Origin: an uncultured Chloroflexia bacterium | GTDB taxonomy: Bacteria > Chloroflexota > Ktedonobacteria > Ktedonobacterales > Ktedonobacteraceae | DNA: 64,000 nucleotides | Direction of reading: 5' to 3' | NCBI GenBank assembly: GCA_963727755.1 | Contig: CAVSHN010000008.1 | Location: 541,156 to 605,155 of the forward strand | Part shown: one piece after another, positions 1-64,000 of the stretch | How positions within the stretch are numbered: position 1 is the stretch's first letter | Layout of the letters: each line of letters starts with the position of its first letter | Made by a program: the position numbers and the translations under genes | The notes under the pieces: generated by a model | Seen by the model: only the letters and a program-made list of their open reading frames with translations | Database searches by the model: none | What the model was told of the DNA's origin: nothing

Positions 1-120
1 AGCTAATCAATTCACGCGTCGTCCATCCACGTGAGCGGATTGAGAACCAAGAAGTGTGGGAAGCAATGTTCGATCAATTCGCCTTACAGCGCAGTGAGTC
101 CTAATAGTTGCTCGTTTTTT

Positions 121-606
121 TTAATCTGCATCAATCTTGCGTTGCTGAGCCTCTTCAATCAAACTGACAAGATACTGGAGCTTCTTGATGGTATGTTGGG
201 CATTGCGCTTGTTACGCTCATAGCCATCGGGGGCAAGTTGCTGAAACCAGATATGAATATCGTCTTCAGAGATATCATACCACTTAGCATCAGCCTGTAA
301 TCGCAGATAGACCCGCATCTGTGGATCTTGCTTCTTGCGAGCCGACGTGGCAGACGAGGACTGACCAGCACTCTCGCTTTCGTCAGCGGCAACTGCGGCA
401 GCCAACTCCACCGACGGATGTAATTCTTTATACAATGCCTCAACATCGCTAGCACGAAAGAAAGCTTCCCGCCCCACTCCTCGATGTGTCCTGATCCTGC
501 CTTCTTTGACCCATAACTCAAGAGTCACCCGATCTATACCTAGGCGTCGAGCGGCCTCACCAGCATCTACAAAGGCAAAGCTCCCACCTCCAAGTTTACT
601 GACCAT
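121..606 (-). CDS. Helix-turn-helix (excisionase/MerR-type) DNA-binding domain protein
   Basis: N-terminal AARRLGIDRVTLELWVKEGRIRT resembles an excisionase-family HTH. The C-terminal half is uncharacterised. Confidence 0.45.
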   Translation of the reverse strand: MVSKLGGGSFAFVDAGEAARRLGIDRVTLELWVKEGRIRTHRGVGREAFFRASDVEALYKELHPSVELAAAVAADESESAGQSSSATSARKKQDPQMRVYLRLQADAKWYDISEDDIHIWFQQLAPDGYERNKRNAQHTIKKLQYLVSLIEEAQQRKIDAD

Positions 607-1270
607 CCCTCACCTCTCCTTCTCCTTGCTGTCCAACTTGCTGTTGATAGAACATCAACAGAGTACTTCCATAACGACGCTCATCCGTAAGTATGAGGTG
701 CCGACACTCCACCGCTGCTACACCCGGGCGTTCCTTCGGATGAATTTGTACAATAACCAGCCCATTATCAGCTAGCAGGGTTGAACTATCGATGAGAGCA
801 AGCGCACGAGCAGCCAGCTCTTCATATTGCGGAGGAGCCACGTAGAGTATATCATATATCCGTTGACGGCTAGTAACTAAAGAATTTGCTGGAACTTGCC
901 CGTTTCGGGTAGAAGATAATATTTGATGAGATTGCAGAAACTTGAAGGCATCTGTATGCAAAATTTCGGCACGATCTGCAAGTTGAGTGATTTGCAAATT
1001 TTCACGTACCAATTTCAAAATCTTGCCATTCATCTCAATGAACGTGGCATGCCGAGCACCACGACTGAGTGCTTCAATGCCAACACTACCTGTACCAGCA
1101 AACAAGTCCAGGAAGCGAGCATCCTCAACCTGAGTCGAGAGAATATCAAAGAGTGCTGTCTTCACACGGTCCATGATGGGGCGTGTCCCAACAGTCTTAG
1201 GGGTCTTTAACTTGCGCCCCTTGGCCTGACCAGTCACCACACGCATAGAGATCCTCCTCTTCTGCCACAA
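596..1270 (-). CDS. rsmD: 16S rRNA (guanine966-N2)-methyltransferase RsmD
   Basis: RsmD motifs (FLDLFAGTGSVGIEALSRGA, DILYVAPPQY). The real start is probably the internal MRVVTGQAKGRKL at about 1246. Confidence 0.8.
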   Translation of the reverse strand: MWQKRRISMRVVTGQAKGRKLKTPKTVGTRPIMDRVKTALFDILSTQVEDARFLDLFAGTGSVGIEALSRGARHATFIEMNGKILKLVRENLQITQLADRAEILHTDAFKFLQSHQILSSTRNGQVPANSLVTSRQRIYDILYVAPPQYEELAARALALIDSSTLLADNGLVIVQIHPKERPGVAAVECRHLILTDERRYGSTLLMFYQQQVGQQGEGEVRDGQ

Positions 1271-1561
1271 ATATTTCCTAGGTTCTCATTCTCATGCGTA
1301 CATTATATCAAAAACACTCGGTGGAAGCACCCCTTGAAGTTGAGCCACCTTAACTGCTCACTTCGTTCTAACGCCAGAGTAATAACCGAAACTATTTGAC
1401 ACAATACATTATAGGTATGATATTATAATAAAACCACCGATTGATATACAGCGACGCAATTTTAGTCAAGATCAGAGCAACAGAACCGCAACAGAGAGAT
1501 CTCTGTTGTATCCTTTTGCCATAAGCTAGTAGGCAATCCTGAGAAAGTCGAGACGTAGACC

Positions 1562-2281
1562 ATGACCAGCCCGGCACCTACACAACCGCTATCAACCCAA
1601 ACACCAGTACTCACATCGGAAAATAAAGTGACAACAATGGCACAACATAAATCAACACCAAATAAACCAGTACTAGCTACTCCTGCTAGAAGAAGAATAG
1701 GGGATACCCAAGGTGCACTCGTTACCAAAGCCATCTTGCGCCCTTTTTTCAAATTTTTGTATTACCTGAGCAGCTGGCTCAAAACTCATAAGCTGGCCAG
1801 CCTAGGTATTCTTCTCCTTCTGGGGATAAGCATCGGTGCAACTTATTATTACACAACACCAACACACGAACTACCCTTTGGCATCAACCACGATCCTTTC
1901 GACTTCCCTTACGACGGAGGCAAAGGTGAGGGAGTTATCGTAAAGGATTGGCTCTATGCCCTGAAGGATGGAGATACCACCCATCTTGCACTGCTTGGGC
2001 AAAATCTCCCACAGGGACAGACAACTGACCCTTCACAGTTAGTAAGTCAATATAGCGAAACAAAAGCTCACCTTACATGGGGGGACGTGGATGTCATATC
2101 CGTCCATCAGCAACCAGACTCGACTATAGATAGCCTTGTACAAATACCACTCTCAACTAAGGGGCCAGGAACCTCAGTAAAGGCAATCCTACTCATTCAC
2201 TTTGTCACCGCCTCACTCAGCGGACAAGGTCCCACCATACTGGGTGTGGATATCATGCCTCTACGACCCTTACAATCGTAG
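1562..2281 (+). CDS. Hypothetical membrane protein (one TM helix, no recognisable domain)
   Basis: Long ORF with the TM segment LASLGILLLLGISIGATYYY. No family recognised. Confidence 0.35.
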   Translation: MTSPAPTQPLSTQTPVLTSENKVTTMAQHKSTPNKPVLATPARRRIGDTQGALVTKAILRPFFKFLYYLSSWLKTHKLASLGILLLLGISIGATYYYTTPTHELPFGINHDPFDFPYDGGKGEGVIVKDWLYALKDGDTTHLALLGQNLPQGQTTDPSQLVSQYSETKAHLTWGDVDVISVHQQPDSTIDSLVQIPLSTKGPGTSVKAILLIHFVTASLSGQGPTILGVDIMPLRPLQS

Positions 2282-2331
2282 CACTATAATGTTGAGAAAC
2301 TGGGGTTTTTCCAAAAGAAGGGATACAGACA

Positions 2332-4192
2332 ATGACACAAGAAGCTGCTACGAAACAAAAGAGCAGTCTGGATAAGTCGATTGATCTGGGGCTAGACCAG
2401 TTTGGGCGTTTTTTGAAAAGCTCTTGGCTCTGGCTCACAATCGTATTCGTACTCATCCTTTTCTTCACATCCATAATCAAGATACCTGGGGTCGATCCAG
2501 GTGTCATCCTCACATCGACGCTTGAGATTGGCTTCGCAATTTGTTACATCCTGATCCAGTTTATCGCTCTCTTCTGGTTCTTAGGACGTCCACGCCTGTA
2601 TTGGGTCATGCCTGGAGAAACTGGAGTCACCTTTGACGATTATAAAGGCAATCCTGAAGTGCTCGAAACAGCCCGGCGCATGGTTGCATTATTGCGTGGC
2701 ATTAAAGAATTCGAGCAAATGGGCGGCAAACCAGTCCGCGGTCTGCTACTCTCTGGCCCTCCAGGAACAGGTAAGAGCTACCTAGCACAGTGTATGAGCA
2801 CTGAAGCTGGCGTCCCATTTGCCTATGCCAGTGCCGCCAGTTTCCGCGCTATGTTCATTGGCATGGACGTCCTTATGATTAGCAGGCTCTATCGCAAAGC
2901 TCGCAAACTGGCACGCGAGTATGGCGGTTGTGTTGTCTTCATGGACGAAATCGACGCTATCGCTACATCACGTACCGCCCGAGGCGGGGGAACTATGGCA
3001 ATGGGAGGCGGTATCTTCGGTGGTATGGGGGGAACAGGTGGTCTCAATCAACTTCTGATGGAAATGGACCCACCGAACATTGAAACAGGCTGGTTTAAGA
3101 AAGTTCTCCGTATGCTCGGTCTCTACCATAGCCGAGCACAGAGTGAACCTGTCCTGACAGTTGGAGCAACCAACGTCCCTGAGTCCCTTGATCCAGCACT
3201 TCTACGTCCAGGCCGCTTCGATCGGAAGGTCCATGTTGCTCCACCAACAGATAAATACCGTCCAGAGGTGATAGAATTCTACCTGAATAAGGTGAAACAT
3301 AAACCAAATATATCTCTTCCTGCACTTTCAGCTCGAATGGTTAACTATACACCAGTTGCCATTAAGCATGTAGTCAATGAAGCAACCATTGTCGCTCACT
3401 TCGATGGCCGCGATACAATCACTTACAAAGATCTTGTTGATGCACAGGATGTACATGAATACGGCCTGCGCCAGATAAGCGAACTGACACCCATCGAACG
3501 CCGTCGTTTGGCTTACCATGAAGCTGGCCATACCGTCGCTGCTTACTACCTGAAGGACCGCGAATACCCAGCATTCGTCACGTTACATGGCCACGGAGAT
3601 GTGGAAGGAGCCGCTGCTTTTGCACATTCTCGACCAAAAAGAAACTGTCATTACGCAAAATCGAGAAGATCTTCTGGCTCAGATCCAAGTCTGCTTGGCA
3701 TCTCGCGCCTCTGAAGAACTCTTCCTCAATACCCAACTGAGCGGCGTCACGTCAGACTTTGCGACAGCGACCCAACTGGCCACGTTATACATAGGCGCAT
3801 TCGGCATGGATGGCACGATTACATCCTACCTAGGTTTTTCCGACGGGTTCATGGGAGCTAATCCACGCGGCTTGCCAAAAATGGAAGAACGTGTAGAAGC
3901 GTTGCTCCAATCGCAACTTAAGGCCGTCCGACAGCTCTTTATGGAACATCGAGAAGCTCTTATCGCCCTTGCTGAAGCCTTGATAGAGCGTGATGAACTG
4001 GTTGCAGAAGAAATCAAGGAGGTGATTGCCAGTGCGGATGCACGTAAGGCTATCCAAACTGTTCTCAGTGAATTCTCTCCACTGCTGGGAACAGGCAACA
4101 ATGGACATAGAGAGGCTATAGCAAATGGCCATAGCAAGGAAACGCCCTCTCTGCCCAGCCCACGAAATAATCCTCCGCAGAACATGGACTGA
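2332..4192 (+). CDS. FtsH-like AAA+ ATPase / M41 zinc metalloprotease paralog, reading frame interrupted
   Basis: Walker A GPPGTGKS, Walker B DEID, sensor GATN, PGRFDRKV, HEAGH zinc motif, then an FtsH C-terminal helical region. The track's ORFs 2332..3714 and 3587..4192 join if one A is dropped from the A5 run at 3636-3640. Atypical N-terminus (two TM helices, no FtsH periplasmic domain) and a Gly-rich insertion between Walker B and sensor-1. Confidence 0.7.
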
Positions 4193-4245
4193 CCAGCGAG
4201 CAAGCAGCGCAGTAAGTTCTCGCACAGATGAGACAAACGCTCTCT

Positions 4246-4290
4246 AAGGATTAGAGGGCTTCCTAGAGCGATCAGGAAGCCCTCTAGCTG
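4246..4290. terminator. Perfect 12-bp inverted repeat (agagggcttcct...aggaagccctct) downstream of the ftsH-like gene
   Basis: Seen directly in sequence; position is consistent with a terminator. Confidence 0.4.
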
Positions 4291-4418
4291 CCCTCTTGTT
4301 AATAGATAGGATATGCAACCTCTCCACTAATTCAAGCGTGCTAGTAGTGTACAATGTCGAGGCCAGACGGCCTGACATCTCACATAGGTACCAACACTCT
4401 AAGCAGGAGAGGTGAAAT

Positions 4419-4721
4419 ATGCCAGTTGTAGGGTTGATCCTTGGTGCAGCATTTCGACCCGATGGCCTTGTGATCTGGCTGATTATTGGTTTGATCGCGG
4501 GCTTCATAGCCAGTCGGATTATGCGTAGTGGTGGCTATGGAGTTATCGGTGACATCATTGTTGGTCTCATCGGAGCTTTCATCGGGGGCTTGCTCACCAA
4601 TCTTCTCATTCCCAACGCTAACTTTGGGTTCATTGGGAGCATCATCGTATCCATCATCGGTGCTTGTATCCTAATCGCGATCATACATGCTTTTCGTGGT
4701 ACTAGTAGCACAAGAGTCTAA
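4419..4721 (+). CDS. GlsB/YeaQ/YmgE family stress-response membrane protein
   Basis: 100 aa, Gly-rich TM helices (GFIASRIMRSGGYGVIGDIIVGLIGAFIGG) typical of the transglycosylase-associated family. GGAGAG SD precedes the start. Confidence 0.75.
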   Translation: MPVVGLILGAAFRPDGLVIWLIIGLIAGFIASRIMRSGGYGVIGDIIVGLIGAFIGGLLTNLLIPNANFGFIGSIIVSIIGACILIAIIHAFRGTSSTRV

Positions 4722-4772
4722 AGATTTACTTCCGTGCCCAGGCCCCAAAGATTGGAGTGAGCTTATAGAGCA

Positions 4773-4830
4773 GGGGACAATTTGAAGGAAAAAAGCACAT
4801 TTTCCTTCAAATTGTCCCCCTTTTTGACTT
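4773..4830 (+). terminator. Rho-independent terminator
   Basis: ggggacaatttgaaggaaaa...ttttccttcaaattgtcccc hairpin followed by ctttttgac. Confidence 0.5.
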
Positions 4831-4879
4831 GAAAGACTCCTCACTGATCAGCTATCCTCTTACTCAAGAGTAGTTCTAG

Positions 4880-6571
4880 TTGGAAATATGCAAAGATAGA
4901 GAAAAGTTAAAGATGAAGAAACGCCTTCGACGACAACCACACCTTTCTTTAGTCGATATCACCATTCTCATTGGGCTGACCTTCGCAGCCCTACTCCCAC
5001 GCATCATACTCGCTCTTCGACTTGATATAGTCTCTGACGAACTTGTCTATATCCAAGCAGCCAAGAAATATTTTCCGCTCTTAGAACATCTAAAAATAGG
5101 CGCAAAGGGATGGAGCTTCAACTACGAGCAGCCCCCACTTGTCAAACTATTCATCGGTCTAGCTCTCTACCTCAACACCATCCTTGCTCACCCTTTAGCT
5201 GAACTCCAAGCTGCACGCATCCCTAGCATTATCATGGGCACCGTGCTTGTCGTTGCAATCTATTGGCTGGGGCATGCTATTGTTGGACGTGTCGTAGCTT
5301 TGCTTGCTGCCCTTTGCCTTGCCTTCAGCCCCTGGCTCGCATTTTTTAGCGCCATTGCCTATCTCGATATACCAATGACAACGTTGATTACTCTCGCCTA
5401 TCTTTTAATCTGGTATGCTCCTCGCCGACCTGTACTCTACCCGCTTGCAGCCGCTCTGCTAGGATTGGGAGCGGCGAGTAAATATCCTGCCGTGCTCATT
5501 ATTCCATGTATGATTCTCTTTACTGCCCACTATTTTTTCCTGATTCGCCCACGCCTCCCCGTTGAGCAACGACCAAGCATACCTTGGGGCTGGTGGGCCA
5601 GTGCAATCATTGTAGCCCCTCTCACTTTTCTAGTCGCCAACCCGGCCATCTGGCCCTCCCCTTACCACCTGTTGATCCATAGTTTTACCTTTGAGTGGAA
5701 ACATGCAGTTAATGGGCATTTAACCTTTATTGATGGACAAGCTAACTGGCATGCTCCTCATTGGGCCATCCCCTTTATCCTTCTTGTCAAGATGAGCCTA
5801 CTTGTAACAATTCCTGCTGCTATTATTATATGCTACACACTAATACAATTAATACAGTTCCACCTGTACCATACCAAAATAGAGATAGCAGACGTCACAA
5901 CTTTCTCCTTTCTGCTCATTTGGCTCGTTGGCATCATAGGGATGTTCTGTCTCTTTACCATTGTTGTTGGAACCAACTATGCACTCCCAGCAGTTCCTCC
6001 AGTAGCACTGGCAGGCGCTTATGGACTCACGAAGTTTCTAGGCTATCGTCGAGGGCAGTTGTTCTCATCATCCTCTCCAGAAATAGCACCCCTAAAATCG
6101 TCACCTCTCCGGCCACATAAGCTAGGACTGCAACCTTATACAGTAACATCAGTCACTTTATTGACTCTCATGCTAGCTGTCCCACATTTGATTGGGCTCA
6201 TAAGCGTTTCTGATGCAGATGGATATAGCAACGAACTTTTTCGTGGTGAGAATAGAGTTCTGCAAGGGAGCTATATCGGCTATCATGATGCTTTGCAATG
6301 GCTGAACCAGCATACGCATGGCAAAGCAAGTGTCGGGTTTGTCACAATTTGGAATACGGGAATAGATCTCTGGTACCACTATAACAAGAACTTTTCTACC
6401 CACTATCGATTGGCTCCAGTTTATCCAGGTACCCTTATTCCATCTTATAAATACCTGATTTTCCCTATAAATCTTGTCCAGCGCGGGATAACTATACCCC
6501 CGCAATACCACATCATCCATGTTATTTCAGGAGGCAGTACCATTTACTGTTACGTTACTGCACACACCTGA
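4880..6571 (+). CDS. Integral-membrane glycosyltransferase, GT39/ArnT/PMT-like (PMT_2 family)
   Basis: Multi-TM N-terminal region with loop motifs typical of phospholipid-carrier-dependent glycosyltransferases, plus a soluble C-terminal domain. Confidence 0.6.
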   Translation: MEICKDREKLKMKKRLRRQPHLSLVDITILIGLTFAALLPRIILALRLDIVSDELVYIQAAKKYFPLLEHLKIGAKGWSFNYEQPPLVKLFIGLALYLNTILAHPLAELQAARIPSIIMGTVLVVAIYWLGHAIVGRVVALLAALCLAFSPWLAFFSAIAYLDIPMTTLITLAYLLIWYAPRRPVLYPLAAALLGLGAASKYPAVLIIPCMILFTAHYFFLIRPRLPVEQRPSIPWGWWASAIIVAPLTFLVANPAIWPSPYHLLIHSFTFEWKHAVNGHLTFIDGQANWHAPHWAIPFILLVKMSLLVTIPAAIIICYTLIQLIQFHLYHTKIEIADVTTFSFLLIWLVGIIGMFCLFTIVVGTNYALPAVPPVALAGAYGLTKFLGYRRGQLFSSSSPEIAPLKSSPLRPHKLGLQPYTVTSVTLLTLMLAVPHLIGLISVSDADGYSNELFRGENRVLQGSYIGYHDALQWLNQHTHGKASVGFVTIWNTGIDLWYHYNKNFSTHYRLAPVYPGTLIPSYKYLIFPINLVQRGITIPPQYHIIHVISGGSTIYCYVTAHT

Positions 6572-6746
6572 CTTAATCTATGAAGAAGGGCCAGAAAAAA
6601 AGTGCAAAACCTTGAACTAGACCCGTACATCTGTTATCCTAACCACAGGTTTGTGCATATCATCTACACCCTAGCATAGTTCTAGAAAACTTAGCATTCC
6701 ATATCCCTCTCCCCAAATGCTACATTGATAGCATCTGAAGTGAAAA

Positions 6747-8415
6747 GTGATAAAATTGATGAAAACAGATACTTCACTGAGTCAACTTACTCATACCCTT
6801 TACTCCAGTATGCTTACCAGCTCTCGATCTAAGCAACACTGGCTAACCTTACTAACGTGGATAGCCGTGCTGATTTTCTTCACAGTCGCTATTTGGATGC
6901 GCCTACATTTACTTGACGTCCCTTTTGATCGCAATTCATACGACGAAGGCGTCTACTGGCAATCATTACGCTCAATGAGTACAGGTAGTTTGCTCTATCA
7001 ACAAATTTTCTATTCTCAGCCCCCAGCTTTCTTGCTCTCTATCTATCCTTTCTACGTTCTTCTCGGTCAAACAATCTGGTCTGCCAGACTAGGTATTGCC
7101 ATTATCTCATTATTTGGCTTTCTAGGTGCTCTGCTCCTAGGCAAAGCCTTAGCGGGACGATTGGGTTTGCTTTTTGCATTGCTGCTACTAACCATCAACC
7201 CACTCTACCTTACGGAATCACAGATACTACAGGCTGATGCCCCATCAGCAGCTCTGTCACTACTAACCATAGGACTAGCCTATCTCTGGTGGCAAAGGCC
7301 TAATGGGATTGCAGGATACTGTCTGGCAACTCTGACTGGAATGACACTCGCACTTAGTATCCTCACTAAACTTCTAGCAATTTCTGCTGTGATACCTGTC
7401 AGTCTGCTAGTACTTGCACACCTCGTGAGGACGAAAAAGCAAGCAGAGGTAATTTCCTCGCATTCTAAGAACGTACTCTTCCTCGGATGTGTAGCTATCG
7501 TGCTAACTACCATCTTGCTATTAGAGCCTTTCAGGCCTGCATTTCCACAGTTGTGGAAAATGGTTGTGACTTTCCACACTAAAGCCGAAAGGCCTTATCT
7601 AGCTACGCAAAAATGGAATAGCAGTGCCATTCGGCCTATCCTAGTATCCTTTCTTGGTGCTAGTGCCCTCTATGGCACTCTGATAGCACTATTCAGGCGT
7701 GATTGGCGCGTGATACCATTGTTAGCATGGTTGGTTGCAACAATCTACCTGTTATGGCAACAAGTCCCACTCTTTCCTCACCATCTGGTGGCCCTCACTC
7801 CTCCTCTGATCGCTTTAGCCATCATGGGCATTTCTCCCATCACCTCCGCAGAACAACGTCCCAGACTATTAGATGATCCCTTGTTCCCCCTGGCTACCAC
7901 GAAAAATAGCTTCTTTCAGTAAAAGGATAACCTTTTTAAAAGGCACATCTACGACAACTCACGCACTAGTTACCTATACCACAACCGTACTAGCAATGAT
8001 TTTAGCCATTTGTCAAATATCTATCAATATTCAAGCAATACGATTCTTTTATGACAATTCATATGTAATGGCCCGATCACCAAATGTGCAGCTTAGCCTG
8101 CATGCCGTGCAAGATTTACAGCAATTTACTAAACAAGGCCAGTTAGTCATCACAGATGCCCAGTTCATTGCCGCACAAGCAAACCGCAACACACCTGCCA
8201 GTCTGGTTGATACCTCAGAAGTGCGCATCATCGTAGGCTATTTGCCTACAAGACAACTAAGAGAGGAAGCTTCGCAACCCCAGGTGTACGCTATCCTTTT
8301 TTATACAGATCGTCTTGACAGATTTTTGCCGTCATTCTACAATTGGGTACAGTACCACTTTCACCTCGCCTATTACTATGGCGAAGGAAAGGAGCTATGG
8401 GTCAGAAACCCATAA
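6747..8415 (+). CDS. Second GT39/ArnT-like membrane glycosyltransferase, frame interrupted
   Basis: ORFs 6747..7922 and 7873..8415 together match the neighbouring 563-aa paralog (TM region plus C-terminal domain). They join if one C is removed from the C5 run at 7886-7890. Confidence 0.5.
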
Positions 8416-8551
8416 AGGGGATTTTTTATGCAGAACAAAAAGACTTTTAGTACTATGGAGATCATCCTAGTTGGCGTCCTACTAGGTTCACTCCTACTCG
8501 GATTCTTACAGGCACGCCGCGAGGAAAAGGGAAGATAGGGCTGGGAGATTT

Positions 8552-8895
8552 TTATTCATCCCGCCATCCCTTTTTCAATTCACGTACAAAACCGATCATA
8601 CCCTGACGCCAGGTCATTTTCTGTTCTCGCTTAGCCTTTTCTTGCTGGAGCCGAATCGTCTCCAGCATAATAGAGTCGCGCAAGCTTTCCAAGCGCTCGA
8701 CATCATAGGCAATACGCTTCAGAGGATCACTCAACACCGCATAGGCCTGATTGAGCTGCTTGATACGGCTATTCTCGTTACCTTTATTGATGTCAGGATG
8801 ATAGAGGCGCACAAGACGACGGTAAGATTGCTTGATTGCTCAAGAGAGGCATTTGTCGGAACTTCGAGAATTGCATAATAATCTGGCGGCTGCAT
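8552..8895 (-). CDS. J-domain (DnaJ-like) protein, frame interrupted
   Basis: MQPPDYYAILEVPTNASLE in one frame continues as AIKQSYRRLVRLYHPDINKG...LNQAYAVLSDPLKRIAYD in the next, which is a classic J domain with HPD. One base is missing near 8842-8848. ATG at 8895 is preceded by AGGAGA. Confidence 0.6.
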
Positions 8896-8897
8896 AG

Positions 8898-9350
8898 CTA
8901 TTCTCCTGTACTTCCAAAACCTCCACGGCCACAGCCCACCTGTCCCACTTCATCCCAGACAACACGGGTAACTGGAACAAATATTCCCTGAGCGATACGT
9001 TCGCCACGCAAAACAGAAACTGGTTCGTCACGAAAATTATAGACCGAGACGAGCACTTCATCACCTTCACCACAATAGTCTTGGTCAACAACTCCCACAC
9101 CGTTTGGTATCAATAGCCCCTTACGCTTGGCTGTACTGCTTCGCATGGTCAGGAGCAACATATATCCTGGTGGCGTCTCGACGATAACATTGCCAGAAAT
9201 GCGTGCTAACCTACCTGGTAGCACTTCGGTATCCTCACGGCAAATTAAGTCGAAACCCACTGACCCCGCTGTAGCATATCTGGGTAGTGGCAAGGCTGTA
9301 TCGACTCTTTTGATTTTGACATTCAAACTGTAAGGAAAATGGTTCATCAA
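8898..9350 (-). CDS. dut: dUTP diphosphatase
   Basis: 150 aa with dUTPase motifs (AGSVGFDL, PPGYMLLLTMRSS, GVGVVDQDYCGE, SVLRGERIAQ). Confidence 0.85.
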   Translation of the reverse strand: MMNHFPYSLNVKIKRVDTALPLPRYATAGSVGFDLICREDTEVLPGRLARISGNVIVETPPGYMLLLTMRSSTAKRKGLLIPNGVGVVDQDYCGEGDEVLVSVYNFRDEPVSVLRGERIAQGIFVPVTRVVWDEVGQVGCGRGGFGSTGE

Positions 9351-9361
9351 AATCTGGCAAG

Positions 9362-9783
9362 GATACCCCTGCCTTTAGGCATGGGGAGGAATTGCCCCCT
9401 GCACGCAATGGGATGTGGGGAAGGCAAGTGGAGGGCTGTCCTTGTGCGTAAGCACTCTCTTGCCTCTCCTTTCTGTTCTGTCCCCTTGCGGGGAGCCGTT
9501 TTTTGATAGGAACGGCTAAACCGACACTGGTCTCCCAGGTAATGTTCGCCTCGACGATGATATCAACCGGTACTTTCCGATGAGCACTGGCTTAACCCTT
9601 GTACACCTGTTTAACCCATCAGTTCTAGAGCAGCGGGCTGGCGTCGCACCCGCTGGTAGGAGCTTGAACACTTGTTGATATCGTAGCCCCGTCAGCCTTT
9701 CGGCTGGTGGCTGGGTCTGGTCAGGTGGGCTTGATGAAACAACGTTGCCGCTGCTCACAAGCCCCTAGCGAAAGCTTGCGGGT
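9362..9783 (-). mobile_element. Miniature IS200/IS605-like element with omega-RNA-like scaffold and no protein gene
   Basis: Shares its 5' hairpin, a ~270-nt structured core and a 3' end region with the IscB element at 61030-62701 but has no iscB. The 5' flank is TCAGG before AACCC. See findings. Confidence 0.55.
9516..9783 (-). ncRNA. Orphan IscB-type omega-RNA-like structured RNA
   Basis: Aligns end-to-end with the region 5' of iscB (62430-62700). Stems show compensatory substitutions (gatatcaac/gttgatatc versus gttatcgac/gtcgataac; cggg..cccg versus cacg..cgtg). Confidence 0.5.
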
Positions 9784-10636
9784 TCCTGACAGATGGGTTC
9801 TATTCTAGGGAGTGACATCTCCCCATGACTAATGAATGTTAAGAAATTAACAGGGTAAAGAGATAAGCATCGTATATACCCTCTTAATTTTTTAAAGTTC
9901 ATAAGTCATGGGCTTCCCATCCTCACGAATGAGCTTTTCTGTTTCATCGGGGGTTGCCAGTCTGAGCTTTCGCCTTGAGCGGGTCTTATACTCCCTCCGC
10001 AAACCTAAATTCCCCTGAGCCCCAGGGTACTTACTCAGGAGCCACTTTGGGCTGCTGACAACGCTATTCTAGCAGATCTATCGAAAATTATACACTGGAA
10101 TAGGCAAAAGGTACCCCGGTGCCCAACCCCCATTAAAGGACGCGTCATTCATCCCCATAGCTGAAGCAAGGGGTCTTCTGACGCAAGAAGAATAAGCGCC
10201 GACACGTCAAGGGTTTCCCACAAAACCCAAAACTGTCCCTCTTTTCTCCTATGAGAAAGTGCAAACTTCTGTTAAAATAAAATCAAAATGACAGGCACAA
10301 AAAAGCTAGAGATCCTGCCACCTCCGGTCCTACTAAAACGTATAAAGGGAAAGGCTGTTTAATTTGACTTACCAAATTATCCAAGAATTTCTAGAGAATC
10401 CGGCCCTCAGGGACTAGAATGAAAGGAGGACTTGCGTTATAATTGGAATAGGAATAATTTCCAACTTGATATTGTTGCTTTCTAGAAGAGACAGGATACA
10501 TGTCATTGAATTCCTCTTACTCGGCGCCCGGACAGAACGGTCTGACGGAGGCCCGTTTTCCCTGAGTGTAGGACCATACAAATGAACAGATATCTTGCTG
10601 CTTAGGATATACTTACTTTTTCCTGGAGGGCGCACA

Positions 10637-11852
10637 ATGATAAATACAAAGCGTGCCATGATGGGAACAACGCTTACATTAAATACAATGAAAGATCCCG
10701 ATCCCGAGAAGCCGTTCGACATCGTTGGGCAATTGCTTGCGAAGGATATTGATTATACTCCAGAGGATGAAACGGGCTCAGCTAAAGATGAACAAGAGTT
10801 GGAGGAAGATTTGGGAGATCTCGAGCTCAGGGCCCCTTGAGATAGAAGAGATTAGCGATATACACGAAGAGCTTAGTCCCGTACCAGCCTCTGAGCTAGA
10901 GGTTGATACCTTGCTCCAGTTGCCAACAATTGCTACGGCTACAGAAGGAGAACACCCTGTTCGCCGTACTGCCATGCGCCGTCGGCGTTCAGAAGACCAA
11001 GATGAGAACACCATTAATCCTGCCGATGCAGGCGAGTCAGATGCAGTAATGACCTATCTACGTGAAATCGGGCGGGTTCCGATGATCACGCACGATCGTG
11101 AAATTGAACTAGCCCAAAACATAGAAGCTGGTGATCGCGAGGCAATGAAACAATTTATCCTCGCAAATCTTCGCTTGGTAGTTAGCATTGCTAAACGCTA
11201 CGTTGGTCGTGGACTGACTCTGCTGGATTTGATCCAGGAAGGAAATATTGGCTTGATCAGGGCCGTTCAGCGCTATGATTGGCGTCGTGGCCATCGGTTC
11301 TCCACCCATGCAACTTGGTGGATTTGTCAAGCCATTAGCCGTGCAGTTGCCGATAAAGGGCGTACTATCCGTCTTCCCGTCTACGTCAATACCGCTCTTA
11401 ATCGCATTCGCCGCGAACGCCAACGCCTGTTGCAGGAGTTAGGACGCGAGCCAACTGAGCAAGAACTGGCCGAGGCTACTGGCTTAGATCCTATCCGTAT
11501 GGTCGAGTTGCAATCTGCACCCGGAGCACCTGTCTCGCTGGAATTGCCAGTTGGTGAGGATGAAGAGCAAGAGTTAGGTGATGTGCTCGCTGATACTGAA
11601 TCAGCTTCACCAGAAGATCTCGCTACAACACAAACTCTCAAGGACGAAGTACAACGCGTTCTAGAATCGGTACTCACTCCACGTGAACAGCTTGTCTTAC
11701 AACTTCGTTTCGGTCTAGGCAATGGTCAGGCTCACCCACTTGAGCAGGTTGGCCGAGAACTGGGTATCACTCGTGAACGAGTGCGTCAGATCGAGGCCGG
11801 AGCCCTAGCCAAACTGCGTCAGCCTCCTGTGCTCGATCGCTTACGCAGCTAA
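10637..11852 (+). CDS. RNA polymerase sigma-70 family factor (RpoD/SigA-like), frame interrupted
   Basis: Regions 1.2-4 are clear (YLREIGRVPMIT, DLIQEGNIGLIRAVQRYD, THATWWICQAISRA, RERVRQIEAGALAKLR). The acidic N-terminal region sits in ORF 10595..10840 and the rest in 10725..11852. They join by a 1-nt change in the CCCC run at 10834-10837. Start proposed at 10637 after GGAGGG. Confidence 0.8.
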
Positions 11853-12141
11853 TTCTGCCCTTACATGACATGGACAAAGACCTCCGGCAGGGTGTATTTC
11901 CTGGAAGTGCATCCTGCCGGGGGTCTTTGTGCGTGCATTGCCTTTCAAGCCATCAATAGATCGGGGTATTTCTCGGTTAGCAGGTCGTGCGCCTTGCGCA
12001 GTGCAACAACATAGTCTTTCATCTGGTAACGCCATAGTGCGCTCAAGGTTAGCCAATGCATGACTAAATTTTGCAAAAGCCTAAACTGGTCTAGCATCGC
12101 TCATAGGGGTAGCGCTACGCAAGCTGTCAGCTTACGTAGCG

Positions 12142-12466
12142 CTACCCCTCATACAGTGTCAGCCCTTCTTCCACGATGCTTTGTTGTAATAGCAGATCAG
12201 CATGCTCAAACTGCACTAGGCCGATTTTGAGGAGAGTAGGCACTCGATCGTCTTCCACATCTGCTAAGCGACAGATGTCTAGCCATTCCCTGCGATCTTT
12301 GACACCGACCACTGCCATATCAATGTCAGAAAAAAGTGGTATGTGTGCCCTTTGCTCGTGGACCGAAAAGAATGACTTTCTGCACGCTTGGGAATGTACT
12401 GATGTACTCCACCAGCTTGTTAATAGCCGGATGGAAGGTGTTGCTCTTCTGCGATGTATTCATCAT
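12142..12466 (-). CDS. Minimal nucleotidyltransferase (MNT/MntA-like antitoxin), frame interrupted
   Basis: MMNTSQKSN...VILFGPRAKGTHTTFF then SDIDMAVVGV... in the next frame. The break is an A6 run at plus-strand 12330-12335. The track's 12176..12511 plus-strand ORF is antisense to it. Confidence 0.5.
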
Positions 12467-12567
12467 GAGAAAATCCCTTTCGTATATCATATCACACTTC
12501 TTCTGTTATAGGAATGCTATGCAGGTCAGGTCATCACTTTGTGGATTAGCAGCCATTTCTTTTCTCC

Positions 12568-12921
12568 TTACTGTTCTCTAGAAGAGTATTCCTGAATAAG
12601 CTGTTCTATCTGCTTCTTAAGTATCGGCAATGCGTTTACTACTGTATCCCAAATTCTATTAAAATTTATGCCAAAATACTGATGAATGACAACATCCCTC
12701 AAACCTGCCATTTCTTTCCATGGAACATCTGAATGCTTCTTCCTGAATTCGTCGGGAAGGTTTTTCGTTGCCTCTCCGATAATTTCAAGTCTTCTGACAA
12801 CAAGGTCTTGCTTCTCTACAGATGTATGAAAATACTCTTCTGTTACCCCTTGCACATACATCTCTATGAGATTAATCGATTCCAAAATGCGCGTGAGAAA
12901 AACGATTGGCTCTTTTTTCAT
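12568..12921 (-). CDS. HepT-like (DUF86) toxin of a HepT/MNT pair
   Basis: 117 aa with the Rx4HxY motif (RDVVIHQY). Overlaps the upstream MNT gene by 4 nt. Confidence 0.7.
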   Translation of the reverse strand: MKKEPIVFLTRILESINLIEMYVQGVTEEYFHTSVEKQDLVVRRLEIIGEATKNLPDEFRKKHSDVPWKEMAGLRDVVIHQYFGINFNRIWDTVVNALPILKKQIEQLIQEYSSREQ

Positions 12922-13439
12922 AAAATTGGATACTGCGATGCTAGAATAGAGTCCTTCAAAAGTGGATGAATTCCCCCATACTCAACTACATCGACCTTCC
13001 TATGCAATATTTCCTCAATAGCTTGTTTTATCCCAATCAAATCAAAAAGCGTTTTGCCCCTAGGAAGATCAACAAGAACATCAATATCACTATTTTCGTT
13101 GTTATCTCCCCTTACATATGATCCAAAAAGTGCGGCTTTTTTCACTTCTGCCTGTTCAAGTACTGGTAGTATTTTTTGTACTATTTGTTCCAAAGTTAGC
13201 TGTTCCATTACACCTTCGCTGTACTCATTACGAATACTTTCACGTGCAAAGTTGAGTACCGCAACAATTTGCTCGCGTGTTAGTTGGGGATACTCATCAA
13301 GCAATTTCTCAATGGTATAGCCTAGAGCAAGCTGTTCAAGGACGAAATCCACACTGATGTATGTGCCTGCAATACAAGGCTTACCAGATGCGATGTTGGG
13401 ATCAATACTAATATACTGGTTATCAATCATAATGAGCAC
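12918..13439 (-). CDS. DUF433 domain fused to a minimal nucleotidyltransferase (MNT antitoxin-like)
   Basis: N-terminal IDPNIASGKPCIAGTYISVDFVLEQLALGYTIEKLLDEYPQLT is DUF433-like. C-terminal GSYVRGDNNENSDIDVLVD is the GSx9-DxD nucleotidyltransferase motif. Confidence 0.7.
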   Translation of the reverse strand: MLIMIDNQYISIDPNIASGKPCIAGTYISVDFVLEQLALGYTIEKLLDEYPQLTREQIVAVLNFARESIRNEYSEGVMEQLTLEQIVQKILPVLEQAEVKKAALFGSYVRGDNNENSDIDVLVDLPRGKTLFDLIGIKQAIEEILHRKVDVVEYGGIHPLLKDSILASQYPIL

Positions 13440-13493
13440 CTCCTCATCTAAATGATTACACTATCGAATCATAACATGTCAATCATTCCTGTC

Positions 13494-16042
13494 CTTACTT
13501 CTTTCCACCAAGATCGCGTGCAACAGAAACCACGCCTTTGATTCTCTCCAAGCGCATGAATAGGCGATGTAATACCTCTAGCTCAGTAATCTGTACCGTC
13601 ATAGTCACAATGGCAGTATCCCGATTGGCCCGACTACTGATCGAGAGCAAATCAGTTCCAATGTCACCAATGACAATCTTAATATCCCGTACCAGGTTTT
13701 TCTCGTTTCGCGCAACAACTACAATAGATGCAAGATAGTGCTGTTGACTTATTCCCGACCAATCTACATTAATTAGCCGTTCACCATCCTGAGTCCGAAT
13801 ATGAGTTATATTATGACAATCCGCACGGTGGACAGATTACCCCCTTGCCACGACTGACAAAACCAACAATGGCATCACCCGGCAAAGGACAACAACAACC
13901 CGCCAGCTTAGATAAAAGACCACTGACTCCAGCCACCTCCAACTGAGCTGTAGCCACTTTAGTGGTGACGGCAGGGAGTGGACGAGTGTCTTGATCTTCC
14001 TTCAGTTCTCTTGTTTCTTTCCCTTCGCGCTGCTGCCAGTATACAAGGAGTTTCACAACAACAGGATGAGGACGCATATCATCTGAACCAAGACTTGCCA
14101 GGATGTCCTCAAATGACTCGAGATGGAATTCGCTACAGAGCATATTCTCGGCATCTTCCGTGATAGCCTCTACACCACGAGGGCCCACAGCCTTGAGTTC
14201 ACGATCTAACCGTTCACTCCCAATTTGGATATTTATAGGCCGTTCGTGAAGCTTAATGTAGCGCCGAATTTTGCTCTTGGCTGTAGCCGTACGGGCAAGA
14301 CTCAGCCAATCCCGCGTCGGATGTGCCGTACGATTGGTGACGATATCAACAATTTCTCCGCTCTTCAATTCGTAATCAAGTGGCACCATACGCGCCACCA
14401 ACCGCCCTCGATCCTCGCCTTCTTCTATCGTCGGTGTAATAATACGCGCACCAGCACATTTCTCACCAATTCCAGAATGAATGCGATAGGCAAAGTCAAG
14501 CGGAGTTCAGCCAACTGGTAGATCTTTCACTTCGCCTTTCGGCGTGAAGACAAAGATCTGCTCCTCAAAAGCATCATCCTTGCTGCCCACATCAACCAAT
14601 TCGCTCTCGCTCGTATTGGCAGTACGCAGATCTTGCTGCCACTTGGCAAGTTGCCGCAACCAACCTAGTAACTCTCTCGCAGAGGCAGAAGCAGAGTCAC
14701 CAACATCTTTGTAATGCCAGTGCATAGCAACACCATACTCTGCCATTTCGTGCATGGCATGAGTACGAACCTGAATTTCTACAAGTTGGTCATCCAGACA
14801 GAAAACAGTTGTGTGTAGAGCACTATACCCATTGGGTTTAGGATTGGCAATAAAATCTTTGATACGCCCATCCTTTGGCTTCCATAGGCTATGCACATGA
14901 CTCAACACAACATAGCAATCAGTCGTCGTATCAACCAGGATACGAAAAGCGATCAGATCATGAATCTTGCTGATATCAGCCGCCGCCTTGAGCTGTTCAA
15001 AATCCTCAACCTCACTAATTTCGCGTGCAATTTTTCGATAGAAACTATAAGCATGTTTCACACGCCCAGAAACTTCCGCTTTGACTCCGATCGCAGCCAT
15101 CTCTGAGCGCAAGAGACCACAGACATGCTCAACATACGACCTCCACTGCTTACTCTCTTCCTCGATGATATCGCGCACCCAGTTATACTTCTCGGGCTCT
15201 AGAACCTCAAAGGCTAGGTCCTCCAGCTCACACTCTACGCGTGACATACCCAGCCGTCCCGCCAGTGGAGCATAAATCTCTCGTGCTCCCTGCGCTGTGA
15301 CAAGCACCTGTTGCTGATCACTTGGATATATTTTTTCACGTATAAGGCGCATAGTATACAAGCGATATGCAAGTTTGAGGAGCACAACTCTGGGGTCATC
15401 CGCCATTGCTACAAACATCTTGCGAACAGCCTCGGCTTGTTGGCGACGCATTGCCTCCCGTACACGCGGCTTTTTACTTTCCACATTTGAGGCTATGCCA
15501 GCATCATTTTGCTCATTATAAATCTTCTTATGGCTTGCAGCTTGCATATTCTTAATCGTCGCCATTGCACCAGTTGCTGCATTTTGCTTTTTACGTTCCA
15601 AAATATTGAGCCGAGCCATACTGTCAATCACACGTGCGGTAGCTCTTCCCAAGACACGCTCGACCTGCTCAATAGTCAAAAGTTCAGCATCTACCGCTTC
15701 AAAGATCAAGCCAGCAGAAATACCTATTGCATCGACATGCATCATTTGAGCTAGAATGGTTGTGACGGCCAGAGCACGTTCCACGCGAGGCAGGAGATGC
15801 ATCTCTTCTACGCCCTGGCGACAGCTATCTAGCGATAACCGAAAAGCCGCAACTACCATATCTACCTCCTGGACATTCATGTATGGGGATACCAAGTCCA
15901 GGAGTTGCTCCATTGCACTCTGGTAAGGATCTTCTGTGATGTGTTGTTCTATCGATCTATCATCTATCATAGACTTTTTGGCTATGAAAAGGTATACCAC
16001 CTCAAGGAGAGAACAGTTGACCTGTAAGGCCACCTCCAACAT
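13494..16042 (-). pseudogene. RelA-like long RSH paralog with degenerate hydrolase motif and several reading-frame lesions
   Basis: Synthetase domain is intact (DLIAFRILVDTTTDCYVVLSHVHSLWKPKDGRIKDFIANPKPNGYSALHTTV). The HD motif is replaced (FEAVDAE versus HDVVEDT in the neighbour). There is an in-frame TGA at 14497-14499 where the paralog has Ser (PVG*TPLD). Around 13812-13850 the conserved GKGVSVHRADCHNITHI only appears in a +1 frame between two compensating indels. An ACT domain follows, ending GGKK. Confidence 0.6.
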
Positions 16043-16186
16043 ACAAATACAACGACTCTAAAGGATCTTGTTCAAGGCCTAAAGATTGCACAGCAACCAA
16101 AAATACATACGCCTACTTAGTATACGTTTCAAATCGGCTCTTGTTAGATCTAACTGACTCACCAGTAGGAAAAATGGGGACTCATT

Positions 16187-18640
16187 CTATTTGCTCGAAG
16201 CGCGTCCAACATCAAGCACCCCTTTCACCTGGCGTAAACGACCTTGGATGCGCTCGATTTGATCAAGAACTCCAGATTCAGAGGGAATCTCCAGGGTAGC
16301 TGTGATCACCGCTTTTTGGGTTGTAGTATTACTCGTCGAAGTTACTGATGTCATATTTACGCCAGCATCAGCCACAACCGATGCCACATCACGCAATAAA
16401 CCTGCACGATCATAGGCTATAATACTGATCGGAGCAAGATAATACTCCGGCTGGATTTGTAACCAGTTAATCTCTACCAGGGCATGCGTATTACCTCGAT
16501 TGCGATGTAGCTTTTGACAGCCATTGCGATGCACAACCATCCCACGATCGGGAGTGAGAAAACCTACAATCTCATCCCCAGGGAGAGGGCAACAGCATTG
16601 CGCTAGATGAACCAGGATAGTACTCTCACCATCTTTTTTATACAGGTTGCGCTCACTCCTCTTCACCCTATCCTTCTTATCTTCCTGTGTGCCCTGCTCA
16701 GTGCCAAATCGCTTAGGTAAAAGAGGCAATAAATGCTCCAGAACGGGCTCAACCTGGAGTTCCTCACGACCTAGCGCTAGATAAATATCTTCAACGGTTG
16801 CATATTTTTTGAAGATTGAGTCGGCAGCAATCTCTTCAGAGCACAAGCCAACAAGCAACTCCTCAACCATTTCATTAACACCTTCAGTCCCGGAAGCTTT
16901 TAGTGCCAGGGATAGCAGCTCACGACCCAGTTGGACATTAATCTGATGCTCATACGTTTTTAGATAGCGCCAAATCTTGGTGCGTGCCGCAGCCGTACGC
17001 GCGAATGAGAGCCAGTCTCGTGTTGGATGAACCTCGCGATTGATAATGATATCAACAATCTCCCCGCCTTTCAGCTTATAATCAAGCGGCACCAAACGCG
17101 TCACCAGACGACCACTGTCATCCATGTTTGAGATAATGCGTGCGCCCGCACAATGATCACCAAGGTCTGTATGAATGCGATAGGCCATATCCAGAGGAGT
17201 CGAGCCAACTGGCAGATCTTTCACTTCGCCTTTTGGTGTGAAGACAAAGATCTGCTCCTGGAAAATATCTCCTTTGACCGCTTCCACAAATTCGTCAGCC
17301 CCCTCCTGGGGTAAGGAACGCTGCCACTCACGCAACTGCTCAATCCAAGTAACCATCTCCCGATATGATAAACGCCAACTCGCTGGAACAATCTCCTCAT
17401 CGGGCAATTCTTCTTCTTCCTGCCCCATACGATCCTTCAGGTACCAGTAACTAGCAATGCCATAGTCAGCTGTACGCTCCATATCATGGGTGCGAATTTG
17501 AATCTCAGCTAAGCAATTATCCAGGCAAAAGACCGTTGTATGCAATGATTGATAACCGTTGACCTTGGGAATGGCAATAAAATCCTTGATACAACCATCT
17601 TTAGGACGCCAGAGCGCATGGATATGCCCCAGAGCAAGATAGCACTCATAGTCTGTATCGACAAGGATACGAAATGAGACCAGATCATGGATCTGACTAA
17701 GATCACTGCCATCTTGCGATGATGGCAGATCCTCCAGTTTCCGATGAATACTAGCCAAATGTTTCTGCCAAGCCATGATCTCAGCATTAATACCCGCCCG
17801 CTTCATCTCTGTATGCAAGGTACGCTGAACTTCACGAATAAAAGGCAGACGCCTTTTCACTTCTTCTTCAATTTGACGAGCAAGACACTTATATTTCTCC
17901 GGTTCCAGATAACTGAAAGCAAGATCCTCCAGATCCGCCTGGACCAGGGACATCCCCAGACGACGCGCTAACGGAGCATAAATTTCGTTGGTTTCACGTG
18001 CCGTATTCTGTTGTTGGGCAGGAGACATCACTGCAAGCGTACGCATATTATGCAAACGGTCAGCTAGCTTCAGGACTACCACACGTGGATCTTCTGCCAT
18101 CGCTAACAACATTTTACGTACAGTCTCTATGCGCAAACGACGTTTATCAACCAGTGAAGGGGGAGCAATTGGGCCATCTTGATCATCACCTGAAATTGGC
18201 TTATTGGATAAAGCTAGTGCATTGAACTTTGTGACACCATCTACAATATTGGCTACAGCTAAACCAAATTGGTCACGCAGATCATCTACTGAATAGTGGG
18301 TATCTTCAACAACATCATGCAAGAGAGCAGCTACAATACCTTCCGCATCGATACGCATGGCCGCTAGCAGCAAAGCAACCTCTAGAGGATGCTGGATATA
18401 GGGCTCTCCAGAACGTCGCAGAGCACCTTTGTGAGCCAAGAAGGCAAGATCATAAGCACGTTTGATCTGCTCAATATCCTGCTCTGCAAGATATTGCCTC
18501 GTTTCTGACAGCAAATCCTCTAAAGTCAGTTGAGAGGGCGTATCCCCTACTCCCAGATTCGTTGTTGTCCCGACTAGAGGTAACACTGCCTGAAACCGCT
18601 CGGCATTATCAACAACCTTATCAAAGTTGGTAGCCATCAT
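16187..18640 (-). CDS. rel: Bifunctional (p)ppGpp synthetase/hydrolase Rel (RelA/SpoT homologue)
   Basis: 817 aa. HD domain (HDVVEDT), synthetase domain, TGS, the CCCPLPGD zinc-finger region and a C-terminal ACT domain are all intact. Confidence 0.9.
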   Translation of the reverse strand: MMATNFDKVVDNAERFQAVLPLVGTTTNLGVGDTPSQLTLEDLLSETRQYLAEQDIEQIKRAYDLAFLAHKGALRRSGEPYIQHPLEVALLLAAMRIDAEGIVAALLHDVVEDTHYSVDDLRDQFGLAVANIVDGVTKFNALALSNKPISGDDQDGPIAPPSLVDKRRLRIETVRKMLLAMAEDPRVVVLKLADRLHNMRTLAVMSPAQQQNTARETNEIYAPLARRLGMSLVQADLEDLAFSYLEPEKYKCLARQIEEEVKRRLPFIREVQRTLHTEMKRAGINAEIMAWQKHLASIHRKLEDLPSSQDGSDLSQIHDLVSFRILVDTDYECYLALGHIHALWRPKDGCIKDFIAIPKVNGYQSLHTTVFCLDNCLAEIQIRTHDMERTADYGIASYWYLKDRMGQEEEELPDEEIVPASWRLSYREMVTWIEQLREWQRSLPQEGADEFVEAVKGDIFQEQIFVFTPKGEVKDLPVGSTPLDMAYRIHTDLGDHCAGARIISNMDDSGRLVTRLVPLDYKLKGGEIVDIIINREVHPTRDWLSFARTAAARTKIWRYLKTYEHQINVQLGRELLSLALKASGTEGVNEMVEELLVGLCSEEIAADSIFKKYATVEDIYLALGREELQVEPVLEHLLPLLPKRFGTEQGTQEDKKDRVKRSERNLYKKDGESTILVHLAQCCCPLPGDEIVGFLTPDRGMVVHRNGCQKLHRNRGNTHALVEINWLQIQPEYYLAPISIIAYDRAGLLRDVASVVADAGVNMTSVTSTSNTTTQKAVITATLEIPSESGVLDQIERIQGRLRQVKGVLDVGRASSK

Positions 18641-18799
18641 CTATAACCTGCTGCTCCACTTTCCTGGGCCGAGTCTGGTCAGTGACACTCTACCTCAAAT
18701 TATACAACAACGAGCACTCAGAATATGTCTATAAGAAAGGCCATTTATAGTCTACACAAAATAGACGAATAATGCAAAACAAATGTTACAGTTAACGAC

Positions 18800-18836
18800 C
18801 CAAAAAGCCCCGTCCATCTATGGCGGGGACTGTCAA
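18800..18836 (-). terminator. Rho-independent terminator for the zinc-ribbon gene
   Basis: Minus-strand reading is ccccgccatagatggacgggg followed by ctttttgg. Confidence 0.45.
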
Positions 18837-19014
18837 GACTGCCTTTCAATAGCAAATCAATGAGAAGCTATGGCAGAGCACACCAATTTCCTAATGTCAA
18901 GCAACTATCCCAAAGAAATATGCTTAACAATGATATAAAGGCAAAGCCAAGAACACACCTTGGCTTAGCCTCTTGGATCTTGATTGGGAAACGCCAGCAG
19001 ATTGATAGCGTCAA

Positions 19015-19320
19015 TTAATCACGGGCAACACGTACTTTATCATAGCAAGGGCTACAATAGACGGGGCGATCATTCTTAGGCAAGAACGGCACCTGCGTCT
19101 CTGTACCGCACTCTGCACACGTCACCGTGTACATTTGACGTGGGGCACGCTCACGACCTCCTGAACCGCCACTCGCCTTACGGCGGGCCTCCCGGCACTC
19201 AGGGCAACGGCTTGGCTGATTTATCAGGCCTTTTTGCTGGTAGAACTCTTGTTCGCCAGCTGTGAATACAAAATCATTTCCGCATTCACGACACTTTAGG
19301 GTTTTGTCTTCGAAGCTCAA
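19015..19320 (-). CDS. Zinc-ribbon domain protein (four CxxC pairs)
   Basis: CRECG...CPECR and CAECG...CSPC, 101 aa. Confidence 0.6.
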   Translation of the reverse strand: MSFEDKTLKCRECGNDFVFTAGEQEFYQQKGLINQPSRCPECREARRKASGGSGGRERAPRQMYTVTCAECGTETQVPFLPKNDRPVYCSPCYDKVRVARD

Positions 19321-19891
19321 CTAGGGACCTCCTGTATGATATGTCGGTAATCCTCCAGGTCCATCATGACTCCTTTGTGGGTACCTCTGGATTTTATCCA
19401 TAAGGGAGGAAAAGACATCTTAAGCAGCAGATGCCCCAGTTTTTTACTCCCCCTACCAGTATTGGGGTTCTTAGCACCCCAGATAAGCACTGTATCAGAG
19501 AGAGGACTCCTGTGCCCATCCCCCAAAAAGGGAAATTCTATTTCCCCGCATCTAATGATGGGAGTCTAGGCCGAGTTATATAAGACCGAGATGGGATACC
19601 GCATTAAAGCATACACTATCCTTTAGCGATTTGCAAGAGTTTTTTCAGGACAATTCGTTGTTTACCCCCTCATTTTTAGGTATTTGGTAGGATAGACCAG
19701 ATTGCGAGATCTACATAATACACAATACGTGCAACAACAGGTAAATTTAGCAACGTTAGAGGCGATTAAGCATGCACATACCTCTCATCTCGCACACATT
19801 CAGCTTTCCTCTTCAGAAATGTCTGATAGTGGAATTTTTGACGGTACCAAGAGATCAGAACCAGCTTTTTTCCCTGCTACTCTGAAAACTT

Positions 19892-19940
19892 GTTTCCTTG
19901 TAATGTCAACCTGTAAGCCATTCTCTTATAATGTCAACCT
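19892..19940. repeat. Direct repeat taatgtcaacctgtaagc in two copies, 26 nt apart
   Basis: Seen directly. Lies upstream of the paralog array and may be an operator. Confidence 0.5.
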
Positions 19941-20019
19941 GTAAGCACAAGGCTCTTGTCATGCCAACCGACATCTATTTTCCAATGAAAAGTTAAAAAA
20001 GTGTATAGTTTATACATTG

Positions 20020-20048
20020 ACAAAGATAGATGATTTTATGTATACTTA
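20020..20048 (+). promoter_or_regulatory. Strong sigma-70-like promoter TTGACA-N18-TATACT
   Basis: Near-consensus hexamers, ~190 nt upstream of the first array gene. Confidence 0.45.
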
Positions 20049-20149
20049 CCACGAGATACTCGATCTGCCAAACTTGGCAGCTAAGTAATAAATACTTTAT
20101 AAAGGAGGAGGTACGCATACCAACTTTTGATTTTCCTCTTCTGAAATCT

Positions 20150-20239
20150 TTCACTGTTTCGTGTGCATGAGAGACGTTTAGACGTTGAGACATTTGAGCA
20201 CATACCATTGAGATTTATTCTCCAGCAAAGGACAAACTC
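20150..20239 (+). promoter_or_regulatory. Conserved ~90-nt promoter/leader module, first of five copies
   Basis: GTTTCGTGTGCATGAGAGACGTTTAGACGTTGAGACATTTGAGCACATACCATTGAGATTTATTCTCCAGCAAAGGACAAACTCATG recurs at 20930-21029, 21560-21654, 22240-22331 and 23275-23364. It contains AGACGTT direct repeats and a candidate TTGAGC-N16-TATTCT promoter. Confidence 0.5.
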
Positions 20240-20746
20240 ATGATACCAAGAGAAATATCAAGATCAAAAGATGTAGCTGCGAATTCAACAGGAAAATCAG
20301 GAAAATCAGGTCCAAGACCTTGGGAATTAGATCAGTACATATACAAAGAGTCGTCAAAAGACGATGGTGGGCCGTCACACGGTGACCCAAGGCTCGAGTT
20401 CGCACTGCAAAGTTACGATCGGCACCAAACTGACAGCGACTTCAGACCCTCTGATGACTACGGATATGGCTACCCTGTCTTCGGCACCATGCCCGACCTC
20501 TCTGCTCGCGCTTCCTCCGCTAGCGAGTTGGGGACTCTGGCAGGGGGGGAGAGGTGGGATGAACTGTGGAATAAGTCACTAAAAGGATTAGAATGGGAAG
20601 GCTCTGAGAAGTGGAATCGAAAGTGGGATGTTGGAATGCGCCACCGCTTGTCATCTAAAGACACAGATAGACAATGGAATGGCTCTAAGCAGTGGAAGCA
20701 AAAGTGGGATGATGCAACGAGTTGGGGACGCACATATGGGAAATAG
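20240..20746 (+). CDS. Small acidic protein, tandem-array paralog 1 (conserved N-terminal ~100 aa, Trp-rich repeated tail)
   Basis: Shares GPRPWELDQYIYKE...DPRLE...QTDSDFRPSDDYGYGYPVFG...GTLAGG with the four paralogs. Tail has WxxxW repeats. Confidence 0.55.
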   Translation: MIPREISRSKDVAANSTGKSGKSGPRPWELDQYIYKESSKDDGGPSHGDPRLEFALQSYDRHQTDSDFRPSDDYGYGYPVFGTMPDLSARASSASELGTLAGGERWDELWNKSLKGLEWEGSEKWNRKWDVGMRHRLSSKDTDRQWNGSKQWKQKWDDATSWGRTYGK

Positions 20747-21026
20747 AAATGCATCAGGGACAATGTGAAATCAAAAGTGGGATGCCGGAGCTAGTTATGG
20801 ACGCTACAATTTGTCATCTGAAGACTTGAGTAGACAATGGAGTGGCACTAAGAGGCTGTGTGCAAAGGAAAGAGCAACGAGCCCAATCGTCCACGTTGCT
20901 TGATCAGGGAGCCGAAGCCTTCGTTTTCTGAAATTTTTCACTGTTTCGTGTGCATGAGAGACGTTTAGACGTTGAGACATTTGGGCACATACCGTTGAGA
21001 TTTATTCTCCAGCAAAGGACAAACTC

Positions 21027-21440
21027 ATGATGACAAGAGAAATATCAAGATCAAAAGATATAACTGCGAATTCGACAGAAAAATCAGGAAAAGCAGGCCC
21101 AAGACCTTGGGAATTAGATAAGTACATATACAAAGAGTCGTCAAAAGACGATGGTGGGCCGTCGCACTGTGACCCAAGGCTCGAGTTAGCGCTGCAAAGT
21201 CACGGTCAGCACCAAACTGACAGCGACTTCAGACCCTCTGATGACTACGGATATGGCTACCCTGTCTTCGGCACCATGCCCGACCTCAATGCTCGCGCTT
21301 CCAGAGCAAGCGATCAGGGGACTCTGGCAGGATGTTGGAAGAAACCAAAAGTCCATCAAATTATTCGTTTTCCTATTCCTGATACTGCTAATCCTACCCC
21401 TGATTCTACTGCTACTTCTACTCCTACTGCTGGTAATTAG
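21027..21440 (+). CDS. Tandem-array paralog 2 (Pro/Thr-rich tail)
   Basis: Same conserved N-terminal region. Tail is PIPDTANPTPDSTATSTPTAGN. Confidence 0.55.
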   Translation: MMTREISRSKDITANSTEKSGKAGPRPWELDKYIYKESSKDDGGPSHCDPRLELALQSHGQHQTDSDFRPSDDYGYGYPVFGTMPDLNARASRASDQGTLAGCWKKPKVHQIIRFPIPDTANPTPDSTATSTPTAGN

Positions 21441-21651
21441 GATGGAGGAGAGAGAGCATGTTTAAAGATTTGTGTGAGCAGTTTAGCGTAAAGAGTGAGC
21501 AGATCAACCATTAATGGCAGCGCAGGCCGCTTCTGGCGCGACTGACAAAGCAAGATTCTTGTAAAATGTTTCGTGTGCATGAGAGACGTTTAGACGTTGA
21601 GACATTTGAGCACATACCGTTGAGATTTATTCTTCAAGAAAGGACAAACTC

Positions 21652-22215
21652 ATGGATCAAATACACCATAGAGATAAACCGCTAGAGAAAACGGCGAAGC
21701 TAACAGCAAAAGCAGGTCCAAAACCTTGGGATATAAAGCAGTACACATACCAGGAGCCAATAGATGATCAGAGGCCATTGCACGGTGACCCAAGGCTCGA
21801 GGTCGCACCGCAAAGTCACGGTCCGCACCAAGAGCAATTTGACAGCGACTTCTCATCCTCTGATGCTGACCACGAATATGGCTACCCTGTCTCCAGTAGC
21901 AGCTTCACGCCCGAATACTATGCTCGCACTTCCACCGCAAGCGATCTGGGGACTCTGGCAGGGAGTTTAAACGACAAAGAAATAGATGCAAAATACTATG
22001 GTCAGCATTCTCCAGACAACTCGCCGAATGGTCAGGGTTCATCGCGTGAAGCAACACGTAAAAAACATAGGCTGCTATATCCTCCTCGTAAATCACAACC
22101 AGCAGTTAGTCAGTGGCACAATCAACAACAACAACAAAAGGCTGCCGCCAGCAAACAGCGTGACAGTCAGGCTCAATCGAACAAAGGTCAGGCAAGCCAC
22201 CGGAAAAGTAAGTGA
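21652..22215 (+). CDS. Tandem-array paralog 3 (Gln/Ser/Lys-rich tail)
   Basis: MDQIHHRDKPLEKTAKLTAKAGPKPWDIKQYTYQEPIDD... matches the conserved N-terminal region. Confidence 0.55.
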   Translation: MDQIHHRDKPLEKTAKLTAKAGPKPWDIKQYTYQEPIDDQRPLHGDPRLEVAPQSHGPHQEQFDSDFSSSDADHEYGYPVSSSSFTPEYYARTSTASDLGTLAGSLNDKEIDAKYYGQHSPDNSPNGQGSSREATRKKHRLLYPPRKSQPAVSQWHNQQQQQKAAASKQRDSQAQSNKGQASHRKSK

Positions 22216-22328
22216 CACTTATATACAAGTCGAATTTTTCCAACGTTTCGTGTGCATGAGAGACGTTTAGACATTTAGACGTTTGCACACATACCATTGA
22301 GATTTATTCTTCAAGAAAGGACAAACTC

Positions 22329-22790
22329 ATGGATCAAATACACCATAGAGATAAACCGCTAGAGAGAACGGCGAAGCTAACAGCAAAAGCAGGTCCAAAA
22401 CCTTGGGATATAAAGCAGTACACATACCAGGAGCCAATAGATGATCAGAGGCCATTGCACGGTGACCCAAGGCTCGAGTTAGAGCTGCAAAGTCACGGTC
22501 CGCACCAAACTGACACCGACTTCAGACCCTCTGATGACTACGGATATGGCCACCCTGCCTTCGGTATCGGCTTCACACCCGAATTCGATGCTAGCGCTTC
22601 CACCGCAAGCGATCAAGGTACTCTGGCAGGGGGAGGATGTCTTGGTAAACCAAAGCCCCGCGATAGGTATCAGCAGCAGATGCAACGGGAGGCAAAGGCA
22701 ACTATGGATTATAGGATAGCTCGAAGAGAGTGGGAGGTGAAGAAAACAGATACGATGAACAAGAGGATGGAACGGCTACGGCCACGGTAA
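22329..22790 (+). CDS. Tandem-array paralog 4 (basic, possibly coiled-coil tail)
   Basis: Conserved N-terminal region as in paralog 3, then a KR-rich tail. Confidence 0.55.
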   Translation: MDQIHHRDKPLERTAKLTAKAGPKPWDIKQYTYQEPIDDQRPLHGDPRLELELQSHGPHQTDTDFRPSDDYGYGHPAFGIGFTPEFDASASTASDQGTLAGGGCLGKPKPRDRYQQQMQREAKATMDYRIARREWEVKKTDTMNKRMERLRPR

Positions 22791-23361
22791 GTGGTGGATA
22801 AAGGTCCTCCCGGCCTAGCAAAATGGGCATCCATTGGATTACCTTGTATCTATGAAAAAAAGAGATACGAGCACTCCACAAAAGATGGATGCCTGCGAAC
22901 AATTTTGCCCGAACTTGGAGTGCGAGTCAAGAGAGCAAATTGGACAGGGAAATATTGTCGGTCATGGCAGTAAGGTACTTGACGGCTATGAGACAACGAG
23001 AAAAAGCTAGATCTTCCAGATAGGAAACCGTCAGGAACCCGCTGGCTAAAGCCCTGACAATTATACACAAGTCTGATGAGCTTGCTTAGAAAGCGGCTCT
23101 CCAAGCATATTGCCACTGTGGAGCTTTCATAGAAGCTTCTGCATTGTGGACTAGCTTTTGGAGCGACTTCTCCAAAAATGTGTATAAAAATCAGGGCTAA
23201 AGCCAGGGGCTTGTGAGCAGCTCAACCATTGGTGGCAGAGCAGACCGCTTCTGGCGCGACTGACAAATCAAGATTCTTGTAAAATGTTTAGTGTGCATGA
23301 GAGACATTTAGACGTTTGAAAACATACCATTGAGATTTATTCTCCAAGAAAGGACAAACTC

Positions 23362-23838
23362 ATGGATCAAATACCCCATAGAGATAAACCGCTAGAGAGA
23401 ACGGCGAAGCTAACAGCAAAAACAGGTCCAAAACCTTGGGATATAAAGCAGTACACATACCAGGAGCCAATAGATGATCAGAGGCCATCGCACTGTGACC
23501 CAAGGTTGGAGGTCGCACCACAAAGTCACGATCCGCACCAAACTGACAGCGACTTCATACCATCTGATGACTACGGATATGGCCACCCTGCCTTCGGTAG
23601 CAGCTTCACACCCGAACTCGGCGCTAGCGATCCCTCCGCAAGCAATCAGGGGACTCTGGCAGGGGGAGGATGTCTTGGTAAACCAAAGGAGAATACGACG
23701 GAGCTGCAACGCAGGAAGCAACAAGGGCAAGACCAGATTAGGCGGAACACGCAACAAAGGTTGCAGCAACATAACAAGACAATAGAACAATTAGGGCAGA
23801 GGCGGCAGGAATATCGTGCGAAACGGGGAGCGCGGTAG
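23362..23838 (+). CDS. Tandem-array paralog 5 (basic Gln/Arg-rich tail)
   Basis: Conserved N-terminal region, then a QR-rich tail. Confidence 0.55.
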   Translation: MDQIPHRDKPLERTAKLTAKTGPKPWDIKQYTYQEPIDDQRPSHCDPRLEVAPQSHDPHQTDSDFIPSDDYGYGHPAFGSSFTPELGASDPSASNQGTLAGGGCLGKPKENTTELQRRKQQGQDQIRRNTQQRLQQHNKTIEQLGQRRQEYRAKRGAR

Positions 23839-23978
23839 TAGCAGGTAAGTGGTTACAGGTGAACTACCGTTTTGAGATAAGTCTGGCCCAAGCACAATCA
23901 TGTTGCTCAACATCTAGATCATTCTCTTGGTACTTGACGGCCATGAGACAATGAGAAAAAGCTAGATCTTCCAGATAG

Positions 23979-25168
<1,190 letters not shown>

Positions 25169-25191
25169 TAAGCATTATTAGGGAATCAGCT

Positions 25192-25983
25192 ATGCAAACT
25201 CCACCATATCGTTTCATTAATACAGGCATCTTGAATGCTGCGCTGAACATGGCCATCGACGAGGCTATTCTCATCCACCACCTCAAAGGAGAAGCGCCTC
25301 CAACATTGCGCGTCTTCCGCTGGTCGCAGCCATCGATTTCGCTGGGACGCTTCCAGAGCGTCGAGCGGGAGATCGAGTTAGATATCTGCCAACAAAGAGG
25401 TATTGCTCTGGTACGCCGTCCAACAGGTGGACGTGCAGTCTATCACCGAGATGAGTTCACCTATAGCATCGTTATGAGCAAACGGTATGGTGTGCCTTCA
25501 GGAATCGTTGCTGCCTACGCCTATCTTGCTCAGGGATTGCTGGCAGCACTTCGTCTACTTGGAGTTGAGGCCGAAATTAGCGATGAGCGTGTCAACAAAC
25601 ATCCTTCCGCAGCCTGTTTTGCCTCCTCAACCCAAGCCGATCTGACCAGTGATGGCTTCAAACTGATAGGAAGTGCCCAGATTTGGAAAGAGAACGCATT
25701 ACTGCAACAGGGCTCGTTACCACTTGATGACCGGGCAGCCGAGTTCTTCGAAATGCTACGCTATCCTGATGATACTGCTCGCCAAGATGCATTAGCACTC
25801 TATCATCAAAAAATGCAGCCATTGCATGCATTCAATCCTACAGCAACATGGGATGAGGTAGCTCAGGCTTTCCACAGCGGCTTCAGCACGTTCTTCCAGA
25901 GAACTTTTGAGCCGGGAGATTTGAGTTCCTCAGAGTGGGAACTTGCGCAGCAACTGGTAGAGGAGAAGTATTCCAACCTCTAA
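25192..25983 (+). CDS. Lipoate-protein ligase / octanoyltransferase family (BPL_LplA_LipB domain) protein
   Basis: Motifs RVFRWSQPSISLGRFQ, RRPTGGRAVYH and KLIGSAQ. Start moved to MQTPPYRF, downstream of the tgt stop. Confidence 0.65.
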   Translation: MQTPPYRFINTGILNAALNMAIDEAILIHHLKGEAPPTLRVFRWSQPSISLGRFQSVEREIELDICQQRGIALVRRPTGGRAVYHRDEFTYSIVMSKRYGVPSGIVAAYAYLAQGLLAALRLLGVEAEISDERVNKHPSAACFASSTQADLTSDGFKLIGSAQIWKENALLQQGSLPLDDRAAEFFEMLRYPDDTARQDALALYHQKMQPLHAFNPTATWDEVAQAFHSGFSTFFQRTFEPGDLSSSEWELAQQLVEEKYSNL

Positions 25984-26120
25984 TTCGTAGAATAACGAGT
26001 CCCATCCAACCTATCAAGGAGTACATTCGTACATATACAGACCAAGTCAGGCTATTTTGCTATACAATTGAGAAACACAATCTCAATATCATCAACTATA
26101 GGCCATTCAGGAGTCCAAGC

Positions 26121-26927
26121 ATGAGCCAGCAACAAGAGCTTATTACCATAACAAGCACGAGCAGAAAACAGCGACGAACACGTCAGCGTCGTAACCAGCC
26201 AGTGCTAGTTACTGACACCGAGATTGAGCATACGCCACCAGAGATGGATGGACTGACCATAGACACGGACAGTGAACAGGACACAGAAACCACAACTACG
26301 ACCGAGTCCACTCTGGCAACGAAGGCTAAGCCTTTAGCATATCTTCCCAAGTTCTTCTCGCGAGTCGATAAGACTGAACAGAAAGAGGAAGAAGTCGTCA
26401 AAGCACGGCTTGCCCGTGCCAATCACGACACTCTTAGCCGGGGCAGCAAAACATCGGTTGCCAAGACAAATACGAAAAACGAGGCAAAATTACAGACGAA
26501 GACACCAGAACGCAAAGAACCTCTCTTTAAGATACGCCACTTCGTTGGCATGACTATCTATCTCTTTGGAGCAGAGTTTATCTTACCCTATCAATTCGCT
26601 CTAGCACATCAGCTAGGCATGGACCGTCCTTTCTTCACAACGATCATTTTCAATTTCCCAATACAGCTTAGCTCGGCCATCTTCTTGAATATCGCCACAC
26701 TCATTCTCTTCCTCTATATCCTGGTCAAGCTCGATCTACTGCCAAACACCGCAAGTGCTAAACTTAGAGCCGAGCAGAAAGCGAGGGAACAGCAAGGCAA
26801 GCAAGGTCAGAACACAGCCTCAGCAGTGAAACATCTACCCCCACCGATGAAATTGGGCGTCCAGGGCCAGGATGATGATCTGTACAGGGCATACCGTGCT
26901 AATCAGCGCAGGGAGAAGAAACGTTAG
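26121..26927 (+). CDS. Hypothetical membrane protein (acidic Thr-rich N-terminus, two TM helices, basic C-terminus)
   Basis: ATG at 26121 after CAGGAG. No family recognised. Confidence 0.4.
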   Translation: MSQQQELITITSTSRKQRRTRQRRNQPVLVTDTEIEHTPPEMDGLTIDTDSEQDTETTTTTESTLATKAKPLAYLPKFFSRVDKTEQKEEEVVKARLARANHDTLSRGSKTSVAKTNTKNEAKLQTKTPERKEPLFKIRHFVGMTIYLFGAEFILPYQFALAHQLGMDRPFFTTIIFNFPIQLSSAIFLNIATLILFLYILVKLDLLPNTASAKLRAEQKAREQQGKQGQNTASAVKHLPPPMKLGVQGQDDDLYRAYRANQRREKKR

Positions 26928-27159
26928 TGCTTCTCCCACAAATGTTGGCTAAGTGAGCTTGCAAAACTCAAATAGTTCCCCGCCCCACTTGACAAGCTCG
27001 CTCCAACGACTTAAACTAAGAATATACAAAAGTGAGATAGCTGACGGTGCAGCTAAAAGTGTGCAGCTGTCTCTACCAGAAAGTAGCAATAACAACGTAT
27101 GGAACATATGCTCAGTCATTATACCCTTACAGGGTCGAAGTTTTATTATTGGTTTAGCC

Positions 27160-27252
27160 CTCCAGCATGATGGTGGGCCCTTCGGGCTGAGCAAAATTTG
27201 TCCACCAGCATGCTGGGGAAGCAGAGGAAAAAGTCCTCTGCTTTTTTGTTTC
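27160..27252 (+). promoter_or_regulatory. Structured leader with a terminator hairpin upstream of the DAHP synthase gene (attenuator or riboswitch-like)
   Basis: ccagcatgatggtgg pairs with ccaccagcatgctgg around an inner gcccttcgggc hairpin, followed by gcagaggaaaaagtcctctgctttttt. Confidence 0.4.
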
Positions 27253-27290
27253 TCTAAAAGTGTAGTGTCAAGAAAGGAAAAGACAAACAT

Positions 27291-28359
27291 CATGATTATC
27301 ACTATTCACAAGCAAGCAACAACTGAAGAACGTGCGCAATTAATGGCCCTTCTCTGCCGTATCACCGGCAGCCAATGTCCAATTACCACAACCACCATAG
27401 GTGATCGTGAAGTCATCGCCCTTGATGGACAACAAATCGATACTGCTACCACCATCGCTCTCGAGCAACAAAGCGCTGTAGCTCACCTCCTGCCTCTAAA
27501 AACCCCCTACCAACTTGTGAGCCGTGCATTTCAGGCAGAGACAAGTAGTATTCTGATCGGAGAAGCCCACGGAAGCTCTCTCGTCACCATTGGAAACGAA
27601 GCAGACCCAGTTATCATGGCTGGTCCCTGTGCCGTCGAAAACCATGAACAACTGCTCTCAATCGCACGAGCTGTCAAAAAAGCGGGAGCTACCGTACTAC
27701 GAGGAGGAGCCTTCAAACCTCGTACTTCGCCCTATCAATTCCAGGGACTTGGTATTGAAGGATTGCACCTGCTAGCAGATGCACGTGCAGAAACTGGTCT
27801 GCCTATCATCACCGAAGTGATGGAACCAGCAATGGTTGAAGAGGTCTCCCAGTATGCAGACATCTTGCAAATTGGAGCACGCAATATGCAAAATTACGCA
27901 CTTTTGCGCACTGTAGGGCAAAACAGCAAGAAATTGCCTGTACTGCTCAAACGAGGATTGTCAGCCACCATTGACGAATGGTTGCTAGCTGCCGAATACC
28001 TCGTCGCCTCAGGCAACCCCAACGTCATCCTCTGTGAACGTGGCATTCGTAGCTACAATTCACACACCCGCAACGTCCTCGACCTGACCTGCATTCCCCT
28101 CCTCCGCAACCTGACCCACCTACCTGTTATTGTTGATCCCAGCCATGCCACTGGACGCCGCGAACTCGTCCCAACCATGTCACGCGCCGCTATCGCAGCA
28201 GAAGCCGATGGACTGATCATCGAAACCCACTTAGACCCCGATAATGCTCTCTGCGACGGACGACAGTCCATCACACCGCAACAACTAGAAAAGATTGTCT
28301 ATGAAACAAGAGCAGTAACATCAATTGTGAAAAGAGAATTGCAGGCGTTGAGTGTATGA
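27291..28359 (+). CDS. 3-deoxy-7-phosphoheptulonate (DAHP) synthase, type I-beta, with an N-terminal regulatory extension
   Basis: Catalytic core is clear ([39 protein letters not shown]). The ~90-aa N-terminal domain is unassigned. Start at 27291 (MIITIHKQ) rather than the track's 26953. Confidence 0.8.
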
Positions 28360-28557
28360 ATATGATATGATAAAATGATCTAAAATAGAAAGCTGTGAAT
28401 GCTCTGTTTAGCTTATTAGCCTGCTTACAGTTAACAGCCCATTCATCCCCCGTCTTTCAAGCGGGAGATGAATGGGCCTACCTTTTATGGGGCTTGGGCA
28501 CAGGGATACTTTTGGGTTTGCCCTTGACAGACGTGTCTACATATTCCATGTCTATAG

Positions 28558-29440
28558 ACATGGAATACATTCATGATAACCACACAGTCCATTTGATTGT
28601 GTACCACATTATCTGGTGTCCAAGAAGAAGGAGGAAGATACTTCAATGGTCCAGTTGCTAGTCGGCTTGAGCAAATCATCCATGAAGTTGCAAATGAGCA
28701 TGAGATGCCCAATCGGTATATAACCGATCCTTTGAGCTTGGCCGTATCCCCATTCTCAAAAAGCCCTTTGCGCAGTGGAATAACCAGAATTGGAAGCTGG
28801 AGATGAGTGAGACCCGATCCCACACAAAAGGAGGTTTGCTGGGCACACTCATCATTCCTATTTGGGACGGCACCAGAACCAGACAGATCAAAATTGCCTG
28901 TTGTGGTGAAATACCAGTAGGTGAGAAGGGCATCCTCCGTATCAAGAGGAAAAGCGAGAAATGGGTAGCGGATGCCACAACAACACTACCAGATGTTCAA
29001 CCGTTGCCTCGTGAGATCGTCATGGGAGTGGACACAGGCATCAAGGTCCCAGCAGTGGCCTATATCGCTGGTCAATCCGCAAGCATCGCAACAAAGCAGA
29101 TGATCGCACCTATGAATGTAGTGAGTGTGGATGGTTTGGCCATAGAGACATTGTGGGAGCAATCAACATCAGTCGCAGGACTGGCCTTGATGGTGATAGT
29201 CAAGGTGCCACGGGAGCCTCTGAGCTGCTCAACCCGTGGAAGGCCACCTGGGATGGCCTCATCTGGAAAGCGATGATCCTGAAGGTGAAAGCAGTTGAAG
29301 GGGAGCTGAACCGGAACCCCCGCTCTTTTAAGGCGGGGAGATCTCAGACAGACCACCTGCTAACGTTCTATAGGACCTATGCAGAAAATCTGCCGCCGCA
29401 CCCGTTTGGCTTTTCACCATCGTCTGTAAAGTCATAGGCA
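28558..29440 (+). mobile_element. Degenerate IS200/IS605-family element (tnpA remnant plus internally deleted tnpB remnant)
   Basis: TnpA N-terminus HTVHLIVYHIIWCPRRRRKIL then VASRLEQIIHEVANEHE after a frame break. TnpB-like RuvC-I region IVMGVDTGIKVPAVAY (28803..29276) and a TnpB C-terminal AINISRRTG signature (29153..29437). The TnpB central region is missing. Confidence 0.5.
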
Positions 29441-29661
29441 CTTGCGATAATCTCTGGTGTTATGATAACATGATTGCTAAGGAAAGACAAGAGAATAGGA
29501 CAAAGTTCCAAAGAATTGTCAAGAGGAATCGAAGCTTCGCTACCTTTTCAGTGAACGTTTCCTATACTTTCTCTAAGGAAGAGTATTTCTTCTACGGCTG
29601 GATTTCTCCAACCACAACAGCCAATTGGTTGGAACAATTCCAAGGGCTTTGAGGAGGCGCT

Positions 29662-30235
29662 ATGCCAACACGTATCATTATTGCAGACGATGAGGCCATT
29701 CAACGCATGGATCTCCGCGATGTGCTGACCAAGCAAGGCTATCTGGTCATTGGAGAAGCTGGAGATGGGCAGAGTGCTATCAATCTGGCACGGGAACTGC
29801 GACCAGACCTACGTAATCATGGATATCCGCATGCCAGACATGGATGGCATCACTGCTACCGAAACTCTCACACAAGAAAAAATTGCTCCTGTCTTGCTGC
29901 TCACAGCCTTTGGAGATCAACAATTAGTTGAGAGAGCCAAAGAGGCTGGTGTAGTCAACTATATCGTCAAGCCCCTGCGCGAGAGTGAGGTTGCACCAGC
30001 AATCGAAGTCACATTGGCACGCTACAGCAAGTTTCGTGCCCTTGAAGAAGAGGCAAAGTCACTGAGTGAAAAATTAGAGACCCGCAAGGTGGTTGAACGA
30101 GCCAAAGGGCTCCTGATGGAAAAACAAGGGCTTTCTGAGCAAGAAGCCTTTCGCAAGATCCAGAAGGCGAGCATGAATAATCGTAAATCCATGCGCGAAG
30201 TAGCCGAGGCCATCTTATTGGCGAATGAAATGTGA
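29662..30235 (+). CDS. ANTAR-domain response regulator (AmiR/NasT family), frame interrupted
   Basis: REC domain (IIIADDE...VIMDIRMPDMDG...LLLTAF) plus ANTAR (ETRKVVERAKGLLMEKQGLSEQEAFRKIQKASMNNRKSMREVAEAI). ORFs 29662..29931 and 29750..30235 join at about 29810-29814, which is not a homopolymer. Confidence 0.75.
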
Positions 30236-30318
30236 CGATTATTAAACTATGAGAGGTTCATCCCTGCCTAATGCAGAACAGGGATGAACATTCTGTTGTT
30301 CTCTAAAGATAGAAAATA

Positions 30319-31218
30319 ATGTCTTTGACGACGAGCGTAGAAAAAAACATTATTGTCGTCGGCGTACGCTTTCGGCCTGCTGGTCGTATTTATTATTTTG
30401 ACCCACAGGACCAGTCTTTCACAAATGGCCAGTATGTTATTGTAGAGACGACACGAGGAGTTGAGGCAGGTCGCGTTGTAATTGCCTCAAAAAAGGTTGC
30501 CGAGAGCGATCTCAGCGATCCTCTTAAACCTGTGCTACATCTAGCCACAGAGGATGAATTGCGCACCATGCTCTCGTTTAAAAGCAAAGAGAAGGATGCA
30601 CTGATACTCTGCCATGAACGTGTCCTACAACATAATCTTCCCATGAAACTGGTAGAATCCGAATACAACTTTGATGGCAGTCGACTCACCTTCTACTTTA
30701 CTGCCGATGAACGCGTCGATTTCCGAGCACTGGTACGTGATCTGGCTGCTATTTTCCGTACCCGCATTGAATTGCGGCAGATAGGAGCACGCGATCAGGC
30801 CAAACTGCAAGGTGGTATCGGTTCTTGCGGCAAAACCCTTTGCTGTAGTTCCTGGATCACCGACTTCGGCATTGTTTCAATTAAAATGGCAAAAGAGCAG
30901 GGTCTTCCTCTTAATCCTACAAAAATATCTGGCGTGTGCGGTCGCCTAATGTGCTGCCTTTCTTACGAAAATGATAACTACATCCAGGCAAAACTGCTGA
31001 TGCCCCAGATCGGCTCCTTGCTCAATACCCCCAGCGGTATGGGCAAAGTCGTTGGAATCAACGTACCACAAAACTCAGTGGAGGTTATGCTCAAAAGTGG
31101 CGTTACCATTCATGTGCCTGTTAATACACCAGAACGACAGAGCAATAGAGGCTCCTGCTGTAATAGCAAGAAAGGTAGCAGCGGTTGCGGGTCTTGCGAT
31201 CTCAAGAAAAAACGGTAA
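30319..31218 (+). CDS. PSP1 domain protein (RicT/YaaT family)
   Basis: PSP1 C-terminal region with the conserved Cys cluster (GSCGKTLCCSSW, VCGRLMCCLSYEND). Confidence 0.7.
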   Translation: MSLTTSVEKNIIVVGVRFRPAGRIYYFDPQDQSFTNGQYVIVETTRGVEAGRVVIASKKVAESDLSDPLKPVLHLATEDELRTMLSFKSKEKDALILCHERVLQHNLPMKLVESEYNFDGSRLTFYFTADERVDFRALVRDLAAIFRTRIELRQIGARDQAKLQGGIGSCGKTLCCSSWITDFGIVSIKMAKEQGLPLNPTKISGVCGRLMCCLSYENDNYIQAKLLMPQIGSLLNTPSGMGKVVGINVPQNSVEVMLKSGVTIHVPVNTPERQSNRGSCCNSKKGSSGCGSCDLKKKR

Positions 31219-31279
31219 AGCAAATAAGCACCCCATATGGCGTTGAGTTGAGCTGAGCTGAGCTGATAGGAAGGAAGGT

Positions 31280-32722
31280 ATGCAATATATGTCACCAGAC
31301 AATAAAGAACCAAAAACAGGAGGGCAAATTCCCACCAACGCCGACTCACTCGATCAACAACAAATGGGACTCTTTCCCAGTACTCTTACTTCTAGAGAGC
31401 TAACAAATAACGAAATCAACGCCTCTACTGAGTCTGATGATCTCCACAAAGAACTATGGTACATCATCAAACTCATCATCCTCCCATTACTCTTTGCTGG
31501 CATCTCATGCTTGCTAGTGCTTCCATCTATTGCCACCGGGCAGGCCAAATTCCCATCAGAAACGCTGTGGCCAATTGCCATCACTATCATCATTGTTGCC
31601 CTCTTGCAAGGAATTGCAGTCCACTACACCAAAGACGTATTCGGTGCATGGATACTGTGTACAGCAGGCAGCTTTGTGCTCCTGTTGTCAATTAGTACTT
31701 TTGCTCTGTTCGGGGCTGGACCAGGCATTTTTTTAGTGCTGGTACTGCTCGCTTCCACCTCTTATATGTTACTGCGCATCATCCATCCAGTACATGAAGA
31801 AGTGGTCGATATTGTGTTCTCTTCTGGGGAGTACAAACGCACACTCTACAGTGGTTTTAACCTCCTCTTTCCCTGGGAGAAAGTGACACATCAAATTAAT
31901 GTGCAAGAGACCCATTGGAACTGTCCTCCACAAAGAATCCAACTATCGCAGGATGAAGACGTTATACTGCGAGCATTGATCTCATACCAAGTTATACCCC
32001 AAACGGCCCATTTGGCAGCAACCCAGGTCGGAAATTGGGAAGAAAGCCTACGAGACATATTCATAGCCACCTTGCAAACCGTCGCTACCGTCTTTACGCC
32101 AGACGATTTCGTGAACTGGCCCCGTAGCTTACACGAGTACCAGAGCCAGCCCCACCATCCTGTCTCTGGCTCACCAGCAGATGACTTTAGCGAAAGCGCA
32201 GATCGCCGTGAGAGCATCAACGACTATTTATGCCAGTTTACTCGTGCTAGGACAACACACTGGGGTGTGCAGATCAACTGGGTCAATATTCGCGATATTG
32301 AATTGGTACCACACAGTCTTGCTACAGACATCAATCCTCTTAGCCAGATAGTCACCAAGCAACAGCATCTGCCAGAAAGTTCTTCACTACCAGAACAAAC
32401 TCCACAGCTGGTCCAGAAGATTGAAACGACTGAACCTATGCCGCAAGCCTTACCAGTCCTAGTCGAGGAAATGGAGCCAATCAAATCAACGCAGATTCCC
32501 ACGGAAATTCTCAGTGAAGAGATATTGATTAGAGCCTACAAAGATGTCCAGCAAGGCAAGATCACTGACCCTGAAACAATTCGCATGATCGCAACAAGAT
32601 TTGAGGCCGTGGCACGAGATACTCAAGCTCGCCTATCAGTCAGTTTCGACGCAGAGCGTGCAGCCCACAATCTGTATAAACAAGCTCATAAATACGAAGA
32701 AATCTACGCAAAAGAAACTTAA
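31280..32722 (+). CDS. Hypothetical membrane protein (possible SPFH/band-7-like central region)
   Basis: Several TM helices at the N-terminus. The central region only weakly resembles SPFH. C-terminus is acidic and Gln-rich. Confidence 0.35.
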   Translation: MQYMSPDNKEPKTGGQIPTNADSLDQQQMGLFPSTLTSRELTNNEINASTESDDLHKELWYIIKLIILPLLFAGISCLLVLPSIATGQAKFPSETLWPIAITIIIVALLQGIAVHYTKDVFGAWILCTAGSFVLLLSISTFALFGAGPGIFLVLVLLASTSYMLLRIIHPVHEEVVDIVFSSGEYKRTLYSGFNLLFPWEKVTHQINVQETHWNCPPQRIQLSQDEDVILRALISYQVIPQTAHLAATQVGNWEESLRDIFIATLQTVATVFTPDDFVNWPRSLHEYQSQPHHPVSGSPADDFSESADRRESINDYLCQFTRARTTHWGVQINWVNIRDIELVPHSLATDINPLSQIVTKQQHLPESSSLPEQTPQLVQKIETTEPMPQALPVLVEEMEPIKSTQIPTEILSEEILIRAYKDVQQGKITDPETIRMIATRFEAVARDTQARLSVSFDAERAAHNLYKQAHKYEEIYAKET

Positions 32723-32896
32723 GCACATAGTAGGATCGCAGAATACACAGTTACCTTTTGGGGGATCAAACTGGAAACCTGTTGCGGAATGCGCTACAAT
32801 GCCTATAGAGAAGGCTTAGAAGAAAGTCCTGCCTGCGGGCAGCCTTTCTTTCCTCCCATCTCCTCAACGAGACGGGCCCCTAGAAAGGATTTTTTT

Positions 32897-33391
32897 ATGG
32901 CAGGCGATTGCTCCTTTGATATAGTTTCGCAATTTGACGAACAAGAACTGGTCAACACACTCGACCAGACACGGCGCGAAGTACAGACGCGCTATGATTT
33001 GAAAAACACAAAGACAGAAATTACGCATGATAAGAGTAGTATTACGATCGTTACTGATAGCATGCTGACATTGAAAAGTGTACGTGATGTCCTAGAGAGC
33101 AAAGCAGTACGTCGCAATCTATCACTCAAGATCTTCAAACCCGGCAAAGAAGAGAATGCAGCCGGAGGCCGGATTCGTCAGGTCATCCAGTTACAACAGG
33201 GCATCTCACAAGAACTGGCCAAGGAGATCGGTAAGTTTATTCGCGACAGCCACCCGAAAATGCGCACCCAGATACAGGGCGATGGCCTACGTGTACTAGG
33301 CAAAAGCCGAGATGAACTACAGGCGGCCATTGCCAGCGTCAAAGAAAAGGATTACCCAGTACCACTCCAGTTTATCAATTATCGTAGCTAA
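32897..33391 (+). CDS. YajQ family nucleotide (c-di-GMP) binding protein
   Basis: UPF0234/YajQ-like sequence over its whole length. ATG at 32897. Confidence 0.75.
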   Translation: MAGDCSFDIVSQFDEQELVNTLDQTRREVQTRYDLKNTKTEITHDKSSITIVTDSMLTLKSVRDVLESKAVRRNLSLKIFKPGKEENAAGGRIRQVIQLQQGISQELAKEIGKFIRDSHPKMRTQIQGDGLRVLGKSRDELQAAIASVKEKDYPVPLQFINYRS

Positions 33392-33499
33392 CAGAGTACC
33401 AAAACAGCCATGAGAGTACTTTAGTACCAAATTGAGTATTCATCTAACAGATTTATAGTACCCTTACCTTTGACTAAGTCAGCACACCTAGTAGTCAAG

Positions 33500-33958
33500 A
33501 ACCCCTGGCTAAAGCCTAGGGGCTTGCGAAACGGCTAGCGCAACGTAAGTTCTTGTCTAGTGGGCTCTCATTCAAGAGAGCAGCAGCGGTATGGGCTAAG
33601 AGATAGTGAAATCCCAGGCTCAAGTGCTAGGGAAAGTAACCGAAAGAGCGTTTGGATGCCACCCTAGTCTAAACCACCTCCTGCCACGCCGAAGCAGACG
33701 GTCTCGGACCTATGCCTGTACTGCAATCACGAAGGGTCATTGAACCTAGGCTTAGACCTAGCGTGCTCAACATCGAGCAAATGTTTTCTGGGCTTTCTCC
33801 TAAAAAGCCCGCCCCGCAAGGGAAAGGAACAAGCAAAGCAGAAAGGGGAGCAAGAGAGTGCTTACGCACAAGACAAGCTGGCCCATCGCCCGCCACTTGT
33901 CTTCCCCACATCCCCTTGCGTGCAGGGAGCCATTCCTCCCCTGCATGAATGACAGGGG
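33500..33958 (+). mobile_element. Miniature IS200/IS605-like element: same 5' hairpin and 3' end module as the IscB element, different interior
   Basis: 5' AACCCCTGGCTAAAGCCTAGGGGCTTGCGAAACGG after a TCAAG flank. The 3' ~150 nt is the reverse complement of 9366-9490, including the terminal cccctgcatgaatgacagggg hairpin. Confidence 0.45.
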
Positions 33959-34033
33959 TCTCTTGGCACATTTCTTATAATGCAATGTATTGTATCATTC
34001 TAGTATACGGGTACTCAAGAAAGCAAATCTGGC

Positions 34034-37000
34034 ATGCCTGGGAATAAACAAGTCTTTAGTACAGCACTGAATGCTGCTGAGCGCCTCCTTTGGGCTTGCC
34101 AATGGATACAGGCTCTGCAAGAATACCAACAAGCACTTGCTGAGTTCCCAGAAGACTTAACAGCTCGCAGCGGTCTCGGCTTCTGCTATATGCAGACCAA
34201 ACAATGGTCAAAAGCACTCGAGGAGTATGGATATGTCCTCAAGAGCGAGCCGAGTAATATTATCGCATTAAGTAAAATTGCCGAGTTGTATGGTATTTTG
34301 AATCAACGTGAGGACGCCTATCATGCGTACCTCCATCTGGCGAATCTCTACTCGCAAGCTGGCCAGGGAACACGCGCAGAGGCAGCGTGGCAGAAAGCTG
34401 TTCAACTGTCCCCCGGCAAACCAGAGCCCCATGAACGGCTCGCAAGCTACTATTTTGAGAAAAAAGATATCGCTCAGATGATTCAACAACGATTGGCAGC
34501 TGCGCAGGACTACCTTCTGTGCAATAAGATCTCATCAGCACAGAAACAATGTGAAGAAGTACTGCGTGCAGATGCAACAAACGCTCAAGCACAACAGATA
34601 CTCGTGCAAATCCAGGATAAAGAAAATGAGGCATCCAATCCATTAGCACTGATAGCAGGAGTATCATCGGTTAACAATGCAGATAGCCCTGTGAATAGAA
34701 TATCAGCAGCCAAAACTGATTCTATCCTATCTAGGGATAACTCTGCAAAAGAAACTTTTCCATTGGGAAATATAAGCGGAGGGAATACTGGCATGATGAA
34801 TAATATGGGCGGCGCAGGTAATTATGGCAACGTTGGCAATTTAGGACCAACTGCAACCATGAACGGGAATGGTGGAGGCATAAATTCTGCCCCTCAGCAG
34901 AGGATCACTGCCAGCCAAGTCACAGAAGCATTGCAACAGGCGCAAATATATCAAGACCAGGGCCGTTTCAACGATGCTATCAACCTCTGCGAACAGATCC
35001 TGGCAAGTGGCTTTGACCGACCAGACGCACGATACTTCCTAGGTTGGCTTTATCAGGAACAACAGCGCTGGGACGAGGCCGTTGAACAGTTCCAGGCTTT
35101 ACTCAACGACCCTGACTACGCACTCTCCTGCTACTACTCACTGGGGCAATGCTACCGAGCAGGCGGCGATTTACGCTCTGCCACCGTGCATTTCGACGAG
35201 GCCGTTGATCGCGTCAACCTCGACGCCCTGACGGTGGAAGAGTCCGATCAACTTGTTCAGCTCTGTCAAGAGGCCGCTGAGGCTCACCGCCTATTAGGCG
35301 AACAGGAACAAGCTTTCACGATCTATAATGCCTTACTTGGTTTCCTGCGCAGTCGTGGCTGGAATGATAAAGTTACGCAGGTCGAGTTCATGATTCAACA
35401 GGCACAGAATATTCTTCCTGCCGACGCTTCTTCAATGACGGGTATGGCACAGACTCAGTCGCCACAGATACCAGCCGATGAAGTCCTCGAAGCTCCCACA
35501 GTAGCTGTCAATACAGCTAACATAGCCAGTAACACACAGTCATCACCTGCTCCAGCCAGTTCTACCGGTGACTTACCTGATTGGCTCACAGGCATTTTGA
35601 ATGATGAGGACAAAACACAAAGGGCCAATAAGCCTGCTACCCCTCCCCCTGCGGCCAAACCAGCACCAGCCATCGAGCAGCCAGCACCCATACAACCTCA
35701 GACTGCTACACCACAAGCATCGGTTGCCCCTCCTGTCGCACCAATAGAACCACCCACGACTACTACACCTGCAAAATCGACTTCCTGGTTAACAGACGAT
35801 GCCAATGCCAACGCCACGCGTGTTCTTCCACCAGAACCCCCGGTTCCTGCTAAACTCAACCACCTGCCGCACCAATACCCGTGCCACAACCACCTGCTGC
35901 ACCGCAGGCTGCTTCCACTGCCCCCATTCCAGAGCCAGCATTTCAGCCGCCTGCCGATGTATTCATACAACCAACATTTAGTGCTCCATCAATTCCTCCA
36001 GTAGATCAGCCTGCTTTTTCCATACTAAGCACTTCTTTCACCCCAATCCCTCCTACACAGCTAAACGGAGCTGCCGCCGCCGAAGATCTGCTTAACCAAA
36101 TGGCTGGAGCACAAGCTAATGAGCTAAATAACGTTGCTGACGCCGTTCTAGCCAGCACAGCTTCATTGCCAGAAAATCTACGCCTGCAAGTCGTACGCTC
36201 CATGCAGAACATTCAGAAGTATATCAACCACGGACTACTGACCCCAGCAAAGGAAGAGTGCTTGCGCGTAATCAATATCGCACCACAATATCTAGATGTA
36301 CACCAAGTACTATGCGAAATCTATGTCCGTGAGGGAAAGATCGATCAAGCCATCCCCAAATACGCTATTCTGGTCGATACCTACATCGCCAACGGGCGTA
36401 TCGAAGATGCTACCGCAACTTACCGACGCATCCTAGAACTCGACCCCAATAACATTACGTATCGCATGCGCCTAATCAATATGCTCTCGGCCCAGGGCAA
36501 CACAGAAGACTTACTGCGCGAGCGTACCTTGGCTGCCAGAGTCTTATCTCCGCCTTGGCTATATGGACCGCGCAATGACTGAGCTTGAACAGGCACTGCT
36601 GGAGAATCCGACCAATGTGCCAACTCGTCTGAACTATGCGCTGGCACTACAAAAGCTAGGACGTACCCAGGAGGCCATTGCAGAATACCAGCGCGTGTTA
36701 CAAGTTGATCCGCGCAATACCACTGCCCTTGTCCGTTGGCATGTCGCGATGGTCACAAACCTAGGTACGCCCCGAGGCACATCGCTCGAGGTGCTGTCAC
36801 GTATCCGCTGGCAATTGCGTGGTCCAGGACAGAAATATGCAGACTTTGTGACACGTGAGTATCTACAGGCATTAGATCTCTACCCCAACAATGCCGATGT
36901 GCATTATACATTAGGACAAATCTACCAGCAGAGTGGTCAATACGACCGTGCACTCGACTCATACCTCCTAGCCACACGCGATAATGCTGTCGAGATCCTG

Positions 37001-37972
37001 GCTCGCGTCAGCGCCGCTCAAACATTGTTTGCACAGGGCAGACCTGAACCAGCTATGCAGCACCTTGAACAGGTTTTACAACAAGTGCGACAATCTCCCA
37101 CTGCAATTGACCTCGCTACATGGGCCGCACGTCCGCGTGAAGAAGGCGAAGAACACCAAGCTCCCGAAATGGAAATCTCCTTGCAGCTTGTACAGGCCTA
37201 TAAACGCACAGGTCGTCAAGAGCAGATGCAAGCCCTTCTGCGCCAAGTGAAACAGCTTAAGACTGGACAGGACGAGGTAGTTTCCACCCTAGCCGATATA
37301 TCAAACCTGAATAACGACCCTGAAACCACCATGCGCGAATACCTCAAGTTGGTCAAACACTATCGCCAGAGCCGACAGCATGATAACGCACTCAAGACAT
37401 TGAATGAGATGATACGCTTTGCACCAGAGGACCCACGTACTCACGAAGAGCTGGCAGATATCTACATCAAGCGAGGCATGTTGGAAGAGGGGATGGCAGA
37501 ATTACGCATCCTGGCAGATATCTATCTCCGCAACGGCAATCTAGAGCAATCTGCTACGAAAATTCAACACATTGGCAACATGTACGCCCAGATGGGCAAC
37601 AACGATGAAGCACTATCTACCCTCTTCCGCGCCGCAGAGTTAGATAACAGCTCGATGGAACTGCTACGCGAGGTAGTTGGCCTGTGCCTGCAACTCGGCC
37701 GCAACCAAGATGCTGCTCGCTACCAGATTCAGATCGCCCGCCACTATGTTGCCACAGACCAGATCAAAGATGCTGTCGCAGCTCTCCAGCAATTGATTAC
37801 CATCGACCGCAACAATTATGAAGCCTATGACTTGCTAGGCCAAACCTACCAGTCTGTGGGTGAATATGAACAAGCCAGTCGTGTTTATCGCAACCTCGCC
37901 AAAATGAACCCCAGCAGTTCCACTGCCCGTGAACGACTAGCAACACTGCAAGAGTTACGTGCAGCCCGTTAA
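34034..37972 (+). CDS. Very large TPR-repeat protein with a Pro/Ala/Thr-rich low-complexity linker, two frame interruptions
   Basis: TPR repeats in 34034..36004 and 36563..37972. ORF 35881..36582 bridges them. Breaks are at the AAA run 35852-35854 and at tt in gtcttatctcc (about 36545). Confidence 0.55.
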
Positions 37973-38176
37973 CTGAGGTGATTCCCAGCTCGCGAATTGC
38001 AAAAGATGAGGTACGTTGTCTATCTTTTGGATAATGATACGTGTTATAAGAGTACCAGAAAAATGCTTGGTGCCGCTCAGATGCTGAGTTATCCTTACGA
38101 CATGAAGTTTGTAGCACCAAAGATTGTATTGCCACTGGAGATGAACATTCGTTCCAACTAAGGAGGTAATTGATCC

Positions 38177-38701
38177 ATGCCAGTGCAAACTCAAAAAGAC
38201 CTGTTTTTACATGAGCTGGGTGACATCTACGATGCTGAACAGCGCATAAAAAACATATTGCCTGAGATGGCTAAAGAGGCACAAGACCCCGATATCAAGA
38301 AAGCTTTTGAGCAGCATCTTACCGAGACCAACCAGCAGATTAATAATATCGAGCAATGTTTCAAGGTACTCGGCGTGCAGCCAAAAACTTCCCCCTGCCT
38401 GGCAATTGATGGCCTCAAGAAAGAGCATGACAATTTTATGCGTGAGCAGCCCTCTGCCGAAATTCTCTCGATGTATGACCTGGAAGCGGCAGTGAAAACT
38501 GAACATTATGAAATTGCATCCTATCAAGGCCTGATTGACTCAGCAACCACGTTGGGACAGTCACAATGTGCCCAACTGCTCAAACAAAACCTTGATCAAG
38601 AAGAGGTAATGGCCGAAAAGGTTGTGCTCTTCGCCCGCCAACTCAGCAAGCAGATAGCAGGACAGGTGAGCAAAGACATCGACGTTAGCGATATCGAATA
38701 G
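38177..38701 (+). CDS. Ferritin-like DUF892/YciE-family protein
   Basis: Full-length similarity to YciE/YciF-type ferritin-like stress proteins. AGGAGG SD upstream. Confidence 0.7.
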   Translation: MPVQTQKDLFLHELGDIYDAEQRIKNILPEMAKEAQDPDIKKAFEQHLTETNQQINNIEQCFKVLGVQPKTSPCLAIDGLKKEHDNFMREQPSAEILSMYDLEAAVKTEHYEIASYQGLIDSATTLGQSQCAQLLKQNLDQEEVMAEKVVLFARQLSKQIAGQVSKDIDVSDIE

Positions 38702-39005
38702 GAAAGTCTTCATTAAACCATGAGCTGCCCATATACGGGTAGCTCATGGTTCAGTCTATAGATGTCATTGCTCTGGATACATAGGATATTATTCCTAAAC
38801 ATATAGCAGAAAACGACGAAAAGCTGATATCATTATGTTCAAGGAAAGTCAATAGGCAAGGATACGTCAGAGACGAAACGGTTTTAGCAAGAACAAAACC
38901 AAAATGTGATTCCCCCCTTTGTCTTTGTTTCTTTCCCATCTGCAAAAAACATACAGCGCCATTACTTTTTTTATGGTACTGATTGGAAAAAGGAGTTCAA
39001 AAAAC

Positions 39006-39206
39006 ATGAGTCAATTATTAACTGTTTCAGAAGTTGCCGATATTTTGCGTGTTGATGCGACAACCGTCCGACGTTGGGTGAAGTATGGTGTGCTTGAAGC
39101 TATAAGTCTACCACATGCTCGTAAGCGGCGATCCTATCGGATTAAACGCGAAACGTTAGACAAGGTTTTTGAAAACAATACACACCTGCAACTTGCTCAA
39201 GCCTAA
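39006..39206 (+). CDS. Small excisionase-type helix-turn-helix protein
   Basis: LTVSEVADILRVDATTVRRWVKYGVL. Start taken as MSQLL rather than the track's 38919. Confidence 0.45.
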   Translation: MSQLLTVSEVADILRVDATTVRRWVKYGVLEAISLPHARKRRSYRIKRETLDKVFENNTHLQLAQA

Positions 39207-39541
39207 GTCAGGCCCTGACCTGATAGACCGTAATTGGTCCCAGTTTAGCCGTTCTGGCAAAACGGCTTCCCGAAAAGGTTTCGCTTAGCCAAAAACGGCA
39301 GCCTTCATCGCTGCGGCAACTTTGATGTTGGCAGGATAGGGCAAGTCATGAGTCAATCAGCATTGACTCATCTTTGATGTAGATGCTATAGTATCTTTTG
39401 AAGACACTATGCTCTCTACGTCAAAGTTGCATAGATGTATGCACATCTCTACGCTTAACAGGCCGTATAGGATAACTTTAAGTCCCTGTCCAACGGAAGA
39501 TGTCTTCCTCAACTATCGAGGATGTTTGAATACAAGAAGGA

Positions 39542-40522
39542 TTGCCGTGCGATATGACATTTGCGAAAACTTTGCTTAAGACGAGCCTATCCGTGGGTGG
39601 TATCCTCGGAACACTGGCGATTGTCAACAAAGTGACCGAAACCATGGCGGGCGAACTCGATACCGTATTAACTGGTGAAGAGCGTCGCTATCCCTGGAAA
39701 TATGGTGATGTGTTTTATAAGGTGCAAGGGGCCCGGGATGCTAAGCCACTTGTGCTCATCCATAGTCTAAGTCTAGGAGCTTCTTCTTACGAGTGGCGCA
39801 AAAATGCCGATGCGTTGGCTCAACAGTTCCGTGTCTACACACCAGACTTGCTGGGGTTTGGTCTCTCCGATCACCCAACGATCGATTACGACGCTGAACT
39901 CTACGCAGACCTGATTAGTGATTTTCTGAAGGAAACTATCGGTCAACCTGCGATCGTCGTTGCTCATGGCCTTACCAGTGCCTACGTAATTGCGGCAGCC
40001 TATCGTCGTCCCCAATTATTTGAGCGGCTGGTACTAGTGGAACCATCACCTATCATATTGGAAGAGGCTTATCCAGGCCCTCTCAGCTCCGCATGGAAGC
40101 TTCTCCTGCGAACCCCAATTGTGGGCCAGTTTATCTATAATCGGCTAACCTCTCGTCAGGCTATTTGCAGCTACTATGATAAGCAAGGCTACCACAATCC
40201 CGGCTTAATCACTGACGAGCTAGTTGAGTATATCTATACCAGTGCTCATCAGCCCAATAGCCGTTTTGCGATCGCCTCTCTTCTCAGCAATCACTTGAAT
40301 CTGGATGTGCAAGAACCTTTCAGTCATTTGAAAACCCCCGTGGTTGTCGTGTGGGGACGCGAAGGTACACTCGCCTCTTCCGAAGCGCGTGCTGCTTTCA
40401 AACGTGCCAATCCTGACATCGTCGTGGATATCATCGACAAAGCCAGACTGCACGTCCAGGATGAACAGGCTAATCAGTTCAACACTCTGATCCGCGAATT
40501 TGCTCCCACAACTGTGAGATGA
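39542..40522 (+). CDS. Alpha/beta-fold hydrolase
   Basis: Alpha/beta hydrolase-6 pattern (PLVLIHSLSLGASSYEW, VVAHGLTSAY, LVLVEPS). The nucleophile motif is atypical (GLTSA). Confidence 0.7.
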   Translation: MPCDMTFAKTLLKTSLSVGGILGTLAIVNKVTETMAGELDTVLTGEERRYPWKYGDVFYKVQGARDAKPLVLIHSLSLGASSYEWRKNADALAQQFRVYTPDLLGFGLSDHPTIDYDAELYADLISDFLKETIGQPAIVVAHGLTSAYVIAAAYRRPQLFERLVLVEPSPIILEEAYPGPLSSAWKLLLRTPIVGQFIYNRLTSRQAICSYYDKQGYHNPGLITDELVEYIYTSAHQPNSRFAIASLLSNHLNLDVQEPFSHLKTPVVVVWGREGTLASSEARAAFKRANPDIVVDIIDKARLHVQDEQANQFNTLIREFAPTTVR

Positions 40523-40554
40523 ATCCGAGAGTGACGAGATCGTGAGCATAAAGG

Positions 40555-40589
40555 GAGATCTCCACACCCTAGCTGAGTGTGGAGATCTC
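40555..40589. terminator. 13-bp perfect stem hairpin (gagatctccacac...gtgtggagatctc) 3' of the hydrolase gene
   Basis: Seen directly. A weaker copy is at 42264-42298. Confidence 0.45.
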
Positions 40590-40711
40590 CCACAATCTGC
40601 ATCTACGCCCCATCCGCAGTGCGATGAGCGACCTAGAAGATCTATGCCCATCCATCTCTCAGCGGGGATTCATTTTTCCCGATTCCCACATGGGTTCCTG
40701 CTATCAGTCAC

Positions 40712-41797
40712 TCACTGAATATTACAACAGTCATCATCAATACAACAGTCACCACCACCACCACTGCCACCACCACTATTGTAATCCACGGCACCATCTA
40801 CATATCCCTCCGTGTAGTTATCACGCCTTCGACGTTCAGCTCTAGAGGGCCTATTACTCTCGTCATCGCGACAACAGCAGTCCCAGCAAGACTTCAAAGT
40901 ATCCTCAATCCTCTTAACAAGCTTCTTCCCATCCTCCTTAAAACCCTTCCAGTCTATACACCCCACTTCCACAGCTTCGCCACCTCTTCTATCGTGTTCA
41001 GGCTGTACACGCGCATTGCGCAACTCTCCCAATTCTCGCGAATATTGCAAATATTGCAGATACTGCGACTCTCGCTCAATCTGCTCGTTCAGCTGACTCA
41101 TTTGTTCATACCGCTCGCGCCACTCTCTCGCCTGATCAGATTCGCTCAATTCATGCAAAGGTTGCATGTTCATCCTTGAAAGTCCGGGTAACTGCAAATA
41201 TTCTCGATACGCCTCATGTTTCTCTCGTAATCTCTTCGGTTCTGAGGTGCCACCATCTGAGGAAACAGCTCTACCTACTTCCTGATAAGCAATAACGGCG
41301 GATAAGGTAAATGCCGCATTCCGAAAATCTGTGTTGCTGCCTTTACTAAAAATGAGCGCTGGCTTTTTCTTCAGCCGATCGATAAATTCCTTTACATAAT
41401 CATTATTCGTCAATAGCGGCTCGAGTATACCTGCTACTACTGCTTGATCATACTTACCAGCTACTATGTCGTTAACATGTGGGCCAATCGACGGGTTACC
41501 CATGAAGTTTCTAATGTTCCTCTGAGCTTTCTCATCATTCAGCGCACTGCGAAATAGTTCGCCAACCGATTTATCAGACTTTAGAAGAATCTTCCGGAGA
41601 GTCTTCTCGAAGGACGTCAACGCTCGTGCTTCTGTCCCTTTGCTCTCGCTCGACTCTGGCCGAGACAAAGGAGAATCCTGCAAAGGCATCCCCTTGACGC
41701 CATCTCTTCTCATACGTTGAAGCCTGTTTTCACTAGATGAGCTACTTCCTACAGTCCCATTTACTCCATGATACGCTGATAATACAACTTTATCCAT
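40712..41797 (-). CDS. Hypothetical protein with an extreme Cys/Asp/Gly-rich C-terminal tail, cassette gene 1
   Basis: 361 aa. Tail is CWDCCCRDD...GGGSGGGGDCCIDDDCCNIQ. Preceded by a conserved ~400-nt upstream module. Confidence 0.45.
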   Translation of the reverse strand: MDKVVLSAYHGVNGTVGSSSSSENRLQRMRRDGVKGMPLQDSPLSRPESSESKGTEARALTSFEKTLRKILLKSDKSVGELFRSALNDEKAQRNIRNFMGNPSIGPHVNDIVAGKYDQAVVAGILEPLLTNNDYVKEFIDRLKKKPALIFSKGSNTDFRNAAFTLSAVIAYQEVGRAVSSDGGTSEPKRLREKHEAYREYLQLPGLSRMNMQPLHELSESDQAREWRERYEQMSQLNEQIERESQYLQYLQYSRELGELRNARVQPEHDRRGGEAVEVGCIDWKGFKEDGKKLVKRIEDTLKSCWDCCCRDDESNRPSRAERRRRDNYTEGYVDGAVDYNSGGGSGGGGDCCIDDDCCNIQ

Positions 41798-42386
41798 ATG
41801 CCACTCCTTTTACTTCTTGATAGAGTTCAAACTCATCCAATCTCGCTCGTGTGAAACGCTTCACACCATTTTCCAAAATCAACACAACATGCAGGCTCAG
41901 AGCTGGCATGAGCAATGGCAGTCTCTCTCCGTGATGTTGACAGCTCACGATCCAGAGATTCCTCCTCCAGCCATTCCCTCAACTGGAGAACTGTTCGGCA
42001 GTGCCCTCGACTCTCATACTCAGCAATAGCCCTAGCTTTAACACTACCTTCATCACTGCATGCCCGTCAAGATGACAAAGAGGTGACAAATCCTACAGGA
42101 CGAGATAAGCGTGCCAATCCTGACATCGTTATGCAGATCATTGACAAAGCCAGACTGCACATCCAAGATGAACAGACTGATCAGTTCAATCATCCGATCC
42201 GCGAACTTGCTCCCACAACGGTGAGATGAACCAGAGAGTGACGAGATCGTAAGCACAAAGAGAGACCTTCACACCCTAGCTGAGTGTGGAGATCTCCCAC
42301 AGCATGCCTCTACGCATCAAACAATCTGTTGTACAACGAGCAGCTGGGAGAATCTATGCTCCTCCACTCCTTAGCGAGCTGCCATT

Positions 42387-44048
42387 CTATGGATTCTCGG
42401 GTGAGAAGTCCTCTAACGAGCTTGAACCGTTTGTGCGACGCGAAGGCCCAGGATCGTCATACTCACTTGGTTGTTGCGTTCCTCTCTCGTTGTCTACCAT
42501 ACTTCGTACCATTGCACGCCTGATTCCCTCATCGTTGCGGGGACCCATTCTTTCCGATGGTATGGGAAGCAACGGCGGGTTATCACTGTTTCTGCGATCG
42601 ACCTGCCCAGAGCTAGAACCCTCTTCGAACAAAGATTGAGGCCTACCACCCGGATATCCCTCGATACCGCCCCGGCTTTCTAGCTGTTGTCTCTCAAGAT
42701 CGCGTTCTAGAGATTTCCCATCGGGTTTAGGTTCATAAGGGACAGGTATAGCGGCAAGTATACGATTGGAGTCTATACGCTCGAGCAGATAACCAATGAC
42801 CATTGGTATATCTCTTGGTTGCACTTCCCTATTTTGATTCCTCTGCTCACCTTGATTCCCCTGCCTATTTTGATTCCTCTGCTCATATCGATAGCAACAC
42901 CATAACAAAACACACAACATAGCCACGCCTACCATACTAATACTCCAAGAAATCCGGTCAGAGGATTTATTTGGTGTATCATTTGTTGATGGTGTATCAT
43001 CTGCTAATGGTATATTATCTGCTAATAGTACTTCCGCATGTTGCTGTACTTCTTGTATCATTCTCTTCGTCAGAGACAATTTTCGAATGTCTTCCAAAGA
43101 ATAGAGATCATGCGCTCTAAGCTCATTATCCTGTATTAAATGTTTAAAGTTTTCCATATACTTCTTATTGTTGAACACCTTTTTGAGGACTTGCAGAGCC
43201 TTCGGATTCTCCCATAACAAGATGGCTCGTTCGACATTCTCCTTATTCTTCAGCTCAGAGATGACACACCTCCTAACCCCTTCATCCTGTATTAAATCGT
43301 TAATACCTCCCATAACCTCCTTATCATTCTGCACCATTTGCAAGCATTTGCGAGCCTCCGGATGCTCCTTGAGAAAAGCAGCGCAAGTTCTCAAGGTGTC
43401 AAACTCCTCCCTACTCAGCTTGAGAGACTCTGCCCTTTCGCTCTTGTCCTGCTTTAGCTGATCTGGATGAGCATCTGTTACGGATCGAGAAGTCTTCTCA
43501 CCAAGCGTCACCTTCCTCGAACGAAAATCAAGAGCTGTCTCCCTGTCATCTTTTCTCTGACCCTCTCCTTGATGCAAGCCCTTGGAAGCTTGCTCACCTT
43601 CTCTGGCCCATTTATCAATATCTTCAGCCAAGTGAGGCCATAGCTTACGTAACGGCGAGTCCTCGTCGGGAACTCCCAAGTTTTTATTTGTCCCATCTGG
43701 ATCAGATGACCCTGGGGTATCCTGGGATAATTTCCTCTCTGGCAGTCCCTCAATGCAGTTGGCTCGCTGCTCAGGCACTGCCAGAGAAGAAGATGGTCGA
43801 TCCGTTAGCTCCTTGCCGCCCCCTAGAGCAAGAGCTGTATCAGAAGCTCCAGGCGGTGAGACACCCTCGGCACGACTTATCCCCGAAGCTCCTTGGACAG
43901 CCAGAACAGCCAAGCCAAGACGGTACGCTCCTGCAAATGCAACACCTACATACTTTCGCATTTTATCAGAAGCGGTACCGCTTCCATCTTTTGGCTCTCC
44001 TTTCTCGCTAGACTTTGATTCATTTTCACTATTTACGTCTCCTGACAT
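42387..44048 (-). CDS. Hypothetical membrane-anchored protein, cassette gene 2
   Basis: 553 aa. N-terminus MSGDVNSENESK then a hydrophobic helix (YVGVAFAGAYRLGLAVLAV), helical repeats in the middle, a second TM, and a low-complexity Q/N/R-rich C-terminus. Confidence 0.45.
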   Translation of the reverse strand: MSGDVNSENESKSSEKGEPKDGSGTASDKMRKYVGVAFAGAYRLGLAVLAVQGASGISRAEGVSPPGASDTALALGGGKELTDRPSSSLAVPEQRANCIEGLPERKLSQDTPGSSDPDGTNKNLGVPDEDSPLRKLWPHLAEDIDKWAREGEQASKGLHQGEGQRKDDRETALDFRSRKVTLGEKTSRSVTDAHPDQLKQDKSERAESLKLSREEFDTLRTCAAFLKEHPEARKCLQMVQNDKEVMGGINDLIQDEGVRRCVISELKNKENVERAILLWENPKALQVLKKVFNNKKYMENFKHLIQDNELRAHDLYSLEDIRKLSLTKRMIQEVQQHAEVLLADNIPLADDTPSTNDTPNKSSDRISWSISMVGVAMLCVLLWCCYRYEQRNQNRQGNQGEQRNQNREVQPRDIPMVIGYLLERIDSNRILAAIPVPYEPKPDGKSLERDLERQQLESRGGIEGYPGGRPQSLFEEGSSSGQVDRRNSDNPPLLPIPSERMGPRNDEGIRRAMVRSMVDNERGTQQPSEYDDPGPSRRTNGSSSLEDFSPENP

Positions 44049-44449
44049 CCTTGTTTCTTTGAAATCCCAATTTTATACTCCTTTTACTTTTAATAGGTGT
44101 TCAAACTTATTCAATCTCATTCAGGCGAGACGCTTGACACCGTTTTTCAAAATCAACACAACATGTAGGCTCAGAGCAGGCATGAGCAATGGCAGTCTCT
44201 CTCCGTGATGTTAACAGCTCACGATCCAGAGATTCCTCCTCCAGCCATTCCCTCAACTGGAGAACTGTTCGGCTGTGTCCTCGACTCTCATACTCAGCAA
44301 TAGCCCTAGCTTTAACACTACCTTCATCACTATATGCCTGTCAAGATGACAAAGAGATGACAAGGTGACAGCTCATACAGACGAGATAAGCATGCCACTT
44401 CCTGACATCGTCGTGGATATCATCGACAAAGCCAGTCTCCAGCGGGGTT

Positions 44450-45010
44450 CTATGTTTTGCTACGAGAAGATCTCAACGAACCCCGCCGTGTGGCCTCCTC
44501 CAGACTAATTAGTTCGTCTTGGCCTTTTCCTTGTGCTTTCCTCCGCCGTGTCGTCTCCCCCAGAATGATTGGAGGACTCTGCTCGTCTTGGCCTTTTCCT
44601 CGCGCTTTCCACCTCCATGTCGTCTCCCCCAGAATGATTGGAGGACTCTGTTCGTCTTGGCCTTTCCTCCGTATCCCTCCTCGCCGTGTCGTCTCCCCCA
44701 GATGAGGACTTAGCATCCCCAACTCGCCTTTTCCTCGCGCTTTCCACCTCCGCGCCATCTCTCCCAGATGAGGACTCAGTATCCCCAACTCGCCTTTTCC
44801 TCGCGCTTTCCACCTCCATGTCGTCTCCTCCAGATGAGGACTTAGCATCCCCAACTCGCCTTTCACTCGCGCTTTCCACCTCCATATCGTCGCTCCCAGA
44901 TGAGGACTTATTATCCCCAACTCGCCTTTTATTCGTTTCTCCCTGGGCTGATGATATATCACGTCTCTTCGCAATATTTCGGGAAGGCTCCACCGATGAG
45001 CTTGCGCCAA
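44450..45010. repeat. Minisatellite of about eight units of 59-69 nt
   Basis: Units are cgtcttggccttttcctcgcgctttccacctccatgtcgtctccc(c)cagaWtga.... Unit length varies, and ORFs are open in four frames, so coding status is uncertain. Confidence 0.6.
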
Positions 45011-46579
45011 GACGCTTCTGCCCTGAAATTCACCGATGAATTAGCCTCGAGTTGTCGAGACGATGCCATTGGATTCAAACCTGCGTCCGGTACGTTGGAA
45101 GGAAGCATGTTCTCACCCATTTGGGACGATGGAGCCCAAGAGTAATCATGGAATTGAGAAGGCGCTTTTGCACGGGAGCAAGCCGGAACATCAGCTTTTT
45201 CCATCCTTAAGCTTTGAGATATTGTATCCGAATACATTTGATGAGGAGCAGTCATGCTGATCTCATCCCACTGTCTATTGCCATAGGGTCTTTGTCGCAT
45301 TCCACCGCCGTATCTCCTCCCTCCATTGCCAAAGGGCATTTGTCGCATTTCATCGTTGTATCCCCTCCTCTGTTCACGGTCCCTTGCTTCAGATGCAATA
45401 CGGGCGGCTCTTTGTACCTCACTGGAGGAAGCAGAGCCATCAGCTCGTCCCCACGATAAGCGTAGAGGCGCCGTGCAGAAATTTTTAATTGCAGTAACTC
45501 GTCTCCTGCAGGAGCTTGTAAGTCTCGCCAAATCGTCATATATAGGCTCTCTCAATGCCCATAATATAGTTCCACCTAATAATAATCCAATAGACGCGAA
45601 TGACTTTGGCCAGTCTACATTTCTACCGTTTTCACAATGAGATATGCCCAATGCATCTTTACAACAATTGTAGTAATGGACCAGATATTCGCCTTTGCGA
45701 TATGCCTCATAGGATCTATACGGCTTACAATACTCCTCAACTTGAGGGTATTGAGACTTTCCAACCTCCTTATTCTTTTCAAAACTCTTACTGTCTTCCA
45801 CAACTCCCTCATCATCTATTAAATTTTTATTTTGCTTACTAATCTTTTTATCGTTAATCTCCCCTTTGAGGCGCTTCCAAGCCTCTGGATTTTCCTTGAG
45901 ATAGTCAACTAAAGACTTAACAACCTCCCCTGGAACCTCTGTCCTTTTGCTCTCGCGATGCTCTTGTGATGGAGTCTCCATTGCGGATTCGAGCAGCCTT
46001 CTCACTAGGTGTTATCTTCTTTGAGTGGAGGTCAGGAGGGGTCTTTTCGCTAGGTGTTTCCTGACCCTCTCCTTGATGCAAGCCCTTGGAAGCTTGCTCA
46101 CCTTCTCTGGCGGCCCATTTATCAATATCTTCAGCCAAGTGAGGCCATAGCTTACGTAACGGCGAGTCCTCGTTGGGAACTCCCAAGTTTTTATTTGTCC
46201 CATCTGGATCAGATGACCCTGCGGTATCCTGGGATAATTTCCTCTCTGGCAGTCCCTCAATGCAGTTGGCTCGCTGATCGGGCGCTACTTGAAAAGAAGG
46301 TCTTTGATCCGTTAGACCTTTGCTGTCCATCGGAACAAGAGCAGAGCCAGAAGCTTCAGGCGTTGAGACACCCTCGACACAACTTATCCCCGAAAAAGCT
46401 ACTTGGACAGCCAGAGCAGCCACGCCAAGACGGTACGCTCCTGCGAATGCAACACCTATATACTTCTGCATTTTATCAAAATCGGTATCGCATCCATCTT
46501 TTGAATTTGCTTTCTCGCTAGACTTTGATTCATGTTCACTATTTACGTCTCCTGACATCCTTATTTCTTCGAATCCCAT
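44959..46579 (-). CDS. Paralog of cassette gene 2, frame interrupted
   Basis: ORF 45917..46579 is about 75% identical to the N-terminus of the 553-aa protein. ORF 44959..46005 aligns to its central helical repeats (LKENPEAWKRLKGEINDK versus LKEHPEARKCLQMVQNDK). The frames meet near 45960-46010. Confidence 0.4.
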
Positions 46580-47078
46580 TTTTACGCTCCTTTTACTTTT
46601 AACAGATATTCAAACTCTTTCAAACTCATTCAATCTCGTTCAGGCGAGACGCTTCACACCGTTTTTCAAAATCAACACAATACATTGGCTCAGAGCTGGT
46701 ATGGGCAATGGCAGTCTCTCTCCATGATGTTGACAACTCACGGTCAAGAGATCACGCCTCCTGCCATTCCCTCAACTGGAGAACTGTTCGGCTGTGCCCT
46801 CGACTCTCATACTCAGCAACAGCCCTAGCTTTCATCATACCTTCATCACTGCATGCTTGCCAAGATGACAAAGAGGTGACATTGTCATGTAGATCATCGA
46901 CAAAGCCAGACAGGTGAGGTTGATCTTCTTGCGTGGAGATTGCCCACGGGAAGCGGGAACGATAAATGAAACTGATGGAAATTCTGAGGAGTATTGGTCA
47001 AAGCACCCGCTTGCCTAACGCCAGCGGGCGCAATAAATCGGGTATGCGCCGCAAATCTTATGCGCGTTTTCCCCCTGA

Positions 47079-48459
47079 TCAATCATAGCTACGACGATTG
47101 TTGCTACGATTACTAAAGTTGCCAACGAGATGAGGTGCAACACCCCCTTTTTCCAGAGCATTACGCAATTCACGTAGATCTGTATCTCCATTGACGGCAA
47201 GCATACCGGGGGCAAGCTGGCGGATACCAAATTCCTGAAGCTTGGCAGATGCAGATAACTGAGCTATCGCCTCTTCACTCGACACTTTCGAGCAGCAGAA
47301 CCTGCGAGATACGTGTCTCTTTGTATTGCCGAGCCCAATCTCGCAGCGTATAAACAACATTCTGGGGCAATTCCTTATGACTATTTTCCTCTAGAACCTG
47401 GATAATCCGCTCAACAGTGTAACCAGCGGCCATGCCACGCAAGAGGGATGCTTTCGTCAGTGTTAAACGGCTAGCTGCCGCAATCTGATTGACCTGAACA
47501 AAAGGCAGTACACTATATAACGTTGGCAGGTGAGAGTGCAAGAGTAGCAATTCGAAGCTAGGCTGGACAATTAGGAAGCGTTGTGTGCCATTTCCATTAT
47601 CCGTCTGTTGGCTAACTTTAGTATGCTGTTCAGATGTTGGGAGCACGGTCGCGGCCAGTTCACTAAGCATAAAAGTATCAGGATTTCGATATTTTTCCTC
47701 AGTAGGAGCAATCTGATAACCTAGGCTCACGATCCCCAAGTCACGCAATGAGCTATCAAGCATACCAACATAAAATTGGCCATCGCTCTTCATCCATTTG
47801 TGGCGAGCATCTTTGTCATTGCGCAGGCGTTTTTTCGCTGACGACCCACGGCGCATCGCCTCAGGATTTTTCTCCCATAGTTCCTCTAGGAGAGAATCGA
47901 CCCTATACCACTTGTCTGGTATACAAGTACACAACTGTTCTAGTAAGACCTGACGCCCTTTACGTATATCCAAGTCATAAAGGTAGGAATACGAGTCCCA
48001 GGGATCATATTCTGCTCTAGCTACGTCTATAATGTGCTTGTTATGGCTCCATTCTTTTAGTAACAGCTTCATCTGCCCAACTATATCCAGACGGGACCAA
48101 GATATCAATTGGGAACCAGGGTCAATGCATGGCTTCATATCGCTAAAGGGCGGCTCGGTACGTTGCAGGACATGCATATTGATCAGCAAATCAAAGAGCA
48201 TGTCAGTATAATTATCTGTGCCATTATAGTCCAAACGAGGCTGTCCTTTAAGTTGTGGACGTAGCTTATTAACTATACGCTTGGGAATGTGCCCGGCCTG
48301 TGTCGGTTCAATCTTCTGCTGATAAACGGCATTGACTATTACTGCCACATCGTAAATTATTGCTGGCTCAGCAGCATACTCGACTGGTGGTGCTGTTTCA
48401 AGTATTTTTAACATCCTTCTCCTCAGGTTGGTATGTTTCAAGATAACGGATAACCTCAC
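47079..48459 (-). CDS. Hypothetical protein, possibly frame-interrupted near 47300
   Basis: ORFs 47275..48459 and 47079..47360 look like one gene. The start may be the internal MLKILET at about 48414. No confident family. Confidence 0.3.
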
Positions 48460-49300
48460 GTGTCAGTTGACTCGGTGTAGAGGCTCCAGCAGTCACCGCA
48501 ACGCGCTTCTTACCCTTAAGCCATTGTGGATCTAATTGCGATAGATCCTCGATACGCTTTGCTGGCACATTAGCCAACTCTTCAGAGACTTGCACCAGAC
48601 GATTGGTATTATTGCTACGTGGATCACCAACCACGATAGTCAAGTCAGCACCTCTGGCTTGCTCTGCCACAGCTTCCTGACGAATTTGAGTGGCAGGACA
48701 GATATCGATATGGATCTCAGCGTGTGGGTAGCACTGCTTGATATACTGAACCATGCGATGGGTATCCCATTGAGAGAGTGTGGTCTGGGTAGAGACTGCA
48801 ATTTTCTGCTTCTGCTCGGTTGTCAATTGCAATGCATCGACATCAGCTTCATTCTCAATAAGGCTGATATGACCAGGAACCTCCCCAATCACCCCTTCCG
48901 GCTCAGGATGCCCCCTCTTGCCGATATAGAGAATATAATAACCCTGAGCAACGAGATGACTAACAAGTTCATGCGTTTTGGTGACATCGGGGCAAGTAGC
49001 GTCAATGCACATCAGACCACGTTCCTTAGCCCGGTGCCTAATCTCAGGAGAGACACCGTGCGCCGTAAAAATAACAGTGCCACTCTTGACCTCTTCAAGA
49101 ATGGTTGCCCGGTTGAGACCATCCAGGGTAATAACGCCCAGACTGGTCAGTTCATTAATTGCATGACGATTATGGACAATCTGTCCAATAATATAAATCG
49201 GGCGAGGCAATGCTAGGTCCTTAGCCCCTTTACGGGCTATAGTGAGAGCATCAACAACGCCATAACAGTAACCACGCGGCGATATTCTAATGACTTCCAT
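48398..49300 (-). CDS. ispH: 4-hydroxy-3-methylbut-2-enyl diphosphate reductase
   Basis: 300 aa, LytB family throughout, with three conserved Cys (CYGV, TAHG, DATCP). Confidence 0.9.
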   Translation of the reverse strand: MEVIRISPRGYCYGVVDALTIARKGAKDLALPRPIYIIGQIVHNRHAINELTSLGVITLDGLNRATILEEVKSGTVIFTAHGVSPEIRHRAKERGLMCIDATCPDVTKTHELVSHLVAQGYYILYIGKRGHPEPEGVIGEVPGHISLIENEADVDALQLTTEQKQKIAVSTQTTLSQWDTHRMVQYIKQCYPHAEIHIDICPATQIRQEAVAEQARGADLTIVVGDPRSNNTNRLVQVSEELANVPAKRIEDLSQLDPQWLKGKKRVAVTAGASTPSQLTREVIRYLETYQPEEKDVKNT

Positions 49301-49536
49301 CTGAATCCTTGTTTTCCCTCGCCAGTTGCACTTTTCATATGATCATAAAGCCTATAGAACATGAATGTCAAGCATTTTTCAAGCCATACTGGCGTTCTGA
49401 TATAAGCTTGGCCCGAGCACAATCATGTTGCTCAACATCTAGTAGCAATCAGCCCTACGCCTCGATCTTAAATGGGTCCCATCCCTTATATCAAAACATC
49501 AGTTTGGGCATACGCCAAGCTCCAGTGCTGTGGAAG

Positions 49537-49884
49537 TCACACTTGCAAGGACTTCCTAGATCGCTTTTGCCTTTTCCCACCATCTTTCTTAACTGGAGAG
49601 TCACTAAGCGCACGAAGTACCGCTTCAGGTTCGCGGTCAATCACCTTGAGGAAAGCCTGTGCAGGACCAGAAGGCACCGCTCGTCCTTGTTCCCATTCTT
49701 GCACAGTGCGAACACTTACACCAAAATGAGCCGCAAATTGGCTCTGGCTCATCCCAATTTTTTCACGAATGCGTGCTGTATCAATTTCAGGAGGGATATG
49801 GACGACACAGCCATTGTCCTCACCACGAGCGAAGGCTAGAGCTTCATTTACGCTATCGATCAAGCTTTGCCCAAAACTAGTCAT
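49537..49884 (-). CDS. HigA/XRE-type HTH antitoxin
   Basis: HTH (IREKIGMSQSQFAAHFGVSVRTVQEWEQGRAVPSGPAQAFLKV). Its ATG overlaps the stop of the upstream toxin remnant (ATGA). Confidence 0.65.
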   Translation of the reverse strand: MTSFGQSLIDSVNEALAFARGEDNGCVVHIPPEIDTARIREKIGMSQSQFAAHFGVSVRTVQEWEQGRAVPSGPAQAFLKVIDREPEAVLRALSDSPVKKDGGKRQKRSRKSLQV

Positions 49885-50130
49885 GATTTATTTCTCCTTC
49901 GATATGTGTCAGCAAGCGCGGCAAGCGTTACCTTCAACTCATTCCGTTCCGCTTGTGTTATATCAGCTCTCTCGTTTTTTGCAATTACGCGCTCCCCCTG
50001 TTCCCTTAATCTCATCCCCAGCATCAGGGTTAGCTGCTACAAAATTCACAATTTCATCGTGCTCTTCATCGGACATCCCAAGCAATTTTACATCTCGCTG
50101 AAAGCGATCCGTTTCAACAACCGTTTGCAT
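49882..50130 (-). pseudogene. Remnant of a HigB/RelE-like toxin (DUF1044 type), truncated and frame-shifted
   Basis: MQTVVETDRFQRDVKLLGMSDEEHDEIVNFVAANPDAGDEIKGTGGAR, then after an A6 run (plus-strand T6 49975-49980) IAKNERADITQAERNELKVTLAALADTYRR. The central toxin core is absent. Confidence 0.4.
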
Positions 50131-50263
50131 ATTCTAACTATACGTATCTAACGTACATTTGTCAAGTGGAAATAGAGAAAATGGTATGCACTGTATTTTT
50201 TCCTGAGTGGATTGTTGACCTTTCATGCCTAGTCCCGTAGAATGAGAGAAAAAATCAAACCAT

Positions 50264-51091
50264 GTGAGGATATCAATGCCATACGCGATCGGAGAATACT
50301 ACGAGCATATCAGTGATTACGACCTACAATACCAGAGCCAATCGGAACAGGACCTACCTTTCTGGCGCGAACTAGTCATGCGCTACACACCTGGACGCGT
50401 GCTTGAACTAGCCTGTGGCAGCGGTCGCATCGGACTCGATCTGCTCAAAAGTCCCGGCAACTTCCACCTGGAAGGTCTGGACATCGAACCAGACATGCTT
50501 GCTGCCTACCAGAGTAAATTGGAGCGCGAGCCAGCACCATTACAACAACGAGTCACCCTTCACCAAAGTGACATGTGTTCCTATGAGCTTGAGCATAAAG
50601 GCAAGTTCGATCTGATCCTTTTACCATTTAACTCAATCTCACACCTCCACGAAATTGAGCAACAATTCGCAGCATTTCACGCGACCTATGACCATTTAGC
50701 GCACGGGGGCCGCTTCATCGTTGATACATTTCTACCCGACATCGATTATTTAAGTGATGCCTTAAATCGTCCATCACACGTCTATTTAGAGGACGAAATC
50801 GAGTCTCCAGATGGAGATTTTACTATGCTCATCTATACAACCCGCAAGTATGACCCTTTCGAGCAAACACAACATATTAGCTGGGTCCATGAGAAATTCT
50901 TCCAAAACGGAGCAAATGAGCGTTACCTGAGCAAGCTAGACATGCACAATTTCTTTCCACGCGAACTACAGCTGCTTTTCCTGGCAACTGGCTTCCGCAT
51001 CGAAGCCATTTATGGTGACTATCAATGGCAGCCCTTTGGCCAAGGATTGCGGCAGATCGTCATTGGTCGTAAGCCAATCAATAATAGTTGA
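50264..51091 (+). CDS. Class I SAM-dependent methyltransferase
   Basis: Motif I VLELACGSGRIG and post-I DLILLPFNSISHL. Confidence 0.7.
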   Translation: MRISMPYAIGEYYEHISDYDLQYQSQSEQDLPFWRELVMRYTPGRVLELACGSGRIGLDLLKSPGNFHLEGLDIEPDMLAAYQSKLEREPAPLQQRVTLHQSDMCSYELEHKGKFDLILLPFNSISHLHEIEQQFAAFHATYDHLAHGGRFIVDTFLPDIDYLSDALNRPSHVYLEDEIESPDGDFTMLIYTTRKYDPFEQTQHISWVHEKFFQNGANERYLSKLDMHNFFPRELQLLFLATGFRIEAIYGDYQWQPFGQGLRQIVIGRKPINNS

Positions 51092-51195
51092 CTCTAGCCT
51101 GCCTCAGTGCTAAAATATATCCTAGTTAATAGGTCGGATTAAATAAGTGTCAATTACGTACGTTTGCAGACAAACAAGAAGGCAGAGATCGAATG

Positions 51196-51753
51196 ATGTT
51201 ACGTGTATCTACAAAAGGCGAATATGGTGTTCGGATCATGGTTGATCTGGCTCGTCATTACGATGGCCGTCCTCGATCTCTCACAGATATTTCGCAGGCA
51301 GAGATGTTGCCGCTAGCATACCTAGAGCAGCTGATGAAACTGCTACGGGAGGCTGAGCCGCCTCTAGTCATCAGCACACGTGGTGCTCATGGTGGCTACA
51401 AGTTGAGCCGTAGCCCAGCACAAATTACAATGGGAGAAGTTATTCGTGCTCTGGAGGGCCCCATTTCTCCTATGATCTGTGCAACGGAAGGCGAGATGGT
51501 ACAAACCTGCAACTTCCTTGACTCATGCAAAACAAAATATCTCTGGGCACGCGTACGTGACGCCGTTGCTCAAACTCTCGACTCTATTACACTAGCGGAT
51601 TTGGCAGTAGTATCGGATGATCACCATCCTTCTACTCATTTCATCGCAGTTTCTACTATTCATGTCGCTACATCTCCTAAGGGAGAGCACCTACAGGCAC
51701 AGCCAGCAACACTGCCAAATAGCAGTCCAGCAGAGGCTAGCTCTTTAAATTAA
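51196..51753 (+). CDS. Rrf2-family transcriptional regulator (IscR/SufR-like) heading the suf operon
   Basis: Rrf2 HTH (MLRVSTKGEYGVRIMVDLA) and conserved Cys (ICATEGEMVQTC...C). Confidence 0.75.
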   Translation: MLRVSTKGEYGVRIMVDLARHYDGRPRSLTDISQAEMLPLAYLEQLMKLLREAEPPLVISTRGAHGGYKLSRSPAQITMGEVIRALEGPISPMICATEGEMVQTCNFLDSCKTKYLWARVRDAVAQTLDSITLADLAVVSDDHHPSTHFIAVSTIHVATSPKGEHLQAQPATLPNSSPAEASSLN

Positions 51754-51831
51754 AGAGCGCTATTTACTCACAAAAGGGCGATCAGGACTTCGCTCTTGAT
51801 CATCAAATCAAAAGGAAGGTATGTTTGGATA

Positions 51832-52656
51832 ATGACATCTGAACTTGTAATTAAAAATCTTCATGCCAATATTGAAGGCAAACCGATTTTGCGCGGTGTG
51901 GACCTAACCGTCAAGCAGGGTGAAATTCATGCACTGATGGGTCCTAACGGCTCAGGCAAAAGCACATTAGCCAACGTCATCATGGGTAACCCCAAATATG
52001 AAGTTACCGAAGGTGAGATCTGGTTTAAGGGTGAGAATATTCTCGAATATGCACCAGATCGTCGTGCTCGTATGCGCCTGTTCCTAGCATTTCAGTACCC
52101 TATGTCTATCCCAGGTGTAAGCGTAGCCAACTTCCTACGCCGCTCTCTGGAGGCTGTACGCGAAGGAAACAAATCTCTTGAAGAGGGTGAGAACCCCTCC
52201 GGCAAGATGACCAAGCGTAAGACAGTTCCTCCCGGTGAGTTCCGTAAACTCTTGCAGGAGAAGATGCGCTTGCTCAAAGTCGACAACAGTTTCATTAACC
52301 GTTCCATCAATGATGGCTTCTCTGGTGGTGAGAAAAAGCGTGCGGAAATCTTGCAGATGGCACTCCTAGAGCCTGAAATCGCGCTAATGGACGAGACCGA
52401 CTCTGGCCTAGATATTGACGCGCTACGTATCGTATCTGAAAGTGTCAATGCTTTGACTGGTCCTAACCTAGGTATTTTGCTGATCACTCACTACCAGCGC
52501 ATGCTCAACTACATCACGCCTGATTACGTCCATGTGATGTTTAACGGTCGCGTTATCAAATCGGGAGGCAAAGAACTGGCCCTCGAGTTGGAAGAGAAAG
52601 GCTACGAATGGCTCAAGCCTGCAAACGAAGAGAGTGGAGTAAGTGCCGATGTCTGA
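51832..52656 (+). CDS. sufC: Fe-S cluster assembly ATPase SufC
   Basis: Walker [13 protein letters not shown] signature FSGGEKKR, Walker [16 protein letters not shown] at 51832 after AAAGGAAGG. Confidence 0.85.
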
Positions 52657-53968
52657 ATCTAAATCCCAATCCAACGTTTTGGCTCCAAGATTCTCGCGGG
52701 CTGCGGTAGAGGAACTCTCACGTCTAAAGGGAGAGCCCGATTGGATGTTGCAGTTGCGCTTACATGCCTGGGAGACCTATGAAAACACTCCAGCGCCACT
52801 AGGTCGGCGCGGTGACCTAGGTACCCAGCGCACTGTTGCCAACTTCAAGTTCGAAAACCTGAACGCATTGACCCCGTCGTCCAGCTCAGTTCTGCCTACT
52901 GCTATCGAGCAATCATTAGCATCTGCGCTAATCAACGAGCGTTCGGGTCTGCTCGTCCAACTCAATGCCAACGTCGTACGCAACGAATTGCGTGAAGATC
53001 TTAAGCAGCAAGGAGTGATCTTAGTCAACCTGGATACAGCTGTCCGTGAGTATCCCGAACTAGTGCAGAAATATTTTATGACCGAGTGTGTGCCCATAGC
53101 AACCAGCAAGTACACTGCATTACATGCAGCATTCTGGACTGATGGTTTCTTCCTCTATGTGCCACAGGGTGTCGAGATTGAAGAGCCGATCCTAGCCCAA
53201 GTCTGGCTAGACACACCTCTATCTGCTACATTCTCGCACACGCTGATCATTGCAGAACCGCAAAGTAGTGTGCGCTTCGTCCAAGAGTACAATTCGCTCG
53301 TTGCAGGCGACGACCCTGCTCTACTGAGCGATGTAGTTGAGATCTATGCTAACCGTGAGGCACGTGTTGAGTTCAGCAATATGCAGGATCTCGGCCAGAA
53401 TATCTGGAACATTACTAATAAGAATGCCATTCACCAGAATGATGCCAGTGTAACCTTTGTGATCGCCGACCTAGGTAGCGCAGTTAATCTAGAAACCATC
53501 GGTGCTGATTTGCAAGGCAATGGTACAGCGGCAGAACTCGTCGGTATCTTTTTCACCGATCACAATCAGCGCTACGTGATCAAATCTCTCTCAGACCACA
53601 TTGGCCTCTCTACCAACGCTGAGACGATGGTTAAAGGCGTGCTTACCGACGAGTCACGTGTAGAATTCGATGGTATGATCCGCATTCGTCCAAAAGCCCA
53701 GCAGACAGCCTCATTCTTATCAGCACACGGCCTATTGCTGAGCAAGAAGGCACGTGGTGAGTTCATCCCTGGCCTAGAGATCGCGGCCAACGAAGTCAGT
53801 GCCAGCCACGGTGCGACTTCGGGTCAGATTGACGAGGAGCAACTCTTCTACCTGATGGTACGTGGCATTCCACGTCCTGAGGCCGAGCGCATCATCGTAC
53901 AAGGCTTCTTTCGAGCCAGTTCTACAGCGCATCCCATTGGAAAGTCTGCGAACTCGGTTGCGCCGTAG
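52643..53968 (+). CDS. sufD: Fe-S cluster assembly protein SufD (SufB/D family)
   Basis: C-terminal beta-helix signature ([36 protein letters not shown]). NLLLS rather than LLLD favours SufD over SufB. Confidence 0.7.
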
Positions 53969-54238
53969 CATCGTACATCGCATGAGCGGTGGCTATGAGA
54001 CCGAAGCCAACATCTGGATTGACGCCCAAGAACGCTGGGAAATTGAAGGAGTCGACGAGGGAGCAGTCCATCTGGACGATAGCACGAAAGCAAACGAAGA
54101 GATCAAACTCACAGAATATTAAGGAGCGCACTCTCCCTCTTAAATAGAGGGAGAAAAAGGGCATTATACCATTGCAGATGAATGTGGCTTATGCTATACT
54201 CCTCCTAAACCTACATCAATGCAAACAAATGGGGGAAG

Positions 54239-55213
54239 ATGGCATTGGCAAATTCTACACACAATGATCCACAACCATACGATAGTCTCGTAAAGCATCT
54301 TTTTCGTAGTGAAGCAAAGGAGATCATTCCACTACTGCTGCAAGGAGCGGAAGTACTCAGCGATCAAAACATCGAAATTGACCGCAGCACCTTAAAAGTG
54401 GATCTAGCACTCAAAATTCTCTATTGGAGAGAATTAGCTATTCTCCATTTCGAGGCGCAAAGCGACGAGGATGAGGATATGGAGAAACGGATGAGCATCT
54501 ATAATGCAGGCCTGCACAGCACATACGGCCTACCAGTCATCTCCATCCTGCTCTACCTGTTCAAATGTGCAACAGTGGAACCACCCTACCATGTGACATG
54601 CGCTGGCCGCAAATGCTCATCGTGCTACTATGAGGTGATTCGCCTTTGGGAGGTAGATCCACAGCCATATATCAATCGTCATACTGTTCCACTCTACGTG
54701 CTGCTACCCGGAATGAAGAAGCCATCGGTTGCTCTTCTCAAACAAGCAATCAAGGAAATTACCGAGTACTACGACGAGAGGCGTGCAGTAGAGCGACTCA
54801 TCCAATTTGGCGTAATGCTCAAACGGACGACGACCGTCTCAGCATCAAATAAGAAAAAGATTCAGGAGGCACTCAACATGTATTCACCGTATCGAAATTT
54901 CATAAAACAAAATCCTGACGTTGAGCAGATTGCAAAGGAAAAAGAGATGGAAGGTGAGATCAAAGGCAAGGTTAATTCGATTTTAAAGATTCTAACCTTT
55001 CGTTTTCCGAATGACATGCTCATCGATCTCGCTAAACAAGCTCTAGGCGACATTCAAGACATCCAAGTCCTTGATCAACTTGAATTTGAGGCTCTTAGTT
55101 CTCCAGATAAACAATATATACACAAGCGGCTGGACAAGTATTTGCCTCAAAACAAAACTAAAAGCACTGTAGAAGGTGACTCAGAGAGTAGTACAGAAAG
55201 TGAGACTGAATAA
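54239..55213 (+). CDS. Rpn-family PD-(D/E)XK recombination-promoting nuclease / putative transposase with a C-terminal DUF4351-like region
   Basis: N-terminal pattern (YDSLVKHLF, ILHFEAQSDED, LPVISILLY, YEVIRLWEVD) and C-terminal ILKILTFRFPNDMLIDLAKQALGDIQ match this family. It lies inside the suf operon. Confidence 0.55.
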   Translation: MALANSTHNDPQPYDSLVKHLFRSEAKEIIPLLLQGAEVLSDQNIEIDRSTLKVDLALKILYWRELAILHFEAQSDEDEDMEKRMSIYNAGLHSTYGLPVISILLYLFKCATVEPPYHVTCAGRKCSSCYYEVIRLWEVDPQPYINRHTVPLYVLLPGMKKPSVALLKQAIKEITEYYDERRAVERLIQFGVMLKRTTTVSASNKKKIQEALNMYSPYRNFIKQNPDVEQIAKEKEMEGEIKGKVNSILKILTFRFPNDMLIDLAKQALGDIQDIQVLDQLEFEALSSPDKQYIHKRLDKYLPQNKTKSTVEGDSESSTESETE

Positions 55214-55225
55214 GTAGAACAAACT

Positions 55226-56594
55226 ATGGCTACATTTGACAACACATTACACATCGCACAAACCAAACCCATCATGCGCCCCACCGAGGAGATCCGCAAG
55301 GATTTCCCTATTCTCTCACATAAGGTGCATGGCAAGCCACTGGTGTACTTAGATAGTACGGCCAGTTCGCAGAAGCCCACAGTTGTGCTTGAAACGATGG
55401 AGCACTACTACCGAACCTACAATGCCAACATCCATCGCGGCGTCTACCACATAAGTGAAGAGGCGACAGCCGCAATGGACAAGGCGCGTGTGAAAATCGC
55501 TCGTTTCATCAAGGCACGCCAGAGCAAGCAAATCATCTTCACGCGCAACACGACCGAGAGTATCAACCTTGTGGCCTATAGCTGGGGGGATGCAAACATT
55601 CATGCTGGCGACTTGATTGTACTGACCGAGATGGAACATCACAGCAATCTTGTCCCCTGGCAACTGCTAGCTCAGCGTACAGGTGCCCATCTAGAATTTA
55701 TCCCGGTAAGTGATGAGGGCCTATTGCGTCTAGACATCTATCAGGAAGTCTTGCAACGGCAGCCAAAATTGGTAGCGTTTACCCACATGTCCAATGTCCT
55801 GGGAACAATCAATCCCGCCAAAGAGATGATCGCACAGGCGCATGCAGCGGGAGCCACAGTACTGCTAGATGCAGCCCAGAGTGTGCCTCACTTACCAGTC
55901 AATGTAGAGGATCTCGACGTCGATTTCCTGGCTTTCAGTGGACATAAGATGCTTGGTCCTACAGGTATTGGTGTCCTTTATGGCAAACGAGCATTATTAG
56001 AAGCCATGCCTCCATTTATGGGCGGTGGCGACATGATCCGCACGGTACACCTGCGCGAATTCTACTTGGAACGATCTACCATGGAAATTTGAGGCCGGAA
56101 CACCAGCCATTGCTGAGGCTATTGGTCTGGGAGTTGCGGTAGATTATTTGAATGAGTTATTGCAGTATCCTCCAACGGACCAAAGAGAAAACCCAACAGA
56201 CATGGGCAATCCCAACGGAGCAAAGCTCAACATGTCAAGCAATCTTGTATCGAGCATGGCAGCGGTACAACAACACGAGAGTGAGATAACAGCCTATGCC
56301 ATGGAGCAGTTACAAGCAATTGCTGGCTTGAAAATCTATGGACCCGATGCCAACCAACGTGGCGGAGTCATCTCTTTCACACTAGATGATATCCACCCAC
56401 ACGATCTGGCCTCGATCCTAGACCAAGAAGTGGGTGTAGCAATCCGTGCTGGCCATCATTGCGCCCAACCCTTGATGGACCGATTTGGGCTAGCCGCAAC
56501 GGCCCGTGCCAGCTTCTATATCTACACACTTCCAGCAGAAATTGATATACTAGTACAGGGATTACGCAAGGCACAAGAAATCTTTCGTTTCTAG
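55226..56594 (+). CDS. sufS: Cysteine desulfurase SufS, frame interrupted
   Basis: PLP Lys in FSGHKMLGPTGIG and catalytic Cys in RAGHHCAQP. ORFs 55226..56092 and 56148..56594 join at about 56063-56067 (REF then TWNDLPWKFEAGTP). About a 40-aa insertion follows DYLNEL. Confidence 0.85.
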
Positions 56595-56627
56595 TGCTCA
56601 TATCACATTAGCGAGGTCAATTTTGTC

Positions 56628-57029
56628 ATGGCAATAGACTATCGAGAATATATACTGGACCATTATCGTGATCCACGCAACTATGGAGAGCTAGCACATC
56701 CTGATGTGCATTGCGAGGACTTCAACCCACTCTGTGGCGATCAACTTGCTATGGACTTACAAATCGAGAGCGACCGCGTCACAGATGTACGCTTCCACGG
56801 GCGAGGCTGTGCGATTAGTCAGGCAGCCGCCTCAATGCTCACTGAAATGATCGAAGGCAAGACCGTGCAGAGAGGTAATTGCTCTGGGGAAAGATGATGT
56901 TCTGGAAGCACTTGGTATTCCCATCAGCCCAGCTCGTACAAAATGTGCATTTCTCTCCCTACGAGTACTGCACCGTGGCCTCGCCCTTGCAGGCCTTGAG
57001 AAGCCTGCAGAAGACGATGAAGTATAATT
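56628..57029 (+). CDS. sufU: SufU/NifU-like Fe-S scaffold, frame interrupted
   Basis: CGD, HGRGCAIS and KCAFLS Cys motifs. ORF 56628..56897 continues as EVIALGKDDVLEALGIPISPARTKCAFLSL after a 1-nt shift near 56866-56870. Confidence 0.75.
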
Positions 57030-57050
57030 TTTTCAAGAGAAGCGGATTTT

Positions 57051-57368
57051 ATGGATAAATTTGTCAAAGTCGCAAATTTAAGTGATGTGCAGGAAAATTC
57101 GCTATTCACAGTAGAAGCGGACGGGGAACCTGTTTGCCTCACCAAGATCGATGGCATTATTTACGCCTTTACCGATAACTGTACCCACATCAGTGGTCCC
57201 CTCAACGAGGGTGAATTGGAAGAGAGCACCATTACCTGCCCTTGGCACGGTGCTCAATTCGACGTCCGTACCGGCAAAGTTCTCTGTGGCCCCGCACGTC
57301 AGGACCTCTTTACCTATCCAGTAAAGGTTGAAAATGGTGGGATTTATATTAGCCTACCCGAAGCCTAA
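57051..57368 (+). CDS. Rieske [2Fe-2S] ferredoxin-type protein
   Basis: CTHISGPL...CPWHGAQF (CXH...CXXH), 105 aa. Confidence 0.75.
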   Translation: MDKFVKVANLSDVQENSLFTVEADGEPVCLTKIDGIIYAFTDNCTHISGPLNEGELEESTITCPWHGAQFDVRTGKVLCGPARQDLFTYPVKVENGGIYISLPEA

Positions 57369-57422
57369 TTAAATCCCACTTGATCTGACATTTTTGGCTT
57401 GATTTCTGCACTTAAATATTTT

Positions 57423-57914
57423 CTATTCCCCTTGTGGCTGTGGCAATCGACCAAGTATCGTTTTCAGCAGTTGCCCATGCTTACGCTGATTTTCCTTAAT
57501 CTCGCTTTGGGTGCGTTCAATCCTATCAAGACTTTTATCATGCCCATCAAGCACTTGTTCAATCCTGTCCAGGCGTTTATCATGCCCATCAAGCATTCGT
57601 TCAATCCTGTCAAAGCGCTTATCATGCCCATCAAGTATTCGTTCAATCCTGTCAAAGCGTTTACCATACCTCTCAAGCGCTTGTTCAACGCCATCAAAGC
57701 GCTCCCTTACATCGCCTATATCGAGCGTAAGGCCATTGACAGCACCGATGATCTGCTGAAGATTGAATTTATGACGTTGTGAGAGTTTTATAAGTGCCTC
57801 CTCGTTTTTGATGATATCACCGCAGAGCTGTTCAATATCTGTTACACGCTGTTCTAAGCTAGATTGATTGTCGTTGGGCAGGTTCATACAGGGTGTCCGT
57901 CCTTTCCTATGCAA
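57423..57914 (-). CDS. Coiled-coil protein with four 11-residue (33-nt) tandem repeats LDGHDKRFDRIER
   Basis: 33-nt DNA period at 57525-57690 is in frame. No known family. Confidence 0.45.
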   Translation of the reverse strand: MHRKGRTPCMNLPNDNQSSLEQRVTDIEQLCGDIIKNEEALIKLSQRHKFNLQQIIGAVNGLTLDIGDVRERFDGVEQALERYGKRFDRIERILDGHDKRFDRIERMLDGHDKRLDRIEQVLDGHDKSLDRIERTQSEIKENQRKHGQLLKTILGRLPQPQGE

Positions 57915-58201
57915 TTAGTCATTTGGGACTTCCTAACCGTCCCCTGACATCGTCTTGGCAGCGACAATAATATACTACAAGATGTAGTATATTATACGTG
58001 TCAATATATCTATATATGAGTAGCAAGAAATGAGTAGACCACATTGACAGACAGATATCCTCAGCAAATCCTCCGCACACCCGGTTAGTACTAGAACATA
58101 GCCTTAAAAGCTGAAGCTATGCTATAATGCCCCAAACTATCTCTTCTCTTTCGTTTTTGGATGAGCCAAGATTATCCAGGCTATAAGAAAGACAATCAAG
58201 C

Positions 58202-58897
58202 ATGATTATTGGGAAGATCGCCAAATCAGACTCACACATCAACTACGTTTGCCAGATCTTTGGTCCACGCGAAGCTGAGGTCATGCCTACCTCACCTGAT
58301 TATGCCTTCGGGCGCTTTGTACGAGTAGCTATTCGTGCCGCACAGGATGAGGATGACAAGGCATCAATGAGGCCTAGCCACAATCATAAGCCCATTACCT
58401 ACGCTATCGGCGTGATCTACGATACTATTCTCGTCAATCCACAGTTCGGTGCACTAGGGCCACGCCTCTCCAACGAAACTCAGGTTGAGCTATTCTCTCC
58501 CGACTATATCTCTGAGAAGGCTGTCCTGATTTATATCATGATCTTGGGTGTCATGGTAATGCGTCAATCCTCCCAGAGCATACCCGAGGTTCTTTCAGTA
58601 ATGCATGGTATTCCCCCCTTGTCCCTGGATCTGGATAGCGAGATTGAGACGATGACTGATCAAGAAGTACAAAGCTTCCACTTCTTTAAAGATGCCGTTG
58701 AAGACTCTGGTACTCTACATCCCTACCTGCACATGGGCTATCTACCCCATATCATTGCACAGCGTAACAGTCTGCTCCCCATGGTCACACTTCGCATTAT
58801 CGACCAATTGGAGCGTCTGTTCCCACAGGATCTTGCCCTACTCTTAATTGTCAAACGTAACTTTGCTTGGCGACTTAAAGTGGAAACAACTGGTTAG
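58202..58897 (+). CDS. Hypothetical protein, first gene of the HerA-like cassette
   Basis: 231 aa, no recognisable domain. 16 nt upstream of the HerA-like gene. Confidence 0.4.
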   Translation: MIIGKIAKSDSHINYVCQIFGPREAEVMPTSPDYAFGRFVRVAIRAAQDEDDKASMRPSHNHKPITYAIGVIYDTILVNPQFGALGPRLSNETQVELFSPDYISEKAVLIYIMILGVMVMRQSSQSIPEVLSVMHGIPPLSLDLDSEIETMTDQEVQSFHFFKDAVEDSGTLHPYLHMGYLPHIIAQRNSLLPMVTLRIIDQLERLFPQDLALLLIVKRNFAWRLKVETTG

Positions 58898-58913
58898 CAG
58901 AGGTTAACATTCC

Positions 58914-60641
58914 ATGCTCGATCAAAAGACATTCCAACTCGCCTCCTTGCGCAAACCCGTAGGGATTACCAAAGGACCAGGCGAGACCATTCACGAATAT
59001 ACCTTCGTTTCACGCGATGATCTGCAGATACTCAAAAATGGTGAGTATGTGTATTATGAACTCATCGATCCTGATCTAGCAACTATAAATGGCAATGCCG
59101 CTCCCACTCGCCGAGTACTTGGGCGTATCCTCAAACGCGTCCCTCTACAGCTCTACCCGGATACATTTTTAGGTGAACCAGAGATCTCACCTGCTCAGGT
59201 TGCAGCTATGGTGGGTTACAATACACATACAAATGAACTTTTCGAACTGCACGTTGCTATCATGGGCTACTACGACCCTGCAACTGCTTCATTTATCAAT
59301 CCTTGGATTCCTCCCCAATCCGGCAAGCAGATCTTCCTGGCAGACAACCAGATGCTCGAAGAAGTTCTGAGCCGTAAGCGGGACCGCCAGTTCGGTTCCG
59401 CAACCATCGGCTCTCTGCTAACCCGACCGCTAGGCGCAGTTCCGATCGTATTATCAGTCAAGGACTTGGTCAGCACACACCTAGCCATCATTGCCAGTAC
59501 TGGTGCCGGTAAAAGCTATCTAGCCAGCGTGATTATTGAGGAACTGATGCAGCCACATAATAAAGCCTGTATCTTGATTATCGATCCTCACGGTGAATAT
59601 AGCACCCTTGATCAGATCGCTAACACTCCTCAGTTCGAAGAGCCCGGCGACGGTCGCGGTAGCGGCTACCGAGCAGAAGTGCGTATCTACAAGCCCGAAC
59701 AAGTCAAGGTGCGAATTTCTTCACTGAACATGGGCGATATGCGCCAACTGCTGCCGGAGATGACTGAGAAGCAGCAATATTTGCTAAGCAGGGCACTACG
59801 CAAGGTTCGCGAGACCAAACGTGGTACCCCCTGGAGCGTGGCTGATCTTAAGCAGGCCATCAAGGCCGTCTCGCGCCAGAAAAACGATGAGGATAGCGAA
59901 GGGGCCGACAATTCTAGCACTGTCCATGCTCTGACATGGCGAGTGGAGCAGATTTTTGAGCATAGCTTTACCTTCGACGATACACAGCACCTAGACTTAC
60001 CAGAAATTTTCAAACCGGGCCTGTGCACAGTCTTACAGCTCAACGAGATTGATGAGCGTGACCAGCAAGTGGTGGTAGCAACCTTGCTACGCCGCTTGAA
60101 CCAAGCGCGTATGGATACCGAGCGAGGAAAAGTACATTCAGGCGAGTCCTATCTGCCCTATCCCGTCTTTGTACTACTGGAGGAGGCCCATCACTTTGCT
60201 CCTGGCGGCACCGAAGTTGTTTCGACAGCTATTCTCAAACAAGTGCTGGCCGAGGGACGTAAATTTGGTATTGGTGTTGGTCTAATCAGTCAGCGCCCCG
60301 GCAAATTGGATGCCGATGTACTCAGTCAGTGCCAGACGCAATGCATCATGCGTATAGTCAACGAGTTAGACCAGAAAAGCGTTGCCACCACTATTGAAGG
60401 AGTAGGACAAGATCTGCTAGGTAATTTGCCTGCACTTTCTAAAGGTCAAGTCATCGTTGCTGGAGCAGCCGTGAATACACCCATTATTTGTCGTGTACGA
60501 CAGCGCTATACACAGCATGGAGGCGAAAGTAAAGACGCCCCTGATATGTGGCAAAAATATTTCAGCCGAGAGACGCAAGAAACCAGAAAACGTACTGAAG
60601 CGCCATTGAACGGCAATAGAGGCTTTAACTTGTTGAGGTGA
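58914..60641 (+). CDS. HerA/FtsK-like ATPase (DUF87 / HerA central-domain family)
   Basis: N-terminal barrel-like region, then Walker A IIASTGAGKSY, ILIIDPHGEY, Walker B VFVLLEEAHHF and an Arg-finger region GVGLISQRPGKLD. Confidence 0.7.
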   Translation: MLDQKTFQLASLRKPVGITKGPGETIHEYTFVSRDDLQILKNGEYVYYELIDPDLATINGNAAPTRRVLGRILKRVPLQLYPDTFLGEPEISPAQVAAMVGYNTHTNELFELHVAIMGYYDPATASFINPWIPPQSGKQIFLADNQMLEEVLSRKRDRQFGSATIGSLLTRPLGAVPIVLSVKDLVSTHLAIIASTGAGKSYLASVIIEELMQPHNKACILIIDPHGEYSTLDQIANTPQFEEPGDGRGSGYRAEVRIYKPEQVKVRISSLNMGDMRQLLPEMTEKQQYLLSRALRKVRETKRGTPWSVADLKQAIKAVSRQKNDEDSEGADNSSTVHALTWRVEQIFEHSFTFDDTQHLDLPEIFKPGLCTVLQLNEIDERDQQVVVATLLRRLNQARMDTERGKVHSGESYLPYPVFVLLEEAHHFAPGGTEVVSTAILKQVLAEGRKFGIGVGLISQRPGKLDADVLSQCQTQCIMRIVNELDQKSVATTIEGVGQDLLGNLPALSKGQVIVAGAAVNTPIICRVRQRYTQHGGESKDAPDMWQKYFSRETQETRKRTEAPLNGNRGFNLLR

Positions 60642-60642
60642 T

Positions 60643-61008
60643 ATGTCTACACGGTCATCAATTCATAAACTATTCCTGATCGCTCTATTTGCTTGGAGTG
60701 GACTGCTTCTTTTCACCTATTTTGTAAAGCCACAATCTGCACTAGCCTTCATAATCTTCCTGCTGATTGTGAGTGTAGCACTGACCAGTACGCTCGCGAT
60801 CATAGCTTATGGCATTAGTCGCTATCTATTTACATCCCGCGTTTACCGTGCAACTATTCGGCGAGCAATTCACCAAGGAGCGCTCTTATCTCTAGCAATT
60901 GTGCTAGACCTGATTTTGCGCATACTACATAGTGGGAATATTTTCACAGCGATTATGATTGTCGGGGCTACACTTGTACTAGAAGTGCTGACTTTAGCCA
61001 AGAAATAG
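60643..61008 (+). CDS. Small 4-TM membrane protein, translationally coupled to the HerA-like gene
   Basis: Starts 2 nt after the HerA stop. Four hydrophobic helices. Confidence 0.45.
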   Translation: MSTRSSIHKLFLIALFAWSGLLLFTYFVKPQSALAFIIFLLIVSVALTSTLAIIAYGISRYLFTSRVYRATIRRAIHQGALLSLAIVLDLILRILHSGNIFTAIMIVGATLVLEVLTLAKK

Positions 61009-61127
61009 CACTGATAAGAGTTATGCTACCTAGTCGCGCCAGAGTGCCCCTTGCAAGAGCCTTGGGGGTGAATGGCGCTTCCTTTCGGGGTGGGTTGGGA
61101 TGTGTGGGCCGCGTAGGCGGCGTGTGC

Positions 61128-62429
61128 TTAAGCACACTGCTCACCGCTCTGATAGCTGTACCCGTCCATCTTATGCACTACTTTACAATATCTGTAGCCT
61201 GTATCGAAACGAGTACCATCCTTTCTATAGAGTTTGAAATTACCTGTTTCACGTGCTGCAATGCGTCCAATATGCACTCCAGCATTCTTGAGGTGTGATG
61301 GCCTCACAGCTTTCACAATATCCCCAGTCTGGAAGCCATAGAAGATCTTGGCTTGCTTCGCCCCGCCGACTGGAAAACCGTACTTATCGTGATTTTGGAC
61401 TTGACGGCATCCATGTCCGTAAGCGCGAATTTGCAAGGGTTGCACACCTCTTATATTCAGAACTGCTGGTGTGCTCTTCCCCACGCACGCTGCGTCTAGC
61501 CAATGAGTCTTCGACAACTTGCGGTTGGTCCGGTTGAACTTGGTGAGCCCACCAGAACCGCACTCAATTGGTAAGCCAAAACCTTGCAAGCGCCTGAACA
61601 ATTCCCATCGTGTTGCATTCACAGCAGCAGCATCTTTGAGAGGTGCTTTTGCGAAGGCTTCGATCTTCTTCAAGAGATCTGGCTTTTTCTTGAGGAACTC
61701 CTCTATGTTCTTGGTTCCCTTGGCTAGATTGCGTTTCTCGCATGAGAGGCACAAATTGCTCACTCTGTTTGAACCTCCTTTAGCACGAGGAACAATATGC
61801 TCAATTTGCAGAGGAATATTTTCCTTGCCGCAATATGTACACTTATGTTCCCACTTGTGCAAGAGATATTCACGGACTTCATATCCTGCCAAAGTACCTT
61901 GCTGATATTCAGTGCCGGATATCTCAGCATTTTCCATCAGTTGCATATCGAACTTCACCAGCTCCATGCTGATGTTCGTGATATGACACACTCGTGCCAA
62001 ACGTTGGACCCAGGTGAGTATATTGCTGATCCGACTCTGGAGCGATGGTGGCAACCAGCCAGATGCTCGTCTTCTGTTTTGCCATCGTGGTTTGCGATTG
62101 CGGGTATGGCGTGCTCGTCTGCCTCTGCGTGAACCTCGCCGATCGTCTAAGCTCTTTTTGATGGCTTGCCCACGATGTGACAACTCCGCTGTGTAGACGA
62201 CTCTGCCGCTAGCATCATCGACAATCGCTATGCCCGTGGTTCTTGAGCCTGGATCAAGCTTGACCCGCAAATCGGGAACTTTCGGACTCTCAACCGCATA
62301 CTTCAGGATGATGGCGAATGGGAATTTGCGATATATGGCAGCTTTACCTGCATCCAGCAGTATCCTTGCTTTAGCCTCATGGCATGGAGCAAGCGGTACT
62401 TTGTTAGTGTCCATGACGAAAACTGACAT
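61128..62429 (-). CDS. iscB: IscB, the Cas9-ancestor RNA-guided HNH/RuvC nuclease
   Basis: 433 aa. PLMP domain (NKVPLAPCH), RuvC-I LDPGSRTTGIAIVD, Arg-rich bridge helix, RuvC-II ISMELVKFD, HNH CTYCG...IEHIVPRAKGGSNRVSNLCLSCEKRN, RuvC-III HWLDAAC. All catalytic residues are present. Confidence 0.8.
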   Translation of the reverse strand: MSVFVMDTNKVPLAPCHEAKARILLDAGKAAIYRKFPFAIILKYAVESPKVPDLRVKLDPGSRTTGIAIVDDASGRVVYTAELSHRGQAIKKSLDDRRGSRRGRRARHTRNRKPRWQNRRRASGWLPPSLQSRISNILTWVQRLARVCHITNISMELVKFDMQLMENAEISGTEYQQGTLAGYEVREYLLHKWEHKCTYCGKENIPLQIEHIVPRAKGGSNRVSNLCLSCEKRNLAKGTKNIEEFLKKKPDLLKKIEAFAKAPLKDAAAVNATRWELFRRLQGFGLPIECGSGGLTKFNRTNRKLSKTHWLDAACVGKSTPAVLNIRGVQPLQIRAYGHGCRQVQNHDKYGFPVGGAKQAKIFYGFQTGDIVKAVRPSHLKNAGVHIGRIAARETGNFKLYRKDGTRFDTGYRYCKVVHKMDGYSYQSGEQCA

Positions 62430-62700
62430 GTGTAAAATTCCTTTCGGAACCTGGAAACCCAGGTGATGTGTGCCTCGACAATGTTATCGACCCGGTACTT
62501 TCTGATGAGCACTGGCTTAACCCTTGTACACCTGTTTAACCCATCAGTTCTAGAGCAGCACGCTGGCAACGCACGTGCAGGTAGGAACTTTAACTCTCAT
62601 CGATAACGTAGCAGAGTCGCCTCTGCTGAGTCTGGTCATGTGAGCTTGTGAAACGATGCTAGCACCGCTCCACAAGCCCCTGCCCGCAAAGGCATGGGGT
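62430..62700 (-). ncRNA. Putative IscB omega-RNA scaffold
   Basis: About 270 nt directly 5' of iscB and abutting the element's 5' end. It is conserved in the orphan copy at 9516-9783 with compensatory stem changes. ORFs 62303..62569 and 9516..9758 across it are not credible genes. Confidence 0.55.
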
Positions 62701-63318
62701 TCATGACCTTTCTTTATTGATACCTCGTTTCCTATACTTTCGGAATGGCTCAAAAGCGGGGAGAACAACTCTATCATAAATTTCTTCGACGGGAACAGTC
62801 AAGCCAATACTTTGTAATTCCACATTTTCACCTTGCTTAAACCATGTAGTCAGCCATTGCCCGCCTTGCCGTCTCTCTATTTGGACTAACGTGCATTCAT
62901 AGTTAATAAGGACATACTCTTGAATGGAAGGACAATACGTATATTTAAGAAATTTTTCTCCTCTATCATCTTTTTCAGTAGAAGGAGATAATACTTCTAT
63001 TACTAATTTTGGATACTCTATATAGGTTGGATTTTCATCTTCCGCCAAATCCTTTTCATCGCATGTTACCATCAAATCAGGCAATAAACACTCATCCTCT
63101 ATTTTAAGAGTCATTTCTGTAAAAACAAAACAGGGACTTCCTTTTAGATGATTACCTAAAATGAGATGAAGATTAGATATAAGCATCCCATGGTGTTTAG
63201 AACCCCCCGCCATGGCTATCATACGACCATTTCTGTATTCGTATTTCTGGTCAAGAGATTCACGATCTAGGGCCAAGAAGTCCTCTACAGAGAACCAATC
63301 GTCTCTTTGTGCTACCAT
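62701..63318 (-). CDS. Uma2-family (DUF820) PD-(D/E)XK endonuclease
   Basis: 205 aa, similar to Uma2/putative restriction endonuclease family proteins along its length. Its 3' end is the insertion site of the IscB element. Confidence 0.65.
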   Translation of the reverse strand: MVAQRDDWFSVEDFLALDRESLDQKYEYRNGRMIAMAGGSKHHGMLISNLHLILGNHLKGSPCFVFTEMTLKIEDECLLPDLMVTCDEKDLAEDENPTYIEYPKLVIEVLSPSTEKDDRGEKFLKYTYCPSIQEYVLINYECTLVQIERRQGGQWLTTWFKQGENVELQSIGLTVPVEEIYDRVVLPAFEPFRKYRKRGINKERS

Positions 63319-64000
63319 ATTTCTACTCTCTTTCTACCTCTTAATACATGTGTCTATTCTATCTGACAGTATTGACCTTGCTCAAGCACAAAATTGTCAA
63401 CTTGATTTGACGCATGCCGTCGAACGAACTATACAGTACCCACAGTATACCCGAGAGATTGTTGCATGTACATACTTAAATTTAACTATAGGCATAGTTC
63501 ACCTTTTTGGTCATTCGCTTTCCTTCCCTACCTTATCCAGTCACGCGTACATGCCTACTGCCTGACATACCGACAACACTCAAATCTCAAGAAATTCCCC
63601 ATTTTTTGGGCCTACATCCGACGCATATTTTGTTACTTTTTATGTTATACTCAGGATAGACACCCGTTGGGTCGTCTTTGATACACTCTCCCTCGTAGCT
63701 CGTCTCTGTTTTTGTACATTCGCCTATAATAATACGTTTTCGTATCACCGTCTCTGTATTGCTCCCCATACTACCATCACATATCCTAACAGTGCACATA
63801 ACAAACAAATACTCTTTGCACTGAGCAGAAGAGTTAGGAAAGGACTAAATAAGAATTATGCAGTCAAGAGAAATCAAGCAATATAATGATGCAAAAAAAG
63901 CATCTGAGTCATCTAATCGTAGCGACGTAGGTAAAAAGTATACAACCCATGAAGACCGATGTTGGAACTTTAAACGGTTCTTAACGCCCCTTACCCTTGG

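Follow-up and report, generated by a model that had tools for sequence, protein, structure and literature searches.

Private single-base lesions that split genes in a Ktedonobacteria contig are very probably long-read consensus errors

Comparison of the window (the whole 64,000-nucleotide stretch of Ktedonobacteria contig CAVSHN010000008.1 analysed here) with related sequences revealed 16 lesions, 15 single-base frameshifts and one nonsense substitution, in 14 of roughly 58 genes (about 24%). The lesion density was about one per 4 kb. All 16 were private to the window assembly, and their flanks were otherwise conserved. Since the extra and missing bases occurred in no related genome, errors of long-read assembly, rather than biology, are almost certainly their cause. 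We consider it very probable that the genes of the organism are intact and that the breaks reflect errors left in the consensus of what was probably a Nanopore-only assembly. We infer that this holds for all of the lesions rather than for most of them. The first-pass annotation had also read the breaks as consensus errors and not as gene decay; the privacy of the lesions, purifying selection, the separate frameshifts of sister assemblies and an in-frame sufB in a same-strain contig all bear it out.

The lesions were placed by base-level comparison with close relatives and by protein-level comparison with distant relatives. They are listed by window coordinates and strand; the last line is a putative break from the first-pass annotation.

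3636..3640, plus strand: ftsH-like AAA+/Peptidase_M41 gene (2332-4192; 619 aa in relatives); extra A, A5 against A4 in relatives
7886..7890, plus strand: second GT39/PMT_2 paralog (6897-8415; 505 aa in relatives); extra C, C5 against C4 in relatives
8836..8837, minus strand: DnaJ-domain gene (8552-8895; 114 aa); missing C, GATTGC against GATCTGC in relatives, outside any run
10823, plus strand: sigma-70 gene (10637-11852; 404 aa in relatives); extra G, CTC[G]AGC
12330..12335, minus strand: MNT nucleotidyltransferase antitoxin gene (about 12139-12466; 108 aa in relatives); extra A on the plus strand, A6 against A5
13835, minus strand: RelA/SpoT paralog (13495-16042; 846 aa in relatives); extra G on the plus strand, ACA[G]ATT
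14507..14509, minus strand: same RelA/SpoT paralog; in-frame TGA stop by substitution, TCA to TGA, where all relatives have TCA or TCG (Ser) in the TGS motif LPVGSTPLDF
24544..24547, plus strand: tgt (23985-25168; 394 aa in relatives); missing T, T4 against T5 in relatives
29812, plus strand: response-regulator/ANTAR gene (29662-30235; 190 aa in relatives); extra C, CTA[C]GTA
35852..35854, plus strand: TPR gene (34034-37972), first lesion; one base missing beside AAA
36538, plus strand: TPR gene, second lesion; extra A, GCC[A]GAGTC, at a GANTC site
45988, minus strand: orphan-family gene (44955-46604); extra T on the plus strand, GGA[T]TCGAGC
47285..47287, minus strand: Helicase_C_3 gene (47097-48414; 444 aa in relatives); one extra base, ACA[C]TTTCGAGC on the plus strand
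53909..53911, plus strand: sufB (52643-54122; 490 aa in relatives); extra T, T3 against T2 in relatives
56060, plus strand: sufS (55226-56594; 455 aa in contig L176); extra T, GCGAA[T]TCTAC, at a GANTC site
56870, plus strand: sufU (56628-57021; 132 aa in relatives); extra G, GCA[G]AGAGG
49975..49980, minus strand: T6 run of a claimed toxin remnant; putative break

The RelA/SpoT paralog and the TPR gene each carried two lesions, and three of the six genes of the suf operon were broken. As had been noted from the sequence, housekeeping genes were affected, namely tgt, sufS and the sigma-70 gene (primary according to its JGI annotation). The splitting was also seen in Pfam profiles, whose coordinates ran on across adjacent ORFs: from 3-173 to 168-355 in tgt, from 4-49 to 55-191 for Peptidase_M41, from 1-45 to 45-110 for Response_reg and from 1-240 to 272-371 for Aminotran_5.

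The first-pass annotation had counted at least 17 split genes. The splitting itself was upheld, with most breaks lying 0-11 nt from where it had put them, while the number came down to 14. Its breaks in the ftsH-like (3636), GT39 (7886), MNT (12330), tgt (24544) and ANTAR (29812) genes agreed with the bases of the relatives, and the one base missing at the AAA of the TPR gene was found at 35852. Three approximate positions were refined, from about 8842 to 8836/7 in the J-domain gene, from about 56065 to 56060 in sufS and from about 56868 to 56870 in sufU. The break in its 47.3-kb gene proved to be the extra base at 47285 in the Helicase_C_3 gene. Two breaks had been misplaced: the sigma factor lesion is the extra G at 10823, the C4 run at 10834-10837 not being involved, and the second TPR lesion is the extra A at 36538 and not a "tt" at 36545. 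Two indels had been assigned to the relA-like gene; the one at 13835 was found, and the other turned out to be the stop codon. A break had likewise been assigned to a cassette paralog. A frameshift in the cassette ORF at 21652-22215 was rejected, as this ORF looks intact; if the gene at 44.9-46.6 kb was meant, the break is the one at 45988. The sufB frameshift is additional to the earlier list. The 40.7-46.6 kb genes, the 28.4-29.4 kb insertion and the repaired toxin remnant matched no Pfam or NCBIfam family. Thus, the reported tnpA was not located in the window, and the toxin reading stays a presumed resemblance to RelE/HigB-type toxins.

Comparison with orthologous loci, a check that the first-pass annotation had itself proposed, found the relatives in frame at the lesion sites. 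Three to seven close relatives (88-96% DNA identity), which comprised short-read JGI contigs and ENA contigs of long-read style, showed the in-frame state at the stop codon and for 14 of the 15 frameshifts. The remaining site, 36538 in the TPR gene, was covered by seven distant relatives only, all of which read straight through it as a single ORF of 1287-1390 aa. For this site, the helicase gene and the suf genes, we used an ispH-based scan, in which all relatives had at most 88% amino-acid identity. The other TPR lesion, at 35852, adjoins a 30-nt tandem repeat that is contracted in frame by 90 nt, with two copies in the window and five in contig L001.

Sixteen single-base repairs turned each broken gene into one ORF with the length seen in relatives. 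The repaired tgt and sigma proteins matched those of relatives with 96-97% identity over 100% of their length. Among the genome contigs listed, the top match of the repaired sufS was Dictyobacter kobayashii (76%). The repaired orphan-family gene encodes 549 aa and aligned continuously with its neighbouring 553-aa paralog; a metagenome scan found no relatives of the latter. In the repaired frame, the parts of the genes downstream of the lesions had a dN/dS of 0.223, with 0.180 for the upstream parts and 0.235 for intact genes.

Further evidence came from four sister assemblies with the naming style of a long-read assembler (ERZ25039481, ERZ25039466, ERZ25039509 and ERZ25039486), from which contigs L088, L089, L090, L174, L175 and L176 were compared. 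These assemblies represent one population, with 99.1-99.8% mutual identity, and they carry private lesions of their own. Their 16 private 1-nt indels comprised 13 insertions and 3 deletions, the same bias as in the window (12 and 3). The genes that were split differed from one sister assembly to another and included PMT, HepT, RelA, sufS, Rrf2 and HerA among others. Still closer to the window were four Logan contigs of run ERR11594402, with 99.8-99.98% identity over 10.3 kb. These contigs were assembled separately, possibly from the same reads. Their sole indel relative to the window was its extra T in sufB, which is in frame there; in L179, the 99.8% identical contig at this locus, the lesion at 53909 is absent. 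None of the other 15 lesions falls within the 10.3 kb covered, and the same-strain contigs near the sufU, ANTAR and helicase lesions end 99-352 nt before them.

These features point to a simple origin. Each lesion would be a single base wrongly inserted (12), dropped (3) or miscalled (1) in the consensus, and the gene caller would then split each intact gene at its error. Some errors would arise at short homopolymers, and several at the recurrent motifs GANTC and TCGAGC. Coding indels relative to the relatives were either multiples of three or exactly 1 nt, and classes of 2, 4 and 5 nt were absent. The breaks had been described as lying mostly in homopolymer runs. This was overstated, as only 4 of the 15 frameshifts fell in runs of at least four bases, although this was about 5-fold above the background of 5.3% (P=0.007). 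About half of the lesions were insertions outside runs, several of them adjoining GANTC or TCGAGC. The density is similar to that of lightly polished or unpolished Nanopore assemblies, which contain single-base indels at about 0.2-0.4 per kb. The adjacent ORFs that jointly match full-length orthologs, at sites that differ between assemblies of one organism, also resemble known Nanopore frameshift artefacts. By the textbook, Nanopore errors should be mainly homopolymer deletions, whereas here only about a quarter of the lesions lay in homopolymers of at least four bases, and insertions were dominant.

Some sites appeared to be error hot spots. GANTC occurred within 2 nt of 7 of 31 private indels against a background of 2.3%, and TCGAGC within 3 nt of 4 of the 16 window lesions against about 1%, both motifs having been chosen post hoc. 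In sufS, the same 10 nt were differently anomalous in three of four long-read assemblies, including the sisters L174 and L175, and the 45988 site was also affected in these two. Nanopore consensus errors fall into two main classes, methylation motifs and homopolymers (PMC6591954). The recurrence at short motifs, at the same site across assemblies, resembles the Dcm CCWGG errors of Enterobacteriaceae (Wick et al. 2019, PMC6591954), but such published cases are mostly substitutions, whereas the window lesions are mostly 1-nt insertions. A base modification that disturbs base-calling may account for the errors at GANTC and TCGAGC.

Alternatively, all of the lesions could be present in the DNA, through recent extensive pseudogenisation or in a hypermutator deficient in mismatch repair. 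A mismatch-repair defect does yield single-base indels in short runs, and paralogs and toxin-antitoxin genes are among the broken genes. However, decay would be expected to spare essential single-copy functions, and in this one contig window sufB, sufS, sufU, sigma-70 and tgt were all broken. Nor was there the signature of decay, a dN/dS rising toward 1 past the lesion with lesions of mixed types and sizes: selection downstream was not relaxed, multi-base frame-breaking indels were absent, and insertions outnumbered deletions 4:1. Bacterial mutation has a deletion bias, the opposite of this excess. The same-strain contig without the sufB lesion and the similar lesions at other sites in sister assemblies of one population also argue against it, and we regard this explanation as extremely unlikely. 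The share of interrupted genes is high, as in the pseudogenisation of Mycobacterium leprae or Sodalis, but unlike in those genomes the lesions here are 1 nt long, mostly one per gene, found under unrelaxed selection in genes that include essential ones, and missing from relatives and, for sufB, from the same strain. Programmed ribosomal frameshifting, transcriptional slippage or phase variation at the breaks is less credible still, and its probability seems vanishingly small. A few lesions do lie in A5, A6, C5 or T4 runs, and two overlapping ORFs for one protein recall prfB, dnaX and the IS3 transposases. Such a mechanism would predict that orthologs conserve the two-ORF arrangement and a slippery motif, whereas the orthologs of the window genes are single in-frame ORFs whose runs differ by one base in either direction, which led us to reject programmed frameshifting and phase variation. 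A common slippery motif and a stimulator were absent, more than half of the sites lay outside runs, both +1 and -1 changes were present, and the runs were shorter than typical contingency loci.

A mixed case is easier to imagine, with most lesions being errors and a few in accessory genes being real inactivating mutations of decaying loci; candidates would be the MNT gene, the RelA/SpoT paralog, the toxin remnant and the orphan-family gene. The HEPN-like partner of MNT has lost about 200 nt to a real deletion and is truncated. The RelA paralog, which adjoins an intact second RelA, was hit twice, once by a nonsense G-to-C transversion. For the toxin remnant, the T6 run is unchanged in L172, a contig of the same strain that was assembled independently, so that a break there, if there is one, would be a real one; the frameshift claimed at this run is supported by no protein family. 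On the other hand, in the RelA paralog dN/dS was 0.18 for the part upstream of the frameshift and 0.17 for the downstream part, and at one lesion per 4 kb chance alone predicts two in a 2.5-kb gene. The MNT lesion, a +1 change within an A run, is also of a typical kind. Real lesions of this kind are thus possible but doubtful. The choice of platform also deserves consideration. Homopolymer indels are produced by flow chemistries of the 454 or Ion type, and the excess of random insertions in PacBio CLR reads would match the 12:3 bias. The pyrosequencing-type origin mentioned in the first-pass annotation is unlikely in view of the lesion spectrum, with 11 of 15 lesions outside runs of at least four bases. 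The motif recurrence fits modification-sensitive Nanopore base-calling better than the random errors of CLR, and the contig_N naming on a 649-kb metagenome contig also speaks against these platforms. Overall, a platform other than Nanopore seems very unlikely.

The technology was thus probably Nanopore, as the Flye-type contig naming suggests. The contig_N style is also used by the MFD long-read MAGs, a link to the Microflora Danica project by naming style only. The MFD-LR project used Nanopore-only Flye assemblies with one Medaka round, and reported Nanopore-associated errors for MAGs of low coverage.

With the breaks read as consensus errors, the gene calls of this contig would be wrong for about one gene in four, as would protein lengths and pseudogene counts derived from it, and the same probably applies to the MAG. 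Claims based on the raw frames, such as that sufS is a pseudogene, that the sigma factor is truncated or that there are novel small ORFs, would be artefacts, and the split genes themselves would hold no new biology. There is little reason to believe that a burst of single-base insertions, for example through a mismatch-repair defect, has only recently disabled about a quarter of the genes of a soil Ktedonobacteria lineage, including Fe-S assembly and a major sigma factor; this appears highly improbable. A milder reading, likelier than such a burst, is that the hot spots reveal which motifs are methylated in this uncultured lineage. That errors recur at GANTC and TCGAGC may serve as a cheap hint at candidate methylation motifs of the lineage and at where polishing should be focused.

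Sixteen lesions split 14 conserved genes of the window. Fifteen are one-base frameshifts, which were pinned by aligning the DNA base by base and, with more distant relatives, by comparing translations across the junctions; one is a nonsense change.

Lesions in the window (position, gene, change)
3636, ftsH-like gene, extra A
7886, GT39 paralog, extra C
8837, DnaJ-domain gene, missing C
10823, sigma-70 gene, extra G
12330, MNT gene, extra A
13835, RelA/SpoT paralog, extra G
14507-9, RelA/SpoT paralog, TGS motif, nonsense TCA to TGA
24544, tgt, missing T
29812, RR-ANTAR gene, extra C
35852, TPR gene, one base missing
36538, TPR gene, second break, extra A
45988, orphan-family gene, extra T
47285, Helicase_C_3 gene, one extra base
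53909, sufB, extra T
56060, sufS, extra T
56870, sufU, extra G

Pfam profile coordinates carried over into the adjoining ORF in tgt, sufS, sufU, the M41 peptidase domain and the receiver domain. Single ORFs were found in relatives for the ftsH-like protein (619 aa), GT39 paralog (505 aa), DnaJ-domain protein (114 aa), sigma factor (404 aa), MNT (108 aa), RelA/SpoT paralog (846 aa), tgt (394 aa), RR-ANTAR (190 aa), TPR protein (1343 aa), Helicase_C_3 protein (444 aa), SufB (490 aa), SufS (455 aa) and SufU (132 aa). After the 16 repairs were applied, each broken gene became one unbroken ORF with the length seen in relatives, and the repaired orphan protein (549 aa) aligned continuously with the neighbouring 553-aa protein, the site of the repair included.

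The first-pass annotation, which described at least 17 genes split by one-base indels, was largely right in its observation. It attributed the splits mostly to homopolymers; no more than four lesions fall in runs of at least four bases (A5, C5, A6, T4), although this is an enrichment over the 5.3% background (P=0.007). The sigma break, placed in a C4 run at 10834, is actually the extra G at 10823, and the second TPR break, placed at a "tt" at 36545, is the extra A at 36538. Two "relA" lesions are indeed present, one being a stop codon, and the sufB frameshift had been overlooked. No tnpA was found in the window, and the cassette ORF at 21652-22215 appears intact. An independent contig of the same strain has the identical T6 run in the supposed toxin remnant, and a frameshift there lacks any family support.

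The window has a GC content of 46-50%. The top matches of the repaired tgt and sigma-70 proteins were full-length sequences on soil metagenome contigs at 96-97% identity, and their named matches were Ktedonobacteria (Chloroflexota). Exact look-ups recovered the split pieces of tgt (205 aa), ftsH-like (460 aa) and sufS (288 aa) on the deposited record. The window's own gene pieces lie on one NCBI and ENA contig of 648,902 bp, and therefore the window is a copy of the deposited assembly. In GTDB records the Microflora Danica long-read MAGs have the same contig_N naming, from which we infer that the contig probably came from that project. The project made its assemblies from Nanopore data alone, using Flye followed by a single Medaka round, and reported Nanopore-associated errors in its lower-coverage MAGs.

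Nearly the entire window was covered by close relatives, the JGI short-read contigs (L001-L005, L091, L177) and ENA contig_N-named sister assemblies (L088-L090, L174-L176), at 88-96% DNA identity. All lesions were private to the window, with the in-frame state in every relative covering each site. Selection was unchanged, with a dN/dS of 0.180 upstream of the lesions and 0.223 downstream in the repaired frame, against 0.235 in intact genes. Coding indels relative to the relatives had lengths either divisible by three or of a single base, and the lone -91 nt case comprised three units of a 30-nt repeat and one further base. The one-base events included 12 insertions and 3 deletions, and bacterial mutation naturally favours deletions; the indel spectrum is unnatural. 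The genes hit included three of the six suf genes, tgt and a sigma-70 (primary in the JGI annotation), and a bacterium living free in soil would probably not survive such damage. The sister assemblies share 99.1-99.8% identity with one another, yet the broken genes differ in each. A PMT gene, HepT and RelA were broken in L089, and RelA at another site in L090; sufS was in three pieces in L174 and in two in L175, where Rrf2, HerA and others were also broken, while L176 was nearly free of breaks. Their 16 private one-base indels showed the same bias (13 insertions, 3 deletions). Four Logan contigs of run ERR11594402, a separate assembly of the same strain, matched the window at 99.8-99.98% identity over 10.3 kb, in which one lesion lies; the sole indel was the T that the window has in excess at 53909, and the Logan assembly therefore has an in-frame sufB. 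With the recurrence by sequence context described below, seven lines converge to support the reading already proposed for the splits, errors in the consensus of a long-read assembly. The split genes hold no biological novelty.

The MNT locus and the RelA paralog may be two truly decaying loci. The paralog carries two lesions, although at one lesion per 4 kb two are expected by chance. The HEPN-like NTase_sub_bind gene, partner of MNT, was shortened by a ~200-nt deletion (window 11950-12140; L088 11307-11720), which is genuine and leaves a gene remnant, in contrast to the one-base lesions.

Two HEARO (omega-RNA) Rfam matches scored 120-129 bits.

62463-62707, minus strand, HEARO match directly upstream of an RRXRR+HNH (IscB-like) 433-aa ORF (61128-62429, minus strand)
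9539-9790, minus strand, solitary HEARO match within a ~840-nt insertion (9347-10190)

The ~840-nt insertion was missing from L088-L091, and in the sister assemblies an RRXRR-HNH gene was placed instead between ispH and the methyltransferase. The orphan family (40712-46990, minus strand) looks like a variable-C-terminus cassette system: the 553-aa and repaired 549-aa proteins are 61% identical up to about residue 270, beyond which their sequences are entirely different, and a repeated module of 350-550 nt precedes each gene (41804-42352, 44077-44441, 46609-46990). The family had no Pfam or NCBIfam match, and only three matches among 1.8 billion representative proteins. An array at 19700-23900 (plus strand) held 5-6 paralogous ORFs of ~140-190 aa in which the N-terminal ~100 aa are conserved and the C-termini vary; no family match was found, and order and copy number varied among the window, L001, L004 and L090. 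A 30-nt tandem repeat in the TPR gene, encoding PQPPAAPIPV, was present in two copies in the window (35855-35915) and five in L001 (20440-20590), reflecting either in-frame copy-number variation or an assembler-collapsed repeat. The ~1-kb insertion at 28430-29434, which separates the DAHP synthase gene from the RR-ANTAR gene, was missing from L001-L005, and its overlapping ORFs had no family match. At 49537-50130 (minus strand), a 55-aa ORF preceded a 115-aa MqsA/HTH_3-like antitoxin, a locus missing from L174-L177. One A fewer in the A6 run would lengthen this ORF to 82 aa, which we take to resemble a toxin of the RelE/HigB type that has lost its central part; no family match supported the likeness. 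In this lineage SufS is longer by an insertion of ~30 aa (455 aa versus ~420-425 aa in more distant Ktedonobacteria).

Window 56100-56200 (compare L176 13090-14457), SufS insertion, falling after position 240 and before position 272 of Pfam Aminotran_5

In the sister assemblies the region of SufD has diverged strongly or is broken, while that of the window is intact.

The errors also clustered by sequence context. GANTC lay within 2 nt of 7 of the 31 private indels of the window and sisters (2.3% background), and TCGAGC within 3 nt of 4 of the 16 window lesions (~1%), both statistics being post hoc.

Clustered private indels (GANTC/TCGAGC)
Window: 36538, 56060, 10823, 45988, 47285, 53909
L174: 1268, 14252
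L175: 1269, 18605
L089: 5640

The 10-nt sufS stretch GCGAATCTAC bore an anomaly, each time different, in three of the four long-read assemblies, and site 45988 was also affected in L174 and L175. Such recurrence of context-specific errors that survive consensus is a hallmark of systematic base-calling errors, whose two known main classes are homopolymers and methylation motifs (PMC6591954). GANTC was under-represented in the window (166 copies versus ~250 expected). The practical yield is the set of 16 repairs. In this lineage the motifs GANTC and TCGAGC may be methylated or otherwise modified, and the clustering of errors at them, though post hoc, is a useful hint in that direction.

Follow-up and report, generated by a model that had tools for sequence, protein, structure and literature searches.

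An omega RNA without iscB between the promoter and the start codon of dut in a Ktedonobacteraceae genome

An omega RNA without a nuclease gene lies directly upstream of dut, the gene for dUTPase, in a stretch of 64,000 nucleotides (the window) from an uncultured bacterium. The locus raises the question of what this RNA is, how it came to stand in front of a housekeeping gene, and whether it can still serve as a guide. An earlier reading made from the letters alone (the sequence-only reading) described it as a protein-less miniature copy of the IscB element found elsewhere in the window, with an RNA fold kept through compensatory changes. The dut homologues place the window in the Ktedonobacteraceae; the dut product is 93% identical to its closest homologue, and the start codon is the ATG at 9347 (homologues 149 aa, 99-100% coverage). 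Several genes in the window are apparently split, a hint of an error-prone long-read assembly.

The analysis leads to the view that the RNA is carried by a non-autonomous, protein-less ISC/IscB-type derivative of the IS200/IS605 group, a PATE- or MITE-like "standalone omega RNA", here called element A. We put the probability of this view at about 0.85, a figure which refers to the identity of element A only. How the short form arose and what its RNA does are separate questions which are answered with less confidence below. The features are collected in Table 1.

Table 1. Features of the dut locus and of the related elements in the window
Feature	Position	Strand	Evidence or remarks
Element A, whole protein-less ISC/IscB-type mini-element, 443 nt	9348..9790	-	Empty sites in L001-L005
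Omega RNA scaffold (HEARO, RF02033), full length, guide-side (RE) end	9539..9790	-	129.1 bits
Small hairpin after scaffold, CTGG-GAGA-CCAG	9527..9538	-	Helix 12 invariant in 6/6 sequences, loops differ
Linker of element A	9457..9526	-	Colinear with orphan 2
TAM-side (LE) end module of element A	9348..9456	-	nhmmer E=3e-27
ATGA, insertion target site / TAM, overlaps dut start codon	9344..9347	-	Junction versus empty sites; N/ATGA rule (PMC4810608)
dut (dUTPase, 149 aa)	8898..9347	-	Intact; PF00692 match
Original dut -10 box (TAGAAT, 9807-9802) and short leader	9791..9810	-	Matches relatives' CCCTAGAATAGAATGCATCT-ATG; unique in window
Element X, protein-less PATE-like insert, 380 nt	9812..10191	+	Empty sites; nhmmer E=3e-19; boundary ambiguous by 1 nt
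Displaced original -35 box (TTGACG) of dut promoter	10205..10210	-	Alignment with L001-L005
Orphan 2, protein-less omega-type element, 483 nt	33494..33976	+	Empty site in L034
Intact IscB element	61025..62707	-	Omega RNA 62707-62463, iscB 62429-61128 (433 aa), TAM-side end

The insertions at the dut promoter

The window shares its gene order, a sigma-70 gene and divergently from it dut and dnaJ, with five related Ktedonobacteraceae contigs (L001-L005) which are 85-96% identical to it at the nucleotide level in the dut region. The gap between the sigma factor gene and dut is ~464 nt in these relatives versus 1,377 nt in the window. All five carry an empty site in which ...CATC(T) is joined directly to ATGAACC; in the window the junctions read ...CATCT/GTCAGG...TTTTG/ATGAAC (a slash marks a junction throughout), and element A sits exactly between ...CCCTAGAATAGAACCCATCT and the dut ATG. 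Its 5' end is GTCAGGAACC, its 3' end CCAGATTTTG, and there is no target-site duplication. The position directly 5' of dut, which had been claimed from the letters, is borne out: on the minus strand the element ends at 9348 and the ATG begins at 9347. The boundaries proposed at the time need correction: the element had been drawn from 9783 to 9362 with 12 nt left before the dut start codon, and the empty-site comparison extends it to 9790 and 9348, with 0 nt left.

ISC elements and their TnpB-encoding relatives have 5'-GT termini and insert at N/ATGA or N/ATAA without duplication (PMC4810608), and ATGA-type TAMs have been reported for IsrB (PMC9581776). Element A has a 5'-GTCA terminus and stands immediately 5' of ATGA; its termini and target follow the published ISC/IS605 insertion rules. 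It abuts the dut start codon, and the ATGA found there served as target site, or TAM.

A second insertion, element X, adjoins element A, which brings the inserted DNA at the dut site to ~840 nt in total. Element X starts with 5'-GTGAC, has the target ATAA and no target-site duplication, and carries a TAM-side module at 10088-10180. It is oriented opposite to element A. No omega RNA could be recognised in it (no Rfam family), and the permissive Rfam matches, miRNA-like and lying on a long AT-rich hairpin, were discarded as meaningless. A TnpB-type omega RNA in element X, which would use the 21-nt island next to element A as a common guide, is a speculative idea.

The two insertions have rearranged the dut promoter. 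In the relatives this promoter reads TTGACG-17 nt-TAGAAT-AGAGCGCATC-ATG, and its -10 box is 10-11 nt from the dut start codon, a distance from which the dut mRNA is predicted to be nearly leaderless. In the window element A parts dut from the -10 box and element X splits the promoter between -35 and -10. The sole promoter-like site on the dut strand near element A is at 9831 to 9802 and consists of the old -10 box and a new -35 box, TAGTCA, contributed by the end of element X and weaker than the original. The retained -10 box is 11 nt from the omega RNA scaffold, and a start ~7 nt past this box is predicted at ~9793-9797, i.e. ~3-7 nt before the scaffold. Inspection by eye of the TAM-side end of element A gave no convincing promoter for dut; CAGATT was rejected, being only 3 nt from the ATG and hence too close. 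The dut ATG has no visible Shine-Dalgarno sequence in front of it.

The omega RNA and the anatomy of its carrier

The RNA belongs to the HEARO family. Rfam RF02033, which has a gathering score of 83 bits, matches 9790 to 9539 with 129.1 bits (E=2e-26, model positions 1-211 of 211) and 62707 to 62463, directly 5' of iscB, with 120.1 bits; these are the two HEARO RNAs in the window above the gathering score. The full-length alignment with the region 5' of iscB which had been reported from the letters holds: between 9790-9534 and 62707-62458 the two are identical in 206 of 245 ungapped columns (~84%), and a core of 55 nt (9633-9579 and 62558-62504) is the same in both. The similarity stops at the element, as the flanks outside the two copies do not align, and a segmental duplication which includes flanking DNA is therefore not what joins them.

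The fold of the orphan is intact, with 67 of 68 predicted pairs standard and one non-standard. When 67 comparable pairs are set against the iscB-linked copy, 51 are identical, 10 have changed on both sides and three on one side with pairing kept, and one is non-standard in the orphan. The paired differences pointed out in the sequence-only reading are real (gatatcaac/gttgatatc versus gttatcgat/gtcgataac; cggg/cccg versus cacg/cgtg). A structure alignment with more copies, six in all (element A, the iscB-linked copy of the window, L006, L039, L041 and L016), shows the substitutions to be compensatory: 93.5% of the cells are standard pairs versus 26-39% when the partners are slid by 1-3 columns, 24 pairs have two-sided changes versus 3-5 in the slid controls, and 0 of 500 shuffles reach the observed covariation values, a contrast which is inflated by a structure partly derived from the same six sequences and with which the independent Rfam model agrees. 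It should be noted that RNAalifold left out the long-range stem, in which three of the six sequences are offset by one base. The stem was entered manually before the pairs were counted, and the offset is why its inner pairs seem "broken" in these three.

The paired changes had been taken to indicate selection on RNA structure. For the RNA family they do so; for the orphan after it lost iscB they do not show it. The compensatory pattern is also present in four iscB-linked copies, and the insertion postdates the separation from relatives which are 93-96% identical, so that an intact fold is expected anyway. The compensatory changes are a record of purifying selection on the family, and the differences between the two copies arose during the evolution of two omega lineages which were most plausibly still attached to nucleases.

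The right end of an IS200/IS605 element is by convention the side of the omega RNA, with the guide immediately beyond it (Meers et al. 2023, bioRxiv 10.1101/2023.03.14.532601). At this side element A has the hairpin CCCGCAAGC-TTTC-GCTAGGGG. The linker holds two more hairpins, GCCGTT..AACGGC and TCCCC-GCAA-GGGGA (9516-9481), which can be read on the opposite strand as a terminator together with a T-run (terminator-like site, plus strand, 9481-9494). It also carries ...ACAGAAAGGAGAGGC..., which resembles the 3' end of iscB in a paralogous IscB locus (L042) and possibly is a remnant of the coding end of that gene. The TAM-side end has the palindrome GTGCTTACGCAC (9455-9444), CCCCACATCCC and a subterminal imperfect hairpin, CCCCATGCC-TAAA-GGCAGGGG (9386-9366). 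The subterminal hairpins at both ends resemble the kind bound by Y1 transposase and are candidate TnpA sites.

No protein gene was found in element A. A tblastn search gave no remnant of iscB in element A, element X or orphan 2, in agreement with the statement that no iscB follows the RNA, and dut (PF00692) stands in its place. Comparison of the antisense reading frames of element A and orphan 2 revealed no conserved one, as the amino-acid similarity jumps between frames. An antisense frame of 100 aa in orphan 2 was rejected as a gene for the same switching of frame, and the version in element A starts outside the element.

Related elements in the window and elsewhere

Orphan 2 has the layout of element A. 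Its divergent HEARO-like RNA (33494-33744) scores 45.9 bits, which is below the Rfam cut-off and corresponds to E=3e-6 over the whole window. In the window its junctions are ...CACCTAGTA/GTCAAG...TTTCTT/ATAATGCAATG, with N/ATAA as target, and a contig which is 93-96% identical has the empty site ...CACCTAGT/CATGATGCAATG. The two elements are colinear: omega RNA, two hairpins, GAACAG..AAAGGnGAG, palindrome and end. Judged by their omega RNAs, which are ~60-72% identical, the two do not descend from one element by recent copying. Contigs with only 4-7% divergence lack the insertion at each of the two sites, and element A and orphan 2 therefore inserted recently.

Searched with an HMM of the TAM-side end, the window yields four clear members, those of element A, element X, the iscB element and orphan 2 (the copy at 33845-33965); the HMM also finds a fifth member in a metagenome contig (L006) and a weak fragment at 28447-28516. 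A module of ~150 nt had been described as common to the 3' end of the IscB element and the orphan. The two ends do belong to the same family; the closeness is smaller than was implied, with ~67-70% identity to the iscB element and 90% to orphan 2 (33857-33976). The omega RNA has the other affinity, being 83-84% identical to the iscB-linked and L006 type. Element A is thus a mosaic with an omega module of the iscB-linked type and a TAM-side end of the orphan-2 type.

The protein of the intact IscB element has RRXRR and HNH domains, visible RuvC and HNH motifs and homology to solved IscBs, and cluster P0241 contains an IscB which is 100% identical to it. The 3' boundary of this element was set by the ATAA rule only. 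Its distance from element A is 52 kb, and it is a candidate source of trans-acting IscB. Of the omega RNAs in the 64-kb window one comes with iscB and two do not; there is also one related mini-element in which no omega RNA is recognisable.

Among 37 ORFs of the window which were checked there is no Y1 transposase and no TnpB, so the mobilising enzyme is unseen. The invariant 34-nt omega core, searched as an exact string, has no match in species-representative genomes and one in the JGI metagenomes (L006, an independent orphan of the same subfamily as the iscB element of the window). A degenerate pattern of 21 nt from the omega 3' end hits 27 genome loci, among which only L016 (Dictyobacter) and L031 (Kouleothrix) have a real HEARO and IscB; the other 25 of 27 are chance matches with neither. 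No near-identical sibling of element A was found in species-representative genomes, JGI metagenomes or the loci examined. The paralogous IscB loci L039-L042 were considered as parents and dismissed, as they have TAM-side ends either like that of the iscB element or of another type, and none of the loci examined, these four included, has an iscB-bearing parent with the module combination of element A. With neither sibling nor parent at hand, we infer rather than show that it moved as a mini-element.

The sequence which would act as guide of element A, AGAATAGAACCCATCT, has no other match in the window, which answers for the window the proposal that the guide region might match some other locus. 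The guide of the IscB element has no second match in the window either. The guide of orphan 2 matches 60977-60992 with two mismatches, as part of a 25-nt similarity; this was rejected as a target, as no ATRA motif follows.

Origin of the short form and use of its RNA

The description of an omega RNA on a protein-less MITE-like IS200/IS605 derivative has stood up well: the Rfam match is full-length, the fold intact and the five empty sites precise, and the lack of target duplication, the 5'-GT terminus, the ATGA target and the end family common with the iscB element agree with it. Element A very probably arrived by TnpA-mediated single-strand "peel-and-paste" transposition 5' of ATGA, with a Y1 transposase which would have been supplied in trans. 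A segmental duplication or an assembly artefact which placed a copy of the region 5' of iscB beside dut is hardly credible. The apparently split genes could be taken as a sign of assembly errors; the flanks do not align, the copies are only ~84% identical, and both ends of the insertion lie precisely at the 5'-GT and /ATGA typical of the family, where relatives have a clean empty site.

It is less certain in which form the element came. We lean slightly towards a transposition of the already shortened element, because the layout common with orphan 2 favours a lineage of mini-elements: two independent deletions in place are unlikely to give matching products. The other course would be that a full-length IscB element inserted before dut and lost iscB there, so that the short form never transposed. 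That such internal deletions happen is seen in L006, an independent case in which the deletion junction differs from that of element A and the last ~13 iscB codons are kept; the possible remnant of the iscB 3' end in the linker and the lack of a second copy of element A in the genomes and metagenomes searched point the same way. Yet orphan 2 has the colinear layout at an unrelated locus where it too inserted recently, and sites empty in relatives 4-7% diverged leave little time for an insertion followed by a deletion. We therefore regard decay in place as the less probable course, and a doubtful one.

As for the RNA, the insertion cut an intact dut off from its promoter. The most likely consequence is that the dut mRNA now has a leader of ~450 nt which contains the scaffold, with transcription from the -10 box that was kept and the -35 box of element X; we consider this reasonably probable. 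A transcript which began 16 nt or more upstream of 9790 would instead include the guide AGAATAGAACCCATCT (9806-9791), and IscB from the window or from a paralogue would cleave the empty allele, which has the guide match and the ATGA TAM. By analogy with published restorative homing, such cleavage would restore element A after excision. An active guide of this kind, with IscB made elsewhere, would police the dut site by homing or by cleaving incoming empty alleles. Standalone omega RNAs are indeed mobilised and work in trans with IscB (Altae-Tran et al., PMC10691335; Hirano et al., PMC9581776), the window has an intact IscB with an omega RNA which is ~84% identical and identical in the 55-nt core, and the geometry of guide and TAM is correct for the empty allele. 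Against it, the window contains no further match to the guide, and the only promoter-like site on the strand is predicted to start transcription ~3-7 nt before the scaffold. An IscB-type guide lies outside RE, so transcription must start outside the element (Meers 2023, bioRxiv 10.1101/2023.03.14.532601), and the upstream neighbour is the divergently transcribed sigma-factor gene, from which no read-through into element A can come. The full 16-nt guide is therefore doubtful, and a transcript which carries it is held to be only a tentative prospect; policing of the dut site is likewise unlikely. With ~3-7 nt of guide left by a start at the -10 box, the omega RNA of element A is probably a passenger at the dut site rather than an active guide.

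A domesticated leader which controls transcription or translation of dut in cis, possibly with IscB bound to the nascent RNA, has something to recommend it, since an intact and conserved housekeeping gene has the element between its promoter and its start codon and must be expressed across it or from within it, and the leader folds stably (z = -3.9). However, none of the five close relatives sampled has the insertion, which is therefore recent rather than conserved; the ATGA target preference fully explains its position, and no regulatory feature was identified. We find this very improbable. Nearly as improbable is a speculation in which IscB made elsewhere binds the omega RNA, as dut leader or as guide, so that dut is coupled to the level of IscB or an un-inserted dut allele, formed by excision or brought in by recombination, is destroyed. 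It starts from the omega RNA as obligatory leader of dut and from a guide, taken from the flank, which equals the -10 and leader sequence of dut. If it were true, a housekeeping gene would hold a protein-less element in place, much as in addiction or drive, and the island of 21 nt at 9791-9811 would be the flank common to the oppositely inserted elements X and A.

Relation to known systems

The literature still gives the biological role of standalone omega RNAs as unknown (PMC10691335), and the dut locus leaves the current understanding of OMEGA systems unchanged. It does offer a well-defined natural case for that role, with exact boundaries, empty sister alleles, a candidate IscB 52 kb away, a start codon as target and TAM and a promoter -10 box as the would-be guide. 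The ATGA/ATAA preference steers insertions of the family to start codons and -10 boxes, in an orientation which makes the omega RNA a leader of the gene. The ends of such mini-elements can differ in subfamily origin. For annotation, a HEARO RNA without iscB beside a housekeeping gene should be read as a mini-transposon and not as a riboswitch-like leader.

Ktedonobacter racemifer was the first organism for which standalone omega RNAs were described (Altae-Tran et al. 2021, as cited in PMC10691335 and PMC9581776). Like those, element A is without adjacent effector or transposase and apparently mobilised, in a genome which also has an effector-containing locus and belongs to the same class, Ktedonobacteria. 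Unlike the published cases it sits at the junction of promoter and start codon of a housekeeping gene, its promoter geometry suggests a truncated guide, and activity in trans would be by analogy only.

Omega RNAs are frequently encoded by the protein-less PATEs, or palindrome-associated transposable elements (Meers et al. 2023, bioRxiv 10.1101/2023.03.14.532601). Element A resembles them in being short and without a protein gene, in its subterminal hairpins at both ends, in the lack of target duplication, in its presumed dependence on TnpA in trans and in carrying a guide-RNA gene (Meers 2023; Kapitonov 2016, PMC4810608). The PATEs of Meers 2023 are mainly of the TnpB type, with the omega RNA at the 3' side and an internal promoter of their own, whereas element A is of the IscB type, with a 5' guide which would have to be transcribed from outside the element. 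With the ISC2-type IscB transposons of Ktedonobacteria (PMC4810608) it has in common the 5'-GTCA terminus, the insertion before ATGA/ATAA, termini which occur in different element families and the omega RNA upstream region; it differs from them in the absence of iscB, in its length (443 nt versus 1,341-1,707 nt) and in ends from different subfamilies. As a HEARO RNA (RF02033) it is regular: it matches the model over its full length and scores above the gathering score, and its helices are conserved and show covariation. Unlike the iscB-linked members it is not 5' of an iscB (RRXRR and HNH) ORF and is hence an orphan.

Standalone mobilised omega RNAs are thus already known for Ktedonobacteria, and element A is a further clear example. 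What is specific to the dut locus is the exact insertion at the start codon within a promoter, the second insertion next to it, the mosaic ends and a guide which is likely not usable.

Protein-less derivatives related to the IscB element

The insert beside dut, which we call element X, starts with the terminus 5'-GTGAC and carries a TAM-side module, the end family common to element A (the protein-less IscB-type mini-element directly before the dut ATG), element X, orphan 2 and the intact IscB element. It also contains a long AT-rich hairpin, and no omega RNA could be recognised within the insert. Element X splits the dut promoter, and its end contributes a new -35-like sequence, TAGTCA.

Orphan 2 has the same TAM-side module as element A together with a HEARO-like RNA which scores 45.9 bits, under the Rfam cut-off. 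It is inserted at N|ATAA within a -10-like box (TTGACT-17-A|ATAAT), with a TPR gene about 57 nt downstream of the insertion site; in the related contig L034 this site is empty. The orphan on the metagenome contig belongs to the same subfamily as the iscB element of the window and comprises HEARO (112 bits), some 60 nt, roughly 13 codons from the end of iscB and the TAM-side end. The deletion junction is not the one seen in element A. For the TAM-side end module the window also has a fifth, weak match (nhmmer E=0.001), which holds a perfect long hairpin, CCCATTCATCTCCCG...CGGGGGATGAATGGG, and is possibly what remains of another element.

Positions of elements, structures and genes (window coordinates unless stated)
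Feature	Position	Strand	Remark
Element X	9812-10191	+	protein-less insert, 380 nt
TAM-side module in element X	10088-10180
AT-rich hairpin in element X	9822-9857 / 9877-9912
Orphan 2	33494-33976	+	second protein-less omega-type element, 483 nt
Two adjacent hairpins, element A	9481-9516
Two adjacent hairpins, orphan 2	33795-33830
Metagenome orphan	L006 251-715	+	JGI metagenome; independent protein-less derivative
Weak TAM-side match	28447-28516	-
RelA	13811-14401	-	apparently split vs relatives
FtsH-like gene	2332-4192	+	apparently split vs relatives
Aminotran_5	56148-56594	+	apparently split vs relatives
HepT-like/nucleotidyltransferase pair	12568-13439	-	DUF433 + NTP_transf_2

Paired hairpins in element A and orphan 2

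The two adjacent hairpins found in both elements resemble an intrinsic terminator with a T-run on the strand opposite the omega RNA. Because the first hairpin differs between element A and orphan 2 by compensated changes (GCCGTT/AACGGC versus GGGCTTT/AAAGCCC), the comparison suggests a conserved structural role for the hairpins, which might for example be to block transcription entering from the TAM side.

Other genes in the window

The RelA ORF has the AH/RIS C-terminal domains only, while RelA of the relatives is 802-808 aa; the FtsH-like gene is broken into two overlapping ORFs, and for Aminotran_5 only the C-terminal part of the domain is present in one ORF. These apparent splits may be frameshift errors of long-read assembly or pseudogenes. 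The HepT-like/nucleotidyltransferase pair, of toxin-antitoxin type, adjoins the sigma factor gene and is kept in the related contigs L003 and L004.

Flanks of the intact IscB element

The guide-side flank of orphan 2 (33470-33493, +) shares a 25-nt similarity, TTGNCT-AAGTCAGCAC--CTAGTA, with the sequence just past the IscB element on its TAM side (61001-60977, -); it scores 28, whereas the best of 500 shuffles reaches 25. The similarity is not followed by an ATRA motif and is therefore probably not a target. At its other end the IscB element is inserted at the extreme 3' terminus of a Uma2-family gene (63318-62701) that has the same orientation, and the TGA stop of this gene falls in the first seven bases of the element (GTCATGA, 62701-62707, -). 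Transcription of this gene could supply the guide to the omega RNA of the IscB element.

What the first reader, a model, noticed from the sequence alone, without database searches (positions are those of the whole stretch)
13494..18640. Two tandem long RelA/SpoT-homologue genes. The downstream copy is RelA-like with a lost hydrolase motif and carries an in-frame TGA plus a compensated double frameshift
The upstream gene is a complete bifunctional Rel. The downstream paralog keeps the synthetase, TGS, zinc-finger and ACT regions but has FEAVDAE in place of HDVVEDT. It reads PVG-TGA-TPLD where the neighbour has PVGSTPLD, which is a substitution (TCA to TGA) and not a homopolymer indel. In addition, the universally conserved GxGVSVHRADC segment is legible only in a shifted frame between two indels 30 nt apart (13812-13850). 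This is either a decaying second alarmone synthetase or a synthetase-only RelA made unreadable by errors. Two long RSH genes in tandem are unusual outside Beta/Gammaproteobacteria.
Basis: partly seen in the sequence, partly recalled or inferred. Interest (0 to 1): 0.6.

Follow-up and report, generated by a model that had tools for sequence, protein, structure and literature searches.

The report
Tandem alarmone genes; breaks look artefactual
Two neighbouring stress-alarmone (ppGpp) enzyme genes are a real, conserved feature of Ktedonobacteria. The stop codon and frameshift that seem to kill the second gene are most likely sequencing errors in an error-rich long-read assembly, not gene decay.

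Summary
The window is Ktedonobacteria (Chloroflexota) DNA. Two long RelA/SpoT-homologue genes lie head to tail on the minus strand: rel at 18640-16187 and a RelA-like copy at 16042-13495.

**What is confirmed**
- The downstream copy has FEAVDAE in place of HDVVEDT.
- It carries an in-frame TGA at 14509-14507.

**What is wrong in the finding**
- There is no compensated double frameshift. One extra base (C at 13835) shifts the frame, and the shifted frame runs to the natural stop at 13495.

**Why the lesions look artefactual**
- No relative shares either lesion. Ten other Ktedonobacteria loci keep the same tandem pair, and the downstream gene is uninterrupted in all of them.
- Six of 13 syntenic genes in the window's first 20 kb are split by 1-nt indels, including a sigma-70 factor gene, an FtsH-like gene and a DnaJ-domain gene. 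tgt is split too. All are intact in relatives.
- Two sister assemblies 99.8% identical differ by ten 1-nt indels and by substitutions concentrated at GANTC. One of these turns the other RSH gene's catalytic Glu codon into TAA.
- Downstream of the TGA, window-branch substitutions are 11 synonymous to 5 non-synonymous.

**Verdict:** an intact, conserved RelA-like gene garbled by consensus errors (about 0.7). A very recent real truncation remains possible (about 0.2).

**Real point of interest:** reciprocal motif decay between the two copies suggests a RelA/SpoT-like split.

The parts
16187..18640 (-). Upstream long RSH gene (817 aa, uninterrupted). Rel-type with intact hydrolase motifs, possibly SpoT-like.
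   Evidence: ORF. Pfam HD_4, RelA_SpoT, TGS, AH/RIS, ACT_4. Motifs HPLEVA, HDVVEDT and DRLHNMRT are present. The best solved relative is a chain deposited as 'GTP pyrophosphokinase RelA', 8fr8.
18299..18319 (-). HDVVEDT, the metal-binding HD motif of the upstream hydrolase domain.
   Evidence: Conserved in all 10 upstream orthologues aligned.
17735..17773 (-). AWQKHLASIHRKL, the upstream copy's altered version of the synthetase motif GRxKHxYSxYxK.
   Evidence: All 10 upstream orthologues have A/P/V-W in place of G-R and lack both Tyr. All downstream copies and the actinobacterial Rel sequences keep GRxKH.YS.Y.K.
13495..16042 (-). Downstream RelA-like long RSH gene, about 848 codons once the TGA and the extra base are set aside. 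The likely true start is the ATG at 15970 (MIDDRS...).
   Evidence: 94% identical to the intact 846-aa P0001 and 61-90% identical to more than 100 full-length Ktedonobacteria proteins. The start is inferred from the N-termini of the orthologues.
15683..15703 (-). FEAVDAE, the degenerate HD motif. The other hydrolase motifs are also lost (RVERALAV for HPLEVA, KLAYRLYTMRL for KLADRLHNMRT).
   Evidence: The degenerate forms are conserved in all downstream orthologues.
14705..15067 (-). Synthetase (RelA_SpoT) domain of the downstream copy, with the motifs intact.
   Evidence: Pfam E = 2e-35. SGRVKHAYSFYRK, DLIAFRILV, NGYSALHTTV, VEIQVRT and YGVAMHWHYK are present.
14336..14557 (-). TGS domain of the downstream copy, which contains the TGA.
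   Evidence: Pfam TGS at residues 496-569 of the repaired protein.
14507..14509 (-). In-frame TGA replacing an invariant Ser codon (TCA or TCG in relatives).
   Evidence: Ser is invariant in the RSH sequences of alignments A1/A2 and in the Ktedonobacteria copies; two of four actinobacterial Rel there have Ala or Gly. No SECIS-like hairpin follows the codon. TGA ends 7 of 25 ordinary genes in the window.
13835..13835 (-). A single extra C, a 1-nt insertion that shifts the reading frame once.
   Evidence: It is private to the window among five aligned assemblies.
13495..13834 (-). C-terminal part (IVHRADC, the end of the zinc-finger region, and the ACT domain), read in the shifted frame down to the normal stop.
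   Evidence: Frame 0. Pfam ACT_4 on the repaired protein. There are no further indels against L001.

Best explanation
The locus is the conserved Ktedonobacteria tandem pair of long RSH genes.
- The upstream gene keeps the (p)ppGpp hydrolase site.
- The downstream gene is a hydrolase-dead, synthetase-competent, RelA-like enzyme that keeps the full ribosome-sensing C-terminal half (TGS, AH/RIS zinc finger, ACT).

In the organism the downstream gene is most likely intact. The TGA at 14509-14507 and the extra C at 13835 are most likely consensus errors of an error-rich assembly, probably Nanopore-only, and not biological lesions.

Shown: the lesions, their absence from all relatives, the high rate of frame-breaking indels in this assembly, and the systematic errors in sister assemblies.

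Inferred: that these two particular lesions are errors, and the enzymatic roles of the two proteins.
For: 1. **Lesions are private.** The closest relative, L001 (93% nt identity), and L082-L086 have uninterrupted 791-846-aa genes with TCA/TCG and without the extra base. The 120 listed homologues are 776-856 aa.
2. **Background error rate in the window.** Orthologues of 13 genes of window 1-20 kb were compared. Six are split by frame changes in the window: the FtsH-like gene near 3640, PMT_2 at 7890, DnaJ at 8837, sigma-70 at 10823, NTP_transf_2 near 12335 and the RelA-like gene. All are single-frame in L082. That is about 0.5 frameshifts per kb of coding sequence, so about 1.2 are expected in a 2.4-kb gene and one is seen. 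tgt is also split at a T-run. Several sites are homopolymers (G5/G4, T6/T5, T4, A5).
3. **Scattered, non-shared breaks in the same 90% clusters.** The downstream gene is 846 aa in three assemblies, 582+219 aa in another and 511+195 aa here. rel is 386 aa and 354 aa in two assemblies and intact in others.
4. **Systematic errors in sister assemblies.** L086 and L001 are 99.77% identical yet differ by ten 1-nt indels and 24 mismatches. Sixteen of the 24 mismatches fall on the G or C of GANTC, where the background is 0.55% of positions. One of these sites turns the Glu codon of AEIQIRT in L001's rel into TAA. So substitution artefacts that create stop codons do occur in this kind of assembly. The window also has four private changes that destroy a GANTC, against about 0.9 expected.
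5. **Purifying selection persists.** On the window's own branch the downstream gene has 18 synonymous and 10 non-synonymous codon changes. Downstream of the TGA the count is 11 to 5, with binomial P = 4e-4 against 74% non-synonymous (my assumed share for unconstrained codons). This is similar to rel, at 22 to 9.
6. **The pair is conserved.** Tandem order was found in 10 of 10 Ktedonobacteria loci, including Dictyobacter and Thermogemmatispora.
Against: - No reads are available, so neither lesion is directly disproved.
- The TGA is a C-to-G transversion that lies neither in a homopolymer nor at a GANTC site, so it lacks the two recognisable error signatures.
- A read-derived Logan contig of the same strain (L087, run ERR11594402) carries ...GGCTG and ends exactly on that G. 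The G is therefore present in raw-read k-mers, though possibly the same reads that built the assembly.
- It is the only substitution-type nonsense codon I found inside a gene in the window.
- Two lesions fall in one gene.
Confidence: 0.7

Rival explanations
1. The inactivation or truncation is real and very recent. At least the TGA is a true mutation, fixed or a dominant strain variant. The cell would then make a 511-residue product (pseudo-hydrolase plus synthetase, without the regulatory C-terminal half), or nothing. The frameshift may be a second real lesion or an error.
For: - The TGA lies outside homopolymers and GANTC motifs.
- The G is present in read-derived k-mers (L087).
- Loss-of-function relA alleles are viable in E. 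coli (background knowledge).
- Two lesions fall in one gene.
Against: - The lesions are absent from every relative.
- There is no relaxation of selection on the window branch.
- The frameshift matches the background error rate of this assembly.
- A stop codon created by substitution error is documented in a sister assembly.
- The gene is conserved across the whole class and appears to be the copy with the canonical synthetase motifs.
Confidence: 0.22
2. Programmed recoding: the TGA is read as selenocysteine or read through, and the extra base is bypassed by a programmed +1 ribosomal frameshift.
For: A stop codon and a +1 shift occur in one otherwise well-conserved gene.
Against: - Neither feature is present in any orthologue.
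- The position is an invariant Ser, not Cys.
- There is no stable hairpin after the TGA (z = +0.95).
- TGA is an ordinary stop in 7 of 25 window genes.
- There is no stop codon or known slippery motif at GUA-AUC-UGU.
Confidence: 0.01

Closest known systems
RelA/SpoT pair of Beta- and Gammaproteobacteria (E. coli RelA, PDB 5IQR; SpoT)
   Same: - Two long RSH paralogues share the work.
- One copy has lost the hydrolase catalytic motifs but keeps the synthetase motifs and the TGS/zinc-finger/ACT half, like RelA.
- The other keeps the hydrolase.
- E. coli RelA is the best solved match of the downstream family (417 bits).
   Different: - The Ktedonobacteria copies are adjacent; relA and spoT are not adjacent in E. 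coli (background knowledge).
- They resemble each other (42-45% identity) more than either resembles actinobacterial Rel (35-37%). This points to a separate, lineage-specific duplication.
- The downstream copy has RIKD, not the EXDD motif described for proteobacterial RelA (the motif is recalled from the literature).
- No formal phylogeny was run.
Bifunctional Rel (PDB 8fr8, 6yxa, 1vj7; I take these to be the mycobacterial, Bacillus and Streptococcus equisimilis enzymes, which the PDB table did not state)
   Same: The upstream gene has the full domain order and all hydrolase motifs. 8fr8 is its best solved match (475 bits).
   Different: Conserved changes in the synthetase motifs are not seen in the actinobacterial Rel sequences aligned: GR becomes A/P-W, both Tyr of KHxYSxY are lost, MH becomes ME/MQ, and AHWxYK becomes SYWY/F-L/M-K/R.
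Extra long-RSH subgroups RshA-D (Atkinson et al. 2011, PMC3153485)
   Same: These are lineage-restricted additional long RSH paralogues outside the Proteobacteria.
   Different: Those subgroups are listed for Actinobacteria, Bacteroidetes, Bacilli and Deltaproteobacteria. The Chloroflexi classes sampled there had only Rel, and Ktedonobacteria were not sampled.
Methylation-motif and indel consensus errors in Nanopore-only metagenome assemblies (for example the Flye + one-round Medaka workflow of PMC12313526)
   Same: - Frame-breaking 1-nt indels, partly at homopolymers.
- Substitutions piled up at one short palindromic motif (GANTC) between near-identical assemblies.
   Different: - I could not confirm that the window's contig comes from that project or from Nanopore data. 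This is inferred from contig naming, contig length (648,902 bp) and the error pattern.
- The TGA itself is not at a GANTC.

Membership tests
Long RSH (RelA/SpoT homologue) proteins | Domain order: HD or pseudo-HD, synthetase, TGS, helical/zinc-finger (AH/RIS), ACT/RRM. | tested here: met
   Pfam on both proteins, the downstream one after conceptual repair.
RelA-type monofunctional synthetase (functional class) | Hydrolase catalytic motifs lost (H...HD...D/N). | tested here: met
   RVERALAV, FEAVDAE and KLAYRLYTMRL replace HPLEVA, HDVVEDT and KLADRLHNMRT. The degenerate forms are conserved in all downstream orthologues.
RelA-type monofunctional synthetase (functional class) | Synthetase motifs retained (GRxKHxYSxYxK, DxxxxRI, GYxxxHT, ExQxRT, AxHWxYK). 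| tested here: met
RelA-type monofunctional synthetase (functional class) | (p)ppGpp synthesis without hydrolysis, activated on ribosomes. | not testable with these tools
   Needs enzyme assays.
Proteobacterial RelA (orthologous group) | Shares the Beta/Gammaproteobacterial duplication; EXDD motif. | tested here: not met
   - RIKD in place of EXDD.
- The nearest non-orthologous sequence among those I compared is the in-genome paralogue.
- No full tree was built.
Bifunctional Rel (upstream gene) | Intact hydrolase motifs. | tested here: met
   HPLEVA, HDVVEDT and DRLHNMRT are present.
Bifunctional Rel (upstream gene) | Canonical synthetase motifs. | tested here: inconclusive
   The catalytic Asp and Glu are kept (DLVSFRILV, AEIQIRT), but the GR and Tyr positions and the AHW motif are changed in all orthologues.
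Pseudogene | Lesions verified in reads or shared with related genomes. | tested here: not met
   - The lesions are private to this assembly.
- Reads are unavailable.
- Two metagenome scans for the TGA allele found nothing.
Pseudogene | Relaxed selection after the lesion. | tested here: not met
   11 synonymous to 5 non-synonymous changes downstream of the TGA on the window branch; P = 4e-4.
Programmed recoding (selenocysteine or +1 frameshift) | Conserved recoding site with a stimulatory element. | tested here: not met

The most novel reading that the evidence does not exclude
Class Ktedonobacteria carries an independently evolved counterpart of the RelA/SpoT division of labour, kept as a fixed tandem pair. 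The upstream copy keeps hydrolysis but has a remodelled, possibly weakened, synthetase site. The downstream copy is a pure ribosome-sensing synthetase with a dead hydrolase domain. If so, the RelA/SpoT-type split arose at least twice by reciprocal decay of a duplicated bifunctional Rel.
Probability: 0.5. Interest if true: 0.45.

Novelty: new member of a known kind. Interest (0 to 1): 0.2.

Why it matters
As flagged, the finding matters mainly as a caution. In this assembly, stop codons and frameshifts cannot be read as biology without the reads, because about half of the neighbouring conserved genes are broken in the same way.

The part that survives is modest but real. A conserved tandem pair with complementary motif loss would give RSH researchers a second, independent case of Rel splitting into a hydrolase-keeping copy and a synthetase-only copy. 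That case could be used to ask which changes are required for such a split.

Tried and rejected
- **Source record:** an exact look-up of the window's own proteins for their contig found no gene position on record. The protein collection shows only that they sit on a 648,902-bp NCBI/ENA contig.
- **Metagenome scans:** two scans for the TGA site, one accepting either allele and one G-only, returned 0 hits. The collection evidently lacks these organisms, so this is uninformative.
- **Genome scan:** Only 9 Ktedonobacteria loci came back, and the window's genome was not among them.
- **Selenocysteine or read-through:** rejected. There is no hairpin, the position is Ser rather than Cys, the codon is not conserved, and TGA is used as an ordinary stop.
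- **GANTC as the cause of the TGA:** tested and not met. The site is not at the motif.
- **The Logan contig ending on the G of the TGA:** I considered reading this as proof of read heterogeneity at the site, but the end of a de Bruijn contig can have other causes, so I left it as unexplained.
- **Literature:** searches for Ktedonobacteria RSH biology found nothing specific. The supplements of Jimmy et al. 2020 are not held.
- **Other in-frame stops:** a scan of the window for further genes with an in-frame stop found none convincing.
Full report
**What is in the sequence**

Both genes are on the minus strand. The upstream ORF (18640-16187) encodes an uninterrupted 817-aa protein.

The downstream gene starts at 16042, or more likely at the ATG at 15970 judging from the orthologue N-termini. 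It reads through 511 codons to a TGA at 14509-14507 within PVG*TPLDFAYRIH. It continues in the same frame to GFVSRGKGV, and from there is legible only one base further on, through IVHRADC and the whole ACT domain to a TAA at 13497-13495.

Alignment with the closest relative shows one extra C at 13835, GGGGTAATCTGTCC against GGGGTAAT-TGTCC, and no second indel before the stop.

After conceptual repair the two proteins are 42% identical over their full length. Both have the long-RSH domain set.

**Organism and conservation**

The repaired downstream protein finds thousands of homologues. The top 120 are 776-856 aa, and those that carry a source name are Ktedonobacteria (Dictyobacter, Tengunoibacter, Ktedonosporobacter, Ktedonobacter) at 61-94% identity.

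In ten Ktedonobacteria loci, including Dictyobacter alpinus and a Thermogemmatispora MAG, a rel orthologue sits immediately upstream of the RelA-like gene. The tandem pair is thus a fixed feature of the class.

The degenerate hydrolase motifs of the downstream copy are conserved across the family: P/R-L-E-H/R-A-L-A for HPLEVA, FEAVDAE/D for HDVVEDT, and KLAYRL(H/Y)(A/T)MR for KLADRLHNMRT. Its synthetase motifs match the consensus.

The upstream family shows the opposite pattern. Its hydrolase motifs are perfect. In the synthetase domain GRxKHxYSxY becomes (A/P/V)W(Q/P)KHL(A/S)S(I/L)(N/H/Q), MH becomes ME/MQ, and AHWxYK becomes SYW(Y/F/H)(L/M)(K/R) in every orthologue. The catalytic Asp and Glu remain.

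On established knowledge of these motifs, I infer a hydrolase-keeping, SpoT-like upstream enzyme and a synthetase-only, RelA-like downstream enzyme. This was not tested.

The two families are closer to each other (about 45% identity) than to actinobacterial Rel (35-37%). The solved-structure matches are the chain deposited as 'GTP pyrophosphokinase RelA', 8fr8, for the upstream copy, and E. coli RelA for the downstream copy over residues 195-840 only. A lineage-specific duplication is the simplest reading. A proper tree is still needed.

**Are the lesions real?**

Several independent lines say probably not.

*The lesions are private.* L001 (93% nt identity), L086, L082-L085 and all database homologues have uninterrupted genes, with Ser at the TGA position and no extra base.

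*The assembly is full of similar breaks.* I translated 13 genes from relative L084 and aligned them to the window. Six need two reading frames in the window:
- the FtsH-like gene, near 3640 in an A5 run
- PMT_2 glycosyltransferase, at 7890, G5 against G4
- the DnaJ-domain protein, at 8837, where the G of GATC is lost
- the sigma-70 factor gene, at 10823
- NTP_transf_2, near 12335, T6 against T5
- the RelA-like gene

The same genes are single-frame in L082, and all but two in L001. Pfam shows tgt split into profile positions 3-173 and 168-355 at a T-run. At about 0.5 frameshifts per kb of coding sequence, 1.2 are expected in this gene and one is seen. The 97%-identical sigma-70 factor gene is broken in the same way.

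*The breaks in related assemblies are scattered.* The 90% clusters holding the window's proteins contain several long-contig ENA assemblies. The RelA-like gene is 846 aa in three of them, 582+219 aa in one and 511+195 aa here. rel is cut to 386 aa and 354 aa in two and intact in others.

*Sister assemblies show systematic errors.* L086 and L001 are 99.77% identical over 14.5 kb, yet differ by ten 1-nt indels and 24 mismatches. Sixteen of the mismatches sit exactly on the G or C of GANTC, against a background of 0.55% of positions. That is the pattern expected from basecalling errors at a methylated motif. One such site, together with a neighbouring error, converts the Glu codon of AEIQIRT in L001's rel to TAA, while L086 has GAG. 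Substitution artefacts that create stop codons therefore occur in this dataset. The window itself has four private changes that destroy a GANTC, against 0.9 expected. The only mismatch between the window and a read-derived contig of the same strain is also G/A at GATTC.

*Selection has not relaxed.* I polarised substitutions with L001 as sister and L082/L084 as outgroups. The window branch of the RelA-like gene has 18 synonymous and 10 non-synonymous codon changes. Downstream of the TGA the count is 11 to 5, far from my assumed unconstrained share of about 74% non-synonymous (P = 4e-4). This is like rel on the same branch, at 22 to 9. If the lesions are real, they are very recent.

**What keeps the rival alive**

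- The TGA is a C-to-G transversion that lies neither in a homopolymer nor at a GANTC.
- It is the only nonsense codon inside a gene that I found in the window.
- A 1,746-bp Logan contig from run ERR11594402 matches window 16255-14508 at 99.8%. It has its own 2-nt deletion, so it derives from noisy reads. It ends exactly on the G of the TGA.
- The G is therefore in the reads at k-mer level. Those may be the same reads that built the assembly, so this is not independent confirmation. The coincidence of the contig end is unexplained.

I put a real, recent nonsense allele at about 0.2.

**Recoding is excluded for practical purposes**

- TGA terminates 7 of 25 ordinary genes in the window.
- No hairpin follows the codon.
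- The residue is an invariant Ser.
- No orthologue has either feature.

**Comparison with what is known**

Atkinson et al. 2011 (PMC3153485) list only Rel for the Chloroflexi classes then sampled. They describe extra long-RSH subgroups, RshA-D, in other phyla.

I found no paper on Ktedonobacteria RSH genes. The 2020 update by Jimmy et al. counts 13 long-RSH subfamilies, but its tables are not held.

Source databases name these proteins '(p)ppGpp synthetase' or 'RelA/SpoT family protein'.

**Verdict**

- The gene pair is real and conserved, and is a new member of a known kind.
- The 'decaying paralogue' reading is most likely an artefact.
- Interest as flagged is low. The reciprocal-decay observation is a modest lead.

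Noticed in passing
window 2332-4192 (+), 6747-8415 (+), 8552-8895 (-), 10637-11852 (+), 12148-12466 (-), 23985-25168 (+): The FtsH-like, PMT_2 glycosyltransferase, DnaJ-domain, sigma-70 factor, NTP_transf_2 and tgt genes are each split by a 1-nt indel, several of them at short homopolymers. All are intact in related assemblies. The assembly is error-rich, so any apparent pseudogene in this window needs read support.
   Followed up: yes
L001 4537-4539 and the L086 vs L001 alignment: Two assemblies 99.77% identical differ mainly at GANTC motifs (16 of 24 mismatches) and by ten 1-nt indels. This suggests GANTC methylation in these Ktedonobacteria and motif-linked basecalling errors. One of these errors creates a TAA at the catalytic Glu codon of rel in L001.
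   Followed up: yes
window 61128-62707 (-): An IscB-type gene (RRXRR + HNH, 433 aa) with a HEARO (omega) RNA immediately upstream at 62463-62707.
   Followed up: partly
window 9539-9790 (-): A second HEARO RNA (129 bits) with no adjacent IscB ORF. It lies inside an insertion of about 840 nt between the dUTPase and sigma-70 genes that L001 and L086 lack.
   Followed up: partly
window 12148-13439 (-): HepT/MNT-type toxin-antitoxin cassettes lie directly downstream of the RelA-like gene: DUF433-NTP_transf_2 (173 aa) with HepT (117 aa), then a second, split NTP_transf_2 and a truncated NTase_sub_bind. This segment varies between relatives. It is present in L001 and L086, partly present in L084, and reduced to a 48-aa remnant in L082.
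   Followed up: partly
L087 (Logan contig, run ERR11594402) = window 16255-14508: A read-derived contig of the same strain ends exactly on the G of the in-frame TGA. This could reflect read-level ambiguity at the site, or it could be coincidence.
   Followed up: partly
window 34034-37972 (+) and 44450-46579 (-): Runs of overlapping same-strand ORFs: three TPR-repeat ORFs, and three ORFs with no Pfam match. These may be further frameshift-split genes.
   Followed up: no

Follow-up and report, generated by a model that had tools for sequence, protein, structure and literature searches.

In the window, which is the whole 64-kb stretch of Ktedonobacteraceae DNA that was analysed, five small genes lie one after another on the forward strand. 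Gene 1 (20240-20746) encodes 168 aa, with a head of net charge -4, the motif G-T-L-A-G at 20531-20545 and a 66-aa tail of Trp-rich 27-aa repeats (net +4), and its product is identical to database protein P0008. Gene 2 (21027-21440, 137 aa) carries G-T-L-A-G at 21318-21332, then Cys, with a Pro/Thr-rich tail of 35 aa, and gene 3 (21652-22215, 187 aa) carries it at 21949-21963, with a Q/S/K-rich tail of 83 aa (net +10). In gene 4 (22329-22790, 153 aa, motif at 22617-22631) and gene 5 (23362-23838, 158 aa, motif at 23650-23664) the motif is followed by G-G-C, and the tails are a basic one of 52 aa and a Q/R-rich basic one of 57 aa (net +10), respectively. An N-terminal region of about 102 aa was common to all five products, with 44 invariant columns, and the tails were unrelated. 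The ORF list and the alignment thus bore out what the sequence-only reading had proposed, five paralogous ORFs with a shared head and different tails, and these ORFs are real.

The same reading had placed a decayed sixth copy at 20760-20900, but repeat search and blastn showed that this is not a gene copy. The segment at 20765-20852 (forward strand) represents a third, decayed unit of the Trp-rich repeat (81 nt, 27 aa) in the gene 1 tail, lying past the stop codon (repeat families D7 and D9); it matched the gene 1 tail, with no match to the head. At the other end of the array, two copies of a 56-nt direct repeat (family D8, 95% identity) flank gene 5 on the forward strand, the first at 22974-23029 and the second at 23929-23984, abutting tgt. 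The first copy is overlapped by an ORF (22834-23010) which, from its Cys motif, we take to be an IS-like transposase N-terminal fragment, and together the repeats and the fragment mark a rearrangement at the array end.

Homologue searches returned 113 and 101 unnamed proteins of 50-245 aa with a sharp E-value cut-off and no domain fusions among them. The family comprises about 140 small proteins, none named or annotated, so the earlier statement that there was no homologue had to be replaced by one of more than 130 homologues, all unnamed. No curated family in Pfam, NCBIfam or PADLOC was matched. The family is most likely lineage-restricted and confined to Ktedonobacteria; just one gene near the array has relatives with names, and these place the window in that group. 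The arrays of the window, L001 and L002 lie between relA/zf and tgt and lack a partner gene; arrays hold two to seven genes with differing tails, one family gene sits inside a defence island, and frameshifts or truncations affect about 6% of database members. The five genes are best explained as an operon-like array of one family.

Sequence similarity stopped exactly at the junction. Across 138 proteins, L, A and the last G of G-T-L-A-G were present in 100%, T in 95% and the first G in 99%, and pN was 0 at this motif vs pN/pS of about 1 or more elsewhere. The junction logo reads S/T, A, S, D/E, Q/L, G, T, L, A, G, with a further G behind it in 48%; about a third of members have a bulky or charged residue at the position of this second Gly, which is unusual for C39 substrates. 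In the L010 subfamily, which adjoins a C39 gene, L-G-E-P-K-G replaces G-T-L-A-G and the charge pattern is not that of an acidic head and a basic tail. The logo fits several positions of the published Gly-Gly logo of NHLP, Nif11 and bacteriocin precursors, which has Val/Leu at position 10, an acidic residue at 6, Leu at 7, Ser/Thr at 3 and Gly-Gly at 12-13 (PMC2887384).

The heads (about 100 aa) had a median net charge of -6.5 and a pI of 5.0, and the tails had +7 and 10.3. The tails were 26-104 aa long (median 55 aa), poor in Cys, Ser and Thr and very hydrophilic (GRAVY -1.37), and typical membrane-active bacteriocins are far less hydrophilic than this. AlphaFold2 gave pLDDT 54-71 for residues 1-105 of the gene 4 product and 90-96 for a helix at 110-150; in this model the acidic head is predicted to be intrinsically disordered and the tail to form one long helix. 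Hard constraints in the head were few, namely the short motifs GPxPW, Y-x-Y-x-E and H-x-DPRLE besides the invariant junction, and a Ser-rich stretch before the junction was conserved. We found no signal peptide or membrane segment in the family proteins, and with no transporter either, the guess that they are secreted or surface proteins gained no support. There were at least 65 tail classes, several of which recurred across genomes, and some were swapped between head types and common to distant head lineages. The tail class of gene 2, for example, also occurs in L001 protein P0003 on a different head type, while gene 3 has a 97% identical tail orthologue in L001 and gene 5 has tail orthologues in L001 and L002.

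Upstream of the array, repeat search and promoter scan confirmed both the direct repeat previously noticed near 19892-19940 and the strong site at about 20020. Two 22-nt direct repeats, CTTGTAATGTCAACCTGTAAGC (19897-19918) and CTTATAATGTCAACCTGTAAGC (19925-19946), lie on the forward strand just upstream of the array promoter (repeat family D11), a weaker third copy could be read from the sequence near 19953-19975, and related CTTGTCATnCCAACC repeats occupy the equivalent place in L002 units. The repeats at 19897-19946 are candidate regulator sites. The promoter itself (20017-20046, forward strand) is a near-consensus sigma-70-type TTGACA-18-TATACT scoring 11/12 in the scan, with a predicted transcription start near 20053. 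The array has no other strong promoter, and a canonical one is missing from genes 2-5. An equivalent promoter (11-12/12) was found ahead of family genes in L001, L002 (four genes), L005 (two), L006, L007, L009 and L010, at 209-223 nt from the ATG, and in other genomes the promoter and the leader of about 190 nt behind it are kept together as a conserved unit, in agreement with the earlier suggestion that the 20020 promoter is part of the same control region. The full-length leader of gene 1 (20053-20239, forward strand) contains a palindrome or hairpin CTGCCAAACTTGGCAG at 20065-20080, an SD-like AAAGGAGGAGG at 20101-20111, 8-nt units of the GAGACGTT type, TTGAGC-16-TATTCT and the real SD AAAGGA. 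Mean column identity over 11 full leaders (alignment A10) was 81%; no convincing RNA structure was found for the gene 1-type leader, and no Rfam family matched it.

The conserved block before each of the other genes corresponds to the proximal 95 nt of this leader, all on the forward strand: 20933-21026 for gene 2 (nhmmer 108 bits, no promoter of at least 9/12), 21558-21651 for gene 3 (106.6 bits), 22236-22328 for gene 4 (102 bits, beginning 20 nt past the gene 3 stop codon) and 23276-23361 for gene 5, where one 8-nt unit is absent and TTGAAA-16-TATTCT scores 9/12. The 64 kb hold this block at five places and no others, against 0 expected by chance; copies 1-4 each have three of its 8-nt units (G/T)AGAC(G/A)TT and copy 5 has two, and SD and start codon are conserved before every copy. 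In full-length units a near-consensus sigma-70 promoter at about -220 precedes the leader, and in the window gene 1 alone has it. Judged by this comparison, the conserved 90 nt or so upstream of each gene is the proximal part of the leader of about 190 nt and not a self-contained promoter, so the view that every gene has its own promoter module does not hold for genes 2-5. The TTGAGC-N16-TATTCT element named as that promoter does exist, but it matches the sigma-70 consensus at just 8/12 and only copy 5, with TTGAAA, reached the threshold. Reading the 8-nt units as response-regulator sites is likewise not borne out, given a period of 8 nt, a copy number of 2-3 and no linked regulator in the window.

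Four-fold sites in the window were 73-94% identical, about level with the 83-97% of the upstream block, which contradicts the earlier statement that synonymous sites are not near-identical. The coding sequence seems less conserved than the upstream block mainly because non-synonymous change is fast (within-window dN/dS 0.7-1.8). Near-identity at synonymous sites, the sign by which very recent duplication would account for the promoter conservation, was thus largely what we saw within the window, and it is the deeper comparison of L010 with L005 (leader identity 88%, CDS identity 48%) that reveals a real constraint on the leader. Median dN/dS of the head was 1.1-1.2, that of tail orthologues ranged over 0.6-4.2, and codon position 2 was the least conserved. 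The reading frame was nevertheless free of stops in 36 of 36 genes, vs 4-12 stops per gene in the other five frames and 8.6% of simulated neutral descendants with an open frame. Such rates resemble those of systems engaged in conflict, be it antagonism or immunity, but mere compositional constraint on disordered proteins could also give a dN/dS of about 1.

The arrays of L006, L007, L009 and L010 come directly after a TPR-kinase gene whose C-terminus matches Peptidase_C39_2 (E 2e-4), and next to the L005 array the domain (Peptidase_C39, E 0.017) is found in another protein, of 511 aa; since the former four are orthologous, the protease linkage represents two independent locus types only. The L010 locus was recovered by a search with the protease domain, and an array was present there too. 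The Pfam C39-domain score is under the curated cut-off (22.2 vs 24), and the structural model of the C39 fold, built on a 4-sequence alignment, is of moderate confidence (pLDDT 56-78). Like the C39 domains of PCAT/AMS transporters (PCAT1, ComA, LahT150), the domain has invariant Cys, His and Asp (7 sequences), and its Pfam hits to C39 and C39_2 are below threshold. Unlike them it is not joined to an ABC transporter; it lies C-terminal to TPR repeats and a Ser/Thr kinase that seems to be active, or in L005 to a region of helical repeats. Very few homologues of it could be detected, and it evolves fast. The linked TPR-kinase-C39 gene had a dN/dS of about 1 vs 0.09-0.24 for its neighbours. No protease, kinase, PucR regulator or transporter was found in the 64-kb window, and the L001, L002, L004 and L008 arrays also have no linked protease.

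On this evidence we propose that the products may be pro-proteins cut at the GTLAG(G) joint by a dedicated C39-type protease, which would free diverse cationic effectors; this is a tentative reading, to which we give a probability of about 0.45. Among the earlier guesses, a RiPP-like precursor came closest, in that the conserved part has a GG-like end and a C39-fold protease accompanies sister arrays.

It is rather unlikely that the proteins are exported precursors in the strict sense, either unmodified bacteriocins or NHLP/Nif11 'long leader' RiPPs, with tails acting as secreted antimicrobial or signalling peptides and the head as a leader for a PCAT ABC transporter, possibly with modifying enzymes, encoded elsewhere in the genome. 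NHLP/Nif11 precursors (TIGR03793, TIGR03798; e.g. prochlorosin ProcA) have a leader of 70-100 aa, are processed by a C39-fold protease and form many paralogues, sometimes far from the processing genes (PMC2887384). The family resembles them in a long conserved leader that runs to a Gly-Gly-type motif where similarity stops, in the hypervariable region behind it and in many paralogues per genome, and the junction fits in part (Leu at -4, acidic at -8 and Ser/Thr at -11, with Gly-Gly as -2/-1); in 32 of 112 tails a Cys stands at most 4 residues from the junction, and fast diversification would suit secreted antagonistic peptides. However, there is no sequence relationship, the NCBIfam and Pfam NHLP and Nif11 models gave no match, the acidic head, predicted to be disordered, lacks the NHase-like or Nif11-like fold of those leaders, only 48% of members have the second Gly, and the leader has a dN/dS of about 1. 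The cores are also long, basic, Cys/Ser/Thr-poor and extremely hydrophilic, the one C39 domain in linkage belongs to a cytoplasmic TPR-kinase fusion and not to a transporter, and 10 loci contained no ABC transporter, LanM, cyclodehydratase or adjacent radical-SAM gene, the sole radical-SAM gene lying about 7 kb from the L005 array. Abundant, uncleaved disordered 'diblock' polyampholytes, with GTLAG as a binding motif and a role either as condensate scaffolds or in stress, desiccation or spores, are likewise unlikely, although the predicted disorder, strong charge segregation and hydrophilic composition would suit them. The single strong promoter and the strong SD point to high expression, open frames at a dN/dS of about 1 are what selection acting on composition alone would give, and the linked Ser/Thr kinase might tune such proteins by phosphorylation, the head having a conserved Ser-rich stretch. 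An invariant five-residue motif exactly where similarity ends, and distinct tail classes kept across genomes, some with confident helices, point instead to discrete tail functions; the recurrent C39-fold domain would be left unexplained, and the charge pattern is absent from the L010 subfamily.

In the PDB, the protease domain is closest by sequence profile to papain-like toxins linked to CdiA, PAAR or Rhs (E 0.005-0.02), with matches spanning both the Cys and the His/Asp regions. A toxin of this class that has been characterised, Cpe1, cuts LHAGG|KF at the double glycine in GyrB/ParE, a motif close to T-L-A-G-G of the family, and is blocked by an immunity protein in its substrate groove (PMC12136450). 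The Cpe1-type proteins are delivered interbacterial toxins with dedicated immunity proteins, whereas the linked domain sits in a cytoplasmic signalling-type protein beside arrays of motif-bearing small proteins. It is conceivable, yet quite improbable, that the family proteins are antitoxin-like pseudo-substrates or inhibitors of a toxic TPR-kinase-C39 effector, with GTLAG(G) filling the active site and, as for Cpe1, essential host proteins with AGG-type loops as the real targets; both partners evolve fast, and one family gene lies in a defence island. Yet five arrays, including that of the window, have no linked protease, such a role would not need at least 65 conserved tail classes, and 2-7-fold redundancy with different tails is hard to square with an antitoxin. 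We give very little credence to incidental ORFs in decaying duplicates or a selfish DNA repeat. The dN/dS of about 1, the weak conservation of codon position 2, the disrupted database members, and the IS fragments and rearrangement scars in the array would agree with this, but the stop-free frames, the invariant junction with pN of 0, the tail classes conserved across genomes, and the SD and start codon kept at every copy argue against it.

Bacterial gasdermins are an example of protease-activated conflict-system effectors, with adjacent repeat-domain proteases. By analogy, the family would share with such modules a TPR protease gene beside small effector genes, fast evolution of both partners and a member in a defence island; it differs in having no homology to any PADLOC model, in its arrays of unrelated short basic tails instead of one pore-forming domain, and in the stable housekeeping neighbourhood of the window array.

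Under the pro-protein reading that we prefer, each product is a pro-protein of two parts, an acidic disordered head and a basic, class-specific tail peptide or mini-domain, and a family-specific cysteine protease of the C39 (double-glycine) type would cut at the junction. In related genomes the candidate protease is encoded directly next to sister arrays, mostly at the C-terminus of a large cytoplasmic protein with TPR repeats and a Ser/Thr kinase. Transcription of the window array would start mainly at the strong regulated promoter 20017-20046, and the block before every gene holds the translation start region, possibly also a weak internal promoter or operator, which would place all copies under one control. 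The array would diversify by duplication, gene conversion and recombination in the conserved 5' part, the last of these reshuffling tail cassettes, and cleavage would separate the tails from their charge-neutralising head and so release a battery of different cationic effectors.

The array consists of five genes on the + strand: gene 1 at 20240-20746 (168 aa), gene 2 at 21027-21440 (137 aa), gene 3 at 21652-22215 (187 aa), gene 4 at 22329-22790 (153 aa), and gene 5 at 23362-23838 (158 aa). Their first ~102 residues (the head) could be aligned with 44 invariant columns, and the tails behind them were mutually unrelated. A decayed sixth copy had been placed at 20760-20900, but this stretch is not a gene remnant, as it matches the tail of gene 1 and not the head; it is a decayed third unit of the 81-nt (27-aa) Trp-rich tandem repeat in that tail, lying past the stop codon.

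The sequence-only reading had recognised no homologue of the head, and HMM searches with it matched no well-known family and found only unnamed homologues. The head profile search gave 113 proteins among 5.8 billion, and 101 matches came from 1.84 billion cluster representatives scanned exhaustively by HMM. All of these matches are unnamed, 50-245 aa long, and without fused domains, and the E-value edge is sharp. Members mostly occurred several per contig and always in arrays of one to seven genes. The window's five proteins matched nothing in NCBIfam and Pfam at E ≤ 1, Pfam gave nothing for 95 members at E ≤ 0.01 except one chance SRP14 match, and PADLOC defence-system models matched 0 of 95 members, one chance match aside. 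Because the matches are unnamed and unfused, the E-value edge is sharp, and these collections came back empty, the family is, judged from sequence searches, a lineage-restricted orphan family.

The array is flanked by relA and a small zinc-ribbon gene on one side and by tgt and lplA on the other, a context common to three loci. The zinc-ribbon gene upstream of the array (19015-19320, − strand; CxxC-x17-CxxC, zf_Tbcl) is highly conserved; it falls into a 41-member cluster at 90% identity across Ktedonobacteria, which bears Ktedonobacteraceae and Dictyobacter names and so puts the window among the Ktedonobacteria, and its position beside the array is retained in L001 and L002, two of the related loci with family genes (all given here as L numbers). 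The tgt gene (queuine tRNA-ribosyltransferase, 23985-25168) is broken into two overlapping ORFs where the frame shifts near 24545-24600 (tblastn frames 3 and 2) and is intact (394 aa) in L001 and L002; the split copy of the window is either a pseudogene or a sequencing error. Gene 5 is bracketed by a 56-nt direct repeat (22974-23029 and 23929-23984, 95% identical), of which the second copy abuts the tgt start and the first overlaps a short ORF (22834-23010) that we take to resemble the zinc-ribbon N-terminus of an IS transposase, and this combination suggests a rearrangement or IS scar at the array end. An ORF of 511 aa at 14507-16042 (− strand) shares 41% identity with the RelA/SpoT gene beside it (16187-18640), over the C-terminal two-thirds of the latter, and is by sequence a second, shorter RelA-like paralogue; L001 and L002 likewise have two RelA-like genes at this place. 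The window also contains two full-length matches to HEARO RNA (RF02033), the guide RNA of IscB-type nucleases, at 9539-9790 and 62463-62707 (both − strand; 129 and 120 bits). The second is followed by a 433-aa ORF (61128-62429, − strand) and the first by only a 150-aa ORF (8898-9350, − strand), so the first copy may be degraded.

The two halves of the proteins are very different in charge. Heads are acidic (median net charge −6.5, pI 5.0), and tails, with a median length of 55 aa, are basic (net charge +7, pI 10.3), with 12.9% Arg, 8.8% Lys, and 2.7% Trp. The tails are also very hydrophilic (GRAVY −1.37, maximum 19-residue Kyte-Doolittle window 1.13), and no signal peptide or membrane-length hydrophobic stretch was found in any member. 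AlphaFold2, run for gene 4 with a 95-sequence alignment, predicted a disordered head (pLDDT 54-71) with one short helix at PRLELELQ and a tail made of a single long helix (pLDDT 90-96). The hallmark of the family is the junction between head and tail, G-T-L-A-G, in which Leu, Ala, and the last Gly are 100% invariant, Thr is conserved in 95%, and the first Gly in 99% of 138 sequences. It is preceded by S/T-A-S-(D/E)-(Q/L) and followed by Gly in 48% of members, by Ala, Ser, or Cys in a further ~15-17%, and by other residues, many charged or bulky, with D and R commonest, in the remaining third or so. Since a second Gly is present in only 48%, the motif does not fix an exact scissile bond. Cys lies within four residues of the junction in 32 of 112 tails, with the pattern LAG-G-G-C-[LFIV]-[GS]-[KT]-P. 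A lipoprotein lipobox (L-A-G-C) was rejected, as there is no hydrophobic signal segment and Cys directly follows LAG in only 7%.

The tails of 112 proteins fell into 65 clusters. Tail classes recur between distant head lineages, for example in the database protein pairs P0026/P0103, P0023/P0095, P0033/P0099, and P0041/P0097, and the tail class of gene 2 sits on another head type in L001; this makes the tails conserved modules, recombined behind the head. Because they are conserved as classes, they are not throw-away extensions, and a Pup- or ubiquitin-like tag with a removable tail was rejected on this ground. A type VII YxxxE signal and an encapsulin cargo tag were considered as resemblances and rejected; gene context gives no support to them.

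The sequence-only reading had also given each gene its own highly conserved promoter. A block of ~95 nt does precede every ATG, occurring exactly five times in 64 kb with zero expected by chance, and it holds an 8-nt unit, (G/T)AGAC(G/A)TT; copies 1-4 have three of these units each, and copy 5 has two. The block was 83-97% identical within the window, vs 73-94% at four-fold sites. So the coding sequence is indeed less conserved than the upstream region, but the block is no more conserved than four-fold sites, which means that the contrast mostly comes from fast protein evolution and not from a frozen promoter. The proposed TTGAGC-16-TATTCT is present in the block, but it is a weak match to the consensus (8/12), and its −10 reads TCTTCT in several relatives. 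In many family genes of other loci, homology reaches ~230 nt upstream, and a near-consensus promoter, TTGACA-18-TATA(A/C)T, lies 209-223 nt before the ATG with scores of 11-12/12. It was found in L001 (first gene), L002 (four genes), L005 (two genes), L006, L007, L009, and L010, and in the window at 20017-20046, before gene 1. After it comes a leader of ~190 nt with a mean column identity of 81%. Genes 2-5 of the window retain only the proximal 95 nt (some genes elsewhere only ~55 nt) and have no near-consensus promoter, so the idea of one promoter per gene is not supported for them, and no + strand intrinsic terminator was found within the array. We read the array as probably driven mainly by the promoter at 20017-20046, and on this reading all copies of the block would share a role in translation start and control, perhaps with a weak internal promoter.

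Between L010 and L005 the leaders are 88% identical and the coding regions 48% (46-50% at third positions), so the constraint on the leader is real. The block was found only before family genes, one to one, in ~240 kb of related loci and L010. A structured RNA or riboswitch was rejected: RNAalifold predicted 0 pairs for 32 proximal blocks, and for 11 full leaders the energy was −13.9 kcal/mol (covariation term +0.57), and just 4 pairs showed any double change; the MFE z-score was −1.0, and no Rfam family matched the block or the leader. A stem GUGUGC/GCACAU in the block is broken in variants, and a sigma-54 promoter was rejected for want of GG-N10-GC in register. The 8-nt repeats had been likened to response-regulator sites, but neither their period nor their varying copy number suits such sites, and the window contains no linked regulator. 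The leader segment 20065-20111 holds a palindrome or hairpin, CTGCCAAACTTGGCAG, in which one C-G pair is replaced by T-A in a compensatory change between loci. It also holds AAAGGAGGAGG, a perfect Shine-Dalgarno-like element that has only ATA or ACG codons after it; the frame behind this element (..PTFDFPLLKSFTVSCA*) terminates in a conserved ATGAG. An upstream ORF here was rejected, as no canonical start codon follows AAAGGAGGAGG and this element is missing before genes 3-5.

Flanking housekeeping genes compared between the window and L001/L002 had dS of 0.11-0.40 and dN/dS of 0.09-0.34. The family heads had synonymous divergence like that of the flanking genes and far higher non-synonymous divergence, with a median dN/dS of 1.1-1.2 and 65-72% of head pairs above 1, as pairwise Nei-Gojobori estimates for short and recombining sequences. 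Codon positions 1, 2, and 3 were 75%, 72%, and 77% identical between loci and four-fold sites 81%; the only constrained head segments were GTLAG (pN 0) and the DPRLE segment (0.69). For orthologous tails pN/pS ranged from 0.6 to 4.2, and the mean-based ratio was 1.0. Depressed synonymous rates as a sign of a DNA-level function within the coding sequence were rejected, since family pS between loci equals flanking-gene pS. Within the array synonymous divergence was 0.03-0.18, below that between loci, which indicates concerted evolution or recent duplication. The reading frame was free of stops in 36 of 36 genes, with 4-12 stops per gene in the other five frames, whereas under simulated neutral descent it stayed open in only 8.6%. 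The genes are thus real, and either diversifying selection or a purely compositional constraint acts on them.

A second genomic context was found in L006, L007, L009, and L010. Here the array comes after a TPR-repeat protein of 1000-1800 aa that includes a Ser/Thr kinase, and behind the array lie a convergent GAF-GAF-PucR regulator, then a PAS histidine kinase and a sigma-54 activator. The C-terminus of the TPR-kinase protein is a domain of ~180 aa that matches Peptidase_C39_2 just below threshold (E 2e-4; 22.2 and 22.1 bits vs a cut-off of 24). In L005 a different neighbour of 511 aa ends in the same domain (Peptidase_C39, E 0.017, 15.4 vs a cut-off of 22); none of these scores reached the Pfam gathering threshold. 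The predicted structure, of moderate confidence, is a papain-like alpha+beta fold closest to the peptidase domains of PCAT, ComA, and LahT, and all 7 sequences compared, each from a different locus or contig, keep C26, H135, and D157 as catalytic Cys, His, and Asp. A PDB profile search with the domain matched CdiA- and PAAR-linked papain-like toxins, and one of this class cuts L-H-A-G-G|K-F (PMC12136450). Together, profile matches, predicted fold, and catalytic residues are evidence that the array-linked domain is a putative C39-type protease domain. Its linkage to arrays covers two independent locus types. Searches with the domain gave at least 4 and at least 2 proteins, which are lower bounds because the proteins of L006, L007, and L009 were missed; L010 was found in this way, and an array was present there too. 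For the protease and the kinase, as for the PucR regulator, the histidine kinase, and the activator, the window has no homologue.

The TPR-kinase-C39 gene had a dN/dS of ~1, vs 0.09-0.24 for its neighbours, although misalignment of TPR repeats may inflate this value. The proteins of L006 (29-3088), L007 (2693-6121), and L009 (4041-7217) shared only 55-59% identity and had nearly equal pN and pS (dN/dS 0.9-1.1), and the PucR, histidine kinase, and sigma-54 regulator genes of these loci were 90-96% identical. PADLOC matched the kinase to generic kinase models only. In L010 four genes (11289-13523) stand beside the kinase-C39 gene with family leader DNA before them (96 bits), and their proteins are barely recognisable, being linked to the family by profile-profile comparison only (E 9.5e-5). 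Their heads are basic, not acidic, and their junction is L-G-E-P-K-G, not G-T-L-A-G, a switch that may reflect co-evolution of protease and site. Elsewhere, a single family gene of L008 lies in a defence-island-like stretch (1-20486) with a type IV restriction enzyme (Mrr), HmaC (E 2e-223), a HEPN protein, HicB, and a SWIM / AAA_5 / VWA set. A paralogous pair of 313 and 397 aa with a DxD-like motif and no Pfam match occurs near family genes in both L004 (6082-8213) and L008 (13112-15147), 86-88% identical in otherwise unrelated neighbourhoods.

The junction resembles the end of double-glycine leaders of NHLP, Nif11, and class II precursors, whose published logo has acidic residues at 1, 4, and 6, Leu at 2 and 7, Ser/Thr at 3, Val/Leu at 10, and Gly-Gly at 12-13 (PMC2887384). 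The family has Ser/Thr at 3, Asp/Glu at 6, Gln/Leu at 7, Leu at 10, and Gly at 12, and its similarity stops at the invariant motif, behind which the core is hypervariable. There is no significant match to the HMMs of those precursors (TIGR03793 / TIGR03798, PF07862). Because the motif sits at the similarity boundary and is double-glycine-like, and arrays are repeatedly linked to a C39-fold domain, site-specific processing at GTLAG(G) would be the most economical explanation. The C39-type protease would cut there; until then the acidic head would neutralise the tail as a pro-region, and activity would lie with the freed tails.

The processed tails might be exported as bacteriocins or RiPPs through an unlinked PCAT. 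No PCAT-type ABC exporter, LanM, cyclodehydratase, or the like was found in the window or within 10 kb in 10 related loci, and the cargo is not hydrophobic. In class II bacteriocins (TIGR01847 type) a leader of 15-30 aa ends in GG and the mature peptide is cationic and amphiphilic or hydrophobic, whereas the family leader is ~102 aa and its tails, at GRAVY −1.37, have no hydrophobic stretch, so we consider export doubtful. Uncleaved disordered polyampholytes would account for composition and rates, but they leave the boundary motif, the conserved tail classes, and the protease unexplained, which makes them rather unlikely. It is improbable that the proteins are pseudo-substrates or inhibitors of a toxic protease, as tail diversity and arrays without a protease would then have no explanation, and non-functional DNA is hardly credible given the maintained frame.

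High rates in both partners, tail cassette exchange, the L008 defence island, and the TPR-kinase-protease architecture suggest, by inference only, a conflict-type role. Our boldest, still tentative reading, to which we give a probability of roughly one in four, is that a cytoplasmic TPR, Ser/Thr kinase, and C39 sensor would, on a signal, cut a battery of pro-proteins at G-T-L-A-G and free dozens of arginine-rich effectors inside the cell. This would be a transporter-independent conflict or cell-fate system (immunity, programmed death, or development) in mycelial Ktedonobacteria, with sensor and substrates co-evolving, as the junction switch in the L010 lineage suggests.

Even without the protease link the locus is unusual, because the heads, its "conserved" half, and the tails both evolve fast, at a dN/dS of ~1 or more, and the non-coding leader is the most constrained part. 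If the link holds, the double-glycine leader / C39 principle would move out of ABC-transporter peptide export into an intracellular, kinase-coupled setting with disordered leaders of 100 residues and long basic cargoes. It would also add a new family of substrates, whose tails, in 65 or more classes, are candidates for antimicrobial, toxic, or nucleic-acid-binding peptides from a phylum already mined for natural products, and it would show on a small scale in nature how cassettes are shuffled behind a conserved 5′ module.

Follow-up and report, generated by a model that had tools for sequence, protein, structure and literature searches.

A probable guide-only derivative of an IsrB element in the leader of a giant TPR gene of Ktedonobacteraceae

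Described systems and how this locus compares

Stand-alone omegaRNAs and PATEs that bear an omegaRNA have already been published. PMC9581776 credits Altae-Tran et al. 2021 with stand-alone omegaRNAs that work in trans with IscB, and PATE-like minimal IS200/IS605 elements encoding omegaRNAs were described by Meers et al. 2023 (bioRxiv 10.1101/2023.03.14.532601). Here we analysed a window of 64,000 nt from a bacterium of the Ktedonobacteraceae, a lineage rich in IscB/IsrB elements, and delimited within it a 483 nt insertion, mini 2, that is a fairly ordinary, well-defined case of this kind. Our best explanation, to which we give a probability of about 0.8, is that mini 2 is a protein-less, non-autonomous, PATE-like IS200/IS605 derivative of an IsrB element that kept a complete omegaRNA gene and both transposon ends.

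As far as that citation describes them, the stand-alone omegaRNAs resemble mini 2 in being a scaffold without an adjacent nuclease gene, with the nuclease presumed to be encoded elsewhere. They act with IscB, whereas mini 2 is of the IsrB type, is longer, has an extra stem-loop, and is a bounded insertion with an empty site. The PATEs of Meers et al. share with mini 2 the lack of a protein gene, the presence of both ends, the omegaRNA, a TAM at one end and the absence of target duplication, and both would need TnpA mobilisation and nuclease use in trans. Those PATEs are found in Geobacillus and are related to TnpB-encoding ISGst elements, whereas mini 2 appears as an IsrB derivative. Moreover, since its guide would lie outside the element on the 5' side, mini 2 needs a host promoter, unlike the Meers PATEs.

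With the omegaRNA of DtIsrB (8DMB; Hirano et al. 2022), mini 2 shares the 5' S1, SL1 and SL2 elements, pseudoknot-capable loops, a length of ~280-300 nt and a TAM of the NTGA type. Compared by layout, it differs in its extra stem-loop (33598-33650), its terminator-like 3' hairpin and the absence of isrB. The pseudoknots of the IsrB omegaRNA join SL2 with SL5, and SL4 with the region next to SL7 (PMC9581776). The HEARO family (RF02033), to which the omegaRNA of IscB belongs, has in common with mini 2 a full-length model alignment, the outer stem, the first hairpin and the core stem, but mini 2 reaches 45.9 bits where the gathering score is 83, with one stem-loop shortened and another inserted.

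Table 1. Features of mini 2, its flanks and its sister elements, in positions of the window
Feature	Position	Strand	Remarks
Promoter-like site TTGAGT-16-TATAGT	33432..33459	+	host DNA left of mini 2
Left flank CTAAGTCAGCACACCTAGTA, candidate guide source	33474..33493	+	host DNA abutting the first inserted base
Mini 2	33494..33976	+	one insertion, from the empty-site alignment against L145
Predicted IsrB-type omegaRNA scaffold, long variant	33494..33789	+	through terminator-like hairpin and U-tract
Guide-adaptor region: S1, SL1, SL2	33494..33557	+	helices 1-3 of the long-form alignment covary
Stem S1, GUCAAGAA with UUCUUGUC	33494..33501 with 33550..33557	+	outer stem
SL1, also transposon-end hairpin	33502..33522	+	folds as DNA or RNA, z = -2.55
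SL2, loop AAACGGCTA	33523..33549	+	
Extra stem-loop, ~50 nt	33598..33650	+	marks long against short variant; compensating changes seen by eye
Core	33658..33739	+	loops GCCACCCTAG (33658-33667) and GCCACGCCGAAGC (33683-33695); single-stranded GAAGGGTCA (33731-33739)
Terminator-like hairpin TGCTCAACATCGAGCA, then AATGTTTTCT	33764..33789	+	terminator scan
Two small conserved hairpins, GGGCTTT..AAAGCCC and CCC-GCAA-GGG	33790..33822	+	fold; apparent deletion junction just after
Tail, last ~140 nt of an IsrB element (isrB frame end and transposon end)	33832..33976	+	common to mini 1
Subterminal imperfect palindrome GCCA TTCCT CCCCTG..CAGGGG TCTCT TGGC	33929..33967	+	fold
Target/TAM position	33977..33980	+	ATAA here; ATGA in the empty site and most relatives
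Donor joint of mini 2, reconstructed			GTCAGCACACCTAGTA, then ATGA or ATAA
Mini 1	9348..9790	-	IscB-type omegaRNA (HEARO, 129 bits) and the same tail as mini 2
Full-length IscB element	61030..62707	-	HEARO, 120 bits; 3' boundary approximate
omegaRNA of the IscB element	62463..62707	-	
iscB of the IscB element	61128..62429	-	433 aa; Pfam RRXRR and HNH

Boundaries of the insertion and its sister elements

The insertion was delimited with contigs that carry YajQ homologues at 95% and 86% identity. All YajQ-matched relatives keep the gene order PSP1, Band_7, YajQ and giant TPR protein, and the YajQ-TPR spacer measures 642 nt in the window versus 159-174 nt in four of them (L145-L148). In L145, whose YajQ is 95% identical to that of the window, the spacer is uninterrupted, which fixes both ends of mini 2 to the exact base and leaves no target duplication. 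The empty site reads ...CCTAGTC/ATGATGCAATG... in L145 (the slash marks the junction) and ...CCTAGTA-(483 nt)-ATAATGCAATG... in the window, that is, CCTAGTC/ATGATGC against CCTAGTA-(483 nt)-ATAATGC. In the longer alignment, L145 has ...CACACCTAGTC/ATGATGCAATGTATTG... and the window has ...CACACCTAGTA-(GTCAAG ... ATTTCTT)-ATAATGCAATGTATTG....

An earlier note on this DNA had taken the element for a miniature non-coding member of IS200/IS605 related to the IscB-type elements of the window. This holds, and defined termini and an empty site in a relative have now been found, with no duplicated target. The only ORF inside mini 2 (33669-33971, minus strand, 100 aa) had no Pfam match. The 3' end needed correction: the note had placed it 75 nt before the TPR gene, 18 nt short of the end given by the empty site, and the true distance to the TPR start codon (34034) is 57 nt. 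On the 5' side, position 33494 is both the first inserted base and the first base of the scaffold, and the sequences upstream of GTCA are mutually unrelated among family members. Both ends carry subterminal imperfect palindromes that fold and whose arms covary between copies. The outer stem of the 3' palindrome is GCCA/TGGC in mini 2, GGCAA/TTGCC in mini 1, and CTTTCT/AGAAAG or GCCTCT/AGAGGC in metagenome copies.

At least 24 stand-alone long-form copies (see below) lie at different sites with unrelated flanks in soil metagenomes, and L093 and L102 are 93% identical across the RNA region and ~36% across the flanks. The window itself holds a single copy of the mini 2 type. Metagenome contig pairs with common flanks were mostly near-identical strain variants and were uninformative on selection at orthologous copies.

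Short, intergenic and hairpin-rich as it is, mini 2 might be read as a generic REP/BIME-like palindromic repeat with no relation to IS200/IS605. We give this next to no credence and regard it as already refuted: the 483 nt include a specific structured RNA of 300 nt, full-length homologous elements encode IsrB, and insertion took place without duplication at a fixed tetranucleotide.

Two sister elements lie in the same window. The gathering-mode Rfam scan found the omegaRNA of mini 1 at 9539-9790 (minus strand), upstream of dut and with no gene of its own behind it. Read by eye, the alignment of mini 1 with empty sites in two relatives (L150, L151) gives ...GCATCT/ATGAACC... in these and ...CCCATCT-(GTCAGG...CCAGATTTTG)-ATGAACC... 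in the window, again without target duplication. Mini 1 was inserted exactly before the dut start codon, and the ATG of ATGA is the dut start. The second sister is a full-length IscB element, whose tail is more divergent than the tails of the two minis. Its IscB is 59-68% identical to Ktedonobacteraceae IscB proteins, and the homologues of YajQ and dUTPase bear the same family name.

The earlier note had matched the 3' part of mini 2 to the reverse complement of 9366-9490. We find 79% identity over 139 nt (reverse complement of 9350-9475, E 2.5e-25), together with the inverted repeats, in agreement with it. For the 5' end, which the note held to be common to the other copies, the agreement is one of layout. 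Mini 2 and the two HEARO copies begin alike over ~33 nt, with GTCA.GAACCC, a hairpin and then TAGGGGCTTG, and the hairpin arms of mini 2 and mini 1 differ by compensating changes; only 21 of the 33 bases are identical between these two in an alignment made by eye.

The RNA, its guide and its target site

The full-length match of mini 2 to HEARO came from a permissive local cmscan (33494-33744, model positions 1-211, E 3.5e-8), and the gathering-mode Rfam scan of the window left it out, since its score lies under the threshold of 83 bits. The predicted RNA is homologous to HEARO, yet it is not a HEARO member by the Rfam criterion. The same score and peculiarities recur in another stand-alone copy, which lies in a Ktedonobacteraceae MAG (L018, 3131-3349). 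From the blocks common to both we built the search pattern CCACCCTA-N14-18-GCCACGCCGAAG, which matched at least 120 soil-metagenome contigs, a sample picked by one exact motif whose proportions may be biased.

Among the matches listed, about 50 contigs carry an ORF of 360-390 aa that starts ~90 nt after the motif, with the N-terminus MRIPVVDTRGVPLMPC... Its product has RRXRR and lacks HNH; its best match among solved structures is the nickase IsrB (8DMB, E 2.6e-47), and IscB structures match over the first ~110 residues only. A profile was built exclusively from 37 non-redundant isrB-linked omegaRNAs among the matches listed. With nhmmer it had a single match in the window, 33494-33763 (170 bits, E 1.1e-51, profile positions 1-233), and gave 9.6 bits for the omegaRNA of the window's IscB element and nothing for mini 1. 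From the HEARO alignment, the linked IsrB proteins and this profile match, we therefore assign the interior of mini 2 to an IsrB-type omegaRNA. No IsrB-like coding sequence was found within the 64 kb window, and the RNA is followed by the transposon tail.

The relatives fall into two classes by the distance between AAACGGCTA and CCACCCTA, which among the matches listed is either 78-103 nt (short form) or 124-150 nt (long form). The short variant is the one that usually precedes isrB. Mini 2 belongs to the long form, with ~50 extra nucleotides. To describe the structure, we aligned 26 distinct long-form RNAs, the window copy among them. The consensus has 66 pairs, and 36 of them show compensatory changes, with both sides altered and the pair kept; this number was 24.6 when partners were shuffled and 2-11 when they were slid by 1-3 columns. 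Likewise, 97.7% of the cells were paired, against 81.2% with shuffled and 35-40% with slid partners. In 500 shuffles, the percentage paired, the compensatory count and the covariation score always stayed below the observed values. G-U pairs are frequent, which indicates that the RNA is read from the plus strand. Thus, the long-form family is a structured RNA under selection, and the window copy retains the structure.

The window copy keeps 63 of the 66 consensus pairs, and two of the three "broken" ones are due to misalignment within the first hairpin, a hairpin that folds well by itself. Of 157 columns with conservation of 90% or more, eight set this copy apart from the other 25 RNAs; four of these eight make up two compensatory pairs, leaving four uncompensated changes. 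Folded as a single sequence, mini 2 was uninformative (z = -0.4), and the structure is drawn from the homologues.

Stem names follow the DtIsrB omegaRNA (PMC9581776), and their mapping onto mini 2 is inferred from position. The variable position of S1 covaries, being G-C in 21 and A-U in five of the 26 long forms; the equivalents of S1 are GUCAGG/CCUGAC in mini 1 and GUCAUG/CAUGAC in the window's IscB copy. In the extra stem-loop, compensating changes are visible by eye (UCC..GGA, CCA..UGG, CCCC..GGGG), and the column-pair test of the long-form alignment, with indels present there, resolved no helix in it. The core sequences are present and invariant across the 26 RNAs and could form the two pseudoknots of IsrB omegaRNAs (AACGGC/GCCG and ACCCU/AGGGU). 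Covariation in these bases is impossible, in part because the search pattern fixed them. In the terminator-like stem (helix 12), four of five pairs show compensatory changes among the 26 long forms and a conserved GUUUUC follows; in the window copy, one pair of this stem is A.C.

These results change the picture of the interior. The earlier note had proposed two conserved end modules of an IscB element around an unrelated cargo, with a TCA-N-G target on the 5' side. The ends do resemble those of the other copies, and mini 1 and mini 2 do join a common tail to different types of omegaRNA. The cargo, however, is homologous over its whole length to HEARO and the omegaRNAs, and is the guide-RNA scaffold of the sister nuclease IsrB. 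The TCAAG of mini 2, read as a flank alongside TCATG and TCAGG of the other copies, lies inside the insertion as the 5' strand of the covarying outer stem and pairs with CUUG 55 nt downstream. The copies show no relation upstream of GTCA, and the conserved flank is the ATGA on the 3' side. The empty site and the structure counts refute the proposal, which we now hold to be very improbable.

At the target, L145 carries ATGA in its empty site. Among the matches listed, 15 of 18 long-form copies end before ATGA. Of 20 non-redundant isrB-linked elements taken from these matches, 19 also carry it, at a fixed 13-17 nt beyond the end hairpin, against ~6% by chance, and it adjoins the ends of mini 1 and of the IsrB element of K. 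racemifer. The flank on the scaffold side has no conserved motif among family members. Thus, the target motif of the family is ATGA, at the end opposite the scaffold start. This is in line with the NTGA/TTGA TAM of DtIsrB, whose third-position G is read by R323 and required (PMC9581776), and with the geometry in Meers 2023 (bioRxiv 10.1101/2023.03.14.532601), where the omegaRNA side is the right transposon end and the TAM flanks the other.

Mini 2 itself stands before ATAA. Since the required G is missing, self-targeting of the donor joint may fail, and cleavage by TnpA is perhaps blocked too. This opens the possibility that mini 2 is an inert relic, that is, the same element in a copy that is fixed and unused, neither excisable nor protectable, with any RNA from it lacking a role. 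The weakened terminator-like stem, the lack of isrB and of an intact tnpA in the window, and the state of the downstream TPR gene, which is broken into three frames here and is a single ORF in its homologues and so fits relaxed constraint at the locus, all point the same way. Against this, the RNA is essentially intact (63 of 66 pairs, four uncompensated changes in 157 columns, both pseudoknot sequences), and a second family member, L093, is also found at ATAA, which perhaps makes this a tolerated site and not a sign of decay. We consider an inert copy a serious possibility, though clearly the less probable one.

On the guide side, IscB and IsrB guides precede the scaffold at its 5' end, and their transcription enters from DNA beyond the element (Meers 2023 preprint; PMC9581776). 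The promoter-like site left of mini 2 could start a transcript ~26-28 nt before the scaffold. A promoter consensus scan is weak on its own (two sites versus 0.8 +/- 0.9 in shuffles); four relatives with an empty intergenic region show no variation in the TATAGT hexamer or the block around it. The earlier note had also pointed out that the element sits 5' of a gene in the orientation of that gene. This is true of mini 2 and generalises: for 34 non-redundant stand-alone relatives among the matches listed, the nearest downstream ORF was co-oriented in 25 cases versus three, and the nearest upstream ORF in 13 versus eight. The 25:3 bias supports a need for transcription entering from outside, as in Meers 2023.

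The same observations could suit an element now used by the host, whether to regulate or attenuate the TPR gene in cis or as a small RNA in its own right, in which IsrB would play no part. Mini 2 lies between the conserved promoter-like box and the TPR start, it has a sense terminator-like hairpin, and its relatives share the 25:3 bias. But their downstream genes are unrelated to one another (lipoyl synthase, kinase-like, MFS, hydrolases and others), in close relatives this locus is empty, and what is conserved corresponds exactly to IsrB omegaRNAs and transposon ends. A guide that needs outside transcription would lead one to expect the orientation bias anyway. We judge such a domesticated leader improbable.

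A 14/16 match to the guide lies at 60977-60992, a short way past the IscB element. Chance can explain it: 0.37 matches are expected at up to three mismatches, BLAST gave only 10-mer seeds, and the match is followed by CAAG, not ATGA.

Regarding the protein partners, no intact tnpA was found within the 64 kb window with an IS608 sequence as query. The only trace of it is a truncated, frameshifted fragment of ~50 codons at 28560-28705, whose ORFs were not recognised by Pfam. That the window holds neither isrB nor an intact tnpA counts against our reading, in which IsrB and TnpA are assumed to be supplied in trans. Searching with an IsrB whose omegaRNA has the first 75 nt in common with mini 2 returned homologues, 75-84% identical, under the names of K. 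racemifer and Ktedonobacteraceae MAGs, which makes a cognate IsrB plausible in this lineage.

Origin of the element and its meaning for the family

L043 holds a full-length IsrB element, and 143 nt at its 3' end align with the tail of mini 2 at 78% identity. The tail of mini 1 matches the same place at 77%, and the matched part of L043 overlaps the end of the isrB reading frame. Two other copies, L058 and L111, have the long RNA with the same terminator-like hairpin and GGGCC...GGCC hairpins, and then a disrupted isrB with stops at codons 99 and 89, respectively. In L058 the same small hairpin sits before the ribosome-binding site and ATG of isrB, and in other copies it is conserved with compensating changes.

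Since the tail comes from the 3' terminus of an IsrB element and L058 and L111 stand as intermediates, mini 2 is best read as an internal-deletion derivative. The alignments show the apparent loss of isrB from just after the 3' hairpins of the RNA to ~140 nt before the element end. Among the matches listed, no intact isrB stands behind any of the 26 long-form RNAs, and linkage to any isrB is found for two of 26 long forms versus 50 of 69 short forms (Fisher p = 1e-8). Mini 1, an IscB-type RNA on an IsrB-type tail, suggests exchange between elements with common ends.

From these parts we propose the following working. A TnpA (Y1 transposase) made elsewhere would have inserted mini 2 as single-stranded DNA, 5' of ATGA, into the TPR leader. 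A transcript from the host promoter would run through ~26 nt of flank, which would serve as the guide, into the scaffold, and would stop in part at the terminator-like hairpin of mini 2. The RNA would then load onto an IsrB encoded by another element. When the mini is excised, the rejoined site, with guide match and TAM, would be nicked and repaired from the sister copy, and the element would be retained; we take this retention mechanism, a nick in the empty donor joint followed by repair from a sister copy, from published work. Minis would keep the RNA and lose the gene because the protein can be shared and the guide is site-specific. With ATAA at the TAM, nick-and-repair retention, and perhaps excision by TnpA too, may no longer work in mini 2.

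More tentatively, and with rather less than even confidence, the long forms may be a long-lived, self-sustaining, guide-only lineage. They would be hyperparasites that borrow IsrB and TnpA, with adaptations of their own (the extra stem-loop and the terminator-like hairpin), selection at the RNA level and preferential maintenance in the 5' leaders of host genes, and the tail common to mini 1 and mini 2 would reflect modular exchange between nuclease systems. If true, the host promoter would write the guide, and the long-form element would in turn impose polarity on the host gene.

What is new here is the IsrB type of the RNA, a longer variant present in 26 copies and never followed by an intact isrB among the matches listed, and the tail shared with an IscB-type mini. 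Mini 2 gives a fully bounded natural guide-only OMEGA element, in which the insertion at base level, the empty site, the TAM and the host promoter context are all visible, and extends the phenomenon of stand-alone omegaRNAs from IscB to the nickase IsrB. The co-orientation bias supports the dependence of omegaRNAs on host promoters. The current model is unchanged and is mostly confirmed in a new lineage. From intact isrB elements, through long-form RNAs with a disrupted isrB, to minis with the RNA only, the family offers a decay series that pictures how RNA-guided transposon nucleases may lose the gene for the protein and still keep the site-specific guide RNA.

Insertion of mini 1 5' of dut

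At the level of the host genes, mini 1 –the sister element with an IscB-type omegaRNA– lies with its 3' end immediately next to the dut start codon, and the ATG is part of its target motif (TAM), ATGA. In relatives, a good promoter (TTGACG-17-TAGAAT) ends only ~11 nt 5' of the dut ATG, so the gene looks almost leaderless there. The insertion moves the ATG 443 nt farther from this promoter, and we found no obvious ribosome-binding site for the dut ATG after the insertion. Besides, only a few nucleotides of flank would be usable as a guide for mini 1 in a transcript from that promoter.

A 64-nt stretch (10122-10184, + strand), some 330 nt upstream of mini 1, presented 75% identity to the tail of the full-length IscB element (E 3.5e-5) and may be a solitary transposon-end remnant.

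Other repeats, transposase remnant and a probable chance match to a putative guide

The repeat search also identified several unrelated repeat families in the window (see table).

Coordinates of features in the window
Feature	Window position	Strand	Remarks
Mini 1 and surroundings	9344-9830	-	Insertion directly 5' of dut start codon
~0.7-1 kb repeat unit	20133-23984 (20.1-24.0 kb)		Five diverged copies; repeat search
IS200/IS605 transposase gene remnant	28439-28705	+	N-terminal codons and preceding palindrome
Giant TPR gene	34034-37972	+	Three overlapping ORFs: 34034-36004, 35881-36582, 36563-37972
~2.5 kb repeat unit	40400-46915 (40.4-46.9 kb)		Three or four copies, with 66/69-nt tandem repeats inside; repeat search
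Repeat	44514-44935		Repeat search
42-nt tandem repeat	57472-57723 (57.5 kb)		Repeat search

The transposase remnant retains ~50 N-terminal codons (MEYIHDNHTVHLIVYHIIWCPRRRRKIL, a frameshift, NGPVASRLEQIIHEVANEHE) before it is truncated, and its ORFs, as given, were not recognized by Pfam. In front of it lies an imperfect palindrome, GCCCATTCATCCCCCG..CGGGAGATGAATGGGC (28439-28478), similar to the end hairpins of the minis.

Some ~40 nt past the 3' end of the IscB element, GTCAGCACTTCTAGTA (60977-60992, - strand) agrees in 14 of 16 positions with the putative 16-nt guide of mini 2, the element in the TPR leader. CAAG, not ATGA, follows it. We judged this a chance match, with 0.37 matches expected at <=3 mismatches.

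IsrB-type omegaRNAs in other contigs

Some IsrB-type omegaRNAs (K. racemifer, L152 2240-2290, and contigs L072 and L047) start with ATGTGGGTAAGAATCAG followed by the hairpin, instead of GTCA.GAACCCC. These starts represent either a distinct 5' end variant or a 5' truncation recurring at independent loci. A single metagenome contig (L129) carried two isrB-linked copies in inverted orientation, one on each strand, with surroundings 98-99% identical.

The YajQ-TPR spacer and the TPR gene

Within the YajQ-TPR spacer, positions 33392-33470 share blocks with the empty spacers in four relatives' contigs (L145-L148). These blocks stay invariant among relatives whose proteins are 86-95% identical, and the TAGTACC motif occurs in them twice, in ACTTTAGTACCA and TTTATAGTACCCTTA. 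They may serve the TPR gene as an operator or promoter.

In L146 and L148 the TPR homologue is one uninterrupted ORF (1305-1309 aa), whereas the window gene is split in three, with one frame change between ~35836 and 35956 and a second near 36537. Either the gene is a pseudogene or the split comes from a sequencing error, and the frame disruption could be linked to the polar insertion of mini 2 in the TPR leader.
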